DNA from: Desulfobacteraceae bacterium | GTDB lineage: Bacteria; Desulfobacterota; Desulfobacteria; Desulfobacterales; UBA11574 | Reading direction: 5' to 3' | Length of the DNA stretch: 48,163 bases | Assembly: GCA_030604635.1 (NCBI GenBank) | Contig: JAUVVL010000002.1 | Span: 1 to 48,163, forward strand | Shown: one piece after another, positions 1-48,163 of the stretch | Layout of the letters: the number at the start of each line of letters is the position of its first letter | Numbering within the stretch: the stretch's first letter is position 1 | The notes under the pieces: generated by a model | Database searches by the model: none | What the model was told of the DNA's origin: nothing | Seen by the model: the letters and a program-made list of their open reading frames with translations, nothing else | Program-made: the position numbers and the translations under genes

Positions 1-174
1 ATAGCTGTTGCGGAAAAGGTAAAAGATTTTTTGGAAAACCATACCGAAATCGACAATATGCTGACCAAAAACGGCGAGTTCAGGCTCTTTGTGTCAGATG
101 TCACCGACCAGTTTGAAAAAACGGCAATGACCACACTCAAAAGAAATGTTCTTCTTGAGCATGTAAAAATTTAA
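1..174 (+). CDS. 3' end of an unidentified CDS entering from the left edge
   Basis: Frame 1 is open from base 1 to TAA at 172-174 (..TLKRNVLLEHVKI*). No recognisable motif. It is the only plus-strand coding segment I accept. Confidence 0.3.
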   Translation: MAVAEKVKDFLENHTEIDNMLTKNGEFRLFVSDVTDQFEKTAMTTLKRNVLLEHVKI

Positions 175-184
175 TTTCAGGAAA

Positions 185-892
185 TTAGAAAAGCGCTCCC
201 GTGCAAAAAATGTTTTTTTCATCTGCCATCTGTGCTTTATAGAGTTGATAATACTTAACAACCTTTTTGACATAATGTTGGGTAGCCCTTATAGGCGGAA
301 CACCTTTATGCTCTCTGACCTTCCGGCTCCCGGCATTGTAGGCGGCAAGTGATAGTATGACATCTCCTTCAAATTGATTCATAATCTGTTTGAAGTACTT
401 GACACCGGCGTCGATATTGTGCTCCGGGTCGAAGCTGTCGACCACACCGAGCGATCTGGCAGTTGCGGGCATCAACTGCATCAGACCCTGCGCGCCCATT
501 TTGGAAACGGCCCTTGGGTTATACCCTGACTCCGCCATGATAATAGCCCTGATAAGCGCCGGATCAATCTCGTAACGTTGGGCCGTTTGAAGGATAATCG
601 GCTGAAATAAGAGTGCGGTTTTCCTTGCATGGGCAGACGAAGAGTTGTTTTCCGAAGAAGTATCAGAGTCTTTCTTTGGGAAAGATCCGGAAAGTTTTGC
701 CCCAAAGACTTCCGGCATCGCATTTGCCGGCTCGATTAGGTTTTGTTCCTGATGAAGGTAAGCAAGCGGCTTTTGTCTATCTTGAAAGGTACAAATATAC
801 GCAATGGTAATTATTGTAATAATGAATAGCCGGAGGGGCAAAGCGCCTGACGGCAAGTTTATGGGTGGCTTTTGATCTATTGATGGACTCAT
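185..892 (-). CDS. Lytic transglycosylase (SLT domain) with N-terminal membrane anchor
   Basis: Hydrophobic N-terminus (LRLFIITIITIAYI). Motifs AESGYNP, GAQGLMQLMPATA and AYNAG are typical of Slt-type catalytic domains. Confidence 0.85.
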   Translation of the reverse strand: MSPSIDQKPPINLPSGALPLRLFIITIITIAYICTFQDRQKPLAYLHQEQNLIEPANAMPEVFGAKLSGSFPKKDSDTSSENNSSSAHARKTALLFQPIILQTAQRYEIDPALIRAIIMAESGYNPRAVSKMGAQGLMQLMPATARSLGVVDSFDPEHNIDAGVKYFKQIMNQFEGDVILSLAAYNAGSRKVREHKGVPPIRATQHYVKKVVKYYQLYKAQMADEKNIFCTGALF

Positions 893-917
893 TTTTGCGC
901 TCCAACCAATATCCTGA

Positions 918-2885
918 TTATGGATCCAGGACCGTGCGCACCTGGTGCATCAAAATTTCCGGTGTAAAAGGCTTTTCGATAAAGTTTACCCCTGATTCCA
1001 AAACCCCATGATGAGAAATGGCGTTGTCCGTGTAACCGGACATAAATAACACTTTCACCTCCGGGTACAGAGGAATTATCCGTTCTGCCAACTCACGACC
1101 GTTCATCCCCGTCATCACCACATCGGTTATCAGCAGATGAATCGACCCTTCGTGCGCCTTGCTGACCCTTAAAGCATCTTCACCATTCTGCGCTTCAAGA
1201 ACGCTGTATCCTTGCTGCTTGAGAACTTTTCGTGCCAGGTTCAGAACCGACCTATCATCTTCCACCAGCAGGACGGTCTCGGAACCCTCGAGCCCCTTTA
1301 AGAGTGTGGGGTCCCTTTTCACCTGCTCAACCGCCGTTTCCACCCCCGGCAGGTAAATTTTGAAGGTCGTGCATTGTCCGGACTCGCTGTAAACCCAGAT
1401 GTAACCCTCCATTTGCTTTACAATTCCATAAACGGTAGACAGGCCCAGCCCCGTCCCCACACCTTTATCCTTGGTAGTGAAAAAGGGCTCGAATATATGG
1501 GACTTAGTCTCCTCGTCCATACCAAAGCCGGTGTCGCTCACCGCAAGCATCACATAAGGTCCGGATTTAAATTCTACACCGCGCTCGCGCCCATAAGACT
1601 CATCCAGATACACGTTCGCCGTCTCAATGGTGAGCTTCCCTCCGCGGGGCATGGCGTCTTTCGCATTGACCGCAAGGTTCATAATTACTTGCTCCATCTG
1701 ACCCGGGTCGGCCTTTACCGGCATCAAACCTGATTCCAAAACCGTCCCAACCTTCACGTCCTCACCGATCAGGCGCTCAAGCATCTTATTCATATCGGTG
1801 ATCACTTCATTGAGATTCAAGACCACGAGCCGTAAGGGTTGCTTGCGGCTAAAGGCCAGAAGCTGGCGGGTCAATAAGGCCGCACGGTCCCCTGCATCTC
1901 TAATCTCCTCCAGTTCTTCTCGTTGAGGATCTTCTTCGCGATGGCGCATCAACAGCAGCCCGACATTCCCTATTATGGTTGTCAGCAAGTTGTTAAAATC
2001 ATGAGCCACCCCTCCGGCCAACCTGCCAACAGCCTCCATTTTCTGGGACTGGATAAGCTGAGCCTCCAGCATCCTTTGTTCAGTGATGTCCTCATAAATG
2101 ACAAATTGGTCTCCTGCCTTCATATTTACCGGTAAAAACTGGATCATTTTTTTTGAGCCGTCTTTGCATATCGCTGTATATGTTAGGGTCCTGCACTGGC
2201 CGACTTTTGTTTCCTCAATAGCGGTGATCCAGGCAGAAATCGCTTGATTTCTGTATTCTTTATCAGGGTAAGCTTTTCTGAACCATTCTCGGCCTGTAGT
2301 AGGAATCTCGTCCAGGGTATAGCCGAACATGGCAACGAACCTGGGGTTGACGTATTTATAATCACCATCTTCCCCAATTATAGATACTCCCAACGGAAAT
2401 TCCTCTATAAGAACTTGAAATCTTTCTCTTTCCTTGTTTAAAGACTGCTCGGCCCGCTTGCGCTCGTCCAGTTCCCGCTGAACCTCCTCGTACAGCCTCC
2501 TGTTTTCTATTACCAGACGCCGCTTTTCAAGGGATTCTTTGACCGCAGCCAACACTTCATCCATGTTCAAAGGCTTGAGGATGTAAGCCGATGCCCCTTC
2601 GTTCAGGGCTCGCACCGCAGTTTCTACAGAGGCATAGCCGGTAATCATGGCCACCACCATGTCAGGCTGCATTCCCTTCAAAGCCGCAATCAGCTCCACC
2701 CCCTCCATGTCGGGGAGCCTGATGTCAATTAGAGCGACATCGAAGGTCGTTTGACCGGCCTTATCAACAGCCTCGCTACCGGTACCGGCAGTGACAACAC
2801 CATAGCCCCTCTCCCGGAATATATCGGAGAGGATCTCGCATGTATCCACATCGTCGTCTGTAATTAAAATTTTACTTACAGCCAT
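918..2885 (-). CDS. Hybrid sensor histidine kinase: REC, coiled coil, PAS, HisKA, HATPase_c, REC
   Basis: N-terminal REC (ILITDDD, LIDIRLPDMEG, LKP). H-box VAHDFNNLL, N-box NLAVNAKDAMP, G-boxes DTGFGMD and GTGLGLS. C-terminal REC (LLVEDD, LLITDVVMTGMNG, EKPF). Start moved to ATG 2885 (MAVSKIL), just after the upstream stop; the ORF track starts at 2909. Confidence 0.9.
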   Translation of the reverse strand: MAVSKILITDDDVDTCEILSDIFRERGYGVVTAGTGSEAVDKAGQTTFDVALIDIRLPDMEGVELIAALKGMQPDMVVAMITGYASVETAVRALNEGASAYILKPLNMDEVLAAVKESLEKRRLVIENRRLYEEVQRELDERKRAEQSLNKERERFQVLIEEFPLGVSIIGEDGDYKYVNPRFVAMFGYTLDEIPTTGREWFRKAYPDKEYRNQAISAWITAIEETKVGQCRTLTYTAICKDGSKKMIQFLPVNMKAGDQFVIYEDITEQRMLEAQLIQSQKMEAVGRLAGGVAHDFNNLLTTIIGNVGLLLMRHREEDPQREELEEIRDAGDRAALLTRQLLAFSRKQPLRLVVLNLNEVITDMNKMLERLIGEDVKVGTVLESGLMPVKADPGQMEQVIMNLAVNAKDAMPRGGKLTIETANVYLDESYGRERGVEFKSGPYVMLAVSDTGFGMDEETKSHIFEPFFTTKDKGVGTGLGLSTVYGIVKQMEGYIWVYSESGQCTTFKIYLPGVETAVEQVKRDPTLLKGLEGSETVLLVEDDRSVLNLARKVLKQQGYSVLEAQNGEDALRVSKAHEGSIHLLITDVVMTGMNGRELAERIIPLYPEVKVLFMSGYTDNAISHHGVLESGVNFIEKPFTPEILMHQVRTVLDP

Positions 2886-2886
2886 C

Positions 2887-4902
2887 CTATTTCCCATTGC
2901 CAAAAACAATTTCGCCTATCTTGTTCAAATCATCTATTCCCCGCACCTCATGCGGAAACATCGGCACATTTGTTATTGTGCGGGAGGAAAATATTGAATG
3001 GATCTTTTTGATATATCCTGCCTGCTCAACCCTTTTGGAAGAACAAAAATTACAATCAGTCTGCGGAATAACCATGTTAACTATAATGCTGCCGCAATGG
3101 ATCTTTGCATTATCCAAAGCGCTTACAAGCCGCTCCAACTCAAGTAATCCCATGGCCTCGGCAATAGTGACCGCTGCAAAATTCGTTTTATTGTGATCCA
3201 TAAAGGCTTCCTGAATTCTTCTGACATTTTTGGACATGGCTAAAGCCTTTTCAGCGGCCTTAGCCAGCCTGACCACTCCCTTGTATTTCAATAATAATCT
3301 AAAAAATGCATTTAACCATTCCCTGACCATATCGGGAAGCTCTAAAAAGCGAAGAAGGTGGCCGGTAGGCGATGTGTCCAGGACAAAGATGTCAAATTTT
3401 CCTTCCTTTCTCAGGTCCATGATCTTATCCAGGGCCATGATCTCATCGAGGCCAGGGGGTGCAAGGGTTAAAAGCTCCGTCATGACCTCACGGTCGAATT
3501 TTATATCAACCCCGCCGCCAAGAAATTTGTCGAATATCTCTTCTATCTCTTTTTTGAAATCCTGCTTAAAATCTTCAAACAACTTATCCGCATTTATCTC
3601 AAGAGCGTATAGATTGGTCTTTGGGTAGTGAAGATTGAAGATTGAAGATTGAAGATTTTGATGTATCGGTGTAATTTTATCCCCGATGGTCAATTTGAAT
3701 GAATCGGAGAGTGAATGAGCGGGATCTGTGCAGAAGACAAGTATGTTTTTATCCGGGTTACATTGTGCCAGATGAAGGGCGGCGGCTGAAGCAAGGGACG
3801 TCTTGCCTACTCCGCCCTTACCGCCAAAGAGAACAAATTCCAGGTTGGGATCGATAGCTAAATAGGCCTGGACTTCCTCAACACTGACAACAGCCTTAGG
3901 GGATTCATAAGGTTTGGATATTCCCATAAGATAATCCGCCAGACCCTTCAGTTCTTCCACCCCTCGGATTTCATTAGGAAACAATGGAACTTTGATCAAA
4001 CTATATTGAGAAAAACTCTCTTCGATCTCAGACAAAGGCTGTCTCTGATCCTCTTGCTTTGACGCGCAAAATGCACATTCATGAGCATCTGCCACCCTGT
4101 TGACAATAATCTCCGTCACTGGAATATTGTTTTTCTCTAGAGCACTTAACAATCTCTTTGTCTCAGATGTCGCCATGGGCTCAGGAATAGTTACGGGAAC
4201 AAAGCGGGTTGTCTGCTCGTCTGAAAGCAGTTTTTTAACGCTCTCAATATCAGAGGAAAGCTTATCAATGAAAAAATCACACTCATCTTTCACATACTTT
4301 TTGCCGGTAAAATGGACTGACATGAATCTGTGCTTTTGCTGCATTAAGTCCATGAACTCAATCCATTTTAGCATCTGTTCGGGGAGGCTGAGCATGCGCA
4401 CAGTGTGGCCGGTAGGGGCTGTATCAAGTATCAGGATATCATATATCCCCTCTTTCAAAATATTGGCTATCTCGATGACAGCCATGACCTCATCCATCCC
4501 GGGAAGTGAAAGATTAAAAAATTCAGTAATGTCATTCCTATCGAAATATGTTCCCCTGTCTGCAAGTTTCTTGATTACAGCCTCATTTTTCCGTTTAAAC
4601 TCATCCCCCAGCTTGACAGCATCCAACTCGCGGGCGTACAGATTGCGGATTGTTGATTGTTGATTGTTGATTGTTGACCCTCTGTCCTCTGTAACCTTAT
4701 CACCTATCTCGATGCCAAAGCTGTCCCCCAAAGAATGGGCAGGATCGGTCGAAATCACCAAAACTTTTTTGTCGTTTTGAAAAGACCGTGCAAGATGAAC
4801 AGCCGCAGCCGCAGCCATGGTTGTCTTGCCCACCCCGCCTTTTCCGCCAAAAAGGATAAGGCGAAGCTCTTTGTTTTGAAAATATTCGGGAACGTTAGTC
4901 AT
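2887..4902 (-). CDS. Internally duplicated Get3/TRC40/ArsA-family ATPase (two fused halves), copy 1
   Basis: Two deviant P-loops GGKGGVGKTT and GGKGGVGKTS. Each half carries DPAHSL and DTAPTGHT/L. Each half ends with a CxxCxxK/R motif (CAFCASKQ, CNFCSSKR), like the Get3 zinc-bridging CxxC. 671 aa. Confidence 0.9.
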   Translation of the reverse strand: MTNVPEYFQNKELRLILFGGKGGVGKTTMAAAAAVHLARSFQNDKKVLVISTDPAHSLGDSFGIEIGDKVTEDRGSTINNQQSTIRNLYARELDAVKLGDEFKRKNEAVIKKLADRGTYFDRNDITEFFNLSLPGMDEVMAVIEIANILKEGIYDILILDTAPTGHTVRMLSLPEQMLKWIEFMDLMQQKHRFMSVHFTGKKYVKDECDFFIDKLSSDIESVKKLLSDEQTTRFVPVTIPEPMATSETKRLLSALEKNNIPVTEIIVNRVADAHECAFCASKQEDQRQPLSEIEESFSQYSLIKVPLFPNEIRGVEELKGLADYLMGISKPYESPKAVVSVEEVQAYLAIDPNLEFVLFGGKGGVGKTSLASAAALHLAQCNPDKNILVFCTDPAHSLSDSFKLTIGDKITPIHQNLQSSIFNLHYPKTNLYALEINADKLFEDFKQDFKKEIEEIFDKFLGGGVDIKFDREVMTELLTLAPPGLDEIMALDKIMDLRKEGKFDIFVLDTSPTGHLLRFLELPDMVREWLNAFFRLLLKYKGVVRLAKAAEKALAMSKNVRRIQEAFMDHNKTNFAAVTIAEAMGLLELERLVSALDNAKIHCGSIIVNMVIPQTDCNFCSSKRVEQAGYIKKIHSIFSSRTITNVPMFPHEVRGIDDLNKIGEIVFGNGK
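3630..3657. repeat. Heptamer array (GAAGATT x4) inside the Get3-like CDS, encoding QNLQSSIFNL
   Basis: Four exact 7-nt units read through in-frame on the minus strand. It is the same unit as the intergenic CTTCAAT arrays. Confidence 0.9.
4641..4675. repeat. Heptamer array (GATTGTT/GATTGCG x5) inside the Get3-like CDS, encoding STINNQQSTI
   Basis: Five 7-nt units lie at the equivalent loop of the N-terminal half, just before NLYARELD. Confidence 0.85.
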
Positions 4903-4973
4903 TTGTCATTTGTCATTTGTTATTAGTTATTGGTTATTAATTATTGGTTATTAATTATTGGTTATTAATTATT
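4897..4973. repeat. STRR-like heptamer array, 11 units (AGTCATT/TGTCATT/GGTTATT/AATTATT)
   Basis: Exactly 77 nt (11 x 7). It fills the whole spacer between the stop of 4973..5872 and the start codon of 2887..4902. Confidence 0.9.
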
Positions 4974-5872
4974 CACTGGACCTTGGACAATCTTATTTCC
5001 AGCAGATTATTTCTAAGATGAACCTGCTGGCTATCGAAATTTGCTTCACAGGGCAGCTGGATGATTTCCGCCCAGGGGGAGCCGGTTTTTTCGGATTTGA
5101 CCACCAGCTCATCTCCGTGAATTTCCAGTTTTAAATCAGATGCCGCCACCCTTTTTGCTTCCATAATCACCCGGATGTGCGAGCCTTCATCGAATATGTC
5201 CAATAACCGGTCTTTGGTCTCTTTCCTCCATTTTTCCTGCTCTCCCATCAGCCACCAGCTAAATAAAACCTTTTCTCCGGTCTCGTGGTCTGTCCTGGCC
5301 CTTTCAAAAGAGAGAATCGGGCAGCCGACCACTTTCTCTGCGATGGGATTGATCGTCTCCTTAATGTTCAGAAGAACATGCATATGGTTTGGGGCATCGA
5401 TGAGTTTGGCCAGTTGGTCGATCCTGGCGTGACGGTTGTCCCGGAGGTACCACAAAATATCCTGGCCGTCAGGATCGAGTCTGGCAGAAATCTTTTCGAT
5501 AGTTTCCAGATCGATCTTCAAAAGAGAAGCCTGCATGATTATTCTTTTCTGCCAGGTTTCACAATCGTTTACCACGAACCAGATCCTGGAATCCCCTGAG
5601 GCTTTTCCAGCCTTATAAAAAAGACATACGGCTTGTTTTCTCCTTAAAACATAATGGAGTTTTTCTACCTTTAACGCTTTGATATCATTTACCAGGATTT
5701 TAAACCGAATAGTGCGTCCCTGGCAGATCATCAGCCTTTGATTGGTAAGATATAACCCGGCAATCTTCCACCCGGAGCGCAAGCTATCCTTATATGCCCC
5801 CTGGCCTTGGATGATAATATGCTCACCATCTTGAAGGTGGGGGATGCCGGTTTTTTGGAAATCTCTTTGCAT
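4973..5872 (-). CDS. Three-part protein: PH/GRAM-like domain, wHTH-like segment, C-terminal alpha-crystallin (Hsp20-like) domain
   Basis: N-terminal GWKIAGLYLTNQRLMICQG..W motif pattern of GRAM/GLUE-type PH domains. Middle DILWYLRDNRHARIDQLAKLI. C-terminal LLDIFDEGSHIRVIMEAKRVAASDLKLEIHGDELVV..IQLPCEAN..NNLLEIRLSK resembles an ACD. Confidence 0.55.
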   Translation of the reverse strand: MQRDFQKTGIPHLQDGEHIIIQGQGAYKDSLRSGWKIAGLYLTNQRLMICQGRTIRFKILVNDIKALKVEKLHYVLRRKQAVCLFYKAGKASGDSRIWFVVNDCETWQKRIIMQASLLKIDLETIEKISARLDPDGQDILWYLRDNRHARIDQLAKLIDAPNHMHVLLNIKETINPIAEKVVGCPILSFERARTDHETGEKVLFSWWLMGEQEKWRKETKDRLLDIFDEGSHIRVIMEAKRVAASDLKLEIHGDELVVKSEKTGSPWAEIIQLPCEANFDSQQVHLRNNLLEIRLSKVQ

Positions 5873-5906
5873 GGCATTTCACGATTGACTATTGACCACT
5901 GCCAAC

Positions 5907-7670
5907 TTACATCTTCTCCAACAATTTCCTAAGCGCTTCCGTCTTATTTTTGATGAGCCCGCTTTCACCTTGGGCCATGGCCTCTTTTACTTTAAATATG
6001 ACTGACTCAATCTGTCGAAGATAAGAAGTCGACAATTTTCCCTTTTTTTCCTCAACAACCAGTTCAGCCGCACGGATCATGCTGTCGGCCTGGATGTTAA
6101 TCTCCAATGACTCGCGTTTTTTCATATCTTCTTCGGCATGCGCTTCAGCCTCACTGACCGCCTGCTTTACCTGTTCATCCGACAACAGGTATGAAGCATC
6201 GATCTTGATGCCGGTCTGTTTTTCGGTGTGCAGCTCCTGAGCAGAGACTTTCACGATTCCGTTCACATCGATCTTAAAGGAGACCTCCACATGGGCCTTT
6301 CCCCTGGGCAGGGTTGGAATATCGGTCAACTGGAATTGCCCCAGGCTGAAATTGTCTACAGCCATCTCCCGCTCACCCTGGAGGACATGAATATCCATCA
6401 CGGCTTGATTATCCTCGGCGTTGGTAAATATCTGCCCGGCAGATGTGGGTATGGCGGCGTTTCTGTGGATGATCTTTGTAAAAAGACCGCCCTGTGTTTC
6501 AACACCTAATGAAAGCGGGGTTACGTCAACCAGTACAACATCGCTAATCTCTCCGGTCAAAACCCCGGCCTGGACAGCCGCCCCGATTCCCACTACCTCA
6601 TCAGGGTTGATCTTGACATAAGGTTTTTTATTAAAGATTTTTTCCACCAGTTCTCTTACAGACGGCATTCGGGTGGAGCCTCCCACCAACACGATCCGAT
6701 CGATCTCATCCGGAGACAGCCGGGCATCAGATAAGGCCAGCCGTGTAGGGCCGACGAGCTTTTCCCTCAAATCCGAAGTTATCGCTTCAAATGTTTCCCG
6801 ATCAATTGAGACCTCCGGATCTTTTAATTTGCCGTTTTGGGTCCTGCCCGCTCGTGCCCTGTCCGCCTCGCTCCACCCGGCAGGAGGGCAGGCGGGTTTG
6901 ATAAAAGGAAGGGAAATTTTGACACCGGGTTGGCAGGAAAGCTCCCTTTTGGCCTTTTCACAGGCCTCTTTCAAACGCTGTAGTGCGTATTTGTCTGATC
7001 TTATATCAACCCCATGTTCATTTAAAAATTTTTCAGCAAAGTAATCAAGCAGCCTTTGGTCCCAGTCATCGCCGCCAAGCCGGGTGTTGCCGCTGACAGC
7101 TTTGACATGAAAAAAACCGTCTCCCAGCTCCAGGATGGACACGTCAAACGTCCCTCCGCCCAGGTCCCAGACCAGGATCGTTTGAATATCTTCACGATCC
7201 AGCCCATAAGCCAGGGAGGCCGCCGTAGGCTCGTTGATTATCCTTATCACATCAAGGCCGGCTATCCTGCCGGCATCTTTGGTGGCCTGGCGCTGACCGT
7301 CATTGAAATAGGCAGGAACCGTGATAACGGCCTTTTTCACCTCTTCTCCAAGATAGTTCTCAGCGTCTGATTTTATCTTGCGCAAAATAAAGGAGGATAT
7401 CTCCTGGGGGGAATAGCTCCTGCCATTAAGAGAGACTCTGTAGTCGCTGCCAATATGCCTCTTAATGGACATGACCGTCTTTTCGGTATTGGCTGCGGCC
7501 TGGCTTTTGGCTACCGAGCCGACCAGTTTATGCCCCTGGGCTGTTTCCGCAAAAACAGAGGGCGTCAGATTTTCCCCTTCAGCGTTTTTAATCACTTTGG
7601 CCTGCCCATCTTCTATAATGGCTGCCACCGAGTAAGTAGTGCCAAGATCTATGCCGATTGCTTTAGTCAT
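5907..7670 (-). CDS. Atypical Hsp70/DnaK-family chaperone (short lid, extra loop insert)
   Basis: GIDLGTTYSVAA, DLGGGTFDVSIL, VLVGGSTRMP and a substrate-binding beta domain (VDVTPLSLGVET). 587 aa, so the C-terminal lid/tail is shorter than in DnaK. About 18 extra residues follow LPFI. Confidence 0.9.
   Translation of the reverse strand: MTKAIGIDLGTTYSVAAIIEDGQAKVIKNAEGENLTPSVFAETAQGHKLVGSVAKSQAAANTEKTVMSIKRHIGSDYRVSLNGRSYSPQEISSFILRKIKSDAENYLGEEVKKAVITVPAYFNDGQRQATKDAGRIAGLDVIRIINEPTAASLAYGLDREDIQTILVWDLGGGTFDVSILELGDGFFHVKAVSGNTRLGGDDWDQRLLDYFAEKFLNEHGVDIRSDKYALQRLKEACEKAKRELSCQPGVKISLPFIKPACPPAGWSEADRARAGRTQNGKLKDPEVSIDRETFEAITSDLREKLVGPTRLALSDARLSPDEIDRIVLVGGSTRMPSVRELVEKIFNKKPYVKINPDEVVGIGAAVQAGVLTGEISDVVLVDVTPLSLGVETQGGLFTKIIHRNAAIPTSAGQIFTNAEDNQAVMDIHVLQGEREMAVDNFSLGQFQLTDIPTLPRGKAHVEVSFKIDVNGIVKVSAQELHTEKQTGIKIDASYLLSDEQVKQAVSEAEAHAEEDMKKRESLEINIQADSMIRAAELVVEEKKGKLSTSYLRQIESVIFKVKEAMAQGESGLIKNKTEALRKLLEKM
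6834..6899. repeat. GC-rich REP-like segment embedded in-frame in the Hsp70 gene (encodes KPACPPAGWSEADRARAGRTQ)
   Basis: The sense strand cccgcctgccctcctgccgggtggagcgaggcggacagggcacgagcgggcagg closely matches the intergenic element at 43351-43400 and 45080-45130. Confidence 0.7.
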
Positions 7671-7739
7671 GTTCTCCTTCGTCGAACATTTTGGTCATTA
7701 GTCATTGGTGTTGACTGCCGATGACCACTGACCACTGTC

Positions 7740-8351
7740 CTAGGACTCATTTGAAAACTCTGATAGAAGCTTTAATATATTTTCCTCGGCAAATGGTTTA
7801 TCGATGAAGCTGCAGACCCCTTTGGCCGTTGCTTCTTCCATTCTTTCAGCACTGCCATATGCAGAAATGATGGCTACCAATGTCTCTGAGTTCATTTTTT
7901 TGATTTTAGAAAGGAGATCCATTCCATCACCATCAGGCAGTTTTAAATCTAAAAATACCAGATCGGGTGATTTCTTTAGACAGTCAGTGCCTTCACTTAT
8001 GGTATTGGCAACAATTACATTATACCCTTTGGCGCTTAAAATATTAGATAAAAGCCAACACAAATCCTCTTCGTCGTCTATTATCAAAATATTTTTTATC
8101 CGCTTTTTTGGAAACGAAATCGGCTTTATTTCTTGTTTGTTTCTTTTTAAATCCTCTTCGTCCTTTTGTTTAAAATAATGCCTCAGCTCTTCAAGCTCTT
8201 CAGGTTTACGCCAACCAGAGAGACCGCTTCGCCGTACAAGCGCCTCATCATGTTTTATTATTCCCTTAAGAATCCAACTCTCTAACCTGGACTGATGAAT
8301 TGCCCTGTATATATCCGCACCTCTTATGACATCGTATTTTATTGTTTTCAT
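7740..8351 (-). CDS. Response regulator with N-terminal GYF_2-like domain and C-terminal REC
   Basis: N-terminal LESWILKGIIKHDEALVRRSGLSGWRKPEELEEL (GYF-like). REC: ILIIDDEEDL, LVFLDLKLPDGDG, IIS, DKPF. Confidence 0.8.
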   Translation of the reverse strand: MKTIKYDVIRGADIYRAIHQSRLESWILKGIIKHDEALVRRSGLSGWRKPEELEELRHYFKQKDEEDLKRNKQEIKPISFPKKRIKNILIIDDEEDLCWLLSNILSAKGYNVIVANTISEGTDCLKKSPDLVFLDLKLPDGDGMDLLSKIKKMNSETLVAIISAYGSAERMEEATAKGVCSFIDKPFAEENILKLLSEFSNES

Positions 8352-8389
8352 GAGCTTTCCTCTTATACCCCCTTAAATACAGATCGTAT

Positions 8390-8529
8390 ATTGAAGATTG
8401 AATATTGAATACCTGCCCGACGGACGGCAGGCGGGTTTGTGGAAATCGCTCCTGTCTGCGTGCGGACACGCACAGGCAGGTCGCTCTGTTTTTTAAAAAA
8501 ATTGACGGAATTCCTTCAATCTTCAATTT
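8390..8529. mobile_element. MITE/REP-like element bounded by inverted heptamer arms (family R1, copy a)
   Basis: Left arm attgaagattgaatattgaat, right arm ttccttcaatcttcaat. Interior gtggaaatcgct..ctctgttttttaaaaaaattgacggaattcc is shared with copies at 22009, 40413 and 43247. Confidence 0.55.
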
Positions 8530-8535
8530 GCAGGT

Positions 8536-9261
8536 CTATTTTATAGGCAAAGAGATTGTAAAAATAGTGCCGTAGTAGGGCTTGCTTTCTACTGCTATGG
8601 TCCCATCATGACTAACAACGATTCCGTAGCATATAGATAGCCCCAAACCTACCCCCGATGATTTTGTGCTAAAAAATGGATCAAATATCCTGATAATATC
8701 TTCTTCCGGAATACCCCCCCCTGTATCTTTAATCTTTAGGATAAAATTGTCTCTATCATTCTCAGTAACAATAGTCATTTCGCCTTTTTCAGGCATAGAC
8801 TCAACCGCATTGATCATCACGTTTGAAAAAACACGCTTGATCTGTTCATTATCGACGTTTATTATTGATAATTCAGCATTTAACTTTTTGTGTACTTTCA
8901 CGTGTTGTGAAACAATTTTGGTTCTAACAGAATCTAAAACACTTTCCAGGACTTCATGAATATCATGAGGCTTAATATTCAGTTTCGGCGGCCTGGCACA
9001 GTTAAGGAGTTCGGTAATTAGAAAATTAATCCTTTCCGTATTTCTGGTAATAACCTCAATATGTTTGACCCAGGGGCTGTCTGGAGCACAACCCTTCTTA
9101 AGCTGCTGGACAGACATAGATACGTTACCGAGAGGATTTCTTATCTCATGGGCTATACTGGCGGCTATCCTGCCGGTGAAGGCAAGCCTTTCGGAACGAA
9201 CCAGCTCTTCCTTTCTATCACCAAATTCTCCATAAGAATGCTTGCCAACTGAGTTTGACAT
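8536..9261 (-). CDS. Soluble histidine kinase (HisKA + HATPase_c)
   Basis: H-box SIAHEIRNPL, N-box NVMINAVESMP, G-boxes DTGGGIPEE and GVGLGLSICYG. Start set at ATG 9261 (MSNSVGKH). The longer ORF-track N-terminus (MTNDQ..) is read out of a heptamer array. Confidence 0.8.
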   Translation of the reverse strand: MSNSVGKHSYGEFGDRKEELVRSERLAFTGRIAASIAHEIRNPLGNVSMSVQQLKKGCAPDSPWVKHIEVITRNTERINFLITELLNCARPPKLNIKPHDIHEVLESVLDSVRTKIVSQHVKVHKKLNAELSIINVDNEQIKRVFSNVMINAVESMPEKGEMTIVTENDRDNFILKIKDTGGGIPEEDIIRIFDPFFSTKSSGVGLGLSICYGIVVSHDGTIAVESKPYYGTIFTISLPIK

Positions 9262-9334
9262 GTTCTTCCTCCAGTTCTCATGTTCTCCTGTTCTCCTTCG
9301 TCGAACATTTTGGTCATTGGTCACTGGTCATTAG

Positions 9335-9700
9335 TCATTGGACTATCGGTTTCTTGCCTATAGATTTAATATAGGCGTTCAGCTTTTTACCGATCGCTTC
9401 TATGTCTTCATTCAGTGAATTGAACTCATCATCATTTAGCAATTTCCTGTTATTTCCCTTAGCAAGCCAAGTTCTTGTCTCATACAGTGAACCCCGTGCA
9501 TAATAACAGAACTGTTTGTTTTCCTTATAAGAGAAACGACCAAAACCCTCACTTAAATTTGCTGCCACTGAATCGGCGGATCTAACTAACTGCTTGCCTA
9601 TTGTGTCCTTAGCGAAATAATTCCATTGAATTACAATTTTCCAAACTTTCTCACCAAGTTCCATTGCGAGTTGATAAACTTGGAGATCTTCGATTTGCAT
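9335..9700 (-). CDS. Four-helix-bundle protein (23S rRNA intervening-sequence protein family), copy 1
   Basis: DLQVYQLAMELGEKVW..KDTIGKQLVRSADSVAANLSEGFGRFSYKENKQFCYYARGSLYET is characteristic of the family. About 85% identical to 10855..11226. Start at internal ATG 9700; the upstream MVISHWSLVIG is heptamer-derived. Confidence 0.8.
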   Translation of the reverse strand: MQIEDLQVYQLAMELGEKVWKIVIQWNYFAKDTIGKQLVRSADSVAANLSEGFGRFSYKENKQFCYYARGSLYETRTWLAKGNNRKLLNDDEFNSLNEDIEAIGKKLNAYIKSIGKKPIVQ

Positions 9701-9829
9701 AATCAACTCCTCACTTCTCAATAACCAATAACCAATGACTAATGACCAATGACTAATGACCACTAACCAGCCACTAACCCCTGTTCAGTACCCCCCCGCC
9801 TCGCAAGCCCGTCCGCCATTGGCTTCGCC

Positions 9830-10834
9830 TCAGGCGAATGCCGGGCGGGCGAGAGCGTTGCGGGCAGGCACTGCCCCCCGATCGGTTATGATTCGCCTGA
9901 ATATCTGATCCCACTCTTCCAGGGAATCACCCGAAAAAGAAACTAATCTCCTTGTACCGCTACCGGCATAGATAATATCCAGCACCCTTTTTTTCTTTAG
10001 GACGTCACTTAAGTTTCTGTTTTCCATTGCACAAGCAACGAGTTCTCCGATGGGAATTTCAAAGGCAACTTTTTGCTCAAAGTCATACCACCAACAAATT
10101 CTTTTATCGGTAAGATACAGGTGACCGGGTCTCCATGTATTGTCTATAATACCCTCGGTCTCCATCAGATACCACATCTTTCCACTGCAAATGACCTGCT
10201 CTCCAGTGGTTAAGAACTTCGCCGCACTCTCTTCAAAAACAGGAAGCGCAGGATCTTCTTCAGGGACAAGGCCCAGTTCATTCATCCTTTTCTCTATGGC
10301 CTTTTTCAATTGAGACACATCTAAAGCACTCAGCCTTGCGACCTTATTATCTCCCAGAAGCAGAGATAACTCGTCCCTCTCCTTTTTTTCAGTAAAATGT
10401 TCCCCTTTCTTGGTCACCAGACCCCGTATCTTTACCAGGGGAGTCTCAAATAAAACCTTCCCAAAATCTTCATGATAGAGAAACAGCCTCTCGCCGCTAA
10501 GAAAAAAGTAACCGTATCTCCAGGCAGTATATATCCCCTCACTTGAGTAGTATGCCCCTAACATCTTGAGAACGATCTTTTCTCCCTGGGCCAAAGAGCT
10601 TTTTTTCTTGCTCCTGTGTTCCCGTTCCCAGGCCCGTATACGCTCATCCCAGGACTGCATAATCCCATATTTCAGCATGGTCTCCATGCCGGCCAGGGCC
10701 GCGCGCAGGTTAACCCCGATCAAAGGAATGCCCGCAACCGAGACGATAATATCGGCATGGATCACCAGGCCCTTGTCCAGGACCCGGTCAAGAAGATCTA
10801 CCAGAGTTGCGTTAGTGCTGCGTTGTGGTTCCAT
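9830..10834 (-). CDS. gvpJ: GvpJ/GvpA-family domain fused to two PH/GRAM-like domains
   Basis: N-terminal TLVDLLDRVLDKGLVIHADIIVSVAGIPLIGVNLRAALAGMETMLKYG is the gas-vesicle shell fold signature. It is followed by two repeats with WRYGYFFLSGERLFLYHE and WRPGHLYLTDKRICWWYD. The last ~16 aa are read from a REP element. Confidence 0.75.
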   Translation of the reverse strand: MEPQRSTNATLVDLLDRVLDKGLVIHADIIVSVAGIPLIGVNLRAALAGMETMLKYGIMQSWDERIRAWEREHRSKKKSSLAQGEKIVLKMLGAYYSSEGIYTAWRYGYFFLSGERLFLYHEDFGKVLFETPLVKIRGLVTKKGEHFTEKKERDELSLLLGDNKVARLSALDVSQLKKAIEKRMNELGLVPEEDPALPVFEESAAKFLTTGEQVICSGKMWYLMETEGIIDNTWRPGHLYLTDKRICWWYDFEQKVAFEIPIGELVACAMENRNLSDVLKKKRVLDIIYAGSGTRRLVSFSGDSLEEWDQIFRRIITDRGAVPARNALARPAFA

Positions 10835-10854
10835 AATTAGTCATTTGTCATTTG

Positions 10855-11226
10855 TCACTGGTCATTTGTCATTGGTTGCTTTCCTATGGATCTAATGTAT
10901 GCATTCAACATCTTTCCTATCGTCTCAATATCCTGATTCAACGAATCAAATTCATTATTTCTTATCAATTTCCTGTTTTTCCCTTTAGTGAGCCAAGTTT
11001 TGGTCTCATACAATGAACCGCGAGCATAATAACAAAACTGTTTATTTTCTTTATATGAGAAACGACCAAACCCCTCACTTAAATTTGCAGCCACAGAATC
11101 TGCAGATCGAACTAACTGCTTGCCTATTGTGTCCTTAGCGAAATAATTCCACTGAGTTACAATACCCCAAACTTTTTCGCCGAGGGTCATTGCCATTTGA
11201 TAGACTTTCAGATCCTCCAAATTCAT
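10855..11226 (-). CDS. Four-helix-bundle protein (23S rRNA IVS protein family), copy 2
   Basis: Paralog of 9335..9700 (DLKVYQMAMTLGEKVW..FCYYARGSLYETKTWL). Start at ATG 11226. Confidence 0.8.
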   Translation of the reverse strand: MNLEDLKVYQMAMTLGEKVWGIVTQWNYFAKDTIGKQLVRSADSVAANLSEGFGRFSYKENKQFCYYARGSLYETKTWLTKGKNRKLIRNNEFDSLNQDIETIGKMLNAYIRSIGKQPMTNDQ

Positions 11227-11306
11227 GGTCTCCTCCTCATGCCTTCCGTTACCGATGACTAATGACCAATGACTAATGACCAATGACTAATGACCAGTGA
11301 CCACTG

Positions 11307-12071
11307 TTACACAAAACTATAAGGAGGCCAGGGTCCGGTGTAGCGGACGGAAAATCCATCCATAGCATCTATTTTTTCCAGCTCAGTTCCTAGTTCTTTA
11401 CTTCCATCCTTAGTAAGCAAACAAGATAGATTCATGAACATCTGTTTATCTGTGTCTTCTGTTTTTTTGGTCTTTTCCACGCGGAGATCATCCACATAGG
11501 GCTTGATTTTCGCATAGAACTCATTAAAGTATTGGTCTGCCTTATCTTCCATCTCTTTTTTTAAGATTCCCTCCAGTTTTTGCCTGTACATATAGGCCAG
11601 TCCTCTTGGCTTTGATTTGATTTCTTCGTTTAACTTTTTGATTTCAACACTTTCTTCGGCAAGGTTCTGAGCCATTACTTCCGAATCCCAGAAGATCTGA
11701 ACTCCATATTCAGCCTTATTGCCAACCTTTTCAATTTTTGTTTTAAAACTGTCATAGTCCCGCTTTAAGCAATTCTTCATATTCTCTTCAGGGCTGGTAA
11801 GCCCGTCACCCAGAATGATGGTATCAAAACCAAAAGGAAGCACGGTGCCAAATTTTTCCCAGGCAATATCAACCACCTTTTGATGTGTGCTTACCCAGCC
11901 CTTTAATATTTCTTCATTTTCCGACTGGTACAGCTCAGCATGACAATTATGGACTACAGCACTTAAATCTTTGTAAGGAACTGTATAGACACTATTGCCT
12001 TCTATGCCGATCCTGCCCAGATTAACGCTTTCGTTGCCCTTTACAATGCAGTAAAGATATCTACCGTTCAT
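11307..12071 (-). CDS. gvpF: GvpL/GvpF-family gas vesicle protein
   Basis: N-terminal GRYLYCIV..GIEGNSVYTVPYKDLSAVV and C-terminal YTGPWPPYSFV are hallmarks of GvpF/L. Confidence 0.9.
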   Translation of the reverse strand: MNGRYLYCIVKGNESVNLGRIGIEGNSVYTVPYKDLSAVVHNCHAELYQSENEEILKGWVSTHQKVVDIAWEKFGTVLPFGFDTIILGDGLTSPEENMKNCLKRDYDSFKTKIEKVGNKAEYGVQIFWDSEVMAQNLAEESVEIKKLNEEIKSKPRGLAYMYRQKLEGILKKEMEDKADQYFNEFYAKIKPYVDDLRVEKTKKTEDTDKQMFMNLSCLLTKDGSKELGTELEKIDAMDGFSVRYTGPWPPYSFV

Positions 12072-12255
12072 AGGTTCAAGGTTCAGAGGTTCAGAGGTTC
12101 ATGGTTGAATAAATAATGCTTAATAATCAATGGGTAACAATTAATAATTAACAATTGATTATTGATTATTAGATTGGGGTTCAGGTTCAGTGATCATTAG
12201 GCATTATCTAAATATTTATTCCTCAAATCTTCAATCTTCAATCTTCAATCTTCAA
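12072..12255. repeat. Composite STRR-like heptamer block (AGGTTCA, ATTGATT, CTTCAAT units)
   Basis: aggttcaaggttcagaggttcagaggttca .. attgattattgattatt .. cttcaatcttcaatcttcaatcttcaat fills the gvpF-gvpK spacer. Confidence 0.85.
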
Positions 12256-12558
12256 TTATCCATCCCACCTTTCAGGATTAATCATTTTGTCTAACAGCTC
12301 ATCTACGATATTATCCAGACCGTCTCTTACAGATTTAACCGACTCACTTATTCCCTGTTCTTTCTTTATCTCCTCGATCGCTGTGTCCAGATCCATCAGG
12401 GCTCGCCCCAACCTGTCAATCTCTTCTTCGGTAAGACTTCCCCCTTCCATTCTTTTTAGAGCCTGAAGCCTGAGGGCCTCCTTGATGATCTCCACCAGGG
12501 CTATAACTAATCCCAGGACCCCGTGTTTAAGATTTTTCTCGTCAATATCTATTGGCAT
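12256..12558 (-). CDS. gvpK: Gas vesicle protein GvpK
   Basis: GVLGLVIALVEIIKEALRLQALKRMEGGSLTEEEIDRLGRALMDLDTAIEEI matches the conserved GvpK core. The start overlaps the upstream gene by 10 nt. Confidence 0.85.
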   Translation of the reverse strand: MPIDIDEKNLKHGVLGLVIALVEIIKEALRLQALKRMEGGSLTEEEIDRLGRALMDLDTAIEEIKKEQGISESVKSVRDGLDNIVDELLDKMINPERWDG

Positions 12559-12956
12559 TTTCTAAAGTGTCCATTGGTCGTTGTATATATACGGCCTGAT
12601 GCTTTATATCCACAACTGAAGCAACCGCTATTATCGAATTCATCTCTTATTACTTGCCTTCCACAATGAGGGCAATGTATTCTATATAAACCGGTATTTC
12701 CCTTTGTGCCGTGACTACCCACCTGTCCTTGCTGATGATGCACGGATTGAGTCCCTGCCTGCTCCAGATCTTCTTCTGTTCCCTGCCAACCGCATAAATA
12801 GCAGCCCTTGTTCATCAACTCCTTTTTGACTACTCGCCTCCCGCAAGCAGGACACATCACCCAATAAGGGCTTCCATCTTTTCTTTCCGCTTCGTCTTTG
12901 ACTTCGTTTAAAACTTTTTGTACAATAGGGCCAAAAACCATATCTCCTGCTTTCAC
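12549..12956 (-). CDS. Double zinc-ribbon protein
   Basis: Two copies of CPxCGRxV-x8-GCxxCGW/Y (CPACGRRVVKKELMNKGCYLCGW; CPHCGRQVIRDEFDNSGCFSCGY). The same module ends the adjacent GvpJ-like protein. Confidence 0.6.
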   Translation of the reverse strand: MKAGDMVFGPIVQKVLNEVKDEAERKDGSPYWVMCPACGRRVVKKELMNKGCYLCGWQGTEEDLEQAGTQSVHHQQGQVGSHGTKGNTGLYRIHCPHCGRQVIRDEFDNSGCFSCGYKASGRIYTTTNGHFRKCQ

Positions 12957-13031
12957 CTTTCCTTTTTCAGCTTTACATCATGCATCCCATGCCCGCCCTG
13001 GCGGAAATGACCAATGACCAGTGACCACTGA

Positions 13032-13391
13032 CTAATGACCACTGACAACTTCTTGAGCCTTTGCCTTGGCACTGATCCACCCGCACCAGTGGCAGCCGGT
13101 GGTTATAAGATCCTCCACGGGAACCCTCTTATCACATTGAGGACAGTTTTCCTTGGCGATCAGAGCATCTTTCCAGGCTGCTGTCTCATAATTGGTTCCT
13201 GAAGGAAATTCCAAACCGTATTTGGCTGCTGTCTCAAAGGATGACAGGGCAGCCCTGATCTTGATGCCCAGCAGTTCGACTCCGGCCACAGATACAGTAA
13301 TGTCTGCGTTAATCACAAGTCCCTTGTCCAGTATCCTGTCTATTACGTCAGCTAAACCGCCACCACCATTTCGAGATGGTTCTATAGTCAT
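13032..13391 (-). CDS. gvpJ: GvpJ/GvpM/GvpA-family protein with C-terminal zinc ribbon
   Basis: GLADVIDRILDKGLVINADITVSVAGVELLGIKIRAALSSFETAAKYGL followed by CPQCDKRVPVEDLITTGCHWCGW. Confidence 0.85.
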   Translation of the reverse strand: MTIEPSRNGGGGLADVIDRILDKGLVINADITVSVAGVELLGIKIRAALSSFETAAKYGLEFPSGTNYETAAWKDALIAKENCPQCDKRVPVEDLITTGCHWCGWISAKAKAQEVVSGH

Positions 13392-13412
13392 TATTATCCT
13401 CCTTCAGTCCTA

Positions 13413-14324
13413 TTATCCTATCCTGAAAATTCCTTCACAATAGTCATTCCCATCGGGAAGAGTTGAATCAAATTCAAAACGGGCTCCTGGATTAATTGCC
13501 CGTGCTACGTTATTGATATACTCGATGCAATAAAAAGAGCAGCCTACCCATCCAGGCTCCTGATCCAGCCCCATACTCTTAATCACCGAATACTGCCAGC
13601 AGGCGTTCACCCTAATAGTTGATTCTACGTCACCTTTATCTACAACCTTAACCTTTGGACTCCCTATAATGGCAGACATTGCTCCATAAGTGTTAGCCAT
13701 GGCAGCGGCATCATTTCCTTTAATGCCCAATTTCTCCTTTGATGACAGATATTTTGCCCCGATTGAATCGAGGGCCAATTTCTTTGCCTTTAAAAGGCCT
13801 TTCCAGGTTCCTCCGTGCCTTTTAATCAAATCCCTCTCCATCTGATAAGTAGCCCCAATATACTTGACTAAGTACATGATCCTGACCCAATCTTTGCTTG
13901 CCAGTTCGAACTTTTCCCTGGTAGGAAGCTTTTTTATAACCTCTTCAATTGTATCAAAAAGAGCATCCTTCATTTCAGGCATCAATTCTTCAAATATTTC
14001 CCGTGCCCGGTGTATACATTCCACCGCCTTTTCGTGCTCTCCTCCGGCCTGGTGGATCTCACCGAGAGTTACATAGGGAAGTGTTTTGTCCTGCGCTTTA
14101 CTGATCGCTTTTTTCGCCCGCTCCATAGCCAGGTCAAGGTGACCGGTGTTCATATATGAATCTGCTAAATTATTGCAAATAAGAGCGGCGTTATCTGAGC
14201 CCCCATCTAAGGCTTGCCGGTAATGCTCGATTGAACCTGCATAATCTCCTTTCGAAGCACACCTGTATCCCATTTTCATGGAATGGCTCCAGCCTATTTT
14301 GTCCAGCCCATATTTAGCCATCAC
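13413..14324 (-). CDS. TPR-repeat protein with Cys-containing C-terminal domain (possibly ATC-hydrolase-like fold)
   Basis: N-terminal TPR-like helices (YRCASKGDYAGSIEHYRQALD..; GEHEKAVECIHRAREIFE). C-terminal NACWQYSVIKSMGL..CSFYCIEY..INPGARFEFDSTLPDGNDYCEGIFRI resembles that family from memory only. Confidence 0.45.
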   Translation of the reverse strand: MMAKYGLDKIGWSHSMKMGYRCASKGDYAGSIEHYRQALDGGSDNAALICNNLADSYMNTGHLDLAMERAKKAISKAQDKTLPYVTLGEIHQAGGEHEKAVECIHRAREIFEELMPEMKDALFDTIEEVIKKLPTREKFELASKDWVRIMYLVKYIGATYQMERDLIKRHGGTWKGLLKAKKLALDSIGAKYLSSKEKLGIKGNDAAAMANTYGAMSAIIGSPKVKVVDKGDVESTIRVNACWQYSVIKSMGLDQEPGWVGCSFYCIEYINNVARAINPGARFEFDSTLPDGNDYCEGIFRIG

Positions 14325-14333
14325 AGCACCTCG

Positions 14334-15713
14334 TCAAGCAAACTGGTAGAGCGCTTCTTTAAACTGAAACTCGTTAATGGCTCTTTCATATAGGTCATTG
14401 AGCTCTGCATAGGTGATATTTTCTAATTCTATAACACCTCTTTCAAGTTGATATGAGTATTGACTCCAATCGGAAGTTACTAACATGTCATTCATCTCAC
14501 AGTATTCGTATAATGGGGTTCCGGGGAAAGGGGTTACTATTGAAAATCCTGCGCTGTCCAGACCGTGATTTAGTGCCAGATCCTTGGCAAGGTTTATTGT
14601 ATCCTCAACTGTTTCAACAGTCTCTGTAGGGTAGCCCATCATGAAATATCCATAAGAAGATATGCCCGTTTTTGAAGTTATCTTTACAGTTTCCCGCACC
14701 TGATCGATGGTGAAACCTTTGTTGCAGAGGTCAAGTATCCTCTGGTTTCCGAATTCAATACCATAGAAAATTACAATACAGTTGGCCTTTTTCATCTCTT
14801 CAAGTAGCTCCTCTGACACCAAACTTACCCTCCCATCGCAGGCCCAGGCAAGATCATCAAGACCTCTCTCTGCCATACCCCGGCACAGGTCAATGGTCCA
14901 CTTTTTGTTTACAATGAGAAGGTCATCAAGGAATCTGATATATCTTACGCCAAACTCTTTATAAATCTGCTCCAGTTCATCCAGAACATTCTCCACGGAT
15001 CGCCTTCTGTGTTTTCTTCCCCATATACGAGGAGCAGCGCAGAATGCACAATGATAGGGGCATCCTCTTGTTGATAAGACAGGGCTGAATGTTTGGCCTT
15101 CAGTCCATAACCCGCGGTAGGCGGGATTGTGTAGTAAATTACGGGCAGGAAAAGCGAATGTGTCAAGGCTCTTAACAAAGGGCCGATCCGGATTAACGAT
15201 TATATCATTATCACGTTTGAAGGTTATACCTTTAATTGCGGTAAGATCGCCTCCCTTTGTTAGACAATTTATCAAATCCAGGCTGGTTATCTCACCTTCA
15301 CCCCTAACGCAAAAATCCACCGAATCATTATTAATAACAGTTTTATGCTCAAAATGTATATGAGGCCCTCCCAGAATTACTTTTATATCCGGACTGATTT
15401 TCTTTACCTTTTCTGCAAGATAAAGAGCGCTGTTTATGCGCGCTGTAATAGCTGTTATGCCAACGAATTGAGGAGCCTCTTTTTCAATCTTTTTTATGAC
15501 TTCATCATGGGAAAGGCTTCTTGTCCTGGCTTCGATCAAGCTAACATCTATGCTATTTTCCAACAACGTTGCGGCAATATATGCAAGACCAAGAGGGGGA
15601 TATACTTCGTGCATTTTAGTTGCATTAGTGGCCCCATGGCTTTTTGCCATGTCTGAAACCCGATCAGGCGGGTCGACCAAAACACATTTCACCCCTTGAT
15701 CCTTTCCAGTCAT
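14334..15713 (-). CDS. B12-binding-domain radical SAM enzyme, paralog 1
   Basis: N-terminal Rossmann-like cobalamin-binding region (PPLGLAYIAATL..GGPHIHF) and CxxxCxxC cluster motif STRGCPYHCAFCAAP. About half the residues are identical to 29507..30895. Confidence 0.85.
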   Translation of the reverse strand: MTGKDQGVKCVLVDPPDRVSDMAKSHGATNATKMHEVYPPLGLAYIAATLLENSIDVSLIEARTRSLSHDEVIKKIEKEAPQFVGITAITARINSALYLAEKVKKISPDIKVILGGPHIHFEHKTVINNDSVDFCVRGEGEITSLDLINCLTKGGDLTAIKGITFKRDNDIIVNPDRPFVKSLDTFAFPARNLLHNPAYRGLWTEGQTFSPVLSTRGCPYHCAFCAAPRIWGRKHRRRSVENVLDELEQIYKEFGVRYIRFLDDLLIVNKKWTIDLCRGMAERGLDDLAWACDGRVSLVSEELLEEMKKANCIVIFYGIEFGNQRILDLCNKGFTIDQVRETVKITSKTGISSYGYFMMGYPTETVETVEDTINLAKDLALNHGLDSAGFSIVTPFPGTPLYEYCEMNDMLVTSDWSQYSYQLERGVIELENITYAELNDLYERAINEFQFKEALYQFA

Positions 15714-15797
15714 CTCTTCCCCTTTGACCTGATTTCAGCATTGTAAATGTTTAACGACCTCTACAGCCTTCGTCTATTCCTGGTGCTGTTTTGGCTT

Positions 15798-16592
15798 CTA
15801 ATCCGGAACATATTGTACTTTATTCCTGCAATGTTTACATTCCATAACCCTTCCATCAGTTTTGAGTACTATATCTCCATCACAATATGGACATTTTTCT
15901 TTGCTTGTCGGTCCCGGTGGGGGTTTTGTGGACTTGCTTTTATGTGGCTTAAGCGGAGCCGGAGTATAGGGCTTAATTGGCACAGGAGTGTATGGCTTGA
16001 GTGGTGCTGGACTGTAGTCCTTAAGCGGAACTGGACTGTAGTCCTTAAGCGGAACCGGACTGTAGTCCTTTAACGGCGCTGGTTTGTACGGCTTAATAGG
16101 CACAGGAGTGTATGGCTTGAGTGGTGCTGGACTGTAGTCCTTAAGCGGAACTGGGCTGTAGTCCTTTAATGGCGCTGGCTTGTACGGCTTAATTGGCACA
16201 GGAGTATATGCCTTCAATGGTGCCGGCTTATATGGCTTGAGCGGAGCTGGGGTGTAGGACTTGAGTGGAACCGGGGCATAGTCCTTCAATTGCACTGGTT
16301 TGTATGGTTTAACAACTGGTGTGTACGGCTTCAACGGTGCTGGTTCGTATGGCTTAACCGGTACTGGACTGTAGTCCTTTAATGGCGCTGGTTTGTACGG
16401 CTTAACTGGCACAGGAGTATATGCCTTCAATGGTGCCGGCTTATATGGCTTGAGCGGCACAGGAGTATAGGCCTTCAGTCGCTTAGGGCTATAGGAAGAC
16501 CTGGATTTGGATCCTGGATGGTCTTTGCCACACTTTATAAATCTTTCCCGCCACCTTTTGTCCTTACTTAATGCCTCAATTCTTTCCTGCAT
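15798..16592 (-). CDS. Proline-rich tandem-repeat protein (about 22 x P-[AV]-P-[LIV]-K-x-Y-x) with C-terminal zinc ribbon
   Basis: PAPLKPYK/PVPLKDYS/PVPIKPYK units span aa ~34-212. C-terminal CPYCDGDIVLKTDGRVMECKHCRNK. Confidence 0.7.
   Translation of the reverse strand: MQERIEALSKDKRWRERFIKCGKDHPGSKSRSSYSPKRLKAYTPVPLKPYKPAPLKAYTPVPVKPYKPAPLKDYSPVPVKPYEPAPLKPYTPVVKPYKPVQLKDYAPVPLKSYTPAPLKPYKPAPLKAYTPVPIKPYKPAPLKDYSPVPLKDYSPAPLKPYTPVPIKPYKPAPLKDYSPVPLKDYSPVPLKDYSPAPLKPYTPVPIKPYTPAPLKPHKSKSTKPPPGPTSKEKCPYCDGDIVLKTDGRVMECKHCRNKVQYVPD
15957..16493. repeat. 24-bp-period coding tandem repeat (P-x-P-L-K-x-Y-x units)
   Basis: Reiterated cttaagcggaactggactgtagtc-type units with higher-order near-identical blocks (e.g. 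15990-16070 versus 16110-16160). Confidence 0.85.
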
Positions 16593-16634
16593 TTTTAGCT
16601 CCTTTCAAAGACCACCAATCTCAATATGAAGGCA

Positions 16635-16934
16635 TCATGAATGAATCCATCTCCTGTATTTTTCATCCGGTGATTCCGAATACTTCCCCTCGGAAGATAA
16701 CCGTCCTGTTTTGCCTAATTCTCTTTGCCCTGTATGTGTAAGTTCAACTTTTCCTGATCTGTATCCACCTTTGCCGGCTGCAAATACAAGAACAAACCCC
16801 TTCCTGCCTAATTGCTCTAGCACATTCTTTAAACTGTCAATTTCTGCGCCCATTTTACGAGCTAATTTGGATATAGTAATATATAAGCCTTCATCAAGGA
16901 TTAGGCTTAGAATTGTTTTTTCATAATGAGTCAC
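16635..16934 (-). CDS. Small winged-helix (MarR/TrmB-like) protein
   Basis: ILSLILDEGLYITISKLARKMGAEIDSLKNVLEQLGRKGFVLV is a helix-turn-helix plus wing pattern. Confidence 0.5.
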   Translation of the reverse strand: MTHYEKTILSLILDEGLYITISKLARKMGAEIDSLKNVLEQLGRKGFVLVFAAGKGGYRSGKVELTHTGQRELGKTGRLSSEGKYSESPDEKYRRWIHS

Positions 16935-16958
16935 ATTAAGTAGCCTCCACCTATTTTC

Positions 16959-17189
16959 CTACTTCCTCGACTTTCCCATATTTGCTAAGAATTCTTCACC
17001 TTTTAAGGTGATTTCATATCCCGTTAAAGTTGTTCCCCTTATATAGCCACCCCTCCATAGGGATTTGCAGAGGGTGGCTGAATACCCGGCCGAGAAACCC
17101 ATTTCTTCGCCTATCTCATCTGGCCCCGCCTTTTCTAACTCCTGAATTATCTGCAGCGCATACTGCTCACTTCCTACCACCCATGCCAT
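16959..17189 (-). CDS. Small wHTH protein of the S-x-[DE]-Y-A-x-x-x-C family
   Basis: ALQIIQELEKAGPDEIGEEMGFSAGYSATLCKSLWRGGYIRG..YEITLKGEEF. Paralogs at 23588, 25458, 30928, 31323, 32760 and within 28315. Confidence 0.6.
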   Translation of the reverse strand: MAWVVGSEQYALQIIQELEKAGPDEIGEEMGFSAGYSATLCKSLWRGGYIRGTTLTGYEITLKGEEFLANMGKSRK

Positions 17190-17338
17190 TTTGCCTATCC
17201 CTCATACTTTATGGGTTTTATAATTTCCTCTACTATCCTTAGGACTTTTAATTCAGTCCTACCATGCTTCTATTTAATACCTCCTAATACGTGGCCCTTT
17301 AAGGGGACTCCGCAGGAGGTTTTCGGATGGAGATTGAA

Positions 17339-17782
17339 CTATTTCCGAGCGACTCTGGTAACCCCTTTTCCTCCGCATGTAACACAGGGCAAAATGGAGT
17401 TTATTCGGGCCTTTCCACTTCCATCACAATCCTTGCAAGTCTCTCTGGATCCCGGGACCGTAACCCTGCCTTTTCCTCCACATACACTGCATGAAAGCCA
17501 TTCCTGACCATAATGCCGGCCAGCTCCCTCACAATAGGCACATTCTATGGAGGGCTCTTTGACGGTGACGAAACCCTTTCCCGCACATGTAGTACATGTA
17601 ATCCTCTGGCCAGGATGTTCACCAGTTCCTTCACAAAAGGGACAATCGAATGCGGGCTCAGAAGCCTTTATCATCCCCTTTCCTCCGCATACCTGACATT
17701 TAGATAGTGGAGACAGAATCCCGAAAGGATCCAATCCCTCGCCATTACAGTAAGCACATTTCTTTTCAGTAAACATGGCCAT
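17339..17782 (-). CDS. Stand-alone DnaJ-type zinc-finger protein, 8 CxxCxGxG repeats
   Basis: CAYCNGEG, CQVCGGKG, CPFCEGTG, CTTCAGKG, CAYCEGAG, CSVCGGKG, CKDCDGSG, CVTCGGKG. No J-domain. Confidence 0.85.
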   Translation of the reverse strand: MAMFTEKKCAYCNGEGLDPFGILSPLSKCQVCGGKGMIKASEPAFDCPFCEGTGEHPGQRITCTTCAGKGFVTVKEPSIECAYCEGAGRHYGQEWLSCSVCGGKGRVTVPGSRETCKDCDGSGKARINSILPCVTCGGKGVTRVARK

Positions 17783-17866
17783 CTCCTTTCTGTTTTAAAA
17801 GGGCCAGGTTCTTGCGTGCCTCTAAACTTGTAAAGAATATGGGCCAGGGCAAGCGACGGATCTTGC

Positions 17867-18601
17867 TTATCTGGCCACCTGGATGCTGTAAAAATCTCCC
17901 CTTTTTTCATAAGTTAATAATGAATTAGTTTTCAGTTCCTCAAGGCATTGAGCCAATTCGTCTCTGGCCTCGATAATTCTCGTTTTAGAAATTCCAGGAG
18001 ACTTTAGAAGATCACTTTCCCTGATTCGAAGTGTTTTCTGTTTCCCCTGATCTGCAATGGAAGAATAGATCTGAAATGCAGAGGGAGAAAGGTTGTCGCG
18101 GGTCTGGAAAAGCAATTTGTCCATCTTTTCTTGCAGAGCAAGATTGGAATTAATATATTTTATAATGGCAAAGTGCTTCGGGTTTTTTTCTTCCACTTCA
18201 ATTTCATTAGCAATCTCTTCGTATTTGAGCTTAAAGGTCTTTTGCAAGTTTACTCTATTTCCATTCTGCGAGAGTTTGGTTTCAGTATCTCTTATTTTTC
18301 CATTAAGGCTCTCTATGGTCATGAACGTATTATTAATATCTTGAATTTTCGGTATTAGTTCTTCGACAAATTGATTTATTCCCCGGTTAACTTCGCTCTC
18401 CTTTTGCTTTACTTCTCTGAAGAGAGGAGCAATTTCTGTGTCGATAATTTTCAGTTTTGCCTGCCATTCCGCTTCTGTGAAAGCCTCAGTCAGGTCTTCC
18501 AACTCCTGTTTGCTTCCTTCCTTTTTTGTTTCAAGTTTGGAAATTTCCTCTTTTTTTGCTTTGATCTTTTCCTGCAATTCTTCTATCTTTTTGTTCGCCA
18601 T
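17867..18601 (-). CDS. Coiled-coil protein with C-terminal wHTH-like domain
   Basis: Start set at ATG 18601 (MANKKIEELQEKIKAKKEE..) with a GGAGAGGGAA RBS. Long K/E heptad region. C-terminal SKTRIIEARDELAQCLEELKTNSLLTYEKRGDFYSI. Confidence 0.5.
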   Translation of the reverse strand: MANKKIEELQEKIKAKKEEISKLETKKEGSKQELEDLTEAFTEAEWQAKLKIIDTEIAPLFREVKQKESEVNRGINQFVEELIPKIQDINNTFMTIESLNGKIRDTETKLSQNGNRVNLQKTFKLKYEEIANEIEVEEKNPKHFAIIKYINSNLALQEKMDKLLFQTRDNLSPSAFQIYSSIADQGKQKTLRIRESDLLKSPGISKTRIIEARDELAQCLEELKTNSLLTYEKRGDFYSIQVAR

Positions 18602-18621
18602 TTCCCTCTCCTTCCCCAAAA

Positions 18622-18921
18622 TCAATCTTTTGTTTCCTTTTCTGCCTCTTCTTCCGGTCTTACATGGACTACCCCTTTGCCATGGCAGTTCCAGCAAAAG
18701 AGCTTGCTTCTGTAATAAACGCCGGTGCCCTCACAAGCGGGGCAGGTCTCATAAGGTTTTATGACATAAACGGTCTTATGGCCGTTGCAAACCGGGCAGT
18801 TTGAAAGAGGAGATAAGAGTTTAAATGGGTCTTTACCCTTCCCCTTGCAAAATACACAGGGAATTTTCTCCATCTCAGGCAAGATCGTTTCCGCGGACTT
18901 TTTTCTTCGCCTCTTAACCAT
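18622..18921 (-). CDS. Stand-alone DnaJ-type zinc-finger protein, 4 repeats
   Basis: CVFCKGKG, CPVCNGHK, CPACEGTG, CWNCHGKG. Confidence 0.8.
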   Translation of the reverse strand: MVKRRRKKSAETILPEMEKIPCVFCKGKGKDPFKLLSPLSNCPVCNGHKTVYVIKPYETCPACEGTGVYYRSKLFCWNCHGKGVVHVRPEEEAEKETKD

Positions 18922-18959
18922 CTTTTCTATCCTCCTTTTTATAACCTAAATTGCTCAAC

Positions 18960-19367
18960 TTAAGCATAAGTCTCGATAGTTTTTTTCCATTCCTTAAGGT
19001 TCCTGGCAAAAAGAAAAAATACTCTTTTAAGGCTATCACTCTGTTGCATGAGTTGCAGTTGCTCCACCTTCTTTTTGGGAACCCAATCCCTTAGTACAAT
19101 TGACGTGTCTTTTAGAGAATTCAATGATATCTCAAAAAGCTTGTTTGCCCCTTGCAGGAATATAAGGCGCTCTTTGGTCAGATATAGGTAACCGGGTTTC
19201 CAGTTGGCCCTGGTCACCATGCCATCCTGATAACTTGCCTGCCCGGACATGATGACATCTTCTCCTTCGATATCAGAAGGCATCTCCATCTCCCGGTGTA
19301 TCTCCAGGCCGCTCCTTAACCTCAATTGCGTCTGAGGATTAAAACGGCCGTACCCTGTCTTCTTCAT
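18960..19367 (-). CDS. PH/GRAM-like domain protein
   Basis: NWKPGYLYLTKERLIFLQG..RVFFLFARNLKEWKKTIE. Paralogous to the N-terminus of 4973..5872 and to the repeats of 9830..10834. Confidence 0.55.
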   Translation of the reverse strand: MKKTGYGRFNPQTQLRLRSGLEIHREMEMPSDIEGEDVIMSGQASYQDGMVTRANWKPGYLYLTKERLIFLQGANKLFEISLNSLKDTSIVLRDWVPKKKVEQLQLMQQSDSLKRVFFLFARNLKEWKKTIETYA

Positions 19368-19388
19368 CGCACCTGTATCCCTCTCGGT

Positions 19389-19446
19389 AATAGTTCAGCT
19401 ATTTTTAGACAGGATAAACAGGATTGACATGATAGTTTTTTTCATC
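19389..19446. repeat. Dispersed repeat R3-left (copy 1)
   Basis: taatagttcagctatttttagacaggataaacaggattgacatgatagtttttttcatc is nearly identical to 46651..46709. Confidence 0.8.
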
Positions 19447-19457
19447 CTGTTGATTTG

Positions 19458-19829
19458 TTACTTTAAATCCTTGATTTTACGTTTAACCTCAACTTTCCTT
19501 TCCCCAAAATTAAGAATAAGGCCTACAGGTTTTCCTGTAGCAACAAGGCAATTAACCACTTGTACTTCATGTGCTTTGATAATTCGTCTTACTGACTTCA
19601 GTTCCAAAATAATCGTATCATTAACTATAATATCAGATACAAATTCACCTACAATTTCATTTTCATAATAGACTGTAATAGCTTTTTGTGATTCTGCATT
19701 AAGTCCTGCTTTACGCAGTTCTATAAGCATACATTTCTCATAAACACTCTCAAGAAAACCAAATCCCATTCTATTGTAAACACGATAAGCACAGCCGATA
19801 ATTGTTTCCGTCACGTCTTTATATTCCAT
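19458..19829 (-). CDS. GxxExxY protein (PD-(D/E)XK-fold family often found with 23S rRNA IVS elements)
   Basis: TETIIGCAYRVYNRMGFGFLESVYEKCMLIELRKAGL..ILELKSV carries the diagnostic G-F-L-E-S-V-Y motif. Confidence 0.85.
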   Translation of the reverse strand: MEYKDVTETIIGCAYRVYNRMGFGFLESVYEKCMLIELRKAGLNAESQKAITVYYENEIVGEFVSDIIVNDTIILELKSVRRIIKAHEVQVVNCLVATGKPVGLILNFGERKVEVKRKIKDLK

Positions 19830-19846
19830 ATTACCTCCTTCAGGTT

Positions 19847-19926
19847 GTGATAAATAGTTTTGATTAACTGGATTTATATCATGTCTATCCTGTTATCTTG
19901 TCAAATATTTTGCCTGCGGTGAACTC
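19847..19926. repeat. Dispersed repeat R3-right (copy 1)
   Basis: gtgataaatagttttgattaactggatttatatcatgtctatcctgttatcttgtcaaatattttgcctgcggtgaact has about 4 mismatches to 47267..47346. Confidence 0.85.
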
Positions 19927-21951
19927 TTATCCGTATACCATCTCCGACAACCTTGTCAGATCCTCCACCCCTACGATCTGATTTGGAAAAAGGGGGACCT
20001 GGACGATATTATATTCCGGATTCTTTTGGGACAACTTTTGAATATATCTCTGCTCACCCCCCCTCTTGGAAGAACAAAAAGCACAACCTGATGGAGGTGT
20101 GACCATGTTGACGAATATATTGCTGCACGGAACACCCAATCTCTTTACCGATGCAATAAGCCGGGTGGTTTCTTCTACGCCCATGGCCTCAGGGATGGTC
20201 ACGGTAACCAGTTGACTGGCCTCCGGATTTGTAAGCATGTCATGTATTTTATTGACCAGTTGGGTTGATTTCAGAATCCTGTTTCCCAGTTCCTTCAGAT
20301 TGGTCAGGGCTATCTGGACCTGGTACTTGACCAGGCTGCGATAAGCACGGCTCAACCAGTCTCTTACCAGGTTGGGAAACTCAAGGAGAACCAGGAGATG
20401 GCCGGTGGGGGCGGTGTCCAGGATATACCAGTCAAACTTCTTCTCATTAATAAATTCGGTGATCTTTTCCAGCGCGAAGACCTCGTTCATGCCCGGCGGC
20501 ACGGTACGGGCAAACACGGCCATCACATTGCGGTCAAAACGCAGTTCCGTGATAGTCTCTCGCATGCTCTCCCAGGTATCAAAGGCATCCCGGATAATTG
20601 CCCGGTAATCTTCGATAAAATCATGGAGAAGATGCCCCGAATCGATCTCCATGGCAAAAAGATTGGGCATTGGGGATTGAAGATTGAAGATTGAAGATTG
20701 AAGATTTTGGTGTATCGGCGTAAGCTTATCTCCTATTTCCATTGCAAAGCTGTCCGCCAGAGAATGGGCAGGATCGACCGAATAGATCAGCACCTTTTGA
20801 TCAGGATATGTTTTGGCCAGATGGACAGCCATGGCAGCAGCCATTGAGGTCTTGCCCACCCCGCCCTTGCCCCCGAACATGACAAATTTCACATCCGGGT
20901 CAATCGAGGGACGACTTGTTGCGGGTACCTGAGAAACACCAGACTCGTTTGTATTAGCCTCCACCTCTATAGTTTGAATTTTGTCCATGAGAACATCCGC
21001 ATATTTTCCCAGGCTACTTATCCCCTGAACCTCATAAGGGAAAAGGGGCGTCTTGATCAGGTTGTAACCTTCAAACGCCTTTTCAATCTCCCTTATAGAT
21101 TCCGATTGATCCGCAATCTTGGAAGCACAAAACGGGCAGGTCCCATTGCTCCCCCTTACCCGGTTGATTACAATGTTGTTTACCTGGATCTGTTTATCTT
21201 TCAAAGCCCTGAGCAAATCTCCCGTCTCTTCGATGGCCATTACCTCGGGGATAAGCACCGGCACAAACTCGGTCTGTTCTCGATGGGTAAGCATTTCCTT
21301 GACGGACTTGAAGTCTGCCCGCATCTTTTCCACCATCTGATCCACGCGATCCCCCTCGTGATACTTGCTCCCCGACCTATAGAGACGAGGATGGATCTTA
21401 TATTTCAGGAGGGACTGATCCACCACATCCATCCACTCATCCATCATTTGGGGCATATCCAGGAGACGGAGGGTATGCCCGGTGGGAGCAGTGTCCAGCA
21501 CGATGATATCCGCTTCCTGAGGTTGATACCAGGTATATTTATATTTGTCGGCAACATGTAAGAATATCATCATATCATCCATGCCCGGAAGAGAAAAAGA
21601 GAGGAATTCCTTGACGTTGATCTGCCCGTAAAATCCGGCCCGTTTGATGATCTCGTTGATTTCCTTTTGATGCTTCTTCTTGAAAACTTCAAGCAGCGGG
21701 ACAGGCTCAATTTCCAGGGCCTCAAGGTTTGGTATCCCGTCAACACTCACCTTGTGTGGGCCAATGTGCCTCCCCAGGCTATCCCCCACGGAATGGGCCG
21801 GGTCACTGGAGATAAGCAGTATCTTTTTCGACGGGTTAAGTTTGGCCAGGCAGAGTGCCGAGGCCGCAGCAGAAGTAGTTTTTCCCGTGCCTCCTTTACC
21901 GCCAAAGATGACAAGTTTCAAATTCTCATTACTTAAAAAGCTGGGCAGCAT
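19927..21951 (-). CDS. Internally duplicated Get3/TRC40/ArsA-family ATPase, copy 2
   Basis: GGKGGTGKTT and GGKGGVGKTS P-loops, DPAHSV/DPAHSL, DTAPTGHT/L x2, CxxC motifs CPFCASKI and CAFCSSKR. ATG 21951 preferred over GTG 21960. Confidence 0.9.
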   Translation of the reverse strand: MLPSFLSNENLKLVIFGGKGGTGKTTSAAASALCLAKLNPSKKILLISSDPAHSVGDSLGRHIGPHKVSVDGIPNLEALEIEPVPLLEVFKKKHQKEINEIIKRAGFYGQINVKEFLSFSLPGMDDMMIFLHVADKYKYTWYQPQEADIIVLDTAPTGHTLRLLDMPQMMDEWMDVVDQSLLKYKIHPRLYRSGSKYHEGDRVDQMVEKMRADFKSVKEMLTHREQTEFVPVLIPEVMAIEETGDLLRALKDKQIQVNNIVINRVRGSNGTCPFCASKIADQSESIREIEKAFEGYNLIKTPLFPYEVQGISSLGKYADVLMDKIQTIEVEANTNESGVSQVPATSRPSIDPDVKFVMFGGKGGVGKTSMAAAMAVHLAKTYPDQKVLIYSVDPAHSLADSFAMEIGDKLTPIHQNLQSSIFNLQSPMPNLFAMEIDSGHLLHDFIEDYRAIIRDAFDTWESMRETITELRFDRNVMAVFARTVPPGMNEVFALEKITEFINEKKFDWYILDTAPTGHLLVLLEFPNLVRDWLSRAYRSLVKYQVQIALTNLKELGNRILKSTQLVNKIHDMLTNPEASQLVTVTIPEAMGVEETTRLIASVKRLGVPCSNIFVNMVTPPSGCAFCSSKRGGEQRYIQKLSQKNPEYNIVQVPLFPNQIVGVEDLTRLSEMVYG
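20675..20702. repeat. Heptamer array (GATTGAA x4) inside Get3-like copy 2, encoding QNLQSSIFNL
   Basis: Same position and same peptide (TPIHQNLQSSIFNL) as in copy 1 (3630..3657). Confidence 0.9.
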
Positions 21952-22008
21952 TGCTATCACCTATTCTACTATCACACGATAGTGTCCGTTGTTTGTTGCT
22001 GGCAATAG

Positions 22009-22116
22009 GATTGAAGATTGTCGATTGAATATTGAAGATTTGTGGAATCGCTTCGCTCTATCTTTTTATATAATTGAGAGGATTCCTTCAATATTCAATT
22101 TTCAATATTCAATATT
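22009..22116. mobile_element. MITE/REP-like element, family R1 copy b
   Basis: attgaagattgtcgattgaatattgaagatt .. gtggaatcgcttcgct .. gattccttcaatattcaattttcaatattcaat (inverted heptamer arms). Confidence 0.5.
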
Positions 22117-22149
22117 TATTAGTCCACTGACCACTTCATTCCCTGGTCA

Positions 22150-22455
22150 TCAATAATCAAAGCTCACCTTCTTAAATGATTTTTCAAAATCATCAACCGC
22201 TTCTTTACTTCTTTTCGAGAGTCTCTGCTTCTCCTGCAATTCTTTCTCCCTTATCTCTTGTTTCTTTGTCTCTATGGCATCGTCCATTTCTTCTGCCTTC
22301 AGATCTAACTCTATTCCGCAGGCATGTCGTATGGCTGCATTCTCACCGGTGGAATGTTTCAACCTTGAGCGTTTTTTTATCTTCCTTTCAAATTCGTCCC
22401 ATTCCATGGCCGTGGAATGTCTCACCATTGTTCCCCTTCCTGTAGAATACTTCAT
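22150..22455 (-). CDS. Small charged hypothetical protein
   Basis: 101-aa K/E-rich ORF, same strand, 3 nt after the upstream stop. Internal echo HSTAMEWDEFERK / HSTGENAAIRH. No recognisable domain. Confidence 0.4.
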   Translation of the reverse strand: MKYSTGRGTMVRHSTAMEWDEFERKIKKRSRLKHSTGENAAIRHACGIELDLKAEEMDDAIETKKQEIREKELQEKQRLSKRSKEAVDDFEKSFKKVSFDY

Positions 22456-22458
22456 TGC

Positions 22459-22716
22459 TTATGACCTCCTTCTTGAAATCTTTTGGAGAAACTGCCGAGC
22501 GCCTTTTCCAAAATTTTTAAGGTTCGCCACATTTTTTATCCGGTCCTCGCCTATCCCGATTCCACTAAAATAACTTATGAACTTGAGATTGGTGCGGGCC
22601 TGGGAGTGGCCGGGATCTATCTCCAACGCTTTTTTGTACGCATCAATCGCTTCCAGGTACAGGCCTTGCATGCTGAGCAACCTGCCCCTGCCAAAATGTT
22701 TTTCGGCATTATTCAT
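22459..22716 (-). CDS. Short TPR-motif protein
   Basis: GRLLSMQGLYLEAIDAYKKALEIDPGHSQARTNL is a canonical TPR unit. Confidence 0.5.
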   Translation of the reverse strand: MNNAEKHFGRGRLLSMQGLYLEAIDAYKKALEIDPGHSQARTNLKFISYFSGIGIGEDRIKNVANLKNFGKGARQFLQKISRRRS

Positions 22717-22777
22717 CTGAAAAACGAGTCGCCTCCTTTTTTAATTTTAATTTTTTTTGACAGGATAACAGAATTTA

Positions 22778-22850
22778 CCCACCCGCCTCGCCTGAGCACA
22801 AGCGCTTGAATTTCGCATATCTGGTTACGGCGAGTGCGATGGCGGGCAGG
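22778..22850. repeat. GC-rich REP module (family R1 core), inverted copy
   Basis: Reverse complement matches cctgcccgccatcgcactcgccgtaaccagatatgcgaaattcaagcgcttgtgctcaggc at 43293..43352 almost exactly. Confidence 0.8.
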
Positions 22851-22925
22851 CATGATTTCTTTATTTTCCTGCCTGCCGGCAGGCAGGTCTTATATCCTGT
22901 TATCCTGTCAAAAGAAGCTCAGCGG

Positions 22926-23519
22926 CTAAGTTAGGGTAACCTCCAGGATTCCGTTGTTATATATTTTCCTGATTATATTCTTAGAACCGTGAGGCAATTT
23001 AACGTTCTTGTAATAGCTTAAATTTCCCCGGCTTGCCGATATGATCAATGTGTCTTCATTTAAATCAAGCCTGATATCCTTTTCATTAACGCCGGGCAAT
23101 TCAGCAATCACACGCAGCTTATTCTCTTCCTCAAATATATCAACGGGGACATCTCTTTCACCTTTATCCATTGGGACATCTCCTGCCGTAAAAGTATCAA
23201 AATGCTTTTTAGGTCTTGTACCCCGGCGAGCAACAGATGGGGGGATGCCACTGGGAGGACGGCTTCGATGTCTTGTCAATCCGCCGGATATTTCTGCATC
23301 TGCCCCTTTTAATGGTGTTTCTTTTAATTTCCGGTCAATCTCCTCATCTATTGAATCAAGTCTTTCCATAAATGCATCAGACTTCTTCAATCCCTTTATA
23401 AGCCCGCCGAGTCCCGGTATAAGATCACCCATGCTGTCCAGGACGCTTTCGGCTACACCGCCGGAATCTTCCCCTGCCTTCTCCTTTTCAGAGTTTTCTT
23501 TGTCTTTTTCCTTTTTCAT
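22926..23519 (-). CDS. Hsp20/alpha-crystallin protein (GvpH-like), copy 1
   Basis: ACD: PVDIFEEENKLRVIAELPGVNEKDIRLDLNEDTLIISA..NGILEVTL. Gly-rich N-terminal segment GDLIPGLGGLIKGLKK shared with 39414..39971. Confidence 0.8.
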   Translation of the reverse strand: MKKEKDKENSEKEKAGEDSGGVAESVLDSMGDLIPGLGGLIKGLKKSDAFMERLDSIDEEIDRKLKETPLKGADAEISGGLTRHRSRPPSGIPPSVARRGTRPKKHFDTFTAGDVPMDKGERDVPVDIFEEENKLRVIAELPGVNEKDIRLDLNEDTLIISASRGNLSYYKNVKLPHGSKNIIRKIYNNGILEVTLT

Positions 23520-23587
23520 ACCCTGCCCAATTCCTTTGGTTCTTCATGCGTTTCAGGCTGGTAAAGCAAGATTCACCCTCCGAACTT

Positions 23588-23791
23588 TTACCCTTCACGG
23601 ACCTGATACTTTAATCCCTTCTTAACAAATCTACCCTGCCAGACCATATCCCTGCACAGTTGTTCCGCATAATCGCCACTGATGCCCATCTCCTTTCCAA
23701 TGGCTGTTGGGTGTGCAGTACCTCCCAACTTTTTAACGGCCCCCAAAATTTCTTTTTCCCTGGATGTTAAATTTGCCATTTTATACTTCAT
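23588..23791 (-). CDS. Small wHTH protein (S-x-D-Y-A-x-x-L-C family)
   Basis: REKEILGAVKKLGGTAHPTAIGKEMGISGDYAEQLCRDMVWQGRFVKKGLKYQV. ATG 23791 has an AAAGGAGAG RBS; the ORF track starts at 23830. Confidence 0.6.
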   Translation of the reverse strand: MKYKMANLTSREKEILGAVKKLGGTAHPTAIGKEMGISGDYAEQLCRDMVWQGRFVKKGLKYQVREG

Positions 23792-23826
23792 GATTGTCTC
23801 TCCTTTCACTTTAACCTGGTCTTCCA

Positions 23827-24243
23827 TCAATTTACCCCCGGCCTCTCCGGCGCTGACCTTTGACGAACGATACCCTGACCATTACATCTGAGACAATGCT
23901 GCCTGTAGGAACCAAGATAAAGCCCGGTACCATTGCAATCGGGACATTCTACTGATGTCTCAATGGCCGTCACCCAGCCTTTGCCCTTGCAGGCCGTGCA
24001 GTGAAGCCGGTCAGTGGTATGAGGTTGTACGCCGCTGCCTTTGCAAAAGGCACATTTCACAACAGGTCCCCTTATTCTCACTTCCCCTTTGCCCTTACAT
24101 ACCTGACAGGCTGATAAATGGGAAAGTACTCCAAATGGGTCCCTGCCGGTTCCATTACAAAAGGCACACGTAACCGATACCATGTCTGCCATGAGCTTTT
24201 CGAGCTCTTCGGGACTGGTTGTTTTACCTCTTCTTCTGGCCAT
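23827..24243 (-). CDS. Stand-alone DnaJ-type zinc-finger protein, 6 repeats
   Basis: CAFCNGTG, CQVCKGKG, CAFCKGSG, CTACKGKG, CPDCNGTG, CLRCNGQG. Start at ATG 24243 (MARRRGK). Confidence 0.85.
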   Translation of the reverse strand: MARRRGKTTSPEELEKLMADMVSVTCAFCNGTGRDPFGVLSHLSACQVCKGKGEVRIRGPVVKCAFCKGSGVQPHTTDRLHCTACKGKGWVTAIETSVECPDCNGTGLYLGSYRQHCLRCNGQGIVRQRSAPERPGVN

Positions 24244-24257
24244 TTTGCACCTCCCTC

Positions 24258-24464
24258 TCAACCCGTTTCTCTCATTCCAGCCAACCTCGTTCCACAGGAG
24301 GGACAGAATTTGCGGTCCTCCTTATAATAATAGCGCCACGTTTCTAAGCACTCAGGACATTCCATGTTGAGTGACTGGCCACATTCTGTACAAAACTCTA
24401 GATGTCCCCAGGTAGTGGTGCCACACCTTGGGCATTTAAACGCGCCTTTTGGATCTCCACCCAT
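24258..24464 (-). CDS. Double zinc-ribbon protein
   Basis: CPRCG..CTECG and CPEC..CPSCG pairs in 68 aa. Confidence 0.6.
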   Translation of the reverse strand: MGGDPKGAFKCPRCGTTTWGHLEFCTECGQSLNMECPECLETWRYYYKEDRKFCPSCGTRLAGMRETG

Positions 24465-24480
24465 AATTGATACCTCCGTT

Positions 24481-24632
24481 TTGGTTATTGGTTGCTCGTT
24501 GCTCGTTGCTGGTTGTTAGTTATTAGTCATTGGTCTATATTTTTTATTGAATATTGGGAGGAATCAATAACCGAACTTCAATCCCCAAATTCCTCAATTC
24601 CTTAATCCGAAATCCCTAAATATTCAATCCCT
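24481..24632. repeat. STRR-like heptamer block (GGTTATT, GTTGCTC, AGTCATT, then CTTCAAT-derived degenerate units)
   Basis: ttggttattggttgctcgttgctcgttgctggttgttagttattagtcattggtc .. cttcaatccccaaattcctcaattccttaatccgaaatccctaaatattcaatccc. Confidence 0.8.
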
Positions 24633-25409
24633 TCACCATTTCACCACGATTTCAACAAAATTGGCTGGTGGTATAGGCCCTACGTACTTCAATTTTATTC
24701 TTCCATTATTGATTTCGTCCAATTGATTCACGCAGGAGTCAAACTTCTCACCCTGAACCTGATCTACTAAAAATGCCGCGTTCAAAAGCATCCTGTCGCT
24801 AAACGTATCGTTGATCCGATTGTCAACGAAAAACTTCTTTAATCTATTCAATATCTTGTTTGCCTCTTTTTCCTTTTTTCTTTCTAAGGCAGATTTAACA
24901 AGCCCGCCCAACCTTATTCTCTCATTATGCCCCTCCGTTCCTTTCATGGAAGCAATCTTCTTTTTCAATATCCTGATTTCCCTGCTTGACTCCAAAATCT
25001 CCTCGAATATCAGGTCAACATCCGTCCACAGGGCCTTGAGGCCAAGCTCTGCCTTATTCTCCATTTCTGTAAGCAAGGCATTGAACTCATCATATCTTTC
25101 TTTCAATATCTTATCTTTAATTCTATCCTTTGAGGAAATCCCTTCCTTATCCTCGGCAATAGTGCAAAACCTCACCGGAAGAATCGTATATTCTTTCATC
25201 ACCTCTTCCATCACCAACTGATGGGCAACGGTATTTTTCCTGCTAACAGGATATTTCACAACAGGTGAGTCGCTGATAACCGCCCCTATATTTTGATGGC
25301 AAATACTATAGACCCTGTCTCCTCTGTCACCTATTCCTTTAACTGGAAAATCCCGCTCTTCATTCATCGCAGTAATGCAATAAATATAATGTCCTTGTTT
25401 TTCCTTCAT
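24633..25409 (-). CDS. gvpF: GvpL/GvpF-family gas vesicle protein
   Basis: GHYIYCIT..GIGDRGDRVYSICHQNIGAVIS.. and C-terminal KYVGPIPPANFVEI. Confidence 0.9.
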   Translation of the reverse strand: MKEKQGHYIYCITAMNEERDFPVKGIGDRGDRVYSICHQNIGAVISDSPVVKYPVSRKNTVAHQLVMEEVMKEYTILPVRFCTIAEDKEGISSKDRIKDKILKERYDEFNALLTEMENKAELGLKALWTDVDLIFEEILESSREIRILKKKIASMKGTEGHNERIRLGGLVKSALERKKEKEANKILNRLKKFFVDNRINDTFSDRMLLNAAFLVDQVQGEKFDSCVNQLDEINNGRIKLKYVGPIPPANFVEIVVKW

Positions 25410-25457
25410 AAGGATATGGTCTCCGCAACTTCAGGCACTTTTTGGGTTTATCCGTGT

Positions 25458-25799
25458 CTAGGCATTTCTAAATTTCTTTATCGTTCTCCCCTTCACATAG
25501 TCCTCATAATCGCCTATTCTTCTATTTACATTATCTATCATGCGAATGTGTCCATATGCCCGAGCCGCCAGGATACCCTTCATATGATGGAGTTGAAATA
25601 ACAGGGCATCCGCTCCCTTTGTCGTAAGCTCGAACTTCCCCGGGGAAACAATCGACAAACAATCTTTTCTGTAAAGAGACTTTAATAAATACTCTGCATA
25701 CTCGGTGGTGATTTCCATTTTTCGGCTGATCTTCCGTTTGGTTATAGGACCAAGTTCCATAGCCGTCCGCAAAACTGTTAATTCGTTTGGGCTAGGCAT
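25458..25799 (-). CDS. wHTH protein (same family, longer C-terminus)
   Basis: LTVLRTAMELGPITKRKISRKMEITTEYAEYLLKSLYRKDCLSIVSPGKFELTTKGADAL. Confidence 0.55.
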   Translation of the reverse strand: MPSPNELTVLRTAMELGPITKRKISRKMEITTEYAEYLLKSLYRKDCLSIVSPGKFELTTKGADALLFQLHHMKGILAARAYGHIRMIDNVNRRIGDYEDYVKGRTIKKFRNA

Positions 25800-25828
25800 T
25801 TTTACTATCCCTTTCTGATATAGTTAGT

Positions 25829-26042
25829 GCCTGAACGGAAAGTCATATTCAGGCAAAATACGAATATCGAAATCCGAAACTCGAAACAAATCCGAATACC
25901 AAATTAGAAAATGACCAAAACCAAGTAATTGGAAATCAGTGGTTTTTGTTTTTGGAGCATTTGTATTTTTGTCATTGTTTCGTATTTCGTGCTTCGGATT
26001 TCGAATTTCTGACCGAAAAATATGAGGTTTTCGTTCAGACAC
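25829..26042. mobile_element. About 210-bp imperfect palindromic (MITE-like) element
   Basis: Arms cctgaacggaaa..gaatatcgaaatccgaaactcgaaacaa and ttgtttcgtatttcgtgcttcggatttcgaatttc..tttcgttcag are reverse complements. It explains the low-complexity ORF 25824..26042. Confidence 0.5.
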
Positions 26043-26118
26043 TAGTTAGTGGTTTTTTGCCACGGACAACGGACAACTGACTTCTTTCATGGTTCGTTGT
26101 GCTCGTGAACCATAGCGG

Positions 26119-27045
26119 TTAGTTACAATAGGTGCTAATCAGGCCCATCACGCTATCTTGGATCTCCTTGGGCTCAAGGCCTTCACTACCGTTCTGTGAC
26201 TCTGCACCGAGAATATCCAGACATGTTTCTACAAAGGCCTGATCATCGGCCATGGGTCTTGCACCACAAAGTTTGATTACCTTTGCTATGATTATGCTGG
26301 CACGGATCGTTGGGCTCATCCCATTTTGACAGATCTCTCTGAAGCCCCGAACGACATCTACAATTCGCTGAGCATCCTGTTCTGAGACAGCCGCCTTGGC
26401 CTGCGCAATGGCAATCTCTGTTTCCCGGTCGTAATGGTCCAATTTTACGGTAATCATCCTGTCTTTCAGGGCATCCTGGGCTTTGTAAACCCCGGCATAT
26501 TCCTCAGGGTTGCTGGTAAATATAGCTCTAAAGTTCGGGTCCACCCTGAGATGACCTTCTTCCCCTCTGGCGGCCGGCAGGTCCAGCATCTTTTCTTCTA
26601 AGACCGAGAGTAATACATTGTTTGCTTCCGGCCGGGAACGGGTAAATTCGTCATAAATCAGGGTAAATCCATATTTGCAGGCCACGGTCAGGCGATCGTC
26701 CACCCATCTGGAGGATACATCCTCCTCTGTCTTGAGTACCGACTGGATATAATTGTCGACAACCTTCTTTCTCCTGAACCCGTACTGTCCCCCAACCAGA
26801 TCCGAAGAGCCGATTTCTTCATCCCCGTGGATCAATATTACCGGCTGTCCTAGCTGGGCCGCCATGTACAAGGCCAGCGTTGTCTTTCCTGTACCTGCCG
26901 GCCCGCTGAAGTGAACCGGATAACCTATCTGAACGTATCTCGTGGCCTTTCTGATTACCCCCTCCACATAGGGTGTTTCTACAAAGCCAGGCTGGCCCTT
27001 GGGAATCATTATCGGTTTTACCTCTGACATTGCGTGAATTGGCAT
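26119..27045 (-). CDS. gvpN: Gas vesicle AAA+ ATPase GvpN, copy 1
   Basis: FVETPYVEGVIRKATRYVQIGYPVHFSGPAGTGKTTLA, Walker B TLIYDEFTRSRPEANNVLLSVLEE. Strongly similar to 40509..41426. Confidence 0.92.
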   Translation of the reverse strand: MPIHAMSEVKPIMIPKGQPGFVETPYVEGVIRKATRYVQIGYPVHFSGPAGTGKTTLALYMAAQLGQPVILIHGDEEIGSSDLVGGQYGFRRKKVVDNYIQSVLKTEEDVSSRWVDDRLTVACKYGFTLIYDEFTRSRPEANNVLLSVLEEKMLDLPAARGEEGHLRVDPNFRAIFTSNPEEYAGVYKAQDALKDRMITVKLDHYDRETEIAIAQAKAAVSEQDAQRIVDVVRGFREICQNGMSPTIRASIIIAKVIKLCGARPMADDQAFVETCLDILGAESQNGSEGLEPKEIQDSVMGLISTYCN

Positions 27046-27137
27046 GACTTGTTCCCTCCTTTTTTATAATATCTTTAACTCTTTCTTATGAAGCTAAACT
27101 ATCTCCCTATAAATATTCAGCGTTCAATCTTCAATCT

Positions 27138-27476
27138 TCAATAATCAATGACCACCGTTTTCATGGGTTTTACCGGTTTTCTTTTCTTATGTTTTGGGCT
27201 GTCAGTCCCTGTAGCTTTGATGTCAGAGTGACTATCGGGTTCGGCTATACCCACCTTCCTTCGCAATTTTCCAAACTCTTTATCGAGGTCTTTGATATCT
27301 TCCTCGGTATTTTCTATAGTCTCACTTATCACCTCATGATAACGTAGCATCCGCTCCTTTTCTTTAGTCATCAAGTAAAGCTCCAGATATTCCTGACCTT
27401 CAACCCTTGGTTTTGAACGAAGTTTGGATTTCTGGGCCGTCTTTATCTTTTTGATACCACCTATCTTCTGGCTCAT
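27138..27476 (-). CDS. Small basic/coiled-coil protein (possibly GvpV-like; unverified)
   Basis: KSKLRSKPRVEGQEYLELYLMTKEKERMLRY.. then a coiled coil. Position just downstream of gvpN. The family assignment is from memory only. Confidence 0.4.
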   Translation of the reverse strand: MSQKIGGIKKIKTAQKSKLRSKPRVEGQEYLELYLMTKEKERMLRYHEVISETIENTEEDIKDLDKEFGKLRRKVGIAEPDSHSDIKATGTDSPKHKKRKPVKPMKTVVIDY

Positions 27477-27487
27477 GTTATCCCACC

Positions 27488-27967
27488 TTAGTATTCAATT
27501 TCCATAACCTGCCATTTTTTCTTATTCCATTTGCCCTTTCCACTTATGCTCTTGCCGCTTTTAGGCTGCACGCCCATTCTCTCCTGCAAAGAAGTCAACC
27601 TCCTTTGGCCCCGGCTTTTAATAACCAACCATGGGGCATTGGTTGGCCCGACCATCTTGAACTCCAACCAATTCGTCACGCCGGGTTCAAATTCGCTTTC
27701 TTCGATAACCCGATCATCCAGGGTCATCCGTCTCTCGGCATCGATGCGGCATAGACACTGGTAGAAGATTGCCTCGTAAGGGCTAAGCTGGGGCTCTATC
27801 TCCGGCCTGTGTATGATTAAATATGGTTTTCGGCTGCTCTCCTTTATCCGCATCACATTCAATATGACTAATGAATCCAGCTCCAAACCAAGGTGAATCA
27901 AGAAATTCCGTCCCAGGGCAACCATTCCATTCTCATCCACTCCTCCAAAACCTCGCAGTAAAGTCAT
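27488..27967 (-). CDS. Hypothetical protein
   Basis: 159-aa ORF from ATG 27967 (GGAG RBS); the longer track ORF begins inside a heptamer array. No recognisable motif. Confidence 0.45.
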   Translation of the reverse strand: MTLLRGFGGVDENGMVALGRNFLIHLGLELDSLVILNVMRIKESSRKPYLIIHRPEIEPQLSPYEAIFYQCLCRIDAERRMTLDDRVIEESEFEPGVTNWLEFKMVGPTNAPWLVIKSRGQRRLTSLQERMGVQPKSGKSISGKGKWNKKKWQVMEIEY

Positions 27968-28015
27968 TTTAACTCCGTTGTAATTGGTCATTAGTCATTA
28001 GTCAGTGGTCGTTAT

Positions 28016-28288
28016 TCACCGCAAAGGCGCAGAGGACGCAGAGGTTACTTCTTTTTTTGTTTTCCCCTGAGAGGGGGGAAAACAAAAAGGAACATCTGGC
28101 TGACTACCCCTTTACGTTGTTTACAATTCGCACTATACCATCTCGCATAACAGGCGCACTAATTTGCTAATGTGCATCACGGTTCAATTGTTTCAATATC
28201 ATGAAGGGATTAGTTTTTTCCTTTCTGTCCTCTCAACAGAAAGGAAAACTTATTGTCTCTCTGCGAACTCTGCGCCTCTGCGGTGAAC
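28016..28288. mobile_element. MITE-like element with ~30-bp terminal inverted repeats and subterminal hairpins
   Basis: Left ttcaccgcaaaggcgcagaggacgcagagg versus the reverse complement of right ctctgcgaactctgcgcctctgcggtgaa. Inner hairpins gttttcccc/ggggaaaac and ttcctttctg/cagaaaggaa. Confidence 0.6.
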
Positions 28289-28314
28289 CCTGCTCTCTGT
28301 TCACTGCCCACTGA

Positions 28315-29256
28315 TCACTGGACCTTATGCTTTTCCAATGCCTTCTTTCCTTTGCCAGCCAGCAGGATCCTTCCGTTGAGCAGCATGTCTAAAAAATCCT
28401 TCTTAGCCATTGCTCCGGTAATCTTCTGTACCTGATCTACAGGAATACGAGACCTGGCACTAAGATCGGCGATGGTCGATTCTCCTTCTTCCACAAGGCC
28501 CAGCAAAAGCACCTGTTGGGAGGTCACTTTTTCAAGCTCAACCGCTTCGTCTTTGGCGAAAAGCGTCTCACATTCCGGCGTAAGCACATAAATACCCCGT
28601 GCCACCTTTTCGAGATAGCCTTTTTTGATCATGGATTCGCAGACAAAGGCCACATAGTCGGAAGTCAAACCCAGTCTTCTTGCAATCTGGGTCTTGCCGG
28701 CCTCTTTCATGTCGTAAACCACTCTTCCAATATCGCCGGCCGTTCCGCTGGGACGGCCAAAAAATTTTTTCGCACCATGTTTCACGTTGACCACCCCCCT
28801 GCCCTTGCACCCACTGCAGTAAAGGTTCGAGTTATCTAATTCGCGACCCCGGCCCCGGCACTGAGGACACGGTTCTATAGGCTCCTCCACCGCTATTACG
28901 CCGGCTCCCTTACAGGCCAGACAGGTCACATCGCTGCCCACCTTGTCTTCACCAGTACCCCGGCAAAAACCACAGACAATCGCTGTTCCTGTCTTGATAT
29001 GAACCTCTCCTTTGCCTTTACAAACAGGGCAGACCATCGCTCCCTTCCGGCTTCCGGTACCTGAACAAAAACCGCATTCCTGCGAGTCCCCCCTCAATAT
29101 CGTCTTTTCGGGCAGCCTTTGCCCACCTCTGGCCCTGCCTGGCCCTGCCTTTACAGGGCTCCATATGAGCCCTTCCTGCTGACCTGAACCAGCCTCCCTG
29201 TATCTCAGTCTATTTGTTGCTGTGCCCGATTTATTTGCTGTCTGCCAGTCTCCCAT
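28315..29256 (-). CDS. DnaJ-type zinc-finger (6 repeats) fused to two wHTH domains
   Basis: CGFCSGTG, CPVCKGKG, CGFCRGTG, CLACKGAG, CPQCRGRG, CSGCKGRG. These are followed by KTQIARRLGLTSDYVAFVCESMIKKGYLEK and a second wHTH, STIADLSARSRIPVDQVQKITGAMAKKDFL. ATG 29256 has a GGAGG RBS; the upstream part of the track ORF lies in a palindromic repeat. Confidence 0.8.
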   Translation of the reverse strand: MGDWQTANKSGTATNRLRYREAGSGQQEGLIWSPVKAGPGRARGGQRLPEKTILRGDSQECGFCSGTGSRKGAMVCPVCKGKGEVHIKTGTAIVCGFCRGTGEDKVGSDVTCLACKGAGVIAVEEPIEPCPQCRGRGRELDNSNLYCSGCKGRGVVNVKHGAKKFFGRPSGTAGDIGRVVYDMKEAGKTQIARRLGLTSDYVAFVCESMIKKGYLEKVARGIYVLTPECETLFAKDEAVELEKVTSQQVLLLGLVEEGESTIADLSARSRIPVDQVQKITGAMAKKDFLDMLLNGRILLAGKGKKALEKHKVQ

Positions 29257-29326
29257 TCCAGTTCCTCCCTCTAAATTAGCCAAAAGTAAAAATGGAAATT
29301 CCTGTACCAACAAGTTATTATTAATT

Positions 29327-29402
29327 CTTAGCCACAGACACACACGGACGAACAGAGACTTTCATTATCTTGTCTGTGCCTGTCTGTGTGGGTCTGTGGC
29401 TG
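29327..29402. repeat. Imperfect palindrome built of CAGACAC-type heptamers
   Basis: agccacagacacacacggacgaacagagac ..loop.. gtctgtgcctgtctgtgtgggtctgtggct. Confidence 0.6.
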
Positions 29403-29506
29403 AATCTAAAAAAATGGGAATTCCTCTACCATGAATTAGTTGTCTTTGCTCTCAATTAGCCGCACGGTTGAGCTGTTAGGTCGAGTCTTGAAACTCGGTT
29501 TTCTTC

Positions 29507-30895
29507 TTAATAATTAGCCATTTCCTGCTCGAATTCGTCTTTAATGTGTTTAAAATGAAAAGTATAGCGAGCCTCTCTGTATAAATTCATCAGCTCTTCG
29601 TCCGGCAGATGATTTAATTTTATAATCCCTCCCCGTGGATTGAACATATTGAACTCCTCCCAGTTATCGGTTTTGAGCATTCCATGCTTCCGGCAATAAT
29701 GAAACAGGTCCGTGCCGGGAAAAGGGGTGACGACTGAAAAACTGGCCTGGTCCAGATCTAGAGTCCTGGCCAGTTCGATAGTTCGACCAATGGTTTTATG
29801 GTCTTCCGCAGGGTATCCGATCATAAAATTGCCGTGTGGGAAGATGCCGGCCTTCCTGGTCATTTCGACGGCCCGGTGAATTTGACGCAAAGTGGTCCCC
29901 TTGCCTGAGAAATCAAGGATCGACTGGTCTCCGAATTCTATGCCGTAAAAAATCACCCTGCAATTTGCTTTTTTCATCTCTATGAGAATATCTTCGCTAA
30001 TGGTATCCACCCTGCTGTCGCAAGACCATGCCACTTTATCGGACAGCCCCCTGTTAATCATTCCCCGGCAGAACCCTGTAAGCCATCTTTTGTTTAGTGA
30101 AAGATTTTCGTCAGTAAAACGAATATTGCTGATTTTGTGGACACTGTAAATTTGTTCCAATTCGTCCAACACGTTCTCCACAGACCTTCTTCTTTGCGTG
30201 GGCCAAAGATGGGGTACGGAACAAAACCTGCACCGAAATGCGCAACCCCTGGTGGCGGTCACTGCTGCAAACCTCTTTTTCTCGCCGTCACCTATAATGG
30301 CTTTATAGATATTTACCGGCAGAAGTTCCCGCGCTGGAAAGGGCAGGCTGTCCAGGTCTGAAATGGGTGGCCTGTCGGAATTAACCACAACGCTGCCGTC
30401 TGCCTTGAAGCTCAGGCCTTTTATTTTCCTGAGATTAGACCCGTTGCCCAGAGCCTCTATGAGTTCTGCCAGGGCATATTCGCCCTCACCCCTGATGCAA
30501 AAATCAATAAATGGCTTCCGGATTATACTCTCGTGCTCAAAGTGGATGTGGGGACCTCCCGCCACTATCATGGTAAAGGGAAGTGATTCTTTGATTTTTT
30601 GGCATAGATTCAGGACGCTTTTTAGCTGGGTGGTAAAAACCGTAACACCAACCACCTCCGCCAGTTTTTCTGCGCTGACCATCTTAATCACTTCATCGTG
30701 CGACAACATCAGCGACTTGGCGTCTATGATGTTGACTGCCACACCCCTTTGTTTGAGGACGGCCGCCAGATAGGCCAACCCCACCGGCGGATAAGCCGAG
30801 TCCTGCCGGTAGGCATCCGCGATGCCTTCCTCGCCTGAAAGATTAACCGGTAATACAGGCGGATCAATCAATATGCATTTAATCTGTTTAGCCAT
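29507..30895 (-). CDS. B12-binding-domain radical SAM enzyme, paralog 2
   Basis: PPVGLAYLAAVL..GGPHIHFEH and cluster motif ATRGCAFRCRFCSVP. Collinear similarity to 14334..15713. Confidence 0.85.
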   Translation of the reverse strand: MAKQIKCILIDPPVLPVNLSGEEGIADAYRQDSAYPPVGLAYLAAVLKQRGVAVNIIDAKSLMLSHDEVIKMVSAEKLAEVVGVTVFTTQLKSVLNLCQKIKESLPFTMIVAGGPHIHFEHESIIRKPFIDFCIRGEGEYALAELIEALGNGSNLRKIKGLSFKADGSVVVNSDRPPISDLDSLPFPARELLPVNIYKAIIGDGEKKRFAAVTATRGCAFRCRFCSVPHLWPTQRRRSVENVLDELEQIYSVHKISNIRFTDENLSLNKRWLTGFCRGMINRGLSDKVAWSCDSRVDTISEDILIEMKKANCRVIFYGIEFGDQSILDFSGKGTTLRQIHRAVEMTRKAGIFPHGNFMIGYPAEDHKTIGRTIELARTLDLDQASFSVVTPFPGTDLFHYCRKHGMLKTDNWEEFNMFNPRGGIIKLNHLPDEELMNLYREARYTFHFKHIKDEFEQEMANY

Positions 30896-30927
30896 AACTT
30901 GAATCTATCCCTGGGCAGTCCCTTTGG

Positions 30928-31248
30928 TCACGATATCATCCAACGTTGATACTTTTCATGCCGGGTTTCGGGCTCTTTCTTTTTGGCTTCAGCAGACCCA
31001 TCTTCTGCGGCTTCCTCCCCTTCCGGCGGTACCACGTCTTTGCCGCCCACGGCCTTCCACCCCTTGGAGGTAAGCCTTATCTTCCCCGAACGGAATATGT
31101 CCAGATAATCGGCCATGCCCAGGGAGCGGCACACGATTCTGGCGTAATCACTGCTCAACCTTATCTCGCTGGCCACTCCGAATAAATTGGTCTCCCCTCC
31201 TCTTTTCTTAATCGCTTTTAAGGCCTCCATCTCGGTGCCGGTCGGCAT
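30928..31248 (-). CDS. wHTH protein (S-S-D-Y-A-x-x-V-C) with acidic/basic tail
   Basis: EMEALKAIKKRGGETNLFGVASEIRLSSDYARIVCRSLGMADYLDIFRSGKIRLTSKGWK. Confidence 0.55.
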   Translation of the reverse strand: MPTGTEMEALKAIKKRGGETNLFGVASEIRLSSDYARIVCRSLGMADYLDIFRSGKIRLTSKGWKAVGGKDVVPPEGEEAAEDGSAEAKKKEPETRHEKYQRWMIS

Positions 31249-31322
31249 AAATTACCTCCTCTCCGGATAGTCCAGAATTTTCCTTTTCCGCTTTGAGCTT
31301 TGATCTTTCAGCTAATTTATGT

Positions 31323-31505
31323 TTATCCTGCCTTGATCTTGAACTTTAAACCTTGCTTAACGAACTCACACTTCCAGACCATGTCTCTACAGAGCTGCTC
31401 AGCATAGTCGGCTGAAATGCCCATCTCTTTTCCAATTTTTGTGGGGTGGGCAATGCCCCCAAGCTTTTTCACAGCCTCAAAAACCTCTTTTTCTCTTGCA
31501 GTCAT
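31323..31505 (-). CDS. Small wHTH protein (close paralog of 23588..23791)
   Basis: AREKEVFEAVKKLGGIAHPTKIGKEMGISADYAEQLCRDMVWKCEFVKQGLKFKI. ATG 31505 is preceded by GGGAGGAG. Confidence 0.6.
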   Translation of the reverse strand: MTAREKEVFEAVKKLGGIAHPTKIGKEMGISADYAEQLCRDMVWKCEFVKQGLKFKIKAG

Positions 31506-31510
31506 GGCAA

Positions 31511-31966
31511 TCACTCCTCCCTTTTTTCTTCTTCTACCAGTTTGTCCAGTTCTTTTTGCAGCTCCACAGATTTTTCTTTATACTCTTCCTCTGTTATCTC
31601 CCCAATTTCCCGGCGCATTTGCAGTTCCAGAAGAGCATCCTTGAGCCTGGCTTCCTGATCCATCTCCTCATCGGCAATAGCACCCATCCTTCCGGCCAGT
31701 TTCGCTACCCCGGTCAGCGGGCTCAGAGGAACGGTGACCGGAGCTTTCAGGATCGTACCCAGCAGTCCTTTTTCCACCGGACGGAGGGTTTTCCTGCGCT
31801 TCATGCTTTTGCCCCAACCCCAGGAAGGCATCAATCCCCAGAACCGTGGCAGGGTTATCCGGGGAATTCCACTAACCAGGCCAATAACACTGCCAACCAG
31901 CGGAAATCTGCCCTTTTGAAAGTGGACCTTATCCATTTTCTTTGGTTTATTTCCCTTCTTTGCCAC
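31511..31966 (-). CDS. GvpG-like protein with ~75-aa basic/hydrophobic N-terminal extension
   Basis: C-terminal half LKAPVTVPLSPLTGVAKLAGRMGAIADEEMDQEARLKDALLELQMRREIGEITEEEYKEKSVELQKELD parallels GvpG (31969..32208). Confidence 0.6.
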   Translation of the reverse strand: MAKKGNKPKKMDKVHFQKGRFPLVGSVIGLVSGIPRITLPRFWGLMPSWGWGKSMKRRKTLRPVEKGLLGTILKAPVTVPLSPLTGVAKLAGRMGAIADEEMDQEARLKDALLELQMRREIGEITEEEYKEKSVELQKELDKLVEEEKREE

Positions 31967-31968
31967 GA

Positions 31969-32208
31969 TTAATCCTCCTCCTTATACTTCCTGATTTCCT
32001 CTAACTTTTCCATCAGCCTGGTCTCTTGTTTCTCAAACTCTTCGTCGGCAATCTCTCCCAACTCATAACGCATCTGAAGCTCTAACAAGTCTTCGTATAT
32101 CCTGGAATCATCTGTTTTCTCTTGCTCGGCGGATTCGGCCAGCTTTCTGGAAACCCATACCGGGAACTTGATGGGAGCAAGAACTATGTCGTCTACGATA
32201 AGCGCCAT
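31969..32208 (-). CDS. gvpG: Gas vesicle protein GvpG
   Basis: MALIVDDIVLAPIKFPVWVSRKLAESAEQE..LLELQMRYELGEIADEEFEKQETRLMEKLEEI is the canonical GvpG pattern. Confidence 0.85.
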   Translation of the reverse strand: MALIVDDIVLAPIKFPVWVSRKLAESAEQEKTDDSRIYEDLLELQMRYELGEIADEEFEKQETRLMEKLEEIRKYKEED

Positions 32209-32333
32209 ATGTTGATTCCCTCGACGTTGTGTATAATTATGGGTTACTCCCCACTACTCGAATGAGCAGCAGAGGACAGGTCCGGGGAAATAATGCCCCC
32301 GGACCCGGGGTTAGTGTTGCTGGAAAAGGTTAA

Positions 32334-32672
32334 CTATAGTTCATTTCCCAGCTTGTTTTCCCACTCAGCGTGGATCTTGAGATGCTTTTGACGATAGCTC
32401 TCAGTTACAGCCTGAAGATCTTTGACCTTCTTCAGATCTTCCTTTGCCCTGGCCGCGCTCTTGGCCTTGATCTCGTTCATCCCGGCCGCAAACTTCTTGG
32501 ACATCTCCGTCTGTTTGTCTGTCCGCTCCTTTTCATAGGCCTGATATTTCGTCAGTTTTTCCAGGCGGTCATTGGAATACTTCCTGCTTATATCCTGATA
32601 GTGTTTTACCTTCTTCAGATCTTCCTTTGCCCTGCGGGCAGACTCAGCCCTTTCTTTATCCATATACCTCAT
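32334..32672 (-). CDS. Small coiled-coil protein with an internal duplication
   Basis: SARRAKEDLKKVKHYQDISRKYS.. and SAARAKEDLKKVKDLQAVTESYR.. repeats. No known domain. Confidence 0.45.
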   Translation of the reverse strand: MRYMDKERAESARRAKEDLKKVKHYQDISRKYSNDRLEKLTKYQAYEKERTDKQTEMSKKFAAGMNEIKAKSAARAKEDLKKVKDLQAVTESYRQKHLKIHAEWENKLGNEL

Positions 32673-32759
32673 GCTTTTTCACCTCCTTTCCTCCAGGGGA
32701 AAAGCGTTTCTTTTCACCTGCTTATTTGAGCAGAGGACCATGCGTTGCCGGATGCTCCT

Positions 32760-33002
32760 CTACGCTCCCCTCAACACGGCAATAGGGCCGCGGCTTAAGG
32801 TACGATTGACTGCTCGTTCTCCCTTGGGGCTAAGCATATATTCCCCAGGGCCGATTTTGGAAAGGTACCCGTCCTCAAGCAGATTTCCGCAAACCTCGCC
32901 GGCATACTCTGCCGACATTGACATCTTGCGGGCAATCCTTTCGGTCCTGCATGAACCAAGTTCCCTTATGATCTTTAATACTTGTTCTTCGCTCCCTTTC
33001 AT
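32760..33002 (-). CDS. Small wHTH protein (S-A-E-Y-A-x-x-V-C)
   Basis: EEQVLKIIRELGSCRTERIARKMSMSAEYAGEVCGNLLEDGYLSKIGPGEYMLSPKGERA. Confidence 0.6.
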   Translation of the reverse strand: MKGSEEQVLKIIRELGSCRTERIARKMSMSAEYAGEVCGNLLEDGYLSKIGPGEYMLSPKGERAVNRTLSRGPIAVLRGA

Positions 33003-33017
33003 TTTTAGTCCCCTTTT

Positions 33018-34082
33018 CTAATGTATAACCTTCCTTGACCCAAGCACCTGCAGGTTGGTGTCAAACTTGAGTTCATAGATCACAATTGGGGGCCTGCCTG
33101 CCCGCTCAATATTGCGCGTGCGCATCTCTTCCCAGGGCTCCACCATTGCCCTCCACCCACCGTTCTCCTGGTTGAGGTTGACAACCCTGCCGGCCTCGCT
33201 GATGGCCTTTTCGAGCACTTTAATGCCTACCTGAGGGGCTTTTTCACGGATAACATTCATCAAAGGCTTGAGAAAGTGCCTAACCTGTTCTGCCCGCTTC
33301 TTCTTTTCATCTTTTATTTTTTCGTAAGAGCTGATCTTCAATTCCTGATCGACACGAAGCTCATAGAGACTCGGTTCTGTGCGGTGCTCCTTACGCCGCC
33401 GTTTTTTTTCCTCCCAGGGCTCGATCACGGCCATGCATCCGTCCCCCTCCCATTTCAGGTCCACCACTTCACCCAGAGCATCGAATGCCTCCTCAAAAAA
33501 CCCGGCAGCCATATCAGGGGTTACATTGTGCCTGGCCTCGTACAATTTTTTGCTGAAAATGCGCAGGCAAGCCTGCAATTGGGCCTTTTGCTCCTCCATT
33601 CTTCGCTTCTCCTCTGCCTCTTGCCTCTTTCTGGCCTCTCGCGTCTCCTTCCATGTAGCTGCTTCTTTCTCCAGAGCAACCACCCGGGGATCGGGACGAG
33701 TTATTCCCCTGGCCCTGCGCCATTCCATGGCCATCAGCTTCTTTCTGATTGCCACAACGGTGGCCGTGTTTATAGAAATTGGTTTGGCTTCTTTTTTATC
33801 CTTTTTTTTCTGAGGCATCCATGAATCCAGCATTGAATGCGATGATCTCTTCTTTGTAAATTCCTCGGAGGATACCTCGTGAAAAGCTATAGCTGAGGTG
33901 GTATCTCCTACAGGAGTTGCAGCCGCCGGTTTCGATTGAAGCCTTTGATATTCAAAATCCCTCTTTACAGCCTCGGATTCTCTTTCGATGGCAGATTTAT
34001 CCGGATACTTTTTCCCGAACATTCGTGCTTTTTCCTTAGCAATTTCGTCTATGGCTGTTTTTCTGAGACCTGCACTCTTCAT
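33018..34082 (-). CDS. Protein with two tandem GvpO-like domains
   Basis: Start at ATG 34082, overlapping the upstream TGA (ATGA). The two segments FEEAFDALGEVVDLKWEGDGCMAVIEPWEE..SLYELRVDQELKI and LEKAISEAGRVVNLNQENGGWRAMVEPWEE..VIYELKFDTNLQV mirror the GvpO core (..DSDGWLVSIEVIEK..LATYETKLDPDGNM). Confidence 0.6.
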   Translation of the reverse strand: MKSAGLRKTAIDEIAKEKARMFGKKYPDKSAIERESEAVKRDFEYQRLQSKPAAATPVGDTTSAIAFHEVSSEEFTKKRSSHSMLDSWMPQKKKDKKEAKPISINTATVVAIRKKLMAMEWRRARGITRPDPRVVALEKEAATWKETREARKRQEAEEKRRMEEQKAQLQACLRIFSKKLYEARHNVTPDMAAGFFEEAFDALGEVVDLKWEGDGCMAVIEPWEEKKRRRKEHRTEPSLYELRVDQELKISSYEKIKDEKKKRAEQVRHFLKPLMNVIREKAPQVGIKVLEKAISEAGRVVNLNQENGGWRAMVEPWEEMRTRNIERAGRPPIVIYELKFDTNLQVLGSRKVIH

Positions 34083-34579
34083 ACTCCCCCTCCTTTTACT
34101 GTCACCACTCCTTTTCCCCTGCACTCGACGCAGGGGAGCTTGCTGTGAGAATCTACCGCCCGCCCTTTGCATCTGCGGCACTGCTCCAGGGGTTCTCTGA
34201 CCGGCACCACACCCTTTCCTCGACAGACCACGCAGGTGATGTTGGTGCGGGGGCGTTCCTCGCCCCGGCCCTTGCAAAAAACGCAAATCATGGCAGGGGG
34301 GGTAACCGAAACCAGACCTTTGCCCCGGCACACAGGGCACGTACTTCCCCTGGGCTTTTCGCCGGAGCCCTGGCAGAACGCACACGGATAAGTTTCTTTA
34401 CGGAGTATCCCCCTGATCTGCTGACCCATTAGGCCCGGATCGTACTGCTCACCAATCTCTTTTACGTCAACCGGCTCCCAGAGCAAACCGCTGTCATGAA
34501 ACCGCGCTTCGCCGTCCCTCTGGTTTTCCGCCTTTTTCAGGTTATGCGAAGGTGTTACATATTCAAATTCCAAAGTCAT
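34079..34579 (-). CDS. Stand-alone DnaJ-type zinc-finger protein, 6 repeats (paralog of the N-terminal half of 28315..29256)
   Basis: CAFCQGSG, CPVCRGKG, CVFCKGRG, CVVCRGKG, CRRCKGRA (degenerate), CVECRGKG. Shared N-terminal motif GLLWEPV / GLIWSPV. ATG 34579 has a GGGAGGA RBS. Confidence 0.8.
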   Translation of the reverse strand: MTLEFEYVTPSHNLKKAENQRDGEARFHDSGLLWEPVDVKEIGEQYDPGLMGQQIRGILRKETYPCAFCQGSGEKPRGSTCPVCRGKGLVSVTPPAMICVFCKGRGEERPRTNITCVVCRGKGVVPVREPLEQCRRCKGRAVDSHSKLPCVECRGKGVVTVKGGGV

Positions 34580-34794
34580 TCCTCCCGTTACCACAATAAT
34601 CCACGGACTTTTTTGACAGGCCCGCCCTGGCGCGACGTAAGAAACTTTGTTTAGGTTTAGCTATTAATCATTAGATTCCGGATATCGATAGCCGCTGCTC
34701 TTTTAACCAGGTCTGGGCCAGGGATTAACTGGATTTATTACCCGGCAGGCAGGTCTTATATCCTGATCATCTTGTACATCCTGTCATTTAAGTT

Positions 34795-35061
34795 TTAGTC
34801 TTCTACGTCTTCCGTATCGATTCGCTTGCGCATCCTGACCCGCTTGAATTCCAGCATATTTCCGTCGGGATCCAACTTGGTTTCGTATGTGGCCAGAACA
34901 TCCATACCGTCAGGAAGGGAATGCTTTTCAATGACCTCTATACTCACCAGCCACCCGTCACTATCTCTGGCCGCCCCCAAGGTTGATCCAACCTCTAAAG
35001 CGGTAAGCAAACTTAATTCTGACCGTGCCTTTTCTATTACTTCTCTTATACCTAAAGCCAT
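34795..35061 (-). CDS. gvpO: Gas vesicle protein GvpO
   Basis: IEKARSELSLLTALEVGSTLGAARDSDGWLVSIEVIEKHSLPDGMDVLATYETKLDPDGNMLEFKRVRMRKR. Start at ATG 35061. Confidence 0.85.
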   Translation of the reverse strand: MALGIREVIEKARSELSLLTALEVGSTLGAARDSDGWLVSIEVIEKHSLPDGMDVLATYETKLDPDGNMLEFKRVRMRKRIDTEDVED

Positions 35062-35100
35062 TTTGTTTTGCCTCCTTTTGTGAAATAATATTGAATAACT

Positions 35101-35175
35101 CACGAAAATCTGTGTAATCTGCGCCTGCCCCGTGGGTCCGGAAGATCGTACTGGGGTAATCTGTGGATTAAAATT
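35101..35175. repeat. 75-nt dispersed repeat R2, copy 1
   Basis: cacgaaaatctgtgtaatctgcgcctgccccgtgggtccggaagatcgtactggggtaatctgtggattaaaa has about 4 mismatches to 41498..41570. Confidence 0.85.
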
Positions 35176-35215
35176 AATAGAATTCCTTCAATCTTCATTC
35201 TTCAATCTTCAATCT

Positions 35216-35884
35216 TCAATTCATCAGGTATTCACCCAGCTCATCGAACTTTTCTTCATCACCTCCGGAGATGAGTATTTTAAAATAGGCCTTCATCTTT
35301 TCCCGTTTTTTTACCTCTTCAACCTCAATATCTTCGGCAAGTAGAGAAAGCACATCATGATAAGCCCCTATGAAAAGAACCCCCATTTCTTCCGCTTTAA
35401 GAGTCTGATTTATAGTGTCGGCAATAAATCTGTCCCTTTTGTCCATAAGTTTATCTCTGTGAAATCTGTATCCTATGTAAGCCGTAGTCCTTTCCCAGAG
35501 CGATTTGCTCTGGGCAAGCTTGAGGATTCGATCGTATTCTTCCTTAAGAAGCGTTATATCTTCTGTCTTTCTTATCTCAGCACCTCTTCTGATCAGGTCA
35601 AGGACAATCCGGTAATTTCTGCTACCTTTTTGTGCTCCTTCCTCGATAATCTTTTGACCAAGCTCGCCATCTGCCATTAATCCATCCTGATAGATTTTCA
35701 AATTATCGGCATTTAAATTCTTGAAATATTCCTCAATATTATCCCAAAATGTGGATACAGTCTGTTTATGTCTTTCCCACCGTTCTCTCCCGCATATCTG
35801 TGTACTTCTTTTGTCGATAGCAGGCGCGATGCCCCCTAAATCAGATTCTACATGAATAACCGGCACATAGAGTAATTTTCTCAT
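35216..35884 (-). CDS. Hypothetical protein (222 aa)
   Basis: Clean ORF between heptamer arrays. No motif recognised by eye. Confidence 0.5.
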   Translation of the reverse strand: MRKLLYVPVIHVESDLGGIAPAIDKRSTQICGRERWERHKQTVSTFWDNIEEYFKNLNADNLKIYQDGLMADGELGQKIIEEGAQKGSRNYRIVLDLIRRGAEIRKTEDITLLKEEYDRILKLAQSKSLWERTTAYIGYRFHRDKLMDKRDRFIADTINQTLKAEEMGVLFIGAYHDVLSLLAEDIEVEEVKKREKMKAYFKILISGGDEEKFDELGEYLMN

Positions 35885-35885
35885 T

Positions 35886-35968
35886 ATTCTTCAATATGCA
35901 ATCTTCAATTGTTTCGGTCTTCAATCTTCAATCTTCACTCTTCAATTGTCTTGGTCTTCACTCTTCAA
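35886..35968. repeat. STRR-like CTTCAAT heptamer block
   Basis: ttcttcaatatgcaatcttcaattgtttcggtcttcaatcttcaatcttcactcttcaattgtcttggtcttcactcttcaatcttcaat. Confidence 0.85.
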
Positions 35969-35971
35969 TCT

Positions 35972-36994
35972 TCAATTAACCACTGATCTCCTGACATCTA
36001 TCCACCCCCTGACATCCGCTTCCTTAAATGAACACCGGTCCTCCCGGCAGTAATCGCTGAGCATATGATAGGCCTTGTTGATCTTCTCAAACCTCTGATG
36101 AACTTCCGGATCACCCGGATACTTATCGGGATGAAACTTTTTGCTCAATTCCTTGTACGCTTCCCTCATTTCAAAAGTCTCGGCTTCTTCCCCTAACCCC
36201 AGCATTTTTCTGGCCTCGTTGATCTCATCAAATTCCGCCTTTTTAATCTCCAGCGTGTTGAAACTGTATGGGGGAAGGGGGCCTATAATTCTAAAATTGA
36301 TTGCGTTTTTGAATCGTTTGTCCAGTTGGTCCACTTTCAACTCAAAGGTTTTTTGATTATCTTTCTTTATTAAAAAAGCGCTGTTCATTATCATAGAATC
36401 ATCCATAACTTCATGCGTCCGGTAAGTTTCAGCTTCTTTTCTCAATACATTCAATATGTTTGAAACGCATTTATCCCTCTTTTTATCCAACGTGTCCTTG
36501 ACCATTTTCCCCAGGTTTATTTTAATTTCAAATAGTTGATCAGCCGGTTTAGATGCCGCTTCTTCCTTAAGTTTTTTAATCTCTTCTTCTCTTCCTATTT
36601 CCTTTAAAACCGTCTCCATGTCGCTCCATAGTGCCGCTACATCGAGCTCTATTTTGTTCTCCATTTCCTTGAGGTTTGTGTTGATTCGTCGATAGCCCTT
36701 TTTTAGGATTATCTTAAGCTCTTCCTGTCCTTGAACCATTGTTCCGAATTTCACCGGTATAATGTGATGACTTTTCATCACCTTTTCGATGACAGCTTGA
36801 TAAACGGCCAAATTGCGGAGGAGAGTTTCTTTGGGTAGAGAATCAAATTGTATGAGCGGCAAATCGCTAACCACAGCAGCGATATCCTGATAGGAAAAGG
36901 TGTAAACTTCTCCCTGATCTAAACCTATGGCGCCAAAATTTTCATGTTCACTTTTATTGACAAAACCATAAATGTATCTTCCTTCTATGGCCAT
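35972..36994 (-). CDS. gvpF: GvpL/GvpF-family protein fused to a C-terminal DnaJ J-domain
   Basis: N-terminal GRYIYGFV..GLDQGEVYTFSYQDIAAVVS and IIGPLPPYSFNTLEI (GvpF/L). C-terminal LGLGEEAETFEMREAYKELSKKFHPDKYPGDPEVHQRFEKINKAYHMLSD has the HPD tripeptide. Single uninterrupted ORF. Confidence 0.9.
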   Translation of the reverse strand: MAIEGRYIYGFVNKSEHENFGAIGLDQGEVYTFSYQDIAAVVSDLPLIQFDSLPKETLLRNLAVYQAVIEKVMKSHHIIPVKFGTMVQGQEELKIILKKGYRRINTNLKEMENKIELDVAALWSDMETVLKEIGREEEIKKLKEEAASKPADQLFEIKINLGKMVKDTLDKKRDKCVSNILNVLRKEAETYRTHEVMDDSMIMNSAFLIKKDNQKTFELKVDQLDKRFKNAINFRIIGPLPPYSFNTLEIKKAEFDEINEARKMLGLGEEAETFEMREAYKELSKKFHPDKYPGDPEVHQRFEKINKAYHMLSDYCREDRCSFKEADVRGWIDVRRSVVN

Positions 36995-37006
36995 TTCTTA
37001 TCCTCC

Positions 37007-37137
37007 GAAGCTGGTTGCTCGTTACTCGTTGCTTGTTACTGGTTGCTACCCACTAACCACTCTCCGACCTCTGACTACTGACCTCTGATCTCTGACCTCC
37101 GACTTCTGATCTCTGACATCCGACCTCCGATCACTGG
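37007..37137. repeat. STRR-like heptamer block (GTTGCTC/GTTACTC then CTGACCT/CCGACTT/CTGATCT units)
   Basis: ctggttgctcgttactcgttgcttgttactggttgct .. cgacctctgactactgacctctgatctctgacctccgacttctgatctctgacatccgacctccgatcactggtca. Confidence 0.85.
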
Positions 37138-39264
37138 TCACCGTACTTCCTTTAATGCTTCCTGAAAGTGCTTTCCTGAAACCAAAAGCTTGGACTCATC
37201 CCGGCCTCCATTTTGAATAAATTCTCTTATGGCTGTCATTGAGGCCTTCCTGCAAATTAATTCTATATCCGCTCCAACAAGCCTCTCCGTTGCACCGGCC
37301 AGTGCCTTAAGGTCCACGTTCTTGGCCAAAGGTTTCCCTCTGGTATGGACTTTAAATATCTCTAATCTTGTCTCCTCATCCGGGATGGGAAGCTCCAGCA
37401 GGAAATCGAATCTGCCGGCCCTGAGCAAGGCCGAATCGACAATATCCAGTCTGTTAGTAGCCGCCAGAACCACAATCCCCTTGAGTTCCTCGATTCCGTC
37501 CAGCTCGGTCAGAAATTGGCTGATGACGCGATCGACCACATGGGATGCAGCTTCGGAACCGCGCCTGGGAACCACACTGTCTATTTCATCGAAAAATATG
37601 ATACATGGAGAGGCCTGCTTGGCTTTCTTGAAAACCTCACGAACGCCTTTTTCGCTTTCTCCAACCCACTTGGAGAGGATCTCCGGGCCTTTGATTGAAA
37701 TAAAATTCACCTCTGATTCAGAGGCAACTGCCTTGGCAAGTAATGTCTTGCCTGTTCCGGGTGGACCATATAGCAATATACCTTTGGAAGGGTTTGTTTT
37801 GGCATGTTCAAACAACTTATCGTATTTCAGGGGCCATTCGATGGTTTCCTTTAGCACCCTTTTTATTTCGGAAAGTCCGCCGACATCGCTCCACTTTACA
37901 TCCGGAATTTCTGTGAACACTTCCCTGATGGCTGAAGGCTCAACTTCCTTAAGGGCCTCCATGAAATCATCCATAGTCACCTGAAGTTTCATCAAAGTCT
38001 CGTAAGGGATCTCTTCCATCTGGAAGTCAATGCTGGGGAAGAGTTCTCTCAGGGTAACCATCGCCGCTTCCCGGGAAAGGGCCTCCAGATCAGCACCAAC
38101 AAACCCATGAGTAATCTCGGATATACGCACCAAATCCACGTCCTCGGCCAGAGGCATTCCCCGTGTGTGGACATCCAGTATTTCAAGGCGGCCGTTTTTG
38201 TCGGGTATGCTGATTTCTATCTCTCGATCGAAACGTCCCGGCCTTCTCAAGGCTGGATCAAGGACATTGGGGATGTTGGTGGCGCCGATAACGATCACCT
38301 GACCTCTGGAGGAAAGGCCGTCCATCAATGCCAGAAGCTGGGCTACCACCCGCTTTTCCAGTTGTTTCTCGCCTCCCATCTCCTCCCGCTTGGGAGCAAC
38401 GGAGTCAATCTCGTCTAAAAATATAATGCTTGGAGCATGCACAGAGGCCTCATCAAATATCCTTCTGAGATGGGCCTCGCTTTCGCCATAGTACTTGTGC
38501 ATGATCTCCGGGCCGCTAATATGTCCAAAGTGTGCATCGGTCTCATTGGCCACAGCGCGGGCGATGAGGGTCTTTCCGCATCCGGGGGGACCGTGTAAAA
38601 GAACTCCTTTGGGAGGCTCGATGCCGAGCCTTTCAAAGACCTGGGGATATTTTAACGGCAGTTCGATCATCTCTCGAATCCGCCGGATTTCCTTGCCCAA
38701 CCCGCCGATATCTTCATAGGATATCCTGGCCATGGCCACACCAACGCCCTTCTTCTCCTGAATCCTCATAACAGTCTTGGGGTTGATTATCACCACGCCT
38801 GCGGGCTTGGTGGAAACAACTTTAAAATCCTGGGTTCGAGTTCCGATAAGTCTTGCTCTTACCATGTCACCCACTAATAGCGGCAAACCCTCCAGGAGGC
38901 TTCCGATGTAGCGGGCATCGTAGGAACGCATCAAGGTTAAAGGGGCAACAACAATTTTTTGGGCCGGCATGAAATCAGACTTTGTGACGGAAATTTTTTC
39001 GTCAAGGCCGACACGGGCATTTTCGCGGGTGATCCCATCCAGGCGAATCAAACTCTTGCCCCGGTCTTCCATATAGGCAGGCAAAACCTTGGCCACGGTT
39101 TCCCTTTTCCCTTTGATGGTCACCACATCTCCCACTTCAACCCCTATTTTTTTAAAATCGGCGGGGTCAAAACGGACAATGCCGCGACCTACATCTTTGG
39201 AACCAGCCTCTGCCACTTTTAGGGTAATGGTTTTGTTTTCTATGTTCTTTTTTTGGGCTTTCAT
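37138..39264 (-). CDS. Cdc48/VCP/VAT-like double-ring AAA+ ATPase (N-domain, D1, D2)
   Basis: N-domain [34 protein letters not shown]1 [11 protein letters not shown] / [10 protein letters not shown]2 [11 protein letters not shown] / IIFFDEIDS. Second-region-of-homology arginines are present. Confidence 0.92.
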
Positions 39265-39413
39265 TTAGCTGCTCGTTGCTGGTTGCTGGTCAATGAAGAT
39301 TGAATATTCGACAAATCAATCGCCTTTCTTTAAATCCGCAATGGGCGAACACAAGGTTCGCCCCTACAATTTCCTATACGTTCTAATCCCTAAATCCTTC
39401 AATTCCTAAATTC

Positions 39414-39971
39414 CTAAATTGTCTTTATCTTAATCTCCAGTATCCCGTTTTTATATGACCAGGTCATATCCTCGGTCTTGACCGGGCGGGAGAGGAGGAC
39501 CTCTTTCTGATATTTTCTGCTTGCTCCCTCGGCAATAATATTCAGGATGTCCCCTTTAATCTCAAGGCTGATGTCCTTTTTCTCGATACCCGGCATCTCT
39601 GCAATAATATTAATCTCCCCGGGTTCTTCAAACACGTCCACGATAGGCTCGCGCATCTCCTCTACCACAGGACCCTTGGGAGTTTTTTTGATATTCCCAA
39701 AGGGCTGAATGGATGGCTTGCCGTCGGCCATGGTGCGTACCCTGACCCCGTAAACGCCTTTCAGATCCTTGAGCCCCTTGATCTTTTCGAGGCCGCTGAA
39801 ACGGATCTCGCCTGTTTTGGAAAGCTCTTCGCCCTTTTCAGCCAACTTAGTAGCTGTATCGATCAGATTACCCAGCCCCTTGAAGAGCCCGCCAAGACCA
39901 AAATCAATTCCAATGCCCTCGTCTTTTTTTTCTTCTTCAGGTTTTTCCTTCTTCTTTTTTTCTTCCGTCAT
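39414..39971 (-). CDS. Hsp20/alpha-crystallin protein (GvpH-like), copy 2
   Basis: IVDVFEEPGEINIIAEMPGIEKKDISLEIKGDILNIIAEG..NGILEIKIK. N-terminal LGGLFKGLGNLIDTATKLAEKGE. Confidence 0.8.
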   Translation of the reverse strand: MTEEKKKKEKPEEEKKDEGIGIDFGLGGLFKGLGNLIDTATKLAEKGEELSKTGEIRFSGLEKIKGLKDLKGVYGVRVRTMADGKPSIQPFGNIKKTPKGPVVEEMREPIVDVFEEPGEINIIAEMPGIEKKDISLEIKGDILNIIAEGASRKYQKEVLLSRPVKTEDMTWSYKNGILEIKIKTI

Positions 39972-40005
39972 TGCTTACTCCTATTTTTAGTCATTGGTCA
40001 TTGGG

Positions 40006-40097
40006 CTATAGGTTTCTTGCCTATTAATAAGCCAGGTCTTTGTCTCATATAGTGAACCATGGGCATAATAACAAAAACTGTTTTGTGCAAAGCTCAT
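40006..40097 (-). pseudogene. Decayed remnant of a four-helix-bundle (IVS protein) gene
   Basis: Retains ..FCYYAHGSLYETKTWL.. and the 3' end ctataggtttcttgcctat, matching 9335-9356 and 9455-9515. Large internal deletions and a frame change. Confidence 0.55.
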
Positions 40098-40145
40098 TCA
40101 CCAATGGCTAATGACCAGTGTGTACTGTTCACTGACCACTGTTCA

Positions 40146-40316
40146 TTATCTGGCACTTTGTCGTTTGCTAATAGTAATAAATTGGGCTCGATTCGTACCA
40201 GCCAGTTTAATTTCAACCAACTGACCTTCTTTTAAATCTGCTTTCCTTTGAATATTTTTGGGAATAGGAATTTTACCTTCTTTATCTACCCTTGCAAAAG
40301 CACGCATTAAAGCCAT
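40146..40316 (-). CDS. AbrB/SpoVT/MazE-type small DNA-binding protein (56 aa, below the ORF-track cutoff)
   Basis: MALMRAFARVDKEGKIPIPKNIQRKADLKEGQLVEIKLAGTNRAQFITISKRQSAR. The KEGKIPIPKNIR..L.EGQ.VEI pattern is the swapped-hairpin signature. G-rich RBS 8 nt upstream. Confidence 0.65.
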   Translation of the reverse strand: MALMRAFARVDKEGKIPIPKNIQRKADLKEGQLVEIKLAGTNRAQFITISKRQSAR

Positions 40317-40343
40317 TTGTATACCCCCCTTTTGAGATTGACG

Positions 40344-40392
40344 ATTCAGCCGTCGTAGCTAATTCAGCCGTCGTAGCTAATTCAGCAGCTAC
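40344..40392. repeat. 18-bp direct repeat (2 full units plus a partial third) just upstream of the AbrB-like ORF
   Basis: attcagccgtcgtagcta | attcagccgtcgtagcta | attcagcagctac. Confidence 0.85.
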
Positions 40393-40412
40393 TTTGGCGA
40401 AGTCGGCTTGGC

Positions 40413-40506
40413 GATTGATGATTGAAGGAATTCTGCCAATTTATTAAAAAAACGGAGCGTAGCGATTTCCACAAATATTCAATATTCAATCGACAATATT
40501 CAATTT
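40413..40506. mobile_element. MITE/REP-like element, family R1 copy c (inverted orientation)
   Basis: gattgatgattgaaggaattctgccaatttattaaaaaaacggagcgtagcgatttccac aaatattcaatattcaatcgacaatattcaat. Confidence 0.5.
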
Positions 40507-40508
40507 TA

Positions 40509-41426
40509 TTAGCAGTGTTGATCAATCAATTCTCCAATAACCTCTTTGACTTTGTCCTGGTTGGACTTGCTGCCGATGCGGCTGGTCTCTGATGACAAAA
40601 TATCCATACAGGTTTGTTTGAAAATTTCGTCATTCTTGTTGACCAAAGCCCTTCGGACCTTAAGAGTCTTGGCAATCATAACGCTGCCCCTTATGGTGGG
40701 AGCAAATTCGTACACATCGGAATCCCTCAGTCCCCGGACAATTTTAACAATCCTGGAGGCATCACCATTGGCAAGGCCTGATTTGGTTTCGGTGATACGA
40801 ACCTCCGTCTCTTCGTCGAAATGATCGAGATCAAGGGTGATCATTCGATCTCGGAGGGCATCCTGGCTGCGGTGCACGCCGGCATATTCCTCCGGGTTGC
40901 TGGTAAAAAGCGCCGTAAAGTCCGGGTCAACCCGCAGATAGTTCTCATCCCCCTCACGAGCCGCCGGCAGGTCCAGCATTTTTTCCTGGAGCACTGATAA
41001 AAGTACGTTATTGGCCTCGGGCCTGGAACGGGTAAATTCATCGTAAATGAGCGTGAACCCATACTTGCAGGCTACGGTCAGACGATTGTCCACCCACTTT
41101 TTTTGCAGATTCTCCTCGGTCTTAAGTACTGAATGGATGAAGTTATCCACCACCTTGCGCATACGATAACCATGCTCGCCGCCAACCAGGTCGGACGTGG
41201 AGAACTCCTCATCCCCGTGTATCATGACCACCGGCCGGCCGATCTTGCTGGCTACATGCATGGCCAGGGTGGTCTTGCCTGTTCCGGAAATCCCGCGCAA
41301 ATGAAGTGGAAAACCGGCCGCAATATAGGCCAGAGCCCTCTCGGTAATATCCTTTACAAACGGGGTTTCTACGAAGTTGGGCAGGGGACGCGGTTCCAAC
41401 ACAGTTGTCATTTCATCTATCGCCAT
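40509..41426 (-). CDS. gvpN: Gas vesicle AAA+ ATPase GvpN, copy 2
   Basis: FVETPFVKDITERALAYIAAGFPLHLRGISGTGKTTLA, TLIYDEFTRSRPEANNVLLSVLQE. Confidence 0.92.
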   Translation of the reverse strand: MAIDEMTTVLEPRPLPNFVETPFVKDITERALAYIAAGFPLHLRGISGTGKTTLAMHVASKIGRPVVMIHGDEEFSTSDLVGGEHGYRMRKVVDNFIHSVLKTEENLQKKWVDNRLTVACKYGFTLIYDEFTRSRPEANNVLLSVLQEKMLDLPAAREGDENYLRVDPDFTALFTSNPEEYAGVHRSQDALRDRMITLDLDHFDEETEVRITETKSGLANGDASRIVKIVRGLRDSDVYEFAPTIRGSVMIAKTLKVRRALVNKNDEIFKQTCMDILSSETSRIGSKSNQDKVKEVIGELIDQHC

Positions 41427-41497
41427 ATTTTCCTCCTTTAAAAATTAAAATCCGGCAGGCGGCATGAAAAAAAGTGAGCGATAGGCAGTCGAATATA

Positions 41498-41570
41498 CAC
41501 GAAAATCTGTGTAATCTGCGCCTGCCCCGTAGGTCCGGAAGATCGTACTGGGGCAATCTGTGTATTAAAA
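41498..41570. repeat. 75-nt dispersed repeat R2, copy 2, enclosed by a perfect 13-bp inverted repeat (41478-41490 / 41577-41589)
   Basis: gcgataggcagtc .. R2 .. gactgcctatcgc. Confidence 0.85.
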
Positions 41571-41596
41571 CTACCTGACTGCCTATCGCATTCCGC

Positions 41597-41950
41597 CTAC
41601 TTCTTACTCACAACCCCCTTACCCCCGCATTTCGAGCAAGGGAGGTAATCGCCTGATTTGATACCCTTGCCCTCGCAGTCGGGGCAGGTCTCATACGGCT
41701 CTTTTATGTTTACCATGCCTTTTCCGCCGCAGGCAATACAGGTCAGGCGCTGGTCACGGTGAATACCTGTGCCGCCACAGAAAACACACTCGATGGCCGG
41801 TTCCGGGATGGTCACTTCTCCCCGGCCGCCACAGACCTGGCAGGTGGAGAGCTTGGACAAAAGCTCAAACGGGTCGGTCCCCTTTCCCTGACAGAAGGCG
41901 CATGTGGCAGTGACCCTCCCCTCTTCTCCTTGTAATATTTCGATACTCAT
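41597..41950 (-). CDS. Stand-alone DnaJ-type zinc-finger protein, 6 repeats
   Basis: CAFCQGKG, CQVCGGRG, CVFCGGTG, CIACGGKG, CPDCEGKG, CSKCGGKG. Confidence 0.85.
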   Translation of the reverse strand: MSIEILQGEEGRVTATCAFCQGKGTDPFELLSKLSTCQVCGGRGEVTIPEPAIECVFCGGTGIHRDQRLTCIACGGKGMVNIKEPYETCPDCEGKGIKSGDYLPCSKCGGKGVVSKK

Positions 41951-42011
41951 TGTATTTGCCTCCGTTATTTGATTACCGTTATGAGCGAAAAGTGCTGATT
42001 TTAGGGCCTAT

Positions 42012-43079
42012 TCAGGCAATAAAATAGGTTGAATCTTCCTTCCTTACTTCTCCGTCGTCAAGGAGCTGTCTCATAACGGGAATCAGGGATCTCCAGCTTT
42101 CAATACCCAGGATGTCAGCCATCTCGACCATCCTCAGACCATCGGGATGGTCTTCAAGTATCCCTATGACCCCATCAGCCAGGCCCTCCTCCTCAGGCTC
42201 TTCTTCCTCTGCGAGATCCTCTTCCGGTTCCTCAATGACCTCCTCGGCAGATTCCTCTGCCGGTTCCTCGATGACCTCCTCAGCCGGTTCAACCTCCTCG
42301 GCAGCTTTTACCCTGGCCGGTCCTCTGGCCGACTGCATGGTAGCTAAAAGTTCCTTCCAGGCGACGGCCGTTTCTTCGCGTTCTTGTTTAAATTCCTTTA
42401 AGAGGTCATCAATATACTCCCTCCGAGGAGCATGCTCTGTCTTGAATTCTGCAATTAAATCCGCAACTTCCCTGGCTCGCCTAGGTCCCTCTGCCTTGAA
42501 TTCAGAAATCAGATCCGCAACTTCCCTGGCTCGCTCAGGTCCCTCTGCCGCAAATTCAGAAATCAGATCCGCAACCTCCCTGGCTCGCTCAGGTCCCTCT
42601 GCCTTGAATTCAGATATTAAATCGGCAACTTCCTTGGCTCGCTCAGGTCCCTCTGCCGCAAATTCAGAAATCAGGTCGGCAACCTCCCTGGCTCGCTCAG
42701 GTCCCTCTGCCTTGAATTCAGATATTAAATCGGCAACTTCCTTGGCTCGCTCAGGCCCCTCTGCTTTGAATTCAGAAATTAAATCAGCAACCTCCCTGGC
42801 TCGCTCAGGCCCCTCTGCTTTGAATTCAGAAATTAAATCAGCAACCTCCCTGGCTCGATCAGGCCCCTCTGCTTTGAATTCAGAAATTAAATCAGCAACC
42901 TCCTTGGCTCGCTCAGGCCCCTCTGCTTTGAATTCAGAAATTAAATCAGCAACCTCAGCCCTGCGCTCCTCATTTGCTGTTTTGCATTCAGATAACAGAT
43001 CTTGCACAAAATCCTTCCTGTCCCTATAGGCGCTGGCCATTTCATCTGCCAATCCTCTCAAATCGTCTGCATTTGCCAT
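42012..43079 (-). CDS. Acidic protein with ~10 tandem 18-aa repeats (EVADLISEFKAEGPERA[KR]), acidic linker and C-terminal wHTH-like domain
   Basis: Repeats span aa 42-221. The linker is EEVEPAEEVIEEPAEESAEEV... The C-terminus is ILEDHPDGLRMVEMADILGIESWRSLIPVMRQLLDDGEVRKE. It is the second gene downstream of gvpA. Confidence 0.7.
   Translation of the reverse strand: MANADDLRGLADEMASAYRDRKDFVQDLLSECKTANEERRAEVADLISEFKAEGPERAKEVADLISEFKAEGPDRAREVADLISEFKAEGPERAREVADLISEFKAEGPERAKEVADLISEFKAEGPERAREVADLISEFAAEGPERAKEVADLISEFKAEGPERAREVADLISEFAAEGPERAREVADLISEFKAEGPRRAREVADLIAEFKTEHAPRREYIDDLLKEFKQEREETAVAWKELLATMQSARGPARVKAAEEVEPAEEVIEEPAEESAEEVIEEPEEDLAEEEEPEEEGLADGVIGILEDHPDGLRMVEMADILGIESWRSLIPVMRQLLDDGEVRKEDSTYFIA
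42417..42956. repeat. 54-bp coding tandem repeat, ~10 units, near-identical
   Basis: Reiterated cctctgc[ct]ttgaattcaga[at]at[ct]a[ag]atc[ag]gcaac[ct]tcc[ct]tggctcgctcagg[ct]c units. Confidence 0.9.
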
Positions 43080-43246
43080 GTCGTTTCCTCCTTAAAATTA
43101 ATAATCTCTTATTAAAGACATGCCCGGGAATGCACACCTGCCTATAGAGGGGTGATCTTACACCTCTATACCCTCAAGGATGCCCTGAAAGTTTATGATG
43201 GCGAACCTGCTATGAGCACAAGAACTACTCGCACAGATTGGCGTTT

Positions 43247-43538
43247 CGATTGAATATTGTCGATTGAATATTGACGCTTTGTGGAAGTCGCTCCTGCCCG
43301 CCATCGCACTCGCCGTAACCAGATATGCGAAATTCAAGCGCTTGTGCTCAGGCCCGCCCTCCTGCCAAGCGGAGTGAGGCGGACGGGCGAGGCGGGCGGG
43401 TCGCTCTGTTTTTTTAAAAAACTGACAGAATTCCTTCAATCTTCAATTCCTTCAATCTTCAATTCTTCAATCTTCAATTCTTCAATCTTCAATCTTCAAT
43501 TCTTCAATCTTCAATTCTTCAATCTTCAATCTTCAATT
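43247..43538. mobile_element. MITE/REP-like element, family R1 copy d (full length, with GC-rich module and long CTTCAAT arm)
   Basis: cgattgaatattgtcgattgaatattgac | gtggaagtcgct | cctgcccgccatcgca..gcgggcgggtcgctctgtttttttaaaaaactgacagaattcc | (c)ttcaat array 43431-43538. Confidence 0.6.
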
Positions 43539-43540
43539 GT

Positions 43541-44176
43541 CTATCCACTCACCCTTGCCACTGATTGCCACTGGCCCTGGACCCTGGCCCTGACGACGTC
43601 AAAGTCATCCAGCATTCTGGTTAATTCAACATCACGATCGCTCTGCTGAGCCCTTATTGAATTGAGCATGACCTTGAAGTCTTTAACTTTAACCCCCTCT
43701 CCTTTTGATAGAAGTTTTTTAAGCCCGGCCCTGAATTCCTCCAGCTCGATCTGGAAGCATTTGAGTGTCTTGATTACTTTTTTCTCACGCTCTTTTTGTC
43801 GTGTTGAAATATCCTCTTTAATGGCCTCCATATCTTGCAGGGTTGAGCTACTCACGCCTAGAACGATCTTCCTGAGCCGGCTGATCATTTCTTTTTCCTG
43901 TTCCTGGAAAAGCTTAAGGCTGTGTTTGGCCTCTTCCTCGCTCTGCCGGCGGCATTCTACCACATCACTGATCATACGATCAAAGTCCTTTTTTCTCAGG
44001 CTTTCCGCTTTAGCAAGATTGTCCCTCAGCCGGACGATCATGTTCTCGATCTCCGTTTGAAAGCTTTTAAGGAAATGATATGCTTGATCCATCAATGTGT
44101 TTACTGTCTTCACACGCATTTCATAAGAATCTATGATACTGTTGGCCAATGCCTTTAAATCCTCTCCAGCCCCCAT
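43541..44176 (-). CDS. Coiled-coil protein immediately downstream of gvpA, distantly related to the 18-aa-repeat protein
   Basis: N-terminal EDLKALANSIIDSYEMRVKTV parallels DDLRGLADEMASAYRDRKDFV of 42012..43079. Degenerate D-F-x-x-M-I-S motifs recur (KKDFDRMISDV, VKDFKVMLNSI). Confidence 0.55.
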   Translation of the reverse strand: MGAGEDLKALANSIIDSYEMRVKTVNTLMDQAYHFLKSFQTEIENMIVRLRDNLAKAESLRKKDFDRMISDVVECRRQSEEEAKHSLKLFQEQEKEMISRLRKIVLGVSSSTLQDMEAIKEDISTRQKEREKKVIKTLKCFQIELEEFRAGLKKLLSKGEGVKVKDFKVMLNSIRAQQSDRDVELTRMLDDFDVVRARVQGQWQSVARVSG

Positions 44177-44479
44177 CTTTTCACCTCAACATAAAAAAAC
44201 CGCAAACAAATCGGACAATTACTTTATCAATTCCCTTTATAGCATTTTCAAACCGCAACTTTGTTGGTCTCGTAACTGGATTCCCGCTCCCCGATCGGGT
44301 CGAGGACAAGCTTCGCGGGAATGACGATAGCGTGTGTTTTTGACTTGTTACGGGACAATCAACTTTGTGCGAATGCTATTTTTGAAGGGAGTATTGTCAG
44401 ATTTATTTGCGGCTTTTAAAAAAATGCCATCGGAGATTTCAGATATGCTCAAGATAAAGATTTACCTACCCTATTGTCT

Positions 44480-44507
44480 GCTGAGGGGTTTTATAAAACG
44501 CCTCAGC
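44480..44507 (-). other. Stem-loop 45 nt downstream of the gvpA stop (possible partial terminator or mRNA stabiliser)
   Basis: gctgaggggttttataaaacgcctcagc: ~11-bp stem with one mismatch and no U-tract. Confidence 0.35.
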
Positions 44508-44551
44508 AATCCCAAGGATATCTGGCAATCCCCCTTCTTAATTAACGGATA

Positions 44552-44758
44552 CTAAGCGGCCTCGGGTAATAGTCCAACGGCCTCAGCGTATTTCAAGAAA
44601 GTCTCAACGCCAGCTATGACGATCCTGGCCTCAATAGCTAAAAGCTCAATGCCGACCAGGGAAATCCTGACCCATGCATCGACCACAACGCCCTTGTCGA
44701 GAATTCTATCGACAACCTCTACCAAACTTGAAGATGCTATTGCTTTTTCTACTGCCAT
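44552..44758 (-). CDS. gvpA: Major gas vesicle structural protein GvpA
   Basis: [63 protein letters not shown] is near-canonical GvpA. GGGGAGGTG RBS. Confidence 0.97.
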
Positions 44759-44799
44759 GTAAATTCACCTCCCCTCTTTGTGGTTTTACATGGTTATAA

Positions 44800-44815
44800 A
44801 GCACTTATCATGCCA
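44800..44815 (-). promoter_or_regulatory. Sigma54 (-24/-12) promoter candidate for gvpA
   Basis: The minus strand reads TGGCATgataaGTGCT, with GG and GC at the exact consensus spacing (TGGCAC-N5-TTGCW), about 40 nt upstream of the gvpA ATG. An NtrC-type activator gene is adjacent. Confidence 0.6.
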
Positions 44816-45019
44816 ATAAAGCACTTCTTTTCATATCTGTTTGAATTCATAGCTAAACATATAAAAACGCGTATATGTTATAAGGACAGCATGTAGCCAG
44901 GCGGTATGGCATTGCCGCCCAAATTAGGGCACGAGTGGGATATTCGACATTCATTATTCCTTGTTCGACCTGCCCGCAATGCCTTTGGGCAGATTAGAGA
45001 TAGCACCTCAATGTTTATA

Positions 45020-45135
45020 CCTGCCCGCCATCGCACCCGCTATACCCAGATATGCGAAATTCAAGCACTTGTGCTCAGGCCCGCCCTTCCTGCCAAGCGG
45101 AGTGAGGCGGACGGGCGAGAGCGTTGCGGGCAGGA
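45020..45135. repeat. GC-rich REP module (family R1 core), copy in the gvpA upstream region
   Basis: cctgcccgccatcgcacccgctatacccagatatgcgaaattcaagcacttgtgctcaggcccgcccttcctgccaagcggagtgaggcggacgggcgagagcgttgcgggcagg. Confidence 0.8.
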
Positions 45136-45174
45136 ACGAAATGAGCTTAAGTCAACAACATTGGGGGGAAGGGA

Positions 45175-46635
45175 TCACTTTTTGGCTGCTAACAACTGAC
45201 CGCTGACCACTGTCCACTGTCCACTGTTTATCTGATACCTCTTAATCTTTCTAAGCAAAGTTTTATAATCGATGCCGAGCCTGCGGGATGCCGCAGTTTT
45301 ATTCCCTTTTGTTTCGTTTAACATCTGAGTTATTATCTTTTTTTCCACGGTTTGGGAAATAGACTTAACTATCTCCGAGAGAGTTTTTCCCGCATCATTG
45401 TCAGGGATAGAGGCTTTTATTTCTGAAGTGCAATGTATGATATTAGAATTAAATATAAAGTGAATTGGTTTAATTGAAACATTTTCCTCGCTGATAAGCA
45501 CGGCCTGGCGTATAACATTTCGCAATTCACGAACATTCCCGGGCCATGGATATGAGGCCAGTGATTGAAGAGCCACCTTAGAAATCCCCTGACATTTTTT
45601 TTTGAGTTCCTGCTGAACTTCATTCATAAATCTATAAGCAAGATAGGAGATATCCTCTTTTCTTTCTCTGAGTGCAGGGACTTTCACGGCAAATTCCTTT
45701 AAGCGGAAATAGAGGTCGGGACGGAACTTTCCGGACTCTATATCTTTTTCCAGAGGCTGATTTGTAGCCGCAATAATTCGGACCTGAACGGATTTAGCTT
45801 TTTTTGATCCCAATCTTTGAATACAACGCTCCTGCATTGCTCGAAGAATTTTTTGCTGCGCCTGATATGGCAGATTGCCGATTTCATCTAAAAACAGAGT
45901 ACCTTTGTTAGCCAACTCAAACTGCCCTGGTTTGTCAGTGTAAGCTCCGGTAAAAGCTCCCTTCATATAACCGAATAGTTCACTTTCAATCAGGGTTTCC
46001 GGAATTGCACCGCAGTCGACGGCCACAAACGGTCCTTTTTTCACCATACTCATATCGTGAATGGCACGGGCCACAAGCTCCTTGCCTGTGCCGCTCTCTC
46101 CTTCTATTAAAACTGTAAATAAAGTGGGGGCAACCTTCTCCACAAGATTGGCAAGCTTCTTGATCTGATCACTTTTTCCCATAAGCTTATAAAGGGAGTC
46201 CCTTTCACTTATAACCTTTCTTAAATGTTCGATCTCTTGCACAAGATTTTTCTTCTCAAACGCCCGTTGGATGGTAAAGAGGAGGGCGCTGTTATCTATC
46301 GGCTTTGTAATATAGTCGTGTACGCCTACCTTTATGGCCTTAACCACGGACTTTACATCTGCATAGGCCGAAATCATGATAATCGGTATTGCTGGAAAAC
46401 GTCGCCTCATAACCTCGGCAACGCGCTGGCCATTCTGCCCGGGCATCCGGTAGTCTAATAAAATCATGTCAGGGATATTCTTCTCCAGCAAACTCAGAGC
46501 TTCATCCCCATCTTGCGCCTGAGCCACCATGTATCCTGCTCCCTGAAGGACATTGGTTATTGCCCAACGAAAATCAGAATCGTCATCCACCACCAGCATC
46601 TTCCTTGCGGGCGATATATGTTTCTCAGCAGTCAT
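45175..46635 (-). CDS. NtrC-family sigma54-dependent response regulator (REC, AAA+ sigma54-interaction domain, Fis-type HTH)
   Basis: MLVVDDD..ILLDYRMPGQNG; GESGTGKE Walker A; KGAFTGA (GAFTGA loop); LFLDEI; C-terminal AASRRLGIDYKTLLRKIKRY. The last ~15 aa run into a heptamer array. Confidence 0.92.
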   Translation of the reverse strand: MTAEKHISPARKMLVVDDDSDFRWAITNVLQGAGYMVAQAQDGDEALSLLEKNIPDMILLDYRMPGQNGQRVAEVMRRRFPAIPIIMISAYADVKSVVKAIKVGVHDYITKPIDNSALLFTIQRAFEKKNLVQEIEHLRKVISERDSLYKLMGKSDQIKKLANLVEKVAPTLFTVLIEGESGTGKELVARAIHDMSMVKKGPFVAVDCGAIPETLIESELFGYMKGAFTGAYTDKPGQFELANKGTLFLDEIGNLPYQAQQKILRAMQERCIQRLGSKKAKSVQVRIIAATNQPLEKDIESGKFRPDLYFRLKEFAVKVPALRERKEDISYLAYRFMNEVQQELKKKCQGISKVALQSLASYPWPGNVRELRNVIRQAVLISEENVSIKPIHFIFNSNIIHCTSEIKASIPDNDAGKTLSEIVKSISQTVEKKIITQMLNETKGNKTAASRRLGIDYKTLLRKIKRYQINSGQWTVVSGQLLAAKK

Positions 46636-46650
46636 TTTTTCTTGCTCCCT

Positions 46651-46709
46651 TAATAGTTCATCTATTTTTTGACAGGATAAACAGGATTGACATGATAATT
46701 TTTTTCATC
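46651..46709. repeat. Dispersed repeat R3-left (copy 2)
   Basis: taatagttcatctattttttgacaggataaacaggattgacatgataatttttttcatc. Confidence 0.8.
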
Positions 46710-46726
46710 GCCCATTACCTCCCATA

Positions 46727-46766
46727 AACAAAAAAACCCACCGGTCTTCTCAGGAGAACCGATGGG
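46727..46766 (-). terminator. Rho-independent terminator (minus strand)
   Basis: The minus strand reads cccatcggtt-ctcctgagaa-gaccggtggg followed by TTTTTTTG: about a 10-bp stem (two G-U pairs) and a U7 tract. Confidence 0.55.
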
Positions 46767-46827
46767 CTTACTCTTACTACTAAGTTTTTGGAATATTTGT
46801 AAAAATAAAGTGTTACATAGAAGAGAG

Positions 46828-46843
46828 AGCAAAAACTGTGCCA
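46828..46843 (-). promoter_or_regulatory. Near-consensus sigma54 promoter
   Basis: The minus strand reads TGGCACagtttTTGCT, matching every fixed position of TGGCAC-N5-TTGCW. It points toward the terminator at 46727-46766 and the NtrC-like gene. Confidence 0.55.
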
Positions 46844-47266
46844 AGATAGCTGCTATGAGGTCTTCTATACTTATAATAGAAGTCAAAATTTGCATAGCTC
46901 CAATCGATGCATTCTGGTACCCACGTTTCATGGGCACATGAAGGTTTACGGCTTCGTAAAAAGTCAAAACTTGTTGAATTATTCAATTTTGCGCATTCAT
47001 AATGTCTTTAAATGATTCGCAATTCCTTAATCCATGTAAAAAGGACTTTTTACGAGACCATCAAGGTTAGACAAACAAGGTTAGACAAAAATTTAGTGGA
47101 AAGATTTGCAGAATTGATTTTAATCATCATTTTTATCTGATAGTATATTGTCATGCGAGTTTCAGATATTTTACATTTTATTATAAGCGAACGAGTCTTT
47201 TATCATGTAATTATTATTCACCAGAACTTTTTGAGAAGTTACGCTGTAATGAGTTTTTGTGATGTG

Positions 47267-47346
47267 GTGATAAATGGTTTTGATTAACTGGATTTATATC
47301 ATGTCTATCCTGTTATCCTGCCAAATATTTTGCCTCCGGTGAACTG
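47267..47346. repeat. Dispersed repeat R3-right (copy 2)
   Basis: gtgataaatggttttgattaactggatttatatcatgtctatcctgttatcctgccaaatattttgcctccggtgaact. Confidence 0.85.
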
Positions 47347-47634
47347 TTTCCCTCTGCCTCAATGCCTGGATGGCATCATCAATGATGGAAGAACCGGTGA
47401 GAACAATAATCTCCAAATCTTCATCCAACTCCTTGAGTTGCCGTATGAACTTCTGTCCTTTCAGTTTAGGCATTCTCAATTCAGTGATAACGAGTGCAAA
47501 GGATTTGGACTTTAAAAAACCAATCGCCTCGTCGCTCCCTGAGGCTGTCCTTACCTGATAGCCTTTTTTTGCTAAGATGGTCTCAAGGTCCTTCCGGATA
47601 TCCGGTTCATGGTCGATGATAAGTATTTTTTCAT
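47294..47634 (-). pseudogene. Disrupted CheY-like receiver gene (5' frameshift in an A-run and 3' truncation by repeat R3)
   Basis: ATG 47634 has an AAGGAG RBS but the REC frame (KILIIDHEPDIRKDLETILAKKGYQV..ALVITELRMPKLKG..IIVLTG..) is offset by 1 nt. A6 is seen where A7 would give MKKILIID. The domain ends prematurely (..AIQALRQ) as it reads into the R3 repeat. Confidence 0.6.
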
Positions 47635-47916
47635 CCCTTGCTCCTTGATGCTAAATACTTTATACACATTCAGATCCCGAAAATCACTTCCCAATTTCTC
47701 TGACATACTTTTCTCTTCTCAACAATTCAACCACTCAACTATTTGACGATGTCTGTGATTAAAGGATGTCAGAAACAGCTCACTGTTGTAAATCGGGAGA
47801 ATTCTGATTTTCTATGGGGAATTGCTGGAAAATGATGAAATGGTTTGAAGTCTAATGGTTGGGGATGGTTAACTGGGCGAAATTACAGAAGAAATAGGGA
47901 AAGTAAAAGATGCGGG

Positions 47917-47945
47917 AGAAAAATCGGGTGCGGCAAAACCCGAAC
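47917..47945 (-). terminator. Possible rho-independent terminator after the LuxR-type gene
   Basis: The minus strand reads tcgggt-tttgccgc-acccga followed by TTTTT: 6-bp stem. Confidence 0.4.
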
Positions 47946-48043
47946 TTTGTTTCATGCTCAAACAACAATATGTTGTTTAGTACTTGGGCTGTCCATACCA
48001 GATAAAGGGGGTTTTAGTAGAAAGCGCCTGTTCAGGAAAATCC

Positions 48044-48163
48044 CTAAAGCTTGATCAGGTTTTTCCTGATAGCGATCTTGGTAAGATCGACTATTGATGC
48101 TGCATGCAGTTTTTCCATGATATTGTATTTATGGGATTCCACGGTTTTCGGGCTTATATACAA
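48044..48163 (-). CDS. 3' end of a LuxR/FixJ (GerE) HTH protein, probably a NarL-type response regulator (partial)
   Basis: LYISPKTVESHKYNIMEKLHAASIVDLTKIAIRKNLIKL*. The S-x-K-T-V-E-x-H pattern is diagnostic. Runs off the right edge. Confidence 0.7.
   Translation of the reverse strand: MYISPKTVESHKYNIMEKLHAASIVDLTKIAIRKNLIKL

Follow-up and report, generated by a model that had tools for sequence, protein, structure and literature searches.

To our knowledge, known gas-vesicle clusters function without any of the accessory genes described here. A full-text literature search found no paper linking these accessory classes to gas-vesicle clusters or describing the package, in agreement with what the initial annotation had said of characterised gvp clusters. 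In the window (the whole 48,163-nt stretch of Desulfobacteraceae DNA analysed), positions 2887-46635 form a gas-vesicle cluster of ~44 kb and ~56 genes, all on the minus strand, as checked by Pfam and NCBIfam scans of ~64 minus-strand ORFs. The gvp core is complete (GvpA, two GvpJ/M fusions, GvpK, three GvpF/L, two GvpG, GvpO, and two GvpN), and the scans recovered nearly every item where it had first been placed. Interleaved with it are chaperone-type genes (an Hsp70, a GvpF/L–J-domain fusion, six DnaJ-type zinc-finger proteins, and three Hsp20 domains), enzymes (two internally duplicated Get3-type ATPases, a VAT/Cdc48 ATPase, and two B12-radical-SAM enzymes), four PH domains, ~10 winged-helix modules, and two repeat proteins. 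We lean towards reading the locus as a gas-vesicle island equipped with a specialised module that would handle, assemble, and probably recycle the hydrophobic shell proteins of ordinary GvpA-ribbed vesicles.

By its sequence, the GvpA of the cluster is canonical, matching Anabaena GvpA (PDB ID 8gbs) with an E value of 2.7e-29.

44552-44758, minus: GvpA, major shell protein (PF00741; NF006874, 124 vs 100 bits)
43541-44176, minus: u211, helical, directly after gvpA
40509-41426, minus: GvpN2, AAA+ ATPase (TIGR02640, 340.9 vs 266.8 bits)
35972-36994, minus: GvpF/L with C-terminal J domain (PF06386 and PF00226; FHPDK motif, HPD present)
34795-35103, minus: GvpO (PF05800, E 8.6e-19)
31969-32208, minus: GvpG2 (PF05120, E 1.6e-19)
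31511-31966, minus: GvpG1, hydrophobic N-terminal extension (PF05120, E 4.6e-15)
26119-27045, minus: GvpN1 (TIGR02640, 344.6 vs 266.8 bits)
24633-25409, minus: GvpF2 (PF06386, E 3.9e-58)
13032-13391, minus: GvpJ-like shell protein with C-terminal Zn ribbon (PF00741; halo_gas_GvpJ, 99 bits)
12256-12558, minus: GvpK (PF05121, E 2.1e-19)
11307-12071, minus: GvpF1, GvpL-like (PF06386; NF045778, 199.1 vs 200 bits)
9830-10834, minus: GvpM/J-like shell domain with two PH domains (PF00741, weak GRAM, GvpM 97 bits; PH by paralogy)

GvpF/L and J domains occur together in >115 homologous protein clusters. The position of u211 after gvpA is kept in L086, L087, L089, L093, and L025 and makes it a possible outer-surface (GvpC-like) protein; a family search gave no match. 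Neighbouring genes overlap at 7 junctions and are separated by ≤30 nt at 11 and by >100 nt at 20; because of these 20 wide gaps, the island may consist of several transcription units. Four ORFs (43158-43439, 17671-17910, 25824-26042, and 8266-8526) look spurious, and neither a defence-system nor an RNA-family signal was found in the cluster. Two 23S_rRNA_IVP genes and one PDDEXK_3 gene are also present; the initial annotation had left these out, together with the NtrC-type activator, the internal HK/RR pair, the two TPR proteins, and the AbrB-like proteins.

The chaperone-type proteins gave the family matches expected from the initial annotation, and a third Hsp20 domain was added to the two Hsp20/GvpH-like genes it had named.

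41597-41950, minus: ZnF57, DnaJ-type Zn-finger (PF00684; paralogy)
39414-39971, minus: Hsp20/GvpH-like small heat-shock protein (PF00011; NF041800, 141 vs 140 bits)
34079-34594, minus: ZnF49, DnaJ-type Zn-finger (PF00684)
28315-29343, minus: DnaJ-type Zn-finger with two winged-helix domains (PF00684; MarR_2/TrmB-like matches; alignment)
24258-24464, minus: double Zn-ribbon of overlapping trio (PF12773)
23827-24261, minus: ZnF32 of the trio (PF00684)
23588-23830, minus: wH31 of the trio (23588-24464)
22926-23519, minus: Hsp20-like protein (PF00011, weak ArsA_HSP20; NF041800, 81 bits)
18622-18921, minus: ZnF24 (PF00684)
17867-18601, minus: coiled-coil and winged-helix protein, start corrected (sequence)
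17339-17782, minus: ZnF21 (PF00684)
5907-7670, minus: Hsp70, DnaK-type, short C-terminus, ~18-aa insertion (PF00012; NF001413, 746 vs 648 bits)
4973-5872, minus: PH–winged-helix–alpha-crystallin (Hsp20) fusion (alpha-crystallin domain vs 4rzk, E 1.2e-18)

Each of the two junctions in the trio is a 4-nt overlap, and the order ZnF24, coiled-coil protein, ZnF21 recurs in L008; all six Zn-finger proteins are of the DnaJ_CXXCXGXG type. The PH-wH-Hsp20 N terminus is paralogous to PH25, and the fusion has twelve orthologues across phyla. The island Hsp70 could act generally in the cell, as it passes the DnaK equivalog model; its score lies under the TIGR02350 cutoff, its best PDB match is 2v7y, and in L007, L010, L011, and L014 it adjoins GvpM/J-PH.

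A second group consists of small domains and regulators, among which all seven small winged-helix proteins claimed initially match PDB winged-helix domains in profile searches (E ~1e-5). Four PH-like domains likewise stand, by an AF2 model with Foldseek and by paralogy (the stand-alone model matches PH/GLUE domains with the maximal Foldseek probability, 1.0), as do the two repeat proteins, by TRF and sequence.

45175-46635, minus: NtrC-type sigma-54 enhancer-binding response regulator, cluster head (Pfam Response_reg, Sigma54_activat, HTH_8)
44801-44815, minus: sigma-54-like -24/-12 element, sequence TGGCAT-N5-GTGC, located 43 nt before the ATG of gvpA (pattern search and sequence)
43113-43249, minus: non-coding leader element, ~135 nt, upstream of the repeat/wH gene (blastn to L087, L086)
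42012-43079, minus: repeat protein, ~10 18-aa repeats, acidic linker, C-terminal winged helix (TRF period 54 nt, 9.7 copies)
40146-40316, minus: small AbrB/MazE-like protein, between GvpN and Hsp20 (weak PF04014)
32760-33002, minus: wH47, small winged-helix (weak MarR; paralogy; wH profile vs PDB)
31323-31514, minus: wH43, small winged-helix (paralogy; wH profile)
30928-31248, minus: wH42, small winged-helix (paralogy; wH profile)
27488-27991, minus: u167, tandem AbrB-like protein
25458-25799, minus: wH35, winged-helix (weak MarR; paralogy)
18960-19367, minus: stand-alone PH-domain protein (AF2 model, 7 strands and C-terminal helix)
16635-17189, minus: wH20 and wH19, small winged-helix pair (weak MarR; paralogy; orthologues in L008, L011, L014, L015)
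15798-16592, minus: proline/lysine repeat protein, ~25 repeats of 8 aa (P-x-P-L-K-x-Y-x), C-terminal Zn ribbon (TRF period 24)
12549-12956, minus: double Zn-ribbon protein (DUF7560 and Zn-ribbon matches), resembling by paralogy the Zn ribbon of the GvpJ-like protein
7740-9324, minus: HK/RR pair flanked by GvpM/J-PH and Hsp70; histidine kinase at 8536-9324, response regulator at 7740-8351 (Pfam)
918-2909, minus: hybrid sensor kinase, just outside 2887-46635, overlapping the Get3-1 stop by 23 nt (Pfam)

The NtrC-type gene precedes gvpA also in L087 and L089, and a perfect TGGCAC-N5-TTGC lies upstream of it at 46843-46829. Since the sigma-54-like motif is not enriched over chance across the window, its candidacy as the gvpA promoter follows from position. 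The HK-RR-Hsp70 order after GvpM/J-PH recurs in L096; hybrid-kinase-like matches adjoin Hsp20 and u222 in L015 and L025, and the kinase at 918-2909 is a possible extra member of the cluster. The leader element recurs in seven further metagenome loci and is predicted to fold into two hairpins, with no compensatory changes and no matching Rfam family. Orthologues of the 56-aa AbrB/MazE-like protein hold the equivalent position in L086 and L087, and this protein matches both halves of the u167 orthologues, which are kept in six phylum-level loci. It may be that the winged-helix and AbrB-like proteins do no more than bind DNA as regulators; some winged helices are joined to PH and Hsp20 domains, to a DnaJ-type Zn finger, or to the 18-aa repeats, a protein with orthologues in L087, L086, and L015. 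The proline/lysine repeat protein has 54-78% identical orthologues in Desulfobacterales, Nitrospirota, Planctomycetota, and Clostridia loci. The locus may instead specify a more elaborate protein-shelled organelle, the other reading offered initially; the complete core and canonical GvpA are consistent with the ordinary vesicles that we favour.

The remaining accessory genes encode ATPases, radical-SAM enzymes, and proteins of no family.

37138-39264, minus: VAT/Cdc48-type double-ring AAA+ unfoldase (TIGR01243, 947 vs 803 bits)
35216-35884, minus: u222, conserved alpha/beta protein (AF2 pLDDT 90.7; 1042 representatives)
33018-34082, minus: u354 (orthologues in L087, L020, L086; ATGA overlap with ZnF49)
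32334-32672, minus: u112b, small charged helical protein (orthologues in L020, L087; no family)
29507-30895, minus: B12-binding radical-SAM enzyme 2, rSAM2 (PF02310, PF04055)
27138-27476, minus: u112, small protein (orthologues in L020, L086)
22459-22716, minus: short TPR protein (TPR_1/2)
22150-22455, minus: u101 (orthologues in L010-L015, L029, L086)
19927-21960, minus: Get3/TRC40-type ATPase 2, internally duplicated pseudo-dimer (PF02374 twice)
14334-15713, minus: B12-binding radical-SAM enzyme 1, rSAM1 (PF02310, PF04055)
13413-14324, minus: TPR protein with Cys4 C-terminal domain, downstream of rSAM1 (TPR matches)
2887-4902, minus: Get3/TRC40-type ATPase 1, internally duplicated pseudo-dimer (TIGR00345, 451 vs 135 bits)

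Both duplicated ATPases are Get3-type by sequence, with a CxxC in each half; ATPase 1 best matches Chlamydomonas ARSA1 (5zme), and ATPase 2 is 42% identical to ATPase 1. The initial annotation had two such genes in tandem; there are two, 15 kb apart. A role as arsenite pumps was rejected, ATPase 1 scoring 206 vs 650 bits with the arsenical-pump equivalog. Cdc48 best matches Thermoplasma VAT (5g4f, 754 bits) and has one aromatic pore loop per ring in its sequence (KYYG, KWVG). The CxxxCxxC of rSAM1 is invariant, and its orthologues of ≥60% identity are confined to gvp-type loci; rSAM2 (46% identical to rSAM1) has orthologues in L020, L014, L023, L025, and L087. The TPR/Cys4 protein follows rSAM1 in all related loci that reach past it (L002/L010, L003, L005, L007-L009, L011-L016, and L029), with invariant C242, C262, C266, and C296, and a PDB search with its C-terminal domain gave no match. 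The initial call of GvpO followed by a tandem GvpO-like protein holds for GvpO; u222 was rejected as GvpO-like (hhalign probability 0.2%). Its model has no fold match in the PDB, 9 of 58 distant members weakly match PF01963 (best E 1.2e-4), and relatives fuse it to a response-regulator receiver or a GvpF fragment; these matches hint weakly at a remote TraB/PrgY/TIKI-like candidate hydrolase. A family search with u354 gave no match, and the true start of its ORF (33018-34385) is probably at 34082.

That the accessory genes are functionally linked to the gas-vesicle genes, rather than passengers, is well supported by comparison of gene neighbourhoods (one genome per species, loci sorted by rSAM identity). 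All loci with an rSAM ≥60% identical to rSAM1 or ≥50% to rSAM2 carry other cluster genes within contig reach, in varying combinations of TPR partner, Get3-type ATPase, PH-wH-Hsp20, Hsp70, Zn-finger, wH, PK-repeat, u101, u222, and GvpJ/K/F, while none of ~60 loci with 28-52% identical rSAM paralogues carries any member of this set. The set occurs in Desulfobacterales (L007, L008, L020), Thermodesulfovibrionales (L010), Nitrospirota (L011), Planctomycetota (L014), Scalindua rubra (L015/L023), Brocadiaceae (L025), Clostridia (L029), and Auribacterota (L016); L005/L006, whose radical-SAM protein NCBI names Bathyarchaeia, have the TPR protein, split ArsA genes, and GvpO only. The synteny with gvp genes, whose absence had been preset as refuting the initial proposal, is thus found under at least six phylum-level labels, which are MAG labels or, for Bathyarchaeia, an NCBI protein name. 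Recurrent orders are Get3-rSAM1-TPR-(u101)-PH-wH-Hsp20, GvpJ-GvpK-GvpF-GvpM/J-PH-Hsp70, and Cdc48-GvpF-J-u222, the last, with Cdc48 directly upstream of GvpF-J, in the window, L086, L087, L088, L093, and L096. The compact relatives L086, L088, and L096 show Cdc48 and GvpF-J with no rSAM or Get3 genes visible in the stretches covered, so part of the toolkit is dispensable or lineage-specific. Fusions join accessory and Gvp domains (GvpF/L-J, GvpM/J-PH, GvpJ-Zn-ribbon, and, in a relative, GvpF-u222), and PH-wH-Hsp20 joins accessory domains.

Synteny and fusions lend partial support to the dedicated client-handling pathway proposed initially, and we infer the clients, like the mechanism beyond gene content, from family knowledge. 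No membrane or tail-anchored proteins are encoded within the island, and strong hydrophobicity is restricted to Gvp shell-family proteins; this and family roles elsewhere make GvpA-family proteins the candidate clients of the chaperone toolkit. Judging by gene content and motif position, the NtrC-type activator, the sigma-54-like promoter before gvpA, and the HK/RR pairs would switch the island on. New GvpA/J/M/K/G would be kept soluble, with the two pseudo-dimeric ATPases, the Hsp20 domains, and the six zinc-finger holdases as candidate holders, and GvpF/L-J, through its HPD, may recruit and activate Hsp70 (the island's own or the cell's DnaK) at the assembly site. On the vesicle, the PH domains of GvpM/J-PH-PH and the Zn ribbon of GvpJ-Zn-ribbon, both minor shell proteins, might be exposed as handles to which PH-wH-Hsp20, the two repeat proteins, and the winged-helix modules could bind, serving as coat, adaptor, or spacer. 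Cdc48, beside GvpF-J and u222, may pull out shell subunits that have misassembled or collapsed, which would then be reused or degraded, and the radical-SAM enzymes, one with its obligatory TPR/Cys4 partner, may modify a cluster protein. The shell itself would be built as in known systems, by the two GvpN AAA+ ATPases together with GvpF/L, G, K, and O.

All minus-strand open reading frames (ORFs) of the window were scanned with Pfam and NCBIfam, and the matches agree with nearly every item of the gene list in the initial annotation. The genes form a single run of ~58 co-directional minus-strand genes (185-46635), 56 of them within 2887-46635, the gas-vesicle (gvp) island; G+C content is ~45% in the window, and GC skew is negative throughout. 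Absent from the initial list were an NtrC-type sigma-54 activator at the island head, an internal histidine-kinase/response-regulator (HK-RR) pair, two TPR proteins, a single and a tandem AbrB-like protein, two 23S_rRNA_IVP genes and a PDDEXK_3 gene. All-against-all BLAST indicates that many accessory genes are paralogue pairs or families inside the island. The genes to which we return are the following.

2887-4902 (-), Get3-type ATPase, gene 1
9830-10834 (-), GvpM/J-like protein followed by two PH domains (GvpM/J-PH)
13032-13391 (-), GvpJ-like protein with a C-terminal zinc ribbon
13413-14324 (-), TPR partner of rSAM1
14334-15713 (-), rSAM1, B12-binding radical-SAM enzyme
15798-16592 (-), proline/lysine (PK) repeat protein: ~25 copies of the 8-residue P-x-P-L-K-x-Y-x, then a zinc ribbon
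19927-21960 (-), Get3-type ATPase, gene 2
22150-22455 (-), u101
29507-30895 (-), rSAM2, B12-binding radical-SAM enzyme
33018-34082 (-), u354
35216-35884 (-), u222
35972-36994 (-), GvpF/L with a J domain (GvpF-J fusion)
42012-43079 (-), 18-residue repeat protein: ~10 copies, acidic linker, winged helix
43541-44176 (-), u211, after gvpA
44552-44758 (-), GvpA-type major shell protein

The gvp core is complete, and all of its families pass Pfam gathering thresholds, including GvpK, three GvpF/L, two GvpG and GvpO, while both GvpN proteins lie above the TIGR02640 equivalog cutoff. The major shell protein scores 124 bits on NF006874 (cutoff 100), and its alignment with the Anabaena flos-aquae GvpA of the cryo-EM structure 8gbs is full-length (E 2.7e-29). 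Besides GvpA, two proteins match PF00741: the GvpJ-like protein with a zinc ribbon and GvpM/J-PH. In a hydrophobicity scan of the island products, strongly hydrophobic 19-residue segments were found only in GvpA, the two GvpJ/M proteins, GvpK and GvpG2, and no membrane or tail-anchored protein was detected.

Two gene starts deserve revision: the u354 ORF (33018-34385) most likely begins at 34082, where an ATGA overlaps the upstream zinc-finger gene, and the coiled-coil/winged-helix ORF 17867-18697 most likely begins at 18601 (Met33). At the other end, a hybrid sensor kinase gene (918-2909, minus strand) overlaps the stop of Get3-type gene 1 by 23 nt and is followed after 25 nt, on the same strand, by an SLT lytic transglycosylase gene (185-892), so that the island may reach beyond its reported start at 2887. 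Similar kinase genes lie near Hsp20 and u222 in Scalindua and Brocadiaceae loci. The helical protein u211 shows no significant kinship with the 18-residue repeat protein, also helical and after gvpA (BLASTP E 0.04). PADLOC gave only generic AAA/P-loop ATPase and radical-SAM matches for ten accessory proteins, and we rejected a defence system as the nature of the island.

The two ~670-residue ATPases of the ArsA/Get3 family are each internally duplicated, with two PF02374 matches per protein, and belong to the family with a deviant Walker A motif (TIGR00345, 451 bits against a cutoff of 135). Their closest solved structure is the fused-dimer ARSA1 of Chlamydomonas (5zme), followed by archaeal and eukaryotic Get3. 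Each half carries a CxxC zinc motif (CAFC/CNFC and CPFC/CAFC), conserved in most orthologues. Judged from these profile and structure matches, the island "ArsA" proteins are Get3/TRC40-type chaperone ATPases rather than arsenite-pump subunits. The pump identity was considered and rejected: scores are below cutoff on TIGR04291 (206 versus 650 bits) and NF041417 (260 versus 800 bits), and E. coli ArsA (1f48) yields 102 bits versus 252 for the Get3-type ARSA1. The scanned ORFs of the window include no arsB, arsC or arsD, and the island encodes no membrane receptor or tail-anchored client for these ATPases. The longer Get3 orthologues of other loci are extended by low-complexity sequence, and no fused Hsp20 was found in them. 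Within the island genes themselves, in-frame heptamer repeats (3629-3657 and 4648-4677 in gene 1, 20675-20706 in gene 2) encode short loop insertions, …HQNLQSSIFNL… and …STINNQQSTIRNL…; at this position the orthologue of one Desulfobacterales locus (L007) has much longer low-complexity insertions, and most other orthologues have none.

Further chaperone families accompany these ATPases. The Hsp70 matches PF00012 over residues 1-592 of 599 and is DnaK-like, with a shortened C terminus and an insertion of ~18 residues; it exceeds NF001413 (746 versus 648 bits) and falls below TIGR02350 (729 versus 823 bits). The third GvpF/L carries a J domain (PF00226, E 6.6e-15) in which the HPD motif is intact ("KKFHPDKY"). 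DnaJ-type CXXCXGXG zinc fingers are present in six proteins and alpha-crystallin (Hsp20) domains in three. The Cdc48 protein comprises CDC48_N, CDC48_2 and two AAA modules (TIGR01243, 947 versus 803 bits) and is closest to Thermoplasma VAT (5g4f, 754 bits), with an aromatic pore loop in each ring (KYYG and KWVG); reading of its sequence reveals no C-terminal HbYX motif.

The one listed item to fail was u222, which had been described as a tandem GvpO-like protein: no similarity to GvpO was detected (hhalign probability 0.2%, no Pfam GvpO match). Its family contains 1042 representatives at 50% identity (E<=1e-3) and, members P0361-P0510 included, shows invariant H, D, H, YQDG, E, RD and H positions. 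The structural model is confident (pLDDT 90.7), and Foldseek found no match to its fold in the PDB (best E 0.16, TM ~0.2), where a sequence profile search also came back blank. Matches to TraB/PrgY/GumN are weak and consistent (TIGR00261, E 0.0084; PF01963 in 9 of 58 distant homologues, best E 1.2e-4); with the motifs VPVIHV..D and FIGAYHD, they tentatively point to a remote TIKI/TraB-like candidate hydrolase. Some members are fused to a receiver domain, which suggests an enzymatic output domain.

The four PH-like domains proposed in the initial annotation were at first indicated by a sub-threshold GRAM match only, upon which the four paralogous segments were aligned. The AlphaFold2 model of the stand-alone copy is a seven-stranded β-sandwich with a C-terminal helix (core pLDDT >85), for which Foldseek gives probability 1.0 to the GRK2 PH domain, the Vps36/EAP45 GLUE domain and many other PH domains; this copy is thus supported by its model and the other three by paralogy. 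The small winged-helix (wH) proteins also hold up, with seven stand-alone copies and a combined module profile that matches winged-helix domains of the PDB (E ~1e-5). The same module ends a zinc-finger protein (in two copies), a coiled-coil protein and the 18-residue repeat protein, and lies in the middle of a PH-Hsp20 protein, the C terminus of which is an alpha-crystallin domain (4rzk, E 1.2e-18). The two repeat proteins are likewise as first described, with periods of 8 and 18 residues. Fusions recur throughout the island (GvpF/L with J; GvpM/J with two PH domains; GvpJ with a zinc ribbon resembling a free double-ribbon protein by BLAST; PH with wH and Hsp20; zinc finger with two wH modules), and relatives encode a GvpF C-terminal fragment, or a response-regulator receiver, joined to u222. 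Independently of synteny, the fusions between accessory and Gvp domains indicate functional coupling.

The two B12-binding radical-SAM enzymes (rSAMs) are 46% identical to each other and score above cutoff on PF02310 and PF04055; the CxxxCxxC motif (C218, C222 and C225) is invariant in 29 sequences. Neither corresponds to a curated functional equivalog, whether BchE, HpnJ, ApyD, PhpK, the MCR methyltransferase or others, the best being BchE (213 versus 481 bits). rSAM1 is always followed by its partner, in which three TPRs are combined with a C-terminal domain; this domain has four invariant cysteines and no sequence match in the PDB. Homologues 64-88% identical to rSAM1 come from sources whose names include Desulfobacterales, Omnitrophica, Thermodesulfovibrionales, Nitrospirota and Bathyarchaeia, and a Scalindua rubra protein matches at 47%. 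In the Thermodesulfovibrionales and S. rubra loci, genes for a Get3-type ATPase, Hsp70 and zinc-finger proteins are intermixed with gvp genes, the former locus additionally having the TPR partner and Cdc48. In two Logan contigs with the rSAM named Bathyarchaeia by NCBI, only the TPR partner, split ArsA genes and GvpO were seen.

To place these enzymes in their genomic context, we used an rSAM alignment scan with one genome per species and searched all 79 resulting loci by tblastn for each protein of the window; 10-kb flanks of each locus were covered, complete-island comparisons were assembled piecewise, and taxonomic labels are those of the MAG records. Loci in which the rSAM shares ≥60% identity with rSAM1, or ≥50% with rSAM2, all contain other cluster genes as far as the contig extends. 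They comprise, in varying combination, the TPR partner, Get3-type ATPase, PH-wH-Hsp20, Hsp70, zinc-finger and wH proteins, as well as the PK-repeat protein, u101, u222, the tandem AbrB protein and GvpJ/K/F. The hosts are three Desulfobacterales MAGs, one MAG each of Thermodesulfovibrionales, Nitrospirota, Planctomycetota, Brocadiaceae, Clostridia and Auribacterota, S. rubra and three unclassified MAGs. Beside rSAM paralogues of 28-52% identity, cluster genes occur in 0 of ~60 loci.

Gene order is also partly retained, as Get3, rSAM1, TPR, (u101), PH-wH-Hsp20 and as GvpJ, GvpK, GvpF, GvpM/J-PH, Hsp70. The Pfam pair of GvpF/L and J domain is found in >115 protein clusters from Desulfobacterales, Syntrophales, Desulfuromonadales and Methanosarcinaceae; Cdc48 precedes this fusion in every context examined, and u222 follows it in most. 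The upstream half of the window is matched gene for gene by one related gvp locus (L087) and the downstream half by a Desulfobacterales locus (L008), and the HK-RR pair between GvpM/J-PH and Hsp70 is seen again in a third (L096). The nearest relatives of the window proteins belong to Desulfobacterales MAGs, with 65-91% protein identity. The initial annotation had named a lack of synteny between accessory and gvp genes in every related genome as evidence against its reading; such synteny is found across phyla despite extensive rearrangement, which also implies horizontal transfer of the package. This type of island is widespread in uncultured anaerobes.

One potential control element is a sigma-54-like -24/-12 motif, with the gvpA start codon 43 nt downstream. 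A perfect consensus, TGGCAC-N5-TTGC (46829-46843, minus strand), falls within an ORF that is probably spurious (46662-46967); the gene of the NtrC-type activator follows ~190 nt downstream, which suggests autoregulation. Since such motifs are not enriched in the window (41 matches versus 39.6 expected), we single out only these two well-placed sites. Predicted terminators are not clearly above the shuffled expectation (23 versus 20.9) and, like sigma-70 predictions, were left out of account; neither the Rfam gathering scan nor ARAGORN identified a known riboswitch, tRNA or other RNA in the window. A non-coding element of ~135 nt (43113-43249, minus strand) precedes the 18-residue repeat/wH gene and matches no Rfam family; an ORF overlapping it (43158-43439) appears spurious. 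This leader is 80-83% identical in two related gvp loci (L087, 3149-3286; L086, 599-728), whose downstream protein is only 35-57% identical, and an exact-pattern metagenome scan yielded seven more copies (L089-L095), each followed by an ORF starting MANADDL... Its predicted fold has two hairpin domains, in which variation is limited to one-sided G-U/A-U changes.

The island is also rich in small repeats. Tandem heptanucleotides (ATTGAAG/TGAAGAT, TTGGTCA/CAATGAC and ATTTGTC, 4-14 copies) fill most intergenic gaps and resemble the STRR heptamers of heterocystous cyanobacteria. Several intergenic repeats of 55-90 nt, 90-94% identical, are dispersed over the window, including upstream of gvpA, and could be MITE/REP-like elements or regulatory sites.

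4895-4973, 9310-9341, 9719-9769, 10836-10876, 11251-11303, 12226-12256, heptamer repeats (examples)
13006-13050, 22087-22116, 35186-35220, 35888-35976, 43434-43538, heptamer repeats (more examples)
35101-35187 and 41498-41584, dispersed repeat pair
19844-19928 and 47264-47348, dispersed repeat pair
8475-8528 and 43395-43448, dispersed repeat pair
43293-43360, 45020-45087 and, inverted, 22790-22859, dispersed repeat trio

The two 23S_rRNA_IVP genes (9335-9763 and 10855-11283), encoding four-helix-bundle, bAvd-like proteins, are 79% identical, and a remnant lies at 40017-40076. Such genes are interspersed in gvp islands of several lineages (five copies in L096, two in L008, one in L004), where they often flank GvpM/J-PH or Hsp70.

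We consider it probable that the island is a dedicated handling, assembly and turnover module for gas vesicles; any single mechanistic step is much less likely than this general statement. Its observed basis is gene content, fusions, co-conservation and family assignments, and the steps are modeled on what is known of Get3, Hsp70/J, small heat shock proteins (sHsps), DnaJ-type zinc fingers and VAT/Cdc48. The island would be turned on via the NtrC-type activator. Get3-type pseudo-dimers, sHsps and zinc-finger holdases may hold the hydrophobic shell proteins, and the J domain on GvpF/L could bring Hsp70 to the assembly site, where GvpN and other Gvp factors would extend the shell. GvpM/J-PH and the GvpJ-zinc-ribbon protein may expose handles for PH, wH and repeat proteins, Cdc48 might act with u222 to remove or recycle faulty or collapsed shell subunits, and the rSAM pair would modify some island protein. 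As a bolder and rather doubtful version, we speculate that the Get3-like ATPase, the J-tagged GvpF/L with its own Hsp70 and Cdc48 might constitute a targeting-insertion-extraction pathway for a non-membrane hydrophobic assembly, a GET/ERAD-like logic at the gas-water interface of the vesicle shell. In this version, the B12-dependent rSAMs would modify (e.g., C-methylate) a shell or coat protein, tuning its hydrophobicity or strength, and PH and wH modules would form an ESCRT-II-like docking layer on the GvpM/J handles.

An alternative that we regard as possible, if unlikely, is that the genes build a more elaborate or different protein-shelled structure, with a modified shell or an extra coat or tether of repeat, PH and wH proteins (following an ESCRT-II-like logic of PH/GLUE and wH), and that the chaperones serve this added complexity. 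The ~10 wH modules and four PH domains placed on partners as diverse as GvpM/J, Hsp20, zinc fingers, coiled coil and repeats would fit such a structure, as would the similarity of the PH model to Vps36/EAP45 GLUE domains among others, the two conserved repeat proteins (8- and 18-residue periods) and the two island-dedicated rSAM enzymes. Isolate labels of many host MAGs moreover suggest brine, saline-lake or seep origin, and two hosts were described from a brine interface in the Red Sea and from the anoxic water of Ace Lake. However, GvpA is canonical and near that of Anabaena, the core gene set is no different from that found in ordinary clusters, and the PH and wH folds are generic, the top wH matches being Z-alpha or repressor-like domains rather than ESCRT-II.

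That the accessory genes are mainly regulatory, with wH, AbrB-like, zinc-finger/zinc-ribbon, NtrC and HK/RR proteins forming a large transcriptional or anti-sigma-like circuit that controls gas-vesicle expression and the chaperones a minor add-on, appears improbable to us. The wH profile does match DNA- and RNA-binding winged helices, the island contains AbrB/MazE-like folds, an NtrC activator, two-component genes and motifs resembling sigma-54 sites, a conserved leader element precedes one gene, and u222 is found fused to response-regulator receivers. Yet the wH partners are Hsp20, coiled-coil, repeat and zinc-finger proteins, not sensor domains, at least seven paralogous regulators per operon would be unprecedented, and the Get3-type ATPases, Cdc48, Hsp70, J-domain fusion and rSAM enzymes would be left unexplained. 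Least of all do we expect the accessory genes to be general stress/proteostasis or mobile-element cargo of a horizontally transferred island, devoid of a vesicle-specific role: 23S_rRNA_IVP genes, PDDEXK_3, and heptamer and dispersed repeats look selfish, high cross-phylum identity suggests horizontal transfer, and Hsp70 and Cdc48 are full-length and generic-looking, but gene order is kept through extensive rearrangement in six phyla, and the fusion of accessory to Gvp domains and the confinement of the rSAM subfamily to gvp contexts contradict this reading.

The interpretation of the island as a handling, assembly and turnover module touches on the question of how GvpA, extremely hydrophobic and aggregation-prone, stays soluble, is delivered and enters the growing shell, to which the island would be a natural solution in many anaerobes. 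The joining of a J domain to GvpF/L implicates GvpF/L as a site of Hsp70 action, and the Get3-type, sHsp, zinc-finger and Cdc48 genes are named chaperone candidates for test or co-expression. The same question about GvpA also restricts how far gas vesicles can serve as acoustic reporters, since producing them in other hosts is reported to cause proteotoxic stress (PMC12848028). Work on the accessory genes may find a ready experimental model in the 23.5-kb cluster of Desulfobacterium vacuolatum, a cultured Desulfobacterales species (FWXY01000008:1268-24724), cloned by Hurt et al., from which vesicles were obtained in E. coli at 30 °C (PMC10344784). The presence of two radical-SAM enzymes points to a possible new post-translational modification, and the island gives a firm functional context to large uncharacterized families, namely u222 (~1000 representatives), PH-wH-Hsp20 and the PK-repeat protein, and to the conserved leader element.

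Full-text searches of the open-access literature found no paper linking gas vesicles to Get3/ArsA, B12-radical-SAM enzymes, Hsp70/J domains or Cdc48. Mention of gas vesicles is limited to "11 gas vesicle synthesis proteins" in the S. rubra genome paper and to "genes for gas vesicle production" in the Ace Lake Auribacterota paper, and databases name the GvpF-J fusion "GvpL/GvpF family gas vesicle protein" and u222 "hypothetical". The core is that of an ordinary gvp cluster and Hsp20 is the known GvpH class; a gas-vesicle island with this accessory set is undescribed in the open-access literature searched.

All core families, including the Hsp20-like GvpH, are common to the island and the characterized clusters of Halobacterium (p-vac and c-vac), A. 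flos-aquae, Bacillus megaterium and Serratia sp. 39006. However, the island has ~56 genes and theirs 8-20, several core genes are duplicated in it, and no GvpC is recognizable. Its extras are Hsp70, the J-domain fusion, six zinc-finger proteins, two Get3-type ATPases, Cdc48, two B12-rSAM enzymes, and PH, wH, AbrB and repeat proteins. We take the NtrC-type activator and the kinase/regulator genes to recall gvrA-C of Serratia.

Similarly to Get3, Chlamydomonas ArsA1 (5zme) and archaeal Get3 of the GET/TRC40 pathway, the island ATPases have a P-loop, switch motifs and a CxxC per half, and, like ArsA1, they are internally duplicated pseudo-dimers. Unlike GET/TRC40, the island encodes no Get1/2, Get4/5 or Sgt2 partners and no tail-anchored membrane protein; its presumed client is a shell protein bound for the gas-water interface, not a membrane. 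As in J/Hsp70 pairs of the HscB/HscA type, a J domain (with HPD) on a client-specific domain is combined with a dedicated Hsp70 paralogue, and the CXXCXGXG modules lack a J domain, as do stand-alone DnaJ-type zinc-finger chaperones (plant BSD2, Anti-TRAP fold). The island differs from these specialized systems in using GvpF/L as the client-binding part, in its six zinc-finger paralogues per locus and in having no GrpE. The island Cdc48 shares the N domain, the D1 and D2 rings and the aromatic pore loops in both rings with archaeal VAT/Cdc48, whereas it is bacterial, adjoins GvpF-J, lacks HbYX and has no proteasome encoded nearby, its conserved neighbor being the TraB/TIKI-like candidate hydrolase. 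Finally, the rSAMs have the B12-binding domain and CxxxCxxC core of cobalamin-dependent enzymes (BchE/HpnJ-like, RiPP and MCR C-methyltransferases), but they score far under every curated equivalog cutoff and form a subfamily that is confined to gvp islands and has an obligatory TPR/Cys4 partner.

What the first reader, a model, noticed from the sequence alone, without database searches (positions are those of the whole stretch)
5907..7670. Orphan atypical Hsp70 inside the gvp cluster, without a canonical DnaJ or GrpE neighbour
Seen: a complete nucleotide-binding domain and beta-sandwich substrate-binding domain, but a short C-terminal lid (587 aa total). No grpE or full-length dnaJ is present in the window. 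Instead, the J-domain sits on a GvpF/L protein and the DnaJ Cys-rich domain occurs as six separate proteins. Inference: this looks like a DnaJ disassembled into parts, with the J-domain on an assembly factor and the zinc-finger holdase modules as free proteins, servicing one specialised Hsp70.
Basis: partly seen in the sequence, partly recalled or inferred. Interest (0 to 1): 0.65.

Follow-up and report, generated by a model that had tools for sequence, protein, structure and literature searches.

The report
Dedicated Hsp70 chaperone for gas vesicles
This gene encodes a specialised Hsp70 chaperone that travels with gas-vesicle gene clusters, always alongside an assembly factor carrying the J-domain that switches Hsp70s on, so these bacteria appear to have a private chaperone machine for building gas vesicles.

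Summary
The ORF at 5907-7670 (-) is a real, intact Hsp70 of 587 aa inside a ~44 kb gvp cluster. The window has no grpE and no full dnaJ. One GvpF/L protein carries a C-terminal J-domain with an invariant HPD motif, and six separate proteins carry CxxCxGxG repeats.

Only the disordered C-terminal tail and a ~24-residue segment of NBD subdomain IB are missing.

This is not a housekeeping DnaK. It belongs to a clade with 100/100 bootstrap support, and every member with enough flank sits in a gvp cluster: 20 further loci, including more distant subclades at 46-54% identity. The GvpF/L::J fusion is present in 13 of 13 loci where its position is in view. An Hsp20-type gene nearly always follows the Hsp70.

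The isolate Desulfoluna spongiiphila DBB has the same cluster and also a separate 635-aa DnaK next to GrpE.

The "disassembled DnaJ" idea is only half right. The J-domain/Hsp70 pairing is strongly supported. The zinc-finger proteins are absent from several Hsp70-bearing clusters, and no DnaJ C-terminal domain exists anywhere in the window.

Best reading: a client-tethered J-protein/Hsp70 pair, comparable to HscB/HscA, that handles aggregation-prone GvpA-family proteins. I found no published description.

The parts
5907..7670 (-). gvp-linked Hsp70 (587 aa). It has an NBD, linker, SBD-beta and a full helical lid. It lacks the C-terminal tail and the subdomain-IB segment, and carries a private 18-aa insertion in IIB.
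   Evidence: Pfam HSP70 E 1.8e-199. NCBIfam PRK00290 scores 745.9 (above cutoff 648), but TIGR02350 scores 729 (below cutoff 822). Alignment; AlphaFold model; clade 100/100.
35972..36994 (-). GvpF/L assembly factor with a C-terminal J-domain (J-domain at about 36053-36208; HPD at residues 288-290). Proposed co-chaperone of the Hsp70.
   Evidence: PF06386 plus PF00226. HPD invariant in 59 homologs. AlphaFold/Foldseek: N-terminal part matches GvpF structures 6L5D/4QSG at E ~1e-11; C-terminal part superposes at 1.1 A on the DnaJ J-domain of 5NRO. Present in 13/13 Hsp70 loci where its position is in view.
4973..5872 (-). Hsp20-like protein (299 aa) directly downstream of the Hsp70. N-terminal GRAM/PH-like domain, a middle region, and a C-terminal alpha-crystallin-like domain.
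   Evidence: NCBIfam archaeal Hsp20 E 2.5e-10 over residues 213-298, below the family cutoff. BLASTP to the cluster Hsp20 at 39414 gives E 5e-8; the N-terminus matches the GvpA-fusion repeats at E 7e-6. An ortholog lies downstream of the Hsp70 in nearly all loci.
2887..4902 (-). Tandem-domain ArsA/Get3-like ATPase that follows the Hsp20-like gene.
   Evidence: PF02374 twice, E 3.1e-146. The order Hsp70 / Hsp20-like / ArsA is conserved in L001-L003, L101, L116, L132 and L177. ArsA and Hsp20 genes in gvp clusters were already reported (PMC2963123).
7740..9324 (-). Response regulator (7740-8351) and histidine kinase (8536-9324) directly upstream of the Hsp70.
   Evidence: Pfam. Conserved in core-clade loci and overlapping the Hsp70 start in L083/L084. 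Absent from the outer-clade loci L089, L092, L093, L116, L177 and L178.
9830..13391 (-). Conserved gvp block upstream of the Hsp70: GvpA-domain protein with two GRAM-like repeats (9830-10834), GvpF/L (11307-12071), GvpK (12256-12558), a zinc-ribbon protein (12549-12956), and a GvpJ-like protein (13032-13391).
   Evidence: Pfam. The same order is seen in all related loci.
37138..39264 (-). CDC48-type double AAA+ ATPase directly upstream of GvpF/L::J.
   Evidence: CDC48_N plus two AAA domains. Adjacent to the J-fusion in L002, L082, L084, L094, L095, L101, L116 and L177.
17339..17782 (-). Free DnaJ-type zinc-finger protein with 8 CxxCxGxG motifs.
   Evidence: PF00684 E 4.3e-16; motif count.
18622..18921 (-). 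Free zinc-finger protein with 3 CxxCxGxG motifs plus 1 CxxC.
   Evidence: PF00684.
23827..24261 (-). Free zinc-finger protein with 6 motifs.
   Evidence: PF00684.
28315..29343 (-). Zinc-finger protein (6 motifs) fused to winged-helix-like domains.
   Evidence: PF00684 plus weak wHTH hits.
34079..34594 (-). Zinc-finger protein with 5 motifs. This is the copy conserved between GvpO and GvpJ in core-clade relatives.
   Evidence: PF00684. Orthologs in L002, L082, L084, L098-L103 and L132.
41597..41950 (-). Free zinc-finger protein with 6 motifs.
   Evidence: PF00684.
22926..23519 (-). Hsp20-type protein.
   Evidence: PF00011, marginal; conserved in relatives.
39414..39971 (-). Hsp20-type protein.
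   Evidence: PF00011, marginal. Orthologs sit next to the Hsp70 in L092 and L093.
44552..44758 (-). GvpA, the major shell protein and a likely client class.
   Evidence: PF00741 E 1.9e-16.

Best explanation
This is a dedicated Hsp70/J-protein pair for gas-vesicle biogenesis.

The Hsp70 is an old paralog that is inherited with the gvp cluster, not the cell's housekeeping DnaK. Its activating J-domain is fused to a GvpF/L assembly factor. In haloarchaea, GvpF/L proteins bind hydrophobic GvpA-family proteins.

Proposed cycle (inferred):
1. GvpF/L::J binds a GvpA/J/M-type client or the nascent vesicle nucleus.
2. Its HPD loop docks on ATP-bound Hsp70 at the NBD/linker interface and triggers ATP hydrolysis.
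3. The Hsp70 clamps onto an exposed hydrophobic segment of the client at that site. This keeps the client from aggregating, or strips assembly factors so that the subunit can enter the growing shell.
4. The Hsp20-type protein encoded next door holds clients, and the ArsA/Get3-like and CDC48-type ATPases act in the same pathway.
5. Nucleotide exchange is either spontaneous or uses the cell's own GrpE.

Shown: the identity and integrity of both proteins, clade-wide gene linkage, and a separate housekeeping DnaK/GrpE in one carrier genome.

Inferred: the physical pairing, the identity of the client, and the direction of action (assembly rather than disassembly).
For: 1. The Hsp70 is intact, with catalytic, linker and J-contact residues conserved across the clade.
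2. The clade is monophyletic at 100/100. Members are >=67% identical to the window protein (BLAST identity) and no sampled non-gvp-linked Hsp70 exceeds 55%. With more sampling a continuum of subclades at 46-62% appears, and every one checked is gvp-linked.
3. All 20 related loci with at least ~1.5 kb of upstream flank are gvp clusters. This includes subclades at 46-54% identity (L089, L092, L093, L116, L177, L178), two of which have a different gene order, which argues for selection on the linkage itself.
4. None of these loci has grpE or a full dnaJ. Of 145 non-gvp Hsp70 loci, 78 have grpE and 76 have dnaJ within 10 kb.
5. GvpF/L::J is present in 13/13 loci where its position is visible. HPD is invariant in 59 homologs. 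At least 118 of the top 120 homologs keep both domains. The J-domain model superposes at 1.1 A on the DnaJ J-domain of the DnaK complex 5NRO.
6. Canonical Desulfobacterota DnaKs (L015, L016, L023, L036) have the subdomain-IB segment and a long tail. The gvp clade has neither, so it is not a recent copy of the host DnaK.
7. The complete genome of Desulfoluna spongiiphila DBB carries the cluster, and its proteome lists a 635-aa DnaK beside GrpE plus a DnaJ.
8. GvpF and GvpL bind the GvpA-like protein GvpM in Halobacterium (PMC6107691).
Against: - There is no experimental evidence of any kind.
- No RNA reads were found in the one small same-sample metatranscriptome, and no gas-vesicle proteins appear in the Desulfoluna proteome files, so expression is unproven.
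- Gene linkage does not show which J-protein actually drives this Hsp70. The cell's DnaJ could also do so.
- Monophyly of all gvp-linked subclades together is weak in my neighbour-joining tree: 91/100 for 42 sequences, but only 28-30/100 for the widest grouping.
- Most gas-vesicle producers (cyanobacteria, haloarchaea, Bacillus, Serratia) make vesicles without such an Hsp70, so at best it is an accessory factor.
Confidence: 0.7

Rival explanations
1. GET-like relay. The Hsp70 is the first station of a hand-off chain for very hydrophobic GvpA-family subunits. It captures them, passes them through the Hsp20-like or TPR proteins to the tandem ArsA/Get3-like ATPase, and that ATPase delivers them to the growing shell. 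This would parallel the way eukaryotic Hsp70 feeds tail-anchored proteins to Get3.
For: The order Hsp70 / Hsp20-like / ArsA is conserved. In L178 the ArsA gene ends 2 bp before the Hsp70 start, and the downstream protein hits the Pfam family ArsA_HSP20. The window also holds two TPR proteins and a second ArsA. Each ArsA half has a CxxC motif (sequence), as Get3 does (my own knowledge).
Against: The Hsp70 has no C-terminal tail or EEVD-type motif for a TPR protein to bind. ArsA is found in gvp clusters of cyanobacteria and Chlorobi that are not reported to have an Hsp70 (PMC2963123). Nothing here tests a hand-off.
Confidence: 0.15
2. Remodelling or disassembly rather than assembly. The J-domain on the scaffold protein recruits the Hsp70 to strip GvpF/L and other assembly factors from finished vesicles, or to clear collapsed shells together with the CDC48-type unfoldase. 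This would parallel auxilin/Hsc70 uncoating of clathrin.
For: CDC48 sits directly next to GvpF/L::J in most loci. A J-domain fused to a lattice-binding protein is the auxilin design (my own knowledge).
Against: This cannot be separated from the main model with sequence data alone. The adjacent Hsp20-type holdase fits aggregation control better than uncoating.
Confidence: 0.1
3. It is simply the organism's housekeeping DnaK, or a generic stress paralog, that happens to lie near gvp genes.
For: NCBI names relatives 'molecular chaperone DnaK', and the protein passes one DnaK model (PRK00290: 745.9 against cutoff 648).
Against: It fails TIGR02350 (729 against cutoff 822). Gvp linkage holds across the whole clade in 20 loci. 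No grpE or dnaJ lies nearby. It lacks the tail and the IB segment that host-lineage DnaKs have. Desulfoluna has a separate DnaK/GrpE.
Confidence: 0.03

Closest known systems
HscA/HscB with IscU (Fe-S cluster assembly Hsp70 system)
   Same: A specialised bacterial Hsp70 encoded inside the operon of the pathway it serves. It is driven by a class-C J-protein whose non-J part binds the client, and it works without a dedicated GrpE. Position 436 of the central pocket is Met in both.
   Different: Not an HscA: it scores 551-557 bits on the HscA models against cutoffs of 620-709, is 40% identical to E. coli HscA, lacks the IB segment that HscA has, and sits in a gvp context rather than an isc context. 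Here the J-domain is fused to GvpF/L instead of an HscB-type helical domain.
HscC with DjlB/DjlC (E. coli)
   Same: A short Hsp70 (556 aa) that also lacks the IB segment and the C-terminal tail. It is encoded next to its own J-proteins.
   Different: Only 33% identical, and the two do not group together in the tree. The HscC partners are membrane-anchored J-proteins and its client is unknown (my own knowledge).
Housekeeping DnaK/DnaJ/GrpE
   Same: The same domain plan, with catalytic, linker and J-contact residues conserved. The best solved match is Geobacillus DnaK 2V7Y at E 4.5e-186.
   Different: 49% identity to E. coli DnaK. No tail, no grpE or dnaJ neighbours, and 19 clade-specific substitutions including S427T, T428N and V436M in the substrate-binding domain. 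It always lies in gvp clusters.
Auxilin/Hsc70 (clathrin uncoating)
   Same: A J-domain fused to a protein that binds a self-assembling protein lattice, so that Hsp70 is recruited to one place (my own knowledge).
   Different: A eukaryotic system that uses the general Hsc70 rather than a dedicated paralog. There is no homology outside the J-domain.
Free DnaJ-like zinc-finger assembly factors (plant BSD2, PSA2, LQY1; Bacillus anti-TRAP)
   Same: Small stand-alone proteins made of CxxCxGxG repeats. The Pfam DnaJ_CXXCXGXG and Anti-TRAP models hit all six window proteins. Several of the plant proteins act as Hsp70-independent holdases in complex assembly (my own knowledge).
   Different: The window proteins have 6-8 repeats instead of 2-4. 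Some are fused to winged-helix-like domains. Their function is untested.
Known gas-vesicle accessory factors (GvpN, GvpF/L, GvpG/J/K/M/O, Hsp20, ArsA)
   Same: All of these are present here. ArsA and Hsp20 genes in gvp clusters were reported in 2010 (PMC2963123).
   Different: None of the gas-vesicle papers I could search mentions an Hsp70 or a J-domain fused to GvpF/L.

Membership tests
Hsp70 superfamily (PF00012) | Actin-like nucleotide-binding domain with catalytic residues (D8, K70, E171, D194/D201, T199) | tested here: met
   The alignment to E. coli DnaK shows all of them conserved, and they are invariant or nearly so in 59 clade members.
Hsp70 superfamily (PF00012) | Hydrophobic interdomain linker, beta-sandwich substrate-binding domain and helical lid | tested here: met
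   Linker DVVLVDVTPLSLG. The Pfam match runs over positions 1-592 of 599. AlphaFold predicts lid helices 498-586 at pLDDT 83-90; the SBD-beta is predicted with low confidence.
Housekeeping DnaK (NCBIfam equivalogs) | Score above the curated cutoff | tested here: inconclusive
   PRK00290: 745.9, above cutoff 648. TIGR02350: 729.4, below cutoff 822.55.
Housekeeping DnaK (NCBIfam equivalogs) | Encoded with grpE and/or dnaJ | tested here: not met
   No GrpE or DnaJ C-terminal domain in six frames of the window. None in the 21 gvp-linked loci, against 78 and 76 of 145 other Hsp70 loci.
Housekeeping DnaK (NCBIfam equivalogs) | Shares the indel state and C-terminal tail of the host lineage's DnaK | tested here: not met
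   The gvp clade lacks the IB segment and has a tail of 0-1 residues. Desulfobacterota DnaKs (L015, L016, L023, L036) have the segment, and the median tail in canonical DnaKs is 46 residues.
Housekeeping DnaK (NCBIfam equivalogs) | Is the only Hsp70 of the genome | tested here: not met
   Not testable for the window's own organism, which comes from a sediment metagenome. In Desulfoluna spongiiphila DBB the gvp-linked Hsp70 (598 aa) coexists with DBB_33050 DnaK (635 aa) and DBB_33040 GrpE.
HscA | Score above the curated cutoff; isc operon context | tested here: not met
   TIGR01991: 550.9, below 708.55. PRK05183: 556.5, below 620. There are no isc genes in the window.
HscC | Groups with HscC in a tree | tested here: not met
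   33% identity. HscC stays outside the gvp clade. The only shared feature is the missing IB segment and tail.
Class C (type III) J-domain protein: GvpF/L::J | J-domain fold with an HPD loop | tested here: met
   PF00226 E 6.6e-15. HPD invariant. 1.1 A rmsd over 54 residues to 5NRO_B.
Class C (type III) J-domain protein: GvpF/L::J | No G/F region, zinc finger or DnaJ C-terminal domain in the same chain; a different client-binding module instead | tested here: met
   The rest of the chain is a GvpF fold (6L5D/4QSG, E ~1e-11). E. coli DnaJ matches this gene only over DnaJ residues 9-59.
Class C (type III) J-domain protein: GvpF/L::J | Stimulates the ATPase of its Hsp70 partner | not testable with these tools
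   Needs biochemistry. Only co-occurrence (13/13) supports the pairing.
   No match to DnaJ residues 220-376. No PF01556 in any ORF.
   No ORF with >=3 CxxCxGxG motifs in L083, L089, L091, L092, L093 or L116, although these loci carry the Hsp70.
Small heat-shock protein (alpha-crystallin domain): downstream gene 4973-5872 | Alpha-crystallin domain above the family threshold | tested here: inconclusive
   NCBIfam Hsp20: 40.2 bits against cutoff 140, E 2.5e-10. No Pfam hit. BLASTP E 5e-8 to the cluster Hsp20 at 39414.

The most novel reading that the evidence does not exclude
Gas-vesicle clusters of Desulfobacterota and related lineages encode a complete private proteostasis line. It would consist of a dedicated Hsp70 fired by a J-domain on the nucleation factor GvpF/L, an Hsp20-type holdase, a Get3-like ArsA, a CDC48 unfoldase and zinc-finger holdases. 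Together they would relay amyloid-like GvpA-family subunits from the ribosome to a gas/water interface. This would be a prokaryotic, membrane-free analogue of the eukaryotic Hsp70-to-Get3 targeting relay, and the first Hsp70 system known to be dedicated to building a protein-shelled organelle.
Probability: 0.2. Interest if true: 0.85.

Novelty: new variant of a known kind. Interest (0 to 1): 0.68.

Why it matters
How the very hydrophobic, aggregation-prone GvpA reaches the growing shell is an open question in gas-vesicle biology. It is also the practical bottleneck in using gvp clusters as acoustic reporter genes, because most clusters fail or are toxic in E. coli (PMC10344784, PMC12848028).

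A conserved Hsp70/J-protein pair wired directly to GvpF/L gives a concrete, testable handle. It predicts which proteins touch the client and offers a short list of helper genes to co-express.

It also adds a new client system to the short list of pathway-dedicated bacterial Hsp70s (HscA, HscC).

A cultured, fully sequenced carrier, Desulfoluna spongiiphila DBB, makes experiments possible.

Tried and rejected
1. The 50%-identity representative library collapsed the core clade into broader clusters. It gave no clean clade listing, but it did supply the outgroups and the distant members P0127, P0137 and P0140.
2. I looked for the window organism's own housekeeping dnaK. The window comes from a marine-sediment metagenome. 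Laying that run's contigs on a Thermodesulfobacteriota dnaK at 80% likeness recovered only the gvp-Hsp70 contig at the organism's ~100x depth. This is too insensitive at the DNA level to mean anything.
3. Expression: the same-sample metatranscriptome (33 M letters) has nothing on window 2800-22000, which is uninformative.
4. The promoter/terminator scan of 1-12500 was not above the shuffled controls.
5. L094 and L095, found through the J-fusion, end before the expected Hsp70 position, so they neither support nor contradict co-occurrence.
6. P0130 first looked like a clade neighbour. It has the IB segment and drops out once more sequences are added.
7. A regulatory role tied to the adjacent kinase/regulator pair was considered as the primary function and set aside, because that pair is absent from all outer-clade loci.
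Full report
**What is in the window.** Almost every gene lies on the minus strand. From about 2.9 kb to 46.6 kb the window is one very large gas-vesicle (gvp) cluster. Pfam and NCBIfam scans of about 60 ORFs identify:
- GvpA (44552-44758)
- two further GvpA-domain proteins (13032-13391, and 9830-10834, which carries two GRAM-like repeats)
- three GvpF/L (11307, 24633, 35972)
- GvpK, two GvpG and GvpO
- two GvpN
- a CDC48-type double AAA+ ATPase (37138-39264)
- two tandem-domain ArsA-like ATPases (2887-4902, 19927-21960)
- three Hsp20-type proteins (4973, 22926, 39414)
- two B12-binding radical SAM enzymes
- several two-component and sigma-54 regulators
- six CxxCxGxG proteins
- the Hsp70 at 5907-7670

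**Check of the observation.** The ORF is as described: 587 aa, Pfam HSP70 E 1.8e-199 over residues 4-586.

Aligned with E. coli DnaK, which I fetched from NC_000913.3, the catalytic residues, the J-contact residues R167/N170/T173, the hydrophobic linker and the beta-sandwich are all present. They are invariant or nearly so in 59 clade members.

A six-frame tblastn of the window with E. coli GrpE finds nothing better than E 0.059. E. coli DnaJ matches only through its J-domain, at 36053-36205, and its zinc-finger region, at the six CxxCxGxG genes. Its C-terminal client-binding domains match nothing.

The GvpF/L at 35972-36994 carries PF00226 at residues 263-314, with HPD at residue 288. The six zinc-finger proteins have 8, 3, 6, 6, 5 and 6 strict CxxCxGxG motifs.

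One detail needs correcting. The lid is not short. The protein ends at E. coli position ~600, the end of the helical lid, and AlphaFold predicts three lid helices (498-541, 548-567, 570-586) at pLDDT 83-90. Three things make the length differ from DnaK:
- loss of the ~40-residue disordered tail
- absence of a ~24-residue segment of subdomain IB (E. coli 79-102)
- a private 18-residue insertion (PACPPAGWSEADRARAGR) in subdomain IIB, which is modelled as disordered; by length it is shared only with the 93%-identical P0001, and I did not compare the insert itself

**It is a clade, and the clade lives in gvp clusters.** The protein search returned more than 120 sequences at 67-93% identity. Nearly all are 569 aa, and the named ones are called DnaK in Desulfobacterales, Syntrophaceae and similar MAGs.

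In a neighbour-joining tree (177 sequences, later 195; 569 columns; E. coli DnaK, HscA and HscC as references), the 32-33 sequences at 69% identity or more over the trimmed alignment form a clade in 100 of 100 bootstraps. In the first sample the next best protein is at most 55% identical. Identity to E. coli DnaK, HscA and HscC is 49%, 40% and 33%.

I then looked at genomic context through three independent routes: species-representative genomes, metagenome contigs and exact-protein look-ups. I scored each locus with tblastn using the window's own proteins.

Every locus with at least ~1.5 kb of upstream flank is a gvp cluster: L001-L003, L082-L085, L091, L097-L099, L101-L103 and L132. Only three very short contigs (L100, L104, L105) show no gvp gene.

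The core gene order is CDC48 / GvpF/L::J / (unknown 222 aa) / GvpF/L / GvpG / GvpO / (zinc finger) / Hsp20 / GvpJ-like / GvpK / GvpF/L / GvpA-fusion / kinase / regulator / Hsp70 / Hsp20-like / ArsA.

**The link goes deeper than the core clade.** The nearest outgroups in the tree were tested as predictions, and all of them sit in gvp clusters too:
- P0127 (L089/L090)
- P0140 (L092)
- P0137 (L093, with a different gene order)
- L116 (52% identity)
- P0413 (L177)
- P0417 (L178, again a different order, with ArsA ending 2 bp before the Hsp70)

When the L116 protein is used as the query, its best hits outside its own subclade are the core gvp clade rather than ordinary DnaKs.

Bootstrap support is 91/100 for a 42-sequence grouping. 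It is only 28-30/100 for the widest one, so a single origin is likely but not shown.

By contrast, 145 Hsp70 loci without gvp genes are ordinary DnaKs of 606-660 aa. Of these, 78 have grpE and 76 have dnaJ within 10 kb. None of the gvp-linked loci has either.

**It is not the host's own DnaK.** Canonical DnaKs of Desulfobacterota in my sample (L015, L016, L023, L036) carry the IB segment and a long tail. The gvp clade has neither, and in this resembles Firmicutes and Actinobacteria DnaKs and HscC. The best solved match is Geobacillus DnaK 2V7Y. From my own knowledge, this IB indel is the classic Hsp70 signature that separates monoderm and archaeal DnaKs from those of Gram-negative bacteria. 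The paralog is therefore old or came in with the cluster. It is not a recent duplicate.

The window's organism is known only from a sediment metagenome, so its genome could not be checked. However, the complete chromosome of the isolate Desulfoluna spongiiphila DBB (LR701292.1) carries the full arrangement, with a 598-aa Hsp70. The proteome tables of the paper describing that strain list DBB_33050, "chaperone dnak", at 635 aa, next to DBB_33040 GrpE, plus a DnaJ (PMC7031245).

**The J-domain partner.** GvpF/L::J is itself a large family. At least 118 of the top 120 homologs keep both Pfam domains. H288-P289-D290 is invariant in a 59-sequence alignment.

The AlphaFold model (pLDDT 80) has an N-terminal part that matches the GvpF crystal structures 6L5D and 4QSG (E ~1e-11). 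Its C-terminal J-domain superposes at 1.1 A over 54 residues on the DnaJ J-domain bound to DnaK in 5NRO.

The fusion is present in all 13 Hsp70 loci where its expected position is in view: the window, L002, L082, L084, L093, L098, L099, L101, L102, L116, L132, L177 and L178. L103, L094 and L095 are cut just short of one partner or the other.

In Halobacterium, GvpF and GvpL bind the GvpA-like protein GvpM (PMC6107691). A J-domain on this scaffold would therefore bring Hsp70 to the client.

**The other parts.**
- An Hsp20-type gene lies directly downstream of the Hsp70 in nearly all loci. In L003 and L101 a few genes have been inserted between them.
- In the window this gene encodes a 299-aa protein. 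Its N-terminus is homologous to the GRAM-like repeats of the GvpA-fusion protein, and its C-terminus is homologous to the cluster's Hsp20.
- A tandem ArsA usually follows. ArsA and Hsp20 in gvp clusters were described in 2010 (PMC2963123).
- ORFs with three or more CxxCxGxG motifs are found in most core-clade loci. They are absent from L083 and L091 and from the more distant loci I scanned (L089, L092, L093, L116) (L177 and L178 were not scanned).
- The kinase/regulator pair upstream of the Hsp70 is likewise confined to the core clade.
- The conserved set is therefore Hsp70, GvpF/L::J and an Hsp20-type protein, usually with ArsA and CDC48.

**Mechanism.** The best-supported reading is a client-tethered J-protein/Hsp70 pair, as in HscB/HscA. 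GvpF/L::J binds a GvpA-family client or the vesicle nucleus and fires the dedicated Hsp70 on the spot. The Hsp20-type protein acts as a holdase.

The clade has its own substitutions in the substrate-binding domain (S427T, T428N, V436M; position 404 is mostly Glu or Gln). This is compatible with a narrowed client range but proves nothing.

Nucleotide exchange may be spontaneous or may use the cell's GrpE. All of these steps are inference from anatomy and linkage.

The rival readings are a GET-like hand-off to ArsA, an uncoating or clearing role with CDC48, and a plain housekeeping DnaK. The last is effectively excluded.

**Novelty.** Full-text searches found no paper that describes an Hsp70 or a J-domain fusion in a gvp cluster. 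The searches combined "gas vesicle" with Hsp70, DnaK, DnaJ, J-domain, GvpF, ArsA, Hsp20 and CDC48. The library is incomplete, so this is absence of evidence only. NCBI labels these proteins DnaK, "Hsp70 family protein" or "GvpL/GvpF family". I class the finding as a new variant of a known kind: a pathway-dedicated Hsp70 with a class C J-protein.

**Limits.**
- The trees are neighbour-joining on simple distances.
- Expression is unproven.
- Nothing here is experimental.

Noticed in passing
window 14334-15713 and 29507-30895 (-): Two B12-binding radical SAM enzymes (PF02310 plus PF04055) sit inside the gvp cluster. This hints at a post-translational modification step that is not part of the textbook gas-vesicle gene set.
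   Followed up: no
window 42012-43079 (-): A 355-aa protein built from about 10 copies of an 18-aa repeat (AEGPERAKEVADLISEFK; 54 bp x 9.7 copies, 89% match) lies near gvpA. It may be an analogue of GvpC, the repeat protein that stiffens the shell.
   Followed up: partly
window 15798-16592 (-): A Pro/Lys/Tyr-rich repeat protein (YxPxPLKPYKPAPLK..., with 24/48/96-bp periodicity) that ends in a CxxC...CxxC zinc ribbon. It has no Pfam match.
   Followed up: no
window 9830-10834, 4973-5872, 18960-19367 (-): One GRAM/PH-like domain recurs in three contexts: twice after a GvpA domain, once in front of the alpha-crystallin-like domain of the Hsp70's neighbour, and once on its own. It may be a shared docking module that links a shell protein to the chaperone set.
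   Followed up: partly
window 2887-4902 and 19927-21960 (-): Both tandem ArsA-like ATPases carry a CxxC motif in each half (ECAFCASK / TDCNFCSSK; GTCPFCASK / SGCAFCSSK; sequences). This resembles the zinc-binding CxxC of Get3 (my own knowledge) rather than the arsenite-binding cysteines of ArsA.
   Followed up: no
window 9335-9763, 10855-11283 and 19458-19829 (-): Two near-duplicate 23S rRNA intervening-sequence proteins (PF05635), with similar N-terminal ends, flank the GvpA-fusion gene. A PD-(D/E)XK 'GxxExxY' protein sits further along. Relatives have such genes at varying positions (L082, L095, L103), as if small selfish genes had been dropped into the cluster.
   Followed up: no
window 16635-16934, 16959-17189, 23588-23830, 25458-25799, 30928-31248, 31323-31514, 32760-33002 (-): Seven small proteins look like winged-helix domains but have no Pfam match. 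The same domain is fused to a zinc-finger module in 28315-29343 and in relatives (L082, L084). Their role is unknown.
   Followed up: no
window 35888-35976, 43429-43538; also 4915-4973 and 11251-11301: Short intergenic tandem repeats occur in several gaps between cluster genes: CTTCAAT-type units in the first two places, and the 14-bp units ATTGGTTATTAATT and ACCAATGACTAATG in the other two. They may be regulatory or mobile.
   Followed up: no
window 6824-6877 (-), Hsp70 residues ~265-282: There is a private 18-residue insertion in subdomain IIB of the Hsp70. By protein length it is seen only in the window protein and the 93%-identical P0001. It is modelled as disordered, and it lies in the lobe that nucleotide-exchange factors contact in DnaK (the last point is my own knowledge).
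   Followed up: partly
window 2800-22000: The source organism is very abundant in its marine-sediment sample, with a flat contig word depth of ~100x across the cluster. One contig joins 9868 to 19388, suggesting a variant of the cluster that lacks ~9.5 kb.
   Followed up: no
L177 (Desulfoluna spongiiphila DBB, LR701292.1 2310833-2332629): A cultured, fully sequenced sulfate reducer carries the whole Hsp70-bearing gvp cluster. Neither the paper describing the strain nor its proteome tables mention gas vesicles.
   Followed up: partly

Follow-up and report, generated by a model that had tools for sequence, protein, structure and literature searches.

Gas vesicles are being engineered as acoustic reporters. 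Neither their nucleation nor the site of action of the essential minor proteins GvpJ and GvpM is settled as yet; the GvpJ/M/S homologues have been proposed to be nucleation factors and were not found in the intact vesicles of the systems studied (PMC9994262). In haloarchaeal GvpM, the C-terminal 25 residues contact GvpF, GvpH and GvpL and the N-terminus contacts GvpL, but these last 25 residues are dispensable. The C-terminal extension of GvpJ is functionally important and binds GvpG, GvpH and GvpL, and the A/J/M proteins are subject to non-specific aggregation (PMC8716928). In Bacillus/Priestia megaterium, the vesicle-clustering factor GvpU binds the tail at the C-terminus of the shell protein (bioRxiv 10.1101/2023.06.01.543273). 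An association of ArsA, gvp and hsp20 genes is already known (PMC2963123), and vesicles were seen by electron microscopy in Desulfosporosinus cupriresistens, the gvp cluster of D. fructosivorans being said to be identical (PMC12739157).

We describe here a GvpM-type protein which carries two additional PH-like domains. Its gene belongs to a gvp cluster in the window, by which we mean the whole stretch of 48,163 nucleotides that was analysed. An earlier note, made from the sequence of this DNA, had read the protein as a GvpA/J core fused to two PH/GRAM-like domains.

Organization of the Gene and Nature of the Core

The gene is a single open reading frame of 334 codons on the minus strand, with an ATG start and a stop codon at positions 9830-9832 in the ORF list. 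It cannot be extended upstream because the stop-to-stop frame covers 9833..10840. The segments of the protein and the relevant genes of the cluster are collected in Table 1. The earlier note mentioned neither the minus strand nor a fourth element of the family, a C-terminal C4 zinc ribbon that is absent here. The gene is conserved under purifying selection, with dN/dS values of 0.10-0.23 against five orthologues and of 0.10-0.34 for both PH domains.

Table 1. Positions of the GvpM-type gene, its segments and other genes of the gvp cluster in the window.
Feature	Coordinates	Strand	Basis and remarks
GvpM-type (target) gene	9830..10834	minus	GvpM-like core, conserved helix, PH1, acidic linker, PH2 and repeat-derived tail
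aa 1-57, GvpM-type GvpA-family core (alpha1-beta1-beta2-alpha2)	10664..10834	minus	Pfam, NCBIfam and PDB profile matches; alignment
aa 58-84, conserved charged helix linking core to PH1	10583..10663	minus	AF2 helix 58-78; alignment
aa 85-186, PH-like domain 1 (PH1), predicted 7 strands and C-terminal helix	10277..10582	minus	AF2, Foldseek, HHalign, motif
PH1 motif WRYGYFFLSGERL	10484-10522	minus	motif search
aa 187-211, acidic inter-domain linker, net charge -4	10202..10276	minus	charge/pI over 53 homologues; pLDDT 67-69
aa 212-318, PH-like domain 2 (PH2), predicted 7 strands and C-terminal helix	9881..10201	minus	AF2, Pfam
PH2 motif WRPGHLYLTDKRI	10097-10135	minus	motif search
aa 319-334, non-conserved tail in place of the family C4 zinc ribbon	9833..9880	minus	alignment; repeat element
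PH (aa ~11-116), middle domain and Hsp20-like alpha-crystallin domain	4973..5872	minus	HHalign; NCBIfam Hsp20
DnaK/Hsp70	5907..7670	minus	tblastn synteny, 27/46 loci
gvpL	11307..12071	minus	NCBIfam GvpL 1.1e-58; 46/46 loci, normally directly upstream of the target gene
gvpK, in the J-K-L-M block	12256..12558	minus	Pfam GvpK 2.1e-19; 46/46 loci
gvpJ paralogue with C-terminal zinc ribbon	13032..13391	minus	NCBIfam GvpJ 9.8e-29, 99.3 bits; 45/46 loci
Stand-alone PH protein, 135 aa (PH135)	18960..19367	minus	motif at aa 56; HHalign PH1 99.1%, PH2 98.7%
gvpA, major shell protein of the same cluster	44552..44758	minus	NCBIfam GvpA 1.7e-36

The Pfam model Gas_vesicle (PF00741) matched residues 10-48 (E = 4.7e-17, 62.3 bits for a gathering score of 25) and was found in all 53 aligned homologues, the core alignment of which showed about 35 invariant or near-invariant columns. 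The family profile matched solved GvpA structures over residues 5-57 (8gbs, 1.2e-10; 7r1c, 1.1e-8). Among the NCBIfam models the best was NF046091, halo_gas_GvpM (97.4 bits, 2.9e-28, model positions 1-67 of 67), followed on the core by the weaker GvpJ model NF046090 (54.3 bits and 1e-14, for a cut-off of 125) and by GvpA (44.3 bits, 1.3e-11). As 97.4 bits lies under the curated cut-off of 109, the protein was filed as GvpM-like, outside the haloarchaeal equivalog, although NF046091 is its best model from end to end.

Three ORFs with a Gas_vesicle core were found in the whole window, those of the present protein, GvpA and GvpJ, and the present one is the sole GvpM-like. It is the last gene of a gvpJ-gvpK-gvpL-gvpM block and adjoins gvpL, the genomic position of GvpM. 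A GvpJ identity was rejected, since both the model scores and the J-K-L-M synteny favour GvpM. We consider the GvpM-type identity to be established and take this gene for the GvpM orthologue belonging to a large gvp cluster. The GvpA/J core placed by the earlier note at residues ~10-60 was thus correct as regards the GvpA family, but it scores best as GvpM (97 versus 54 bits). In the helix that follows, the residues W62, D63, R67 and E70 were invariant in the family alignment and W69 was near-invariant.

Two PH-Like Domains

The two repeats, which had been estimated at ~110 residues, were about 105 residues long each (residues ~85-186 and ~212-318). They could be aligned with each other by BLASTP (E = 2e-6, 20% identity), and HHalign related the PH1 and PH2 family profiles with a probability of 98.4% (E = 4.7e-15). 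Their proposed PH-like nature, for which a structure prediction had been suggested as a check, was borne out by the AF2 model, in which each repeat is predicted to form a seven-stranded antiparallel beta-sandwich followed by a C-terminal alpha-helix (PH1, strands over residues 89-170 and helix 173-186, pLDDT ~76-93; PH2, strands over residues 214-302 and helix 305-318, pLDDT ~80-92). This model was of low confidence in the core and in the way the domains are placed with respect to each other (pTM 0.47). A Foldseek search of the PDB gave 166 matches at E<=1e-3, and the 50 listed were all PH-domain or tandem-PH proteins, among them BBS5 (E = 6.8e-9, probability 1.0), FARP, Rtt106, CheF and Spt16. 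CheF, Rtt106 and Spt16 are protein-binding adaptors.

At the level of the family, Pfam matches pointed in the same direction: 47 of the 53 members matched Vps36-GLUE, 43 matched GRAM (at E<=0.01) and 18 matched bPH_3, with best scores of 4.5e-10, 8e-8 and 3.5e-6, respectively, and matches to the BBL5, CheF-arch and PH_TFIIH models were also observed. The present protein itself stayed under the gathering score of every Pfam PH-like model. It reached 18.6 bits (E = 0.0018, residues 234-277 only) with GRAM, PF02893, for a gathering score of 23.6, and 15.6 bits (E = 0.019) with Vps36 GLUE, PF11605, for which the gathering score is 24.1 and the D. fructosivorans orthologue reached 33.3 bits; no bPH_3 match was found in Pfam. 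PH2 may be called GRAM-like, a resemblance that falls short of demonstrated GRAM membership for this protein. About 25 positions per PH domain were invariant or near-invariant in the family alignment, G237 being invariant and W105, R106 and W234 near-invariant.

The best Pfam relatives of the domains (GRAM, GLUE, BBS5, PH) include lipid binders, and two ATPases of the Get3/ArsA family are encoded in the gvp cluster. The PH/GRAM-like domains might accordingly bind anionic membrane lipids, and nucleation or positioning would then take place at the cytoplasmic membrane, perhaps with the help of the Get3/ArsA-like ATPases. We regard this as very unlikely. The phosphoinositide signature K-Xn-[KR]-X-R could not be read in the beta1-beta2 region of PH1 or of PH2, the beta2 strands of which start with WRYG and WRPG, respectively, with one Arg and no [KR]-X-R. 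The mean net charge over the 53 homologues was -1.5 for PH1 and +0.7 for PH2, both near neutral, the domains are fused to proteins that belong to the Gvp machinery, and gas vesicles are not known to contain lipid. Among the ligands which the earlier note had allowed for, lipid is therefore improbable on account of the missing basic motif and of the charge.

The Same PH Module in Other Genes

The pattern W..G.[LF][YF]L[ST]..R[LI] was present at residues 105 and 234 of the protein and at residue 56 of PH135, as had been noticed earlier. These three literal matches in the six-frame translation compare with 2e-4 expected and with none in 200 shuffles. The N-terminus of the ORF 4973..5872, to which the motif had also been attributed, contains WKIAGLYLTNQRL and misses the literal pattern because W and G lie one residue further apart; its homology to PH1 and PH2 holds (HHalign 98.7%, E~2e-16). 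One PH family is consequently found in three genes of the cluster. Relatives of PH135 are named "PH domain-containing protein" by NCBI, and the Hsp20-like part of the third protein was recognized by NCBIfam Hsp20 (2.5e-10, residues 213-298). It was also considered as a GvpH, a candidate rejected as no GvpH match existed in Pfam or NCBIfam; any likeness to the GvpM-GvpH contact of haloarchaea is for that reason an analogy only. No GvpU match was obtained in NCBIfam for the PH proteins of the cluster, and the proteins retrieved by a database search with PH135 were all close relatives under the name "PH domain-containing protein".

In other genomes, the PH module was fused to an Hsp20-like domain (P0232, P0215) or to P-rich repeats (P0228), and natural GvpK+GvpM+PH+PH fusions were also encountered (P0151, P0155). 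Desulfosporosinus has the PH part and the Hsp20-like part in genes of their own, which flank gvpK-gvpL. A phmmer search of 1.84 billion representative proteins found the PH pair almost exclusively behind a core of ~83 residues and almost no other architectures, the exceptions being Gvp-related fusions.

The near-exclusive attachment of the pair to a GvpM-like core, the non-specific aggregation of the A/J/M proteins (PMC8716928), the acidic linker and the predicted well-folded domains would suit a mainly steric or solubilising function, the hydrophobic GvpM core being kept soluble before assembly. The pair might in addition block the polymerisation of GvpM into ribs, restrict it to the seam or to the apex of the cone and in this way set the geometry of nucleation. 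We find such a function quite improbable as the main one, since simple solubility tags need not show ~25 invariant or near-invariant positions per PH domain across phyla, and since the module recurs on Hsp20-like proteins and by itself, which speaks for a specific ligand common to them.

Gene Neighbourhood

Synteny was counted over 46 loci of at least 14 kb. The order GvpJ-GvpK-GvpL-GvpM-type protein, which mirrors haloarchaeal gvpJKLM, was kept in 45-46 of them and independently in a Pfam-labelled contig (L081). The PH-Hsp20-like gene, whose position one or two genes 3' of the GvpM-type gene is conserved, was present in 41 of the 46 loci. In many relatives a DnaK/Hsp70 gene comes next after the GvpM-type gene, and HSP70 is directly downstream of it in L081. 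The cluster also encodes a Zn2 protein, a P-rich protein and small proteins which end in KKWKxMx[IL][DE]Y.

This environment bears on the role that the earlier note had suggested, in which PH modules, presented at the surface of the vesicle by a minor subunit of the shell, would serve for docking or tethering. A stable minor subunit of mature vesicles with outward PH domains could serve to tether vesicles, to gather them into clusters or to fix them to another structure of the cell, with a role comparable to that of the surface binder GvpC or of the clustering factor GvpU. The bona fide GvpA-family fold of the core and the C-terminal position of the domains, which predicts an exterior location, are consistent with this, the several PH-bearing proteins and the P-rich repeat protein could build multivalent networks, and GvpU offers a precedent of vesicle clustering through the tail of a shell protein (bioRxiv 10.1101/2023.06.01.543273). 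We nevertheless hold this to be fairly unlikely: in the systems studied the GvpJ/M/S homologues were not found in intact vesicles (PMC9994262), a 25-kDa appendage on each subunit would be hard to fit onto tight ribs, judging from the published shell geometry, and the genes conserved nearby code for assembly factors and chaperones, with no cytoskeletal or membrane proteins. As the core is of GvpM type, and such proteins have not been found in intact vesicles, the surface display was treated as a conjecture and not as a result. The docking part of the suggestion is plausible for assembly and chaperone proteins, in view of the fusions and conserved neighbours; tethering of finished vesicles is less favoured.

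Loss of the Zinc Ribbon and Flanking IVP Cassettes

A C-terminal C4 zinc ribbon (CPxCG...GCxxCGW) was present in 64 of the 74 complete orthologues. In the alignment neither the present protein nor its close relatives P0001-P0010 had it; these relatives are a whole clade (79-91% identity) which keeps the ribbon-less form and the members of which end in differing junk tails. A GC-rich repeat element at 9844-9868, which recurs at 45110-45134, supplies part of the coding sequence of the present tail. Judging from these alignments, the lineage has lost the zinc ribbon to repeat-element sequence. The loss came without obvious gene decay and indicates that at least one appended module is expendable.

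IVP cassettes with heptamer arrays adjoin the gene at both ends. One of them is inserted between the gene and gvpL and displaces the usual upstream sequence. No Shine-Dalgarno-like sequence was seen in the 60 nt upstream of the gene, and a scan for promoters and terminators over 9200-12300 was uninformative, the counts being equal to or lower than those in shuffled sequence. Taken with the vanished ribbon and the repeat-derived tail, the mobile cassettes and the bare upstream region could be those of a decaying, non-functional remnant. This is extremely unlikely, as the frame is intact across both PH domains, dN/dS is 0.18-0.21 against the closest ribbon-less relatives (L001, L002), and the ribbon-less form has been retained by a whole clade. 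A pseudogene was rejected on the dN/dS values.

Distribution of the Family

Relatives are encoded by at least 260 species genomes, which belong to more than 10 phyla and include archaea. The full-length fusion was present in the best 80 loci, and more than 120 full-length homologues showed 53-91% identity; D. fructosivorans encodes a full-length orthologue. This architecture is found widely among anaerobic bacteria and archaea, and compact clusters of Firmicute or Coprothermobacterota type are represented by L068, L073 and L081. In public databases the proteins of the family are named only "gas vesicle protein" or "GvpJ", and a literature search for gas vesicles with PH/GRAM-type domains returned no described GvpJ/M-PH fusion and no paper linking both; in a collection of 8.3 million papers, a single one mentions gas vesicles together with pleckstrin, and its subject is a different one. 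The combination of GvpM with tandem PH domains appears to be undescribed so far, in agreement with the earlier note, which knew of no GvpJ-PH fusion.

Proposed Role

In GvpA shells of known structure, the part that follows helix alpha2 is found on the side facing the cytoplasm, into which the PH pair is accordingly expected to extend. We propose, at a little short of an even chance, that the protein is a GvpM-type nucleation and assembly factor whose cytoplasmic PH pair docks Hsp20-like, PH-only, GvpL/GvpK and chaperone partners. In this model, the hydrophobic core (residues 1-57) would co-assemble with GvpA and GvpJ, most likely at nucleation, as proposed for GvpM elsewhere. The helix and the two PH-like domains, together with the zinc ribbon in most relatives, would occupy the place of the hydrophilic tail of haloarchaeal GvpM, and the PH pair would act as a platform for protein-protein docking. 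It could recruit the PH-only protein, the PH-Hsp20-like protein and GvpL/GvpK and, via these partners, the chaperones DnaK and CDC48 and the ArsA/Get3-like ATPases, which would hold the A/J/M proteins, prone as they are to aggregation, in solution and bring them to the growing vesicle. The incorporation into the vesicle, the outward orientation and the identity of the ligands are inferences. Since the last 25 residues of haloarchaeal GvpM are dispensable, a function borne by the tail need not be essential.

Some bacterial PH (bPH) domains form oligomeric rings. It is conceivable, though we give it little credit, that the GvpM-PH-PH(-Zn) protein is the physical seed of the vesicle, a small oligomer of PH pairs arranging the GvpM cores beforehand into a ring on which the apex of the cone is templated, with the PH-Hsp20-like or stand-alone PH proteins feeding GvpA in. 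If so, the 25-kDa appendage would be a natural fiducial for the nucleation site in cryo-ET.

Under the docking model as well, a large appendage, predicted to be well folded, on a GvpM orthologue is an intrinsic mass tag which cryo-ET or mass spectrometry could localize and which could show the site where vesicle assembly starts. Cultivable carriers exist in Desulfosporosinus, Marinisporobacter and Clostridium sp. ZS2-4. The occurrence of one PH module on GvpM, Hsp20-like and stand-alone proteins provides a testable interaction map of the assembly machinery. The architecture also marks a large, barely studied class of gvp clusters with CDC48, DnaK, Hsp20 and ArsA/Get3 genes, in anaerobic bacteria and some archaea, sediment lineages included.

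Comparison with Known Systems

Like haloarchaeal GvpM and its counterpart in bacteria, GvpS, the protein has a hydrophobic GvpA-like core with an RAA(I/L)A-type motif, and like haloarchaeal GvpM its gene closes a gvpJ-K-L-M block with gvpL as neighbour. Classical GvpM has ~84 residues with a short hydrophilic tail, whereas the present protein has 334 (the norm of the family being ~368) and its family adds the conserved helix, the two PH-like domains and usually the zinc ribbon. GvpJ shares the Pfam family PF00741, but the true GvpJ paralogue of the cluster is distinct and has a zinc ribbon of its own. GvpU is comparable as an accessory protein which works at the cytoplasmic face of the vesicle by way of the tail of a GvpA-family protein.

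The bPH_3/YokE-like domains are similar in the "..GE.I" entry motif and in the W-x-x-G-x-hydrophobic-Y-L-T strand, with weak matches. The two helix-capped seven-stranded sandwiches of the model are those of BBS5, Rtt106, Spt16M, the FARP PH-PH pair, Vps36 GLUE, GRAM and archaeal CheF, at an identity of only 9-21% with the eukaryotic and archaeal tandem-PH proteins. Unlike these tandem-PH adaptors, the present pair is joined to a core of gas-vesicle shell type and is encoded in gvp clusters.

GvpM-type core of the target ORF

The target was a single ORF with an ATG start, encoding 334 aa. Its stop-to-stop frame ran from 9833 to 10840, so that no N-terminal lengthening was possible, and all aligned homologues shared the start MEPQR. 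Residues 10–48 corresponded to a Gas_vesicle core (Pfam E = 4.7e-17, 62 bits versus a cut-off of 25), and the target-family profile matched the solved GvpA structures 8gbs (1.2e-10) and 7r1c (1.1e-8) over residues 5–57. The GvpA-superfamily core recognized in the earlier note was thereby confirmed. Its assignment to the GvpJ type was not, since the NCBIfam model halo_gas_GvpM scored higher (97.4 bits, 2.9e-28, model positions 1–67 of 67 covered, short of the curated cut-off of 109 bits) than the GvpJ (54.3 bits) and GvpA (44.3 bits) models; a GvpJ identity was rejected on these scores and on the J-K-L-M gene order. The GvpJ paralogue reached 99.3 bits on the GvpJ model. Only three ORFs of the window carried a Gas_vesicle core.

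Coordinates of the features discussed
Feature	Position	Strand	Remark
gvp cluster	~2887..46635	minus	about 42 kb, unusually large
PH-Hsp20-like protein	4973..5872		
DnaK	5907..7670		
IVP cassettes	9310-9769; 10836-11306		
IVP genes	9335..9763; 10855..11283		
Target	9830..10834	minus	Gas_vesicle-core ORF
GC-rich repeat	9844-9868; 45110-45134		related sequence near 43280-43400
Double zinc-ribbon protein	12549..12956		
GvpJ with zinc ribbon	13032..13391	minus	Gas_vesicle-core ORF
P/K/Y-rich repeat protein	15798..16592		
Stand-alone PH protein	18960..19367		
Three small proteins	27488..27991; 27138..27476; 22150..22455		no family match
GvpF/L-DnaJ	35972..36994		
355-aa repeat protein	42012..43079		tandem repeats at 42435-42956
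GvpA	44552..44758	minus	Gas_vesicle-core ORF

Two appended PH-like domains

The two repeats that follow the core, PH1 (residues ~85–186) and PH2 (~212–318), were similar to each other by BLASTP (E = 2e-6) and as family profiles (HHalign 98.4%, E = 4.7e-15). The AlphaFold2 model, computed from 53 homologues (mean pLDDT 73), showed in each repeat seven strands and then a C-terminal helix, mostly at pLDDT 76–93 (strands at 89–170 and helix at 173–186 in PH1; 214–302 and 305–318 in PH2). The model was poorly defined in the Gvp core and in the placement of the domains relative to each other (pTM 0.47). Foldseek returned 166 PDB matches at E ≤ 1e-3, and the 50 listed were all PH-domain or tandem-PH proteins: BBS5 (6.8e-9), FARP1 and FARP2 DH-PH-PH, Dok7 and IRS-1 PH-PTB, Rtt106, Spt16M, the archaeal adaptor CheF, centaurin, and the PH domains of BTK and GRK2. 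Structure prediction thus gave the PH-like fold that had been proposed for both repeats.

The target sequence itself reached no Pfam PH-type gathering score (GRAM 18.6 bits, GLUE 15.6 bits). In the 53 homologues scanned, Vps36-GLUE was found in 47 (best E 4.5e-10), GRAM in 43 (8e-8), bPH_3 in 18 (3.5e-6), and PH and CheF-arch in nine each (2.3e-6 and 0.00021, respectively). Judging from the predicted model, the modules appended to the core have a PH-like fold, but they reach the threshold of no curated PH family. Lipid binding by these domains is very improbable, because the basic PIP motif is missing and the domains are near neutral.

One PH family and its fusions

The motif W..G.[LF][YF]L[ST]..R[LI] occurred at residues 105 and 234 of the target and at residue 56 of the stand-alone PH protein (three occurrences, where the six-frame composition predicts 2e-4 and 200 shuffled windows contained none). 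The PH-Hsp20-like protein has WKIAGLYLTNQRL at this site and is outside the literal pattern because of one residue too many, so the claimed sharing of the motif held for the first two proteins and not for the third. Profile comparison nevertheless placed PH1, PH2, the stand-alone protein and the N-terminus of the PH-Hsp20-like protein in one family (HHalign 98.4–99.8%, E 5e-15 to 8e-29). In Desulfosporosinus fructosivorans, one gene for the PH part (127 aa) and another for the Hsp20-like part (165 aa) flank gvpK-gvpL, the PH gene sitting immediately before the target orthologue.

A phmmer search of 1.84 billion representative proteins with the PH pair gave only 118 matches, nearly all of them fragments or starting at residue ~83–95, directly past the Gvp core. 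The exceptions were P0151 and P0155 (GvpK, GvpM core, PH and PH, with Pfam GvpK and Gas_vesicle above cut-off), P0232 and P0215 (PH, PH and Hsp20-like), and P0228 (PH and P-rich repeats, like the P/K/Y-rich protein of the cluster). By gene-fusion logic, the PH module is therefore tied to GvpM, GvpK, the Hsp20-like protein and the P-rich protein. The metagenomic proteins P0151, P0155 and P0216 are natural triple fusions of GvpK, a GvpM-like core and the PH pair (GvpK 1.6e-9 to 2e-10; Gas_vesicle 7e-9 to 1.5e-8), an arrangement implying that GvpK and GvpM may act side by side.

The P/K/Y-rich protein shows 24/48-nt periodic repeats and a Cys-rich end segment. By analogy with EVH1-type recognition, one may speculate that P-rich repeats of this kind, including those of P0228, are a PH ligand.

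Distribution, zinc ribbon and selection

Among 5.8 billion proteins searched, 823 matched, of which the top 120 were full-length throughout (53–91% identity) and named, where a name was given, only "gas vesicle protein" or "GvpJ". With each GTDB species represented by a single genome, relatives turned up in at least 260 genomes. The best 80 of these 260 loci, with a full-length match in nearly all, came from Desulfobacterota, Actinomycetota, Chloroflexota, Atribacterota, Bacteroidota, Planctomycetota, Nitrospirota, Verrucomicrobiota, Ignavibacteria, Acidobacteriota, Bacillota (including the cultured Clostridium sp. ZS2-4, Anaerosacchariphilus polymeriproducens, Marinisporobacter balticus and D. 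fructosivorans) and the archaeal Methanocellales and Methanophagales.

The usual family protein has ~368 aa and, in the alignment, a C-terminal C4 zinc ribbon, CPxCG-x10-12-GCxxCGW, present in 64 of the 74 complete orthologues. The target and its close relatives P0001–P0010 have short unrelated tails instead. Where relatives have the ribbon, the first copy of the GC-rich repeat CCTGCCCGCAACGCTCTCGCCCGCC encodes the final ~13 aa of the target; this repeat is found twice in the window at ≤1 mismatch (0 expected). That the target is a decaying copy is nonetheless highly implausible in view of its dN/dS of 0.10–0.23 overall (PH1 0.10–0.34; PH2 0.17–0.21) in comparisons that take in the ribbon-less loci L001 and L002; on these ratios, the gene is still under purifying selection. 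The ribbon is a second module common to several cluster proteins: GvpJ carries it at its C-terminus, and a stand-alone protein has two copies of it (Pfam DUF7560, 3.1e-7).

On either side of the target lies a 23S_rRNA_IVP (four-helix-bundle) gene; the two are paralogues that share 82% identity over 300 nt. Each cassette is bounded by inverted TGACCAA-like heptamer arrays, one of which directly adjoins the target's ATG. IVP genes lie at the same gvpL/gvpM/dnaK junctions in related loci (L003, L004, L011, L033, L036); the paralogues and the recurrent sites suggest that the cassette is mobile and prefers a particular context for insertion.

Conserved neighbourhood

The 50 proteins of the window were compared by tblastn with the 80 loci, and co-occurrence was counted in the 46 that span 14 kb or more. 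The target was accompanied by GvpK and GvpF/L in all 46, GvpJ in 45, the PH-x-Hsp20 protein in 41, Hsp20 in 32, CDC48 in 31, ArsA/Get3 in 29 and DnaK in 27. The usual order was GvpJ, Zn2 or Hsp20, GvpK, GvpL, target, DnaK, PH-Hsp20, ArsA. An independently annotated Coprothermobacterota contig was similar: GvpA, GvpN, GvpF/L-DnaJ, GvpF/L, GvpG, GvpO, GvpF/L, GvpJ, HSP20, GvpK, GvpL, target, HSP70, HSP20, CDC48. An association of ArsA, gvp and hsp20 has been on record since 2010 (PMC2963123). Gas vesicles were visible by EM in Desulfosporosinus cupriresistens, to whose gvp cluster that of D. fructosivorans was stated to be identical (PMC12739157). The latter species encodes a full orthologue (core, two PH domains and zinc ribbon; GLUE 33 bits, above the Pfam cut-off). 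Clusters of this type can thus produce real vesicles.

The window's cluster holds two GvpN, three GvpF/L, three Hsp20-like proteins, two ArsA/Get3 ATPases, CDC48, DnaK, two B12-type radical SAM proteins and about seven proteins whose zinc-finger repeats (CxxCxGxG) are of the DnaJ type; gvpA has a sigma-54 activator as a neighbour. One GvpF/L paralogue ends in a J-domain (DnaJ models ~2e-12, residues 263–315), a fusion also found in L081; with the DnaK of the cluster, it implies a dedicated Hsp70 cycle in vesicle assembly. In the 355-aa protein, encoded two genes downstream of gvpA, a 54-nt (18-aa) unit, EVADLISEFKAEGPERAR-like, is repeated 9.7 times in tandem. An acidic region follows, and the protein may be a GvpC-like shell-binding repeat protein. 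The three small proteins have similar C-terminal peptides (…MEIEY, …VVIDY, …VSFDY), and homologues of the one with 167 aa end in KKW[KQ]xMx[IL][DE]Y (11 loci). This peptide could be a docking peptide for a cluster domain.

Proposed role

A literature search, most subscription journals lying outside it, found no link between gas vesicles and PH, GRAM or pleckstrin domains, in agreement with the earlier statement that no GvpJ-PH fusion was known. Precomputed Pfam annotations of many homologues list GRAM, GLUE and bPH_3 beside Gas_vesicle, and the domain pair is therefore already visible in databases; as far as could be found, it is undescribed.

In cryo-EM structures of GvpA shells, the gas side is formed by the beta-hairpin and the cytoplasmic side by the helices and the C-terminus. 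The binding site of GvpU is the exposed tail of GvpB (bioRxiv 10.1101/2023.06.01.543273). GvpJ, GvpM and GvpS are regarded as probable nucleation factors, and none was found in intact vesicles of the systems studied (PMC9994262), and the N-terminus of haloarchaeal GvpM binds GvpL (PMC8716928). Architecture, predicted fold class, GvpM-type identity, conservation, neighbours and fusions are shown for the target; beyond them, we propose a model to which we give slightly under an even chance. The core would co-assemble with GvpA and GvpJ at nucleation, and the PH pair would point into the cytoplasm, where it would dock the PH-bearing Hsp20-like and stand-alone proteins, GvpL/GvpK and chaperones. 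A permanent display of the target on the vesicle surface for tethering or clustering, as first suggested, seems unlikely, and a PH pair acting as a steric or solubilizing cap that keeps GvpM to the apex or seam somewhat more so. The target is of interest for the mass tag that nature has fused to a GvpM-type core, and for a defined set of putative interactions through which vesicle nucleation can be probed.

Position and best-scoring model both mark the target as its cluster's GvpM, one that probably works as GvpM does, even though its score stays under the curated haloarchaeal threshold. The gene upstream, past an inserted IVP cassette, is GvpL (1.1e-58), itself preceded by GvpJ and GvpK, and this GvpJ-GvpK-GvpL-target succession is the same as the J-K-L-M gene order of haloarchaeal gvp clusters.

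What the first reader, a model, noticed from the sequence alone, without database searches (positions are those of the whole stretch)
13413..16592. Radical SAM enzyme next to a 22-fold P-x-P-L-K-x-Y repeat protein: a candidate enzyme-substrate pair
Seen: in transcription order come a Pro-rich repeat protein with a C-terminal zinc ribbon (15798..16592), a B12-binding radical SAM enzyme (14334..15713), and a TPR protein with a Cys-rich C-terminal domain (13413..14324). These are followed directly by the gvpJ-like gene. Every 8-aa unit presents an invariant K-x-Y. Established: B12-dependent radical SAM enzymes methylate or otherwise modify unactivated carbons, and other radical SAM classes cross-link aromatic residues to residues two positions away in repeat-containing precursors. 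Inference: the repeat protein may be iteratively modified on Lys, Tyr or Pro to form a rigid structural component, perhaps an external brace for the vesicle.
Basis: inference. Interest (0 to 1): 0.7.

Follow-up and report, generated by a model that had tools for sequence, protein, structure and literature searches.

The report
Radical-SAM module inside gas-vesicle cluster
A gas-vesicle (buoyancy organelle) gene cluster from an anaerobic sediment bacterium carries a proline-rich 22-repeat protein beside a vitamin-B12 radical-SAM enzyme and its fixed TPR partner; the trio recurs across several phyla, so gas vesicles in these organisms may need a protein-modifying step nobody has described, but whether the repeat protein is the enzyme's target is still unproven.

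Summary
Window 15798..16592(-) encodes a 264-aa basic protein with 22 units of x-P-[VA]-P-[LIV]-K-x-Y and a C-terminal CxxC…CxxC zinc ribbon. 14334..15713(-) is a B12-binding radical SAM enzyme (rSAM1). 13413..14324(-) is a TPR protein whose C-terminal domain has four invariant Cys. A gvpJ-like gene follows. All sit in a 45-kb gas-vesicle supercluster (gvpA at 44552..44758).

Comparative data partly support the proposed enzyme–substrate pairing. The repeat family occurs only in gvp clusters that also carry rSAM1. It lies directly beside the rSAM1–TPR pair in 13 of 21 loci where both are visible, on either side of the pair. No contig seen in depth has one without the other.

The invariant partner of rSAM1 is the TPR protein, not the repeat protein. 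A paralogous rSAM2 (29507..30895) has no repeat gene beside it. The repeat gene is equally often next to a DnaJ-type zinc-finger gene. The TPR protein's C-terminal domain resembles hydrophobic-ligand-binding folds (Bet3, phenol-sensor, H-NOX). The nearest non-gvp rSAM relatives sit in glycan clusters.

No chemistry is shown. I found no paper linking radical SAM enzymes or this repeat family to gas vesicles.

The parts
15798..16592 (-). rep: 264-aa, 29.7 kDa, pI 9.8 proline/lysine/tyrosine repeat protein with no signal peptide
   Evidence: ORF. No Pfam or NCBIfam family. Composition and pI. Homologues found only in gvp clusters.
15942..16484 (-). Repeat array: 22 units x-P-[VA]-P-[LIV]-K-[PDAS]-Y, partly alternating as a 16-aa super-repeat
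   Evidence: The 16-aa alternation (K/V at position 3) is very regular in orthologues L025, L031, P0122 and P0124.
15828..15893 (-). C-terminal zinc ribbon CPYC-x14-CKHC of rep
   Evidence: C234, C237, C252 and C255 are invariant in alignments A3 and A5.
14334..15713 (-). rSAM1: class-B (B12-binding domain) radical SAM enzyme belonging to a gvp-specific clade
   Evidence: PF02310 plus PF04055. Invariant C218/C222/C225. Orthologues are 62-88% identical across MAGs labelled Desulfobacterales, Thermodesulfovibrionales/Nitrospirota, Planctomycetota, Omnitrophica and others. The clade has 100% bootstrap support.
13413..14324 (-). TPRC: 3-TPR N-terminal domain, helical linker, and a C-terminal alpha/beta domain with 4 invariant Cys; the obligate neighbour of rSAM1
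   Evidence: It directly follows rSAM1 in every rSAM1 locus where the downstream gene is visible. The family has only 99 clusters, all >=48% identical. AF2 mean pLDDT 81. Fold matches Bet3, MopR/PoxR and H-NOX. PF14196 is matched below threshold in 27/41 members.
13032..13391 (-). gvpJ-like gene with its own C-terminal zinc ribbon
   Evidence: PF00741 E 3.7e-17; NF046090 GvpJ 99 bits.
16635..16934 (-). wH99: small winged-helix protein ending in the conserved tail SPDEKYRRWIHS; encoded directly upstream of rep
   Evidence: Homologues lie directly upstream of ArsA-rSAM1-TPRC or of rSAM2 in many loci.
17339..17782 (-). DnaJ-type CXXCXGXG zinc-finger protein, the most frequent other neighbour of rep genes
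   Evidence: PF00684 E 4e-16. A homologue is adjacent to rep in 14 loci.
29507..30895 (-). rSAM2: paralogue of rSAM1 (46% identity), preceded by wH63 and wH106, with no rep or TPRC beside it
   Evidence: The rSAM2 clade has 96% bootstrap support, and rSAM1+rSAM2 (plus one Bathyarchaeota sequence) 87%.
44552..44758 (-). gvpA, the major gas-vesicle shell protein (68 aa); shows that the whole region is a bona fide gvp cluster
   Evidence: 81% identical to an Anabaena GvpA sequence that I entered from memory. gvpN, F/L, G, K and O are also present.

Best explanation
The three genes form an accessory maturation module of an expanded gas-vesicle cluster found in anaerobic sediment lineages.

Shown:
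- rSAM1 and TPRC are an obligate gene pair.
- rep is a conserved, cytoplasmic, basic protein made of 8-residue P-x-P-L-K-x-Y units capped by a zinc ribbon.
- All three are restricted to this cluster type, and here they are probably co-transcribed with gvpJ/K/L.

Inferred:
- rSAM1 and TPRC work as a complex. The 3-TPR domain, whose concave-face residues N51, N52, Y57 and N59 are invariant, holds an extended client polypeptide.
- The cobalamin radical-SAM domain then modifies unactivated carbons on that client, most plausibly by C-methylation, unit after unit.
- rep is the leading single candidate client. Once modified, it would act as a stiff, extended (polyproline-II-like) structural or spacer element of the gas-vesicle system, docked through its zinc ribbon.

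The chemistry, the modified residue and the final location on the vesicle are all unverified.
For: - Cluster identity: gvpA, gvpJ-like, K, L/F, G, O, N-like AAA, ArsA and Hsp70 are present.
- rSAM1–TPRC pairing holds in every locus where the gene after rSAM1 can be seen.
- Gene order around rep:
  - rep-rSAM1-TPRC in the window, L001, L002 and L027.
  - rSAM1-TPRC-rep in L025, L026/L040, L029, L031, L033, L034, L035, L037 and L044.
  - rep 2-6 kb away in L005, L006, L008, L045, L046 and L047.
  - rep 13-20 kb away on the same contig in L039/L065 and in Scalindua L018/L009.
- Adjacency on both sides of the pair in different clades argues for selection for proximity.
- The rep family is small and confined to these clusters.
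- P, K and Y stay invariant across phyla and despite synonymous codon turnover.
- The rSAM is not a member of any named equivalog. Among solved structures its second-best sequence relative is QCMT (PDB 9CCB), a B12 radical-SAM enzyme that C-methylates a protein glutamine (PMC12931638; PMC11796369). RiPP C-methyltransferase and ApyD models also hit below threshold.
- Gaps between the genes are tight, and no terminator-like site lies between rep and rSAM1.
Against: - Nothing shows that rep is modified.
- rep is not adjacent to the pair in 8 of 21 loci. Its neighbourhood is shared just as often with a DnaJ-type zinc-finger gene (14 loci).
- rSAM2, a sister paralogue in the same clusters, works without a neighbouring rep or TPRC.
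- The C-terminal domain of TPRC resembles Bet3, the MopR/PoxR phenol-sensor domains and H-NOX. These are hydrophobic small-molecule binders.
- The closest non-gvp relatives of the rSAM lie in glycosyltransferase/methyltransferase clusters. The best NCBIfam matches are BchE and HpnJ, both small-molecule enzymes.
- No RiPP-recognition element, leader peptide or protease is present.
- The rep repeats occur fused to winged-helix domains (P0130, P0132, P0133, L052). That fits a passive linker or spacer equally well.
- rSAM1–TPRC loci L004 (21 kb), L062/63 and L066 (14 kb) show no rep in the part that could be read.
Confidence: 0.35

Rival explanations
1. rSAM1–TPRC modifies a different protein of the cluster, and rep is an unmodified scaffold or spacer. 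Candidate clients are the small winged-helix proteins with the conserved tail motif [ST]P.E[KR][YF].[RK][WY], or a shell protein of the GvpA/GvpJ family. rep would be an extended proline-rich rod that links a zinc-ribbon dock to partner modules.
For: - A wH99/wH106-type gene lies directly upstream of ArsA-rSAM1-TPRC (L005, L006, L007, L045-47, L059) or of rSAM2 (window, L015). Its tail motif is conserved and sometimes duplicated.
- 3-TPR domains of this type typically bind short linear peptides. Foldseek top hits include CTPR390/Hsp90 peptide, CHIP-TPR/Hsp70 tail and Sti1 TPR2B.
- rep repeats are found fused to wHTH domains, which suggests a linker role.
- rSAM2 lacks rep but keeps wHTH neighbours.
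Against: - wHTH genes are also not universally adjacent; they are absent next to rSAM1 in L026, L062 and L064.
- The GvpA of this window is 81% identical to an Anabaena GvpA sequence entered from memory. To my knowledge the Anabaena cluster has no rSAM; this was not tested here.
- rep is adjacent to the pair more often than any other single non-TPRC gene except ArsA.
Confidence: 0.3
2. rSAM1–TPRC acts on, or handles, a hydrophobic small molecule or cofactor rather than a polypeptide. The Bet3/phenol-sensor/H-NOX-like 4-Cys domain of TPRC would carry that ligand, and the TPR domain would only tether the enzyme to the gas-vesicle assembly machinery. This would be analogous to the BchE (B12 rSAM) plus BchJ (V4R-domain carrier) pairing in bacteriochlorophyll synthesis; that analogy is from memory.
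For: - Foldseek of the C-terminal domain gives Bet3/TRAPPC3 (palmitate-binding), MopR/PoxR/DmpR phenol sensors and H-NOX, with E about 1e-3 and TM 0.4-0.53.
- PF14196 is matched below threshold in 27/41 members.
- The best NCBIfam hits of rSAM1 are BchE (213 bits) and HpnJ (191 bits).
- Sister clades sit in glycan-biosynthesis clusters.
Against: - To my knowledge, gas vesicles are built only of protein with no known small-molecule component; this was not tested here.
- The fold matches are weak.
- The four Cys may simply bind structural zinc, as I recall for MopR.
- Nothing else in the 48-kb window looks like a small-molecule pathway.
Confidence: 0.2
3. The adjacency is inherited gene order with no direct functional link. 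rep, rSAM1 and TPRC are independent accessory genes of a cluster that is shuffled locally.
For: - Only about five to six distinct gene-order classes exist, and they track the rSAM1 phylogeny, so the 13 adjacent loci represent only about two independent arrangements.
- Everything in this cluster co-occurs with everything else.
Against: - Two different adjacent arrangements exist, upstream and downstream of the pair.
- Adjacency in a cluster of about 45 genes is expected in about 5% of random orders.
- rep is specific to rSAM-bearing clusters.
Confidence: 0.1

Closest known systems
QCMT/MgmA (PDB 9CCB), the B12-dependent radical SAM glutamine C-methyltransferase of methyl-coenzyme M reductase; more broadly, peptide-modifying class-B rSAM methyltransferases such as PoyC and Mmp10
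   Same: Same domain layout: an N-terminal B12-binding domain followed by a radical-SAM core. It acts post-translationally on a protein. It is the second-best solved relative by sequence, E 6e-23 (identity of 9CCB from PMC12931638 and PMC11796369).
   Different: Only distant similarity: TIGR04014 scores 134 bits against a cut-off of 360. The genomic context is different. rSAM1 has a dedicated TPR/4-Cys partner, and no methylation has been shown.
BchE (anaerobic Mg-protoporphyrin monomethyl ester cyclase) and HpnJ
   Same: These are the highest-scoring named families for rSAM1, at 213 and 191 bits. BchE works in a pathway that also contains a V4R-domain protein, BchJ (from memory). This echoes the Bet3/phenol-sensor-like domain of TPRC.
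   Different: Scores are less than half the equivalog cut-offs (481 and 578). There are no tetrapyrrole or hopanoid genes in the window. The clade is specific to gvp clusters.
GvpC, the gas-vesicle strengthening protein of cyanobacteria
   Same: A repeat protein encoded in a gvp cluster. In GvpC the repeat length matches the GvpA lattice: the 33-aa helix spans 49.5 Å, about four GvpA at ~12.1-12.7 Å spacing (PMC9994262). An 8-aa unit of rep in polyproline-II geometry (3.1 Å per residue, textbook value) would span ~24.8 Å, about two GvpA. The 16-aa super-repeat would span ~49.6 Å, about four GvpA or one 48.8 Å rib pitch.
   Different: No sequence similarity. The units are 8 aa and proline-rich, not 33-aa amphipathic helices. 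rep has a zinc ribbon at its C-terminus. No binding to vesicles is shown. Another repeat protein (42012..43079, 10 x 18 aa) lies two genes downstream of gvpA, near the position gvpC holds in cyanobacteria.
Radical-SAM/SPASM three-residue cyclophane-forming enzymes (triceptide maturases) acting on repeat-containing RiPP precursors
   Different: Those enzymes carry a SPASM auxiliary-cluster domain and no B12 domain. rSAM1 has a B12 domain, no SPASM hit and only one Cys after residue 312. rep has no leader peptide, is a 30-kDa protein with a folded zinc ribbon, and no protease or exporter is encoded nearby.
Pro/Lys/Tyr-rich structural repeat proteins that are modified after translation (mussel foot protein-1 decapeptide AKPSYPPTYK; plant proline-rich cell-wall proteins PPVYK); comparison from memory
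   Same: Same residue palette (P, K, Y, V) in short tandem units. These are extended structural proteins whose Pro, Tyr and Lys are hydroxylated or cross-linked.
   Different: Those proteins are eukaryotic and secreted, and are modified by oxygen-dependent hydroxylases or peroxidases. rep is cytoplasmic and bacterial, occurs in anaerobes, and has a radical-SAM neighbour.

Membership tests
Class B (cobalamin-binding domain) radical SAM enzymes | N-terminal B12-binding domain (PF02310) | tested here: met
   E 1.4e-23, residues 32-144.
Class B (cobalamin-binding domain) radical SAM enzymes | Radical SAM core with a CxxxCxxC motif | tested here: met
   PF04055 E 9e-24. C218, C222 and C225 are invariant in 19 homologues.
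Class B (cobalamin-binding domain) radical SAM enzymes | Actual cobalamin binding and SAM cleavage | not testable with these tools
   Needs purified protein.
BchE / HpnJ / ApyD / QCMT equivalogs (NCBIfam) | Score at or above the curated equivalog cut-off | tested here: not met
   BchE 213 vs 481; HpnJ 191 vs 578; ApyD 182 vs 750; TIGR04014 134 vs 360.
rSAM-SPASM cyclophane (triceptide) maturases | C-terminal SPASM/twitch auxiliary Fe-S domain | tested here: not met
   No SPASM Pfam hit. Only one Cys (C405) in the C-terminal 147 residues.
RiPP precursor–maturase pair | Leader peptide plus a RiPP-recognition element (PqqD-like), with a protease or exporter nearby | tested here: not met
   No PqqD/RRE, peptidase or ABC exporter hits among any of the window ORFs scanned. 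rep is a 264-aa protein with a folded zinc ribbon.
Gas-vesicle gene cluster | gvpA together with gvpF/L, G, J, K, N and O | tested here: met
   gvpA at 44552..44758. PF00741, PF05121, PF06386, PF05120 and PF05800 are hit, plus AAA_5 GvpN-like proteins.
GvpC | 33-residue amphipathic helical repeats; Pfam GvpC | tested here: not met
   rep has no Pfam hit at all. Its repeat is 8 aa with two or three Pro per unit.
TPR proteins | Tandem 34-aa helix-turn-helix repeats | tested here: met
   TPR_2 E 9e-12 and others. The AF2 model shows helices 14-114 as a 3-TPR unit, and Foldseek TM 0.8-0.9 to CTPR3.
ATC_hydrolase (PF14196) and the Bet3/phenol-sensor/H-NOX-like fold | Pfam gathering score; structural match | tested here: inconclusive
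   21 bits vs cut-off 28.1; 27/41 family members hit below threshold, best E 5e-6. Foldseek E about 1e-3, TM 0.4-0.53 to Bet3, MopR/PoxR and H-NOX.

The most novel reading that the evidence does not exclude
rep is a polyproline-II 'molecular ruler or brace' for the gas-vesicle wall. Its 8-residue unit (~25 Å) would match two GvpA subunits. Its 16-residue super-repeat (~50 Å) would match four subunits or one rib pitch. It would be iteratively C-methylated or cross-linked on Lys, Tyr or Pro by the rSAM1–TPRC complex to stiffen it. This would be the first post-translationally matured gas-vesicle component, a non-helical functional analogue of GvpC, and the first B12 radical-SAM enzyme shown to act processively on a large structural repeat protein.
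Probability: 0.12. Interest if true: 0.85.

Novelty: new variant of a known kind. Interest (0 to 1): 0.6.

Why it matters
To my knowledge, gas vesicles are treated as self-assembling shells of unmodified Gvp proteins. They are also being engineered as acoustic reporters.

This analysis found a widespread cluster variant carrying two dedicated B12 radical-SAM enzymes, a fixed TPR/4-Cys partner and an unannotated Pro-Lys-Tyr repeat protein. It occurs in MAGs labelled Desulfobacterales, Nitrospirota/Thermodesulfovibrionales, Planctomycetota (including anammox Scalindua and Brocadiaceae), Omnitrophica and others. This implies an anaerobic maturation step, or an extra wall component, that is not in current models.

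If rep is the client, it gives a three-gene system that can be tested directly for iterative radical modification of a structural protein. It may also offer a new handle on vesicle stiffness or width. If rep is not the client, the rSAM1–TPRC pair is still an orphan enzyme system with a defined cellular context.

Tried and rejected
1. L039, a 20-kb stretch with ArsA-rep and no rSAM or TPRC, looked like a counter-example. L065 is the same contig (overlap verified) and carries Hsp70-…-rSAM1-TPRC 13 kb away. Rejected.
2. P0081 looked like an rSAM1–TPRC fusion. It is rSAM1 residues 1-245 joined to TPRC residues 75-176, which is a deletion or assembly chimera and not a Rosetta-stone fusion.
3. The profile search of the rep family against 1.84 billion representatives gave only a handful of true members with the zinc ribbon. 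The long high-scoring hits that I inspected (five of the eight sequences retrieved: P0232, P0233, P0234, P0235 and P0236) are unrelated proteins that merely have 8-residue periodic repeats (TPLQDITD, YRPTDLQT, VSPVSVKD). No fusion of rep to an rSAM or TPR was seen.
4. The search for homologous proteins with rep saturated its candidate list on low-complexity words (13 hits). It did not list the window protein itself, so family-size comparisons are not possible.
5. The idea that the TPR is an Hsp70 EEVD 'carboxylate clamp' was tested. The cluster's Hsp70 ends in …LLEKM, with no EEVD.
6. Foldseek with full-length TPRC returned only TPR proteins. The C-terminal domain had to be modelled separately.
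7. Literature searches found nothing relevant for gas vesicle + radical SAM, or for gas vesicle + proline-rich + GvpC + repeat. ArsA in gvp clusters is already known (PMC2963123). The Scalindua rubra paper mentions 11 gvp genes only (PMC5486813).
8. I could not obtain whole-contig views for L004, L062 or L066, so absence of rep there is undetermined.

Full report
**What is there**

The three ORFs lie on the minus strand exactly as described.

The repeat protein, 15798..16592 (264 aa, 29.7 kDa, pI 9.8):
- It has a short charged N-terminus and no signal peptide.
- It has 21 perfect 8-residue units plus one 7-residue unit of x-P-[VA]-P-[LIV]-K-[PDAS]-Y.
- It has a short basic linker and a C-terminal zinc ribbon CPYC-x14-CKHC.
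- Tandem Repeats Finder sees the DNA array at 15946..16477 with periods 24/48/96/120.
- Units are only 68% identical on average at the DNA level, and the invariant Pro, Leu and Tyr use several synonymous codons. The periodicity is therefore maintained by selection on the protein.
- No other ORF in the window contains the motif, and no Pfam or NCBIfam model matches.

The other genes:
- 14334..15713 is a B12-binding-domain radical SAM enzyme, here called rSAM1. PF02310 gives E 1.4e-23 and PF04055 gives E 9e-24, and the CxxxCxxC motif is invariant.
- 13413..14324, here called TPRC, has three TPR motifs and a C-terminal domain with four invariant cysteines.
- A gvpJ-like gene with its own zinc ribbon follows.
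- Intergenic gaps are 84, 9 and 21 nt. No terminator-like site lies between rep and rSAM1; the only minus-strand terminator-like hit in the block falls inside the TPRC ORF, and such sites are no more frequent here than in shuffled sequence.

**Context**

The whole window is one minus-strand gas-vesicle supercluster. It contains:
- gvpA (44552..44758, 81% identical to an Anabaena GvpA sequence that I entered from memory);
- gvpK, gvpL/F (three copies, one fused to a DnaJ J-domain), gvpG, gvpO, and two GvpN-like AAA_5 ATPases;
- a CDC48-type AAA ATPase, two two-domain ArsA ATPases, Hsp70 and Hsp20-like proteins;
- many DnaJ-type CXXCXGXG zinc-finger proteins and many small winged-helix proteins.

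ArsA homologues in gvp clusters have been described before (PMC2963123).

There is also a second B12 radical SAM gene, rSAM2 (29507..30895), 46% identical to rSAM1. It is preceded by two small winged-helix genes, as rSAM1 is, but has no repeat-protein or TPR gene next to it.

**Relatives**

rSAM1 has orthologues of 62-88% identity in MAGs labelled Desulfobacterales/Desulfobacteraceae, Thermodesulfovibrionales, Nitrospirota, Planctomycetota, Ca. Scalindua, Omnitrophica and others.

In every locus where the gene after rSAM1 can be seen, that gene is a TPRC orthologue. The TPRC family is small: 99 clusters, all at least 48% identical and about 300 aa long. So the obligate partner of the enzyme is TPRC.

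A neighbour-joining tree gives:
- the rSAM1 clade at 100% bootstrap;
- the rSAM2 clade at 96%;
- the two together, plus one Bathyarchaeota sequence, at 87%.

The next relatives are 40-47% identical. They sit in clusters of glycosyltransferases, sugar-nucleotide enzymes, class-I methyltransferases and further rSAMs in Methanoperedens, PVC, Thermodesulfobacteriota and Clostridia MAGs.

No named NCBIfam equivalog is reached: BchE 213/481 bits, HpnJ 191/578, ApyD 182/750, QCMT family 134/360. Among solved structures the best sequence relatives are AprD4 (6fd2, E 2e-23) and 9CCB (E 6e-23). 9CCB is QCMT, the B12 radical-SAM glutamine C-methyltransferase that modifies methyl-coenzyme M reductase (PMC12931638, PMC11796369).

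**The repeat protein family**

Homologues keep the same design. They have a variable N-terminus, about 8 to more than 20 units of P-x-P-[LIV]-K-x-Y (often a strict 16-residue alternation …TPKPLKDYTPVPLKPY…), and the same zinc ribbon.

A rep-centred scan of metagenome contigs, combined with the rSAM-centred genome scan, gave the following:
- rep-rSAM1-TPRC: the window, L001, L002, L027.
- rSAM1-TPRC-rep: L025, L026/L040, L029, L031, L033, L034, L035, L037, L044.
- rep 2-6 kb from ArsA-rSAM1-TPRC: L005, L006, L008, L045, L046, L047.
- rep 13 kb from the pair: contig Ga0180009_10000719. L039 at first looked rSAM-free, but L065 is the same contig and carries the pair.
- rep about 20 kb from the pair: the Scalindua rubra contig (L018/L009).

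Thus 13 of 21 loci that show both have them directly adjacent, in two different orders. These arrangements track the rSAM1 phylogeny, so they amount to only about five or six independent gene orders, two of which are adjacent.

Every informative locus that carries rep also carries genes of this same gvp cluster type. The exhaustive profile search found only a handful of true family members; the long high-scoring hits that I inspected are unrelated proteins with 8-residue periodic repeats.

Loci with rSAM1–TPRC but no rep in view (L003, L004, L007, L010, L059, L062/63, L066) are all truncated views of longer clusters. They are uninformative rather than contradictory.

Points against a privileged link:
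- rep is flanked by a DnaJ-type zinc-finger gene in 14 loci.
- rep is near rSAM2 rather than rSAM1 in L018, L032 and L041.
- The repeats occur fused to winged-helix domains (P0130, P0132, P0133, L052). That is what one would expect of a spacer or linker.

**The TPR partner**

AlphaFold2 with a 38-sequence alignment gives mean pLDDT 81. The model has a 3-TPR unit (residues ~14-114), a helical linker, and a C-terminal alpha/beta domain.

Foldseek with the whole model returns only TPR proteins. The best local superpositions (TM 0.8-0.9) are on three-repeat peptide-binding TPR modules. The invariant residues N51, N52, Y57 and N59 lie in the second TPR.

The C-terminal domain modelled alone (pLDDT 80.7) matches Bet3/TRAPPC3, the MopR/PoxR/DmpR phenol-sensor domains and H-NOX, at E about 1e-3 and TM 0.4-0.53. 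This is a fold class that binds hydrophobic ligands. As I recall, MopR holds a Cys-ligated zinc. PF14196 is hit below threshold by 27 of 41 family members.

This supports two readings. TPRC may be an adaptor that brings a polypeptide to rSAM1. Or it may be a carrier of a hydrophobic ligand or cofactor that is tethered by its TPR.

**Alternative client noticed**

The ~100-aa winged-helix proteins encoded just upstream of the rSAMs carry a conserved tail motif [ST]P.E[KR][YF].[RK][WY]. It occurs in one or two copies, for example SPDEKYRRWIHS and HEKYQRWMIS in the window. Their genes sit directly upstream of ArsA-rSAM1-TPRC or of rSAM2 in many loci. Such a short linear motif is a typical TPR ligand.

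**Mechanism and likelihood**

Shown:
- a bona fide gvp cluster;
- a gvp-specific pair of B12 rSAM paralogues;
- an obligate rSAM1–TPRC pair;
- a conserved repeat protein restricted to these clusters and often adjacent to the pair.

Inferred: rSAM1–TPRC is a maturation complex, and rep is its best single candidate client. I give this about 0.35. The alternatives are another cluster protein as client with rep as an unmodified scaffold (~0.3), a small-molecule or cofactor role (~0.2), and no direct link (~0.1).

Those enzymes are SPASM-type, and rSAM1 has no SPASM domain. Among class-B enzymes, C-methylation of unactivated carbons in peptides and proteins is the commonest known chemistry (PMC12931638).

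**Geometry (speculative)**

Published cryo-EM gives a 48.8 Å rib pitch and ~12.1-12.7 Å spacing between GvpA subunits. One 33-residue GvpC helix (49.5 Å) spans four GvpA (PMC9994262).

In polyproline-II geometry (3.1 Å per residue, textbook value), one rep unit would span ~24.8 Å, about two GvpA. The 16-residue super-repeat would span ~49.6 Å, about four GvpA or one rib pitch.

This fits a lattice-matched brace or ruler but is untested. Another repeat protein (42012..43079, ten 18-aa units EVADLISEFKAEGPERAR plus a winged-helix-like end) lies two genes downstream of gvpA, near the position gvpC holds in cyanobacteria.

**Novelty**

Full-text searches found no paper connecting radical SAM enzymes or a proline-rich repeat protein with gas vesicles. 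The Scalindua rubra genome paper notes only '11 gas vesicle synthesis proteins' (PMC5486813).

I classify this as a new variant of a known kind: a gas-vesicle cluster with an added radical-SAM maturation module and an unannotated structural repeat protein. It is worth an experiment because the three-gene co-expression test is simple and decisive.

Noticed in passing
window 29507..30895 (-), with 30928..31248 and 31323..31514 upstream and 28315..29343 downstream: Second B12 radical SAM gene (rSAM2, 46% identical to rSAM1). It is preceded by two small winged-helix genes and followed by a DnaJ-zinc-finger/MarR-like protein. In other loci rSAM2 is flanked by a GvpF-like gene and a coiled-coil protein homologous to window 17867..18697. 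It forms its own clade (96% bootstrap).
   Followed up: partly
window 16635..16934 (-) and 30928..31248 (-); L005, L006, L007, L025, L026, L039, L045-47: Small winged-helix proteins share a conserved C-terminal short linear motif [ST]P.E[KR][YF].[RK][WY], sometimes duplicated. Their genes sit directly upstream of ArsA-rSAM1-TPRC or of rSAM2. They are a possible TPR ligand or alternative rSAM client.
   Followed up: partly
window 42012..43079 (-): Acidic protein with ten near-identical 18-aa repeats (EVADLISEFKAEGPERAR; DNA period 54, 89% matches) and a winged-helix-like C-terminus. It is encoded two genes downstream of gvpA, near the position gvpC holds in cyanobacteria. Pfam gives only spurious 'Nebulin repeat' hits.
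   Followed up: no
window 13032..13391, 12549..12956, 9830..10834 (-): Zinc ribbons of the type CPxC-x13-CxxCG[WY] are appended to the GvpJ-like protein and to the 334-aa GvpA-domain protein. They occur twice in a stand-alone 135-aa protein. rep has a related ribbon. This may be a shared docking module of this cluster type.
   Followed up: no
window 9335..9763 and 10855..11283 (-); 19458..19829 (-): Two '23S rRNA intervening sequence protein' (PF05635) genes and a PD-(D/E)XK_3 gene are interspersed in the gvp cluster. A homologous IVP gene is also inside the cluster in L062/L063. 14-nt tandem repeats lie at 4915..4973 and 11251..11301, the latter overlapping the start of the second IVP ORF.
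   Followed up: no
window 35888..35976 and 43429..43538: Intergenic tandem arrays built on the heptamer CTTCAAT (ATTGAAG on the coding strand) lie upstream of the GvpF-DnaJ fusion gene and upstream of the gene at 43158..43439. They may be regulatory repeats. A sigma-54 activator is encoded at 45175..46635.
   Followed up: no
window 18960..19367 (-), 9830..10834 (-); L004 12735..13652: A recurring motif W[KR]PG[YH][LF]YLT[NK][EK]RL[IF] (GRAM/bacterial-PH-like; Pfam GRAM 'faint' on homologues) appears in a 135-aa protein and in the C-terminal part of the long GvpA-domain protein.
   Followed up: no
P0130, P0132, P0133; L052 843..1745: In other metagenomes the P-x-P-L-K-x-Y repeats are fused to one to four winged-helix domains, either N- or C-terminal, with or without the zinc ribbon. 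This suggests the repeats serve as a spacer between binding modules.
   Followed up: partly
L016, L017, L019, L021, L014: The nearest non-gvp relatives of the rSAM (40-47% identity) lie in clusters with two to four B12 rSAM genes, glycosyltransferases, sugar-nucleotide enzymes and class-I methyltransferases. The MAGs are Methanoperedens, PVC, Thermodesulfobacteriota and Clostridia. This is an uncharacterised glycan-modifying rSAM group.
   Followed up: no
window 35972..36994 (-), 2887..4902 and 19927..21960 (-), 5907..7670 (-), 37138..39264 (-): The cluster has unusually rich chaperone and ATPase content: a GvpF/L–DnaJ J-domain fusion, two two-domain ArsA/Get3-like ATPases, an Hsp70 lacking the usual C-terminal tail, and a CDC48-type double AAA ATPase.
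   Followed up: no
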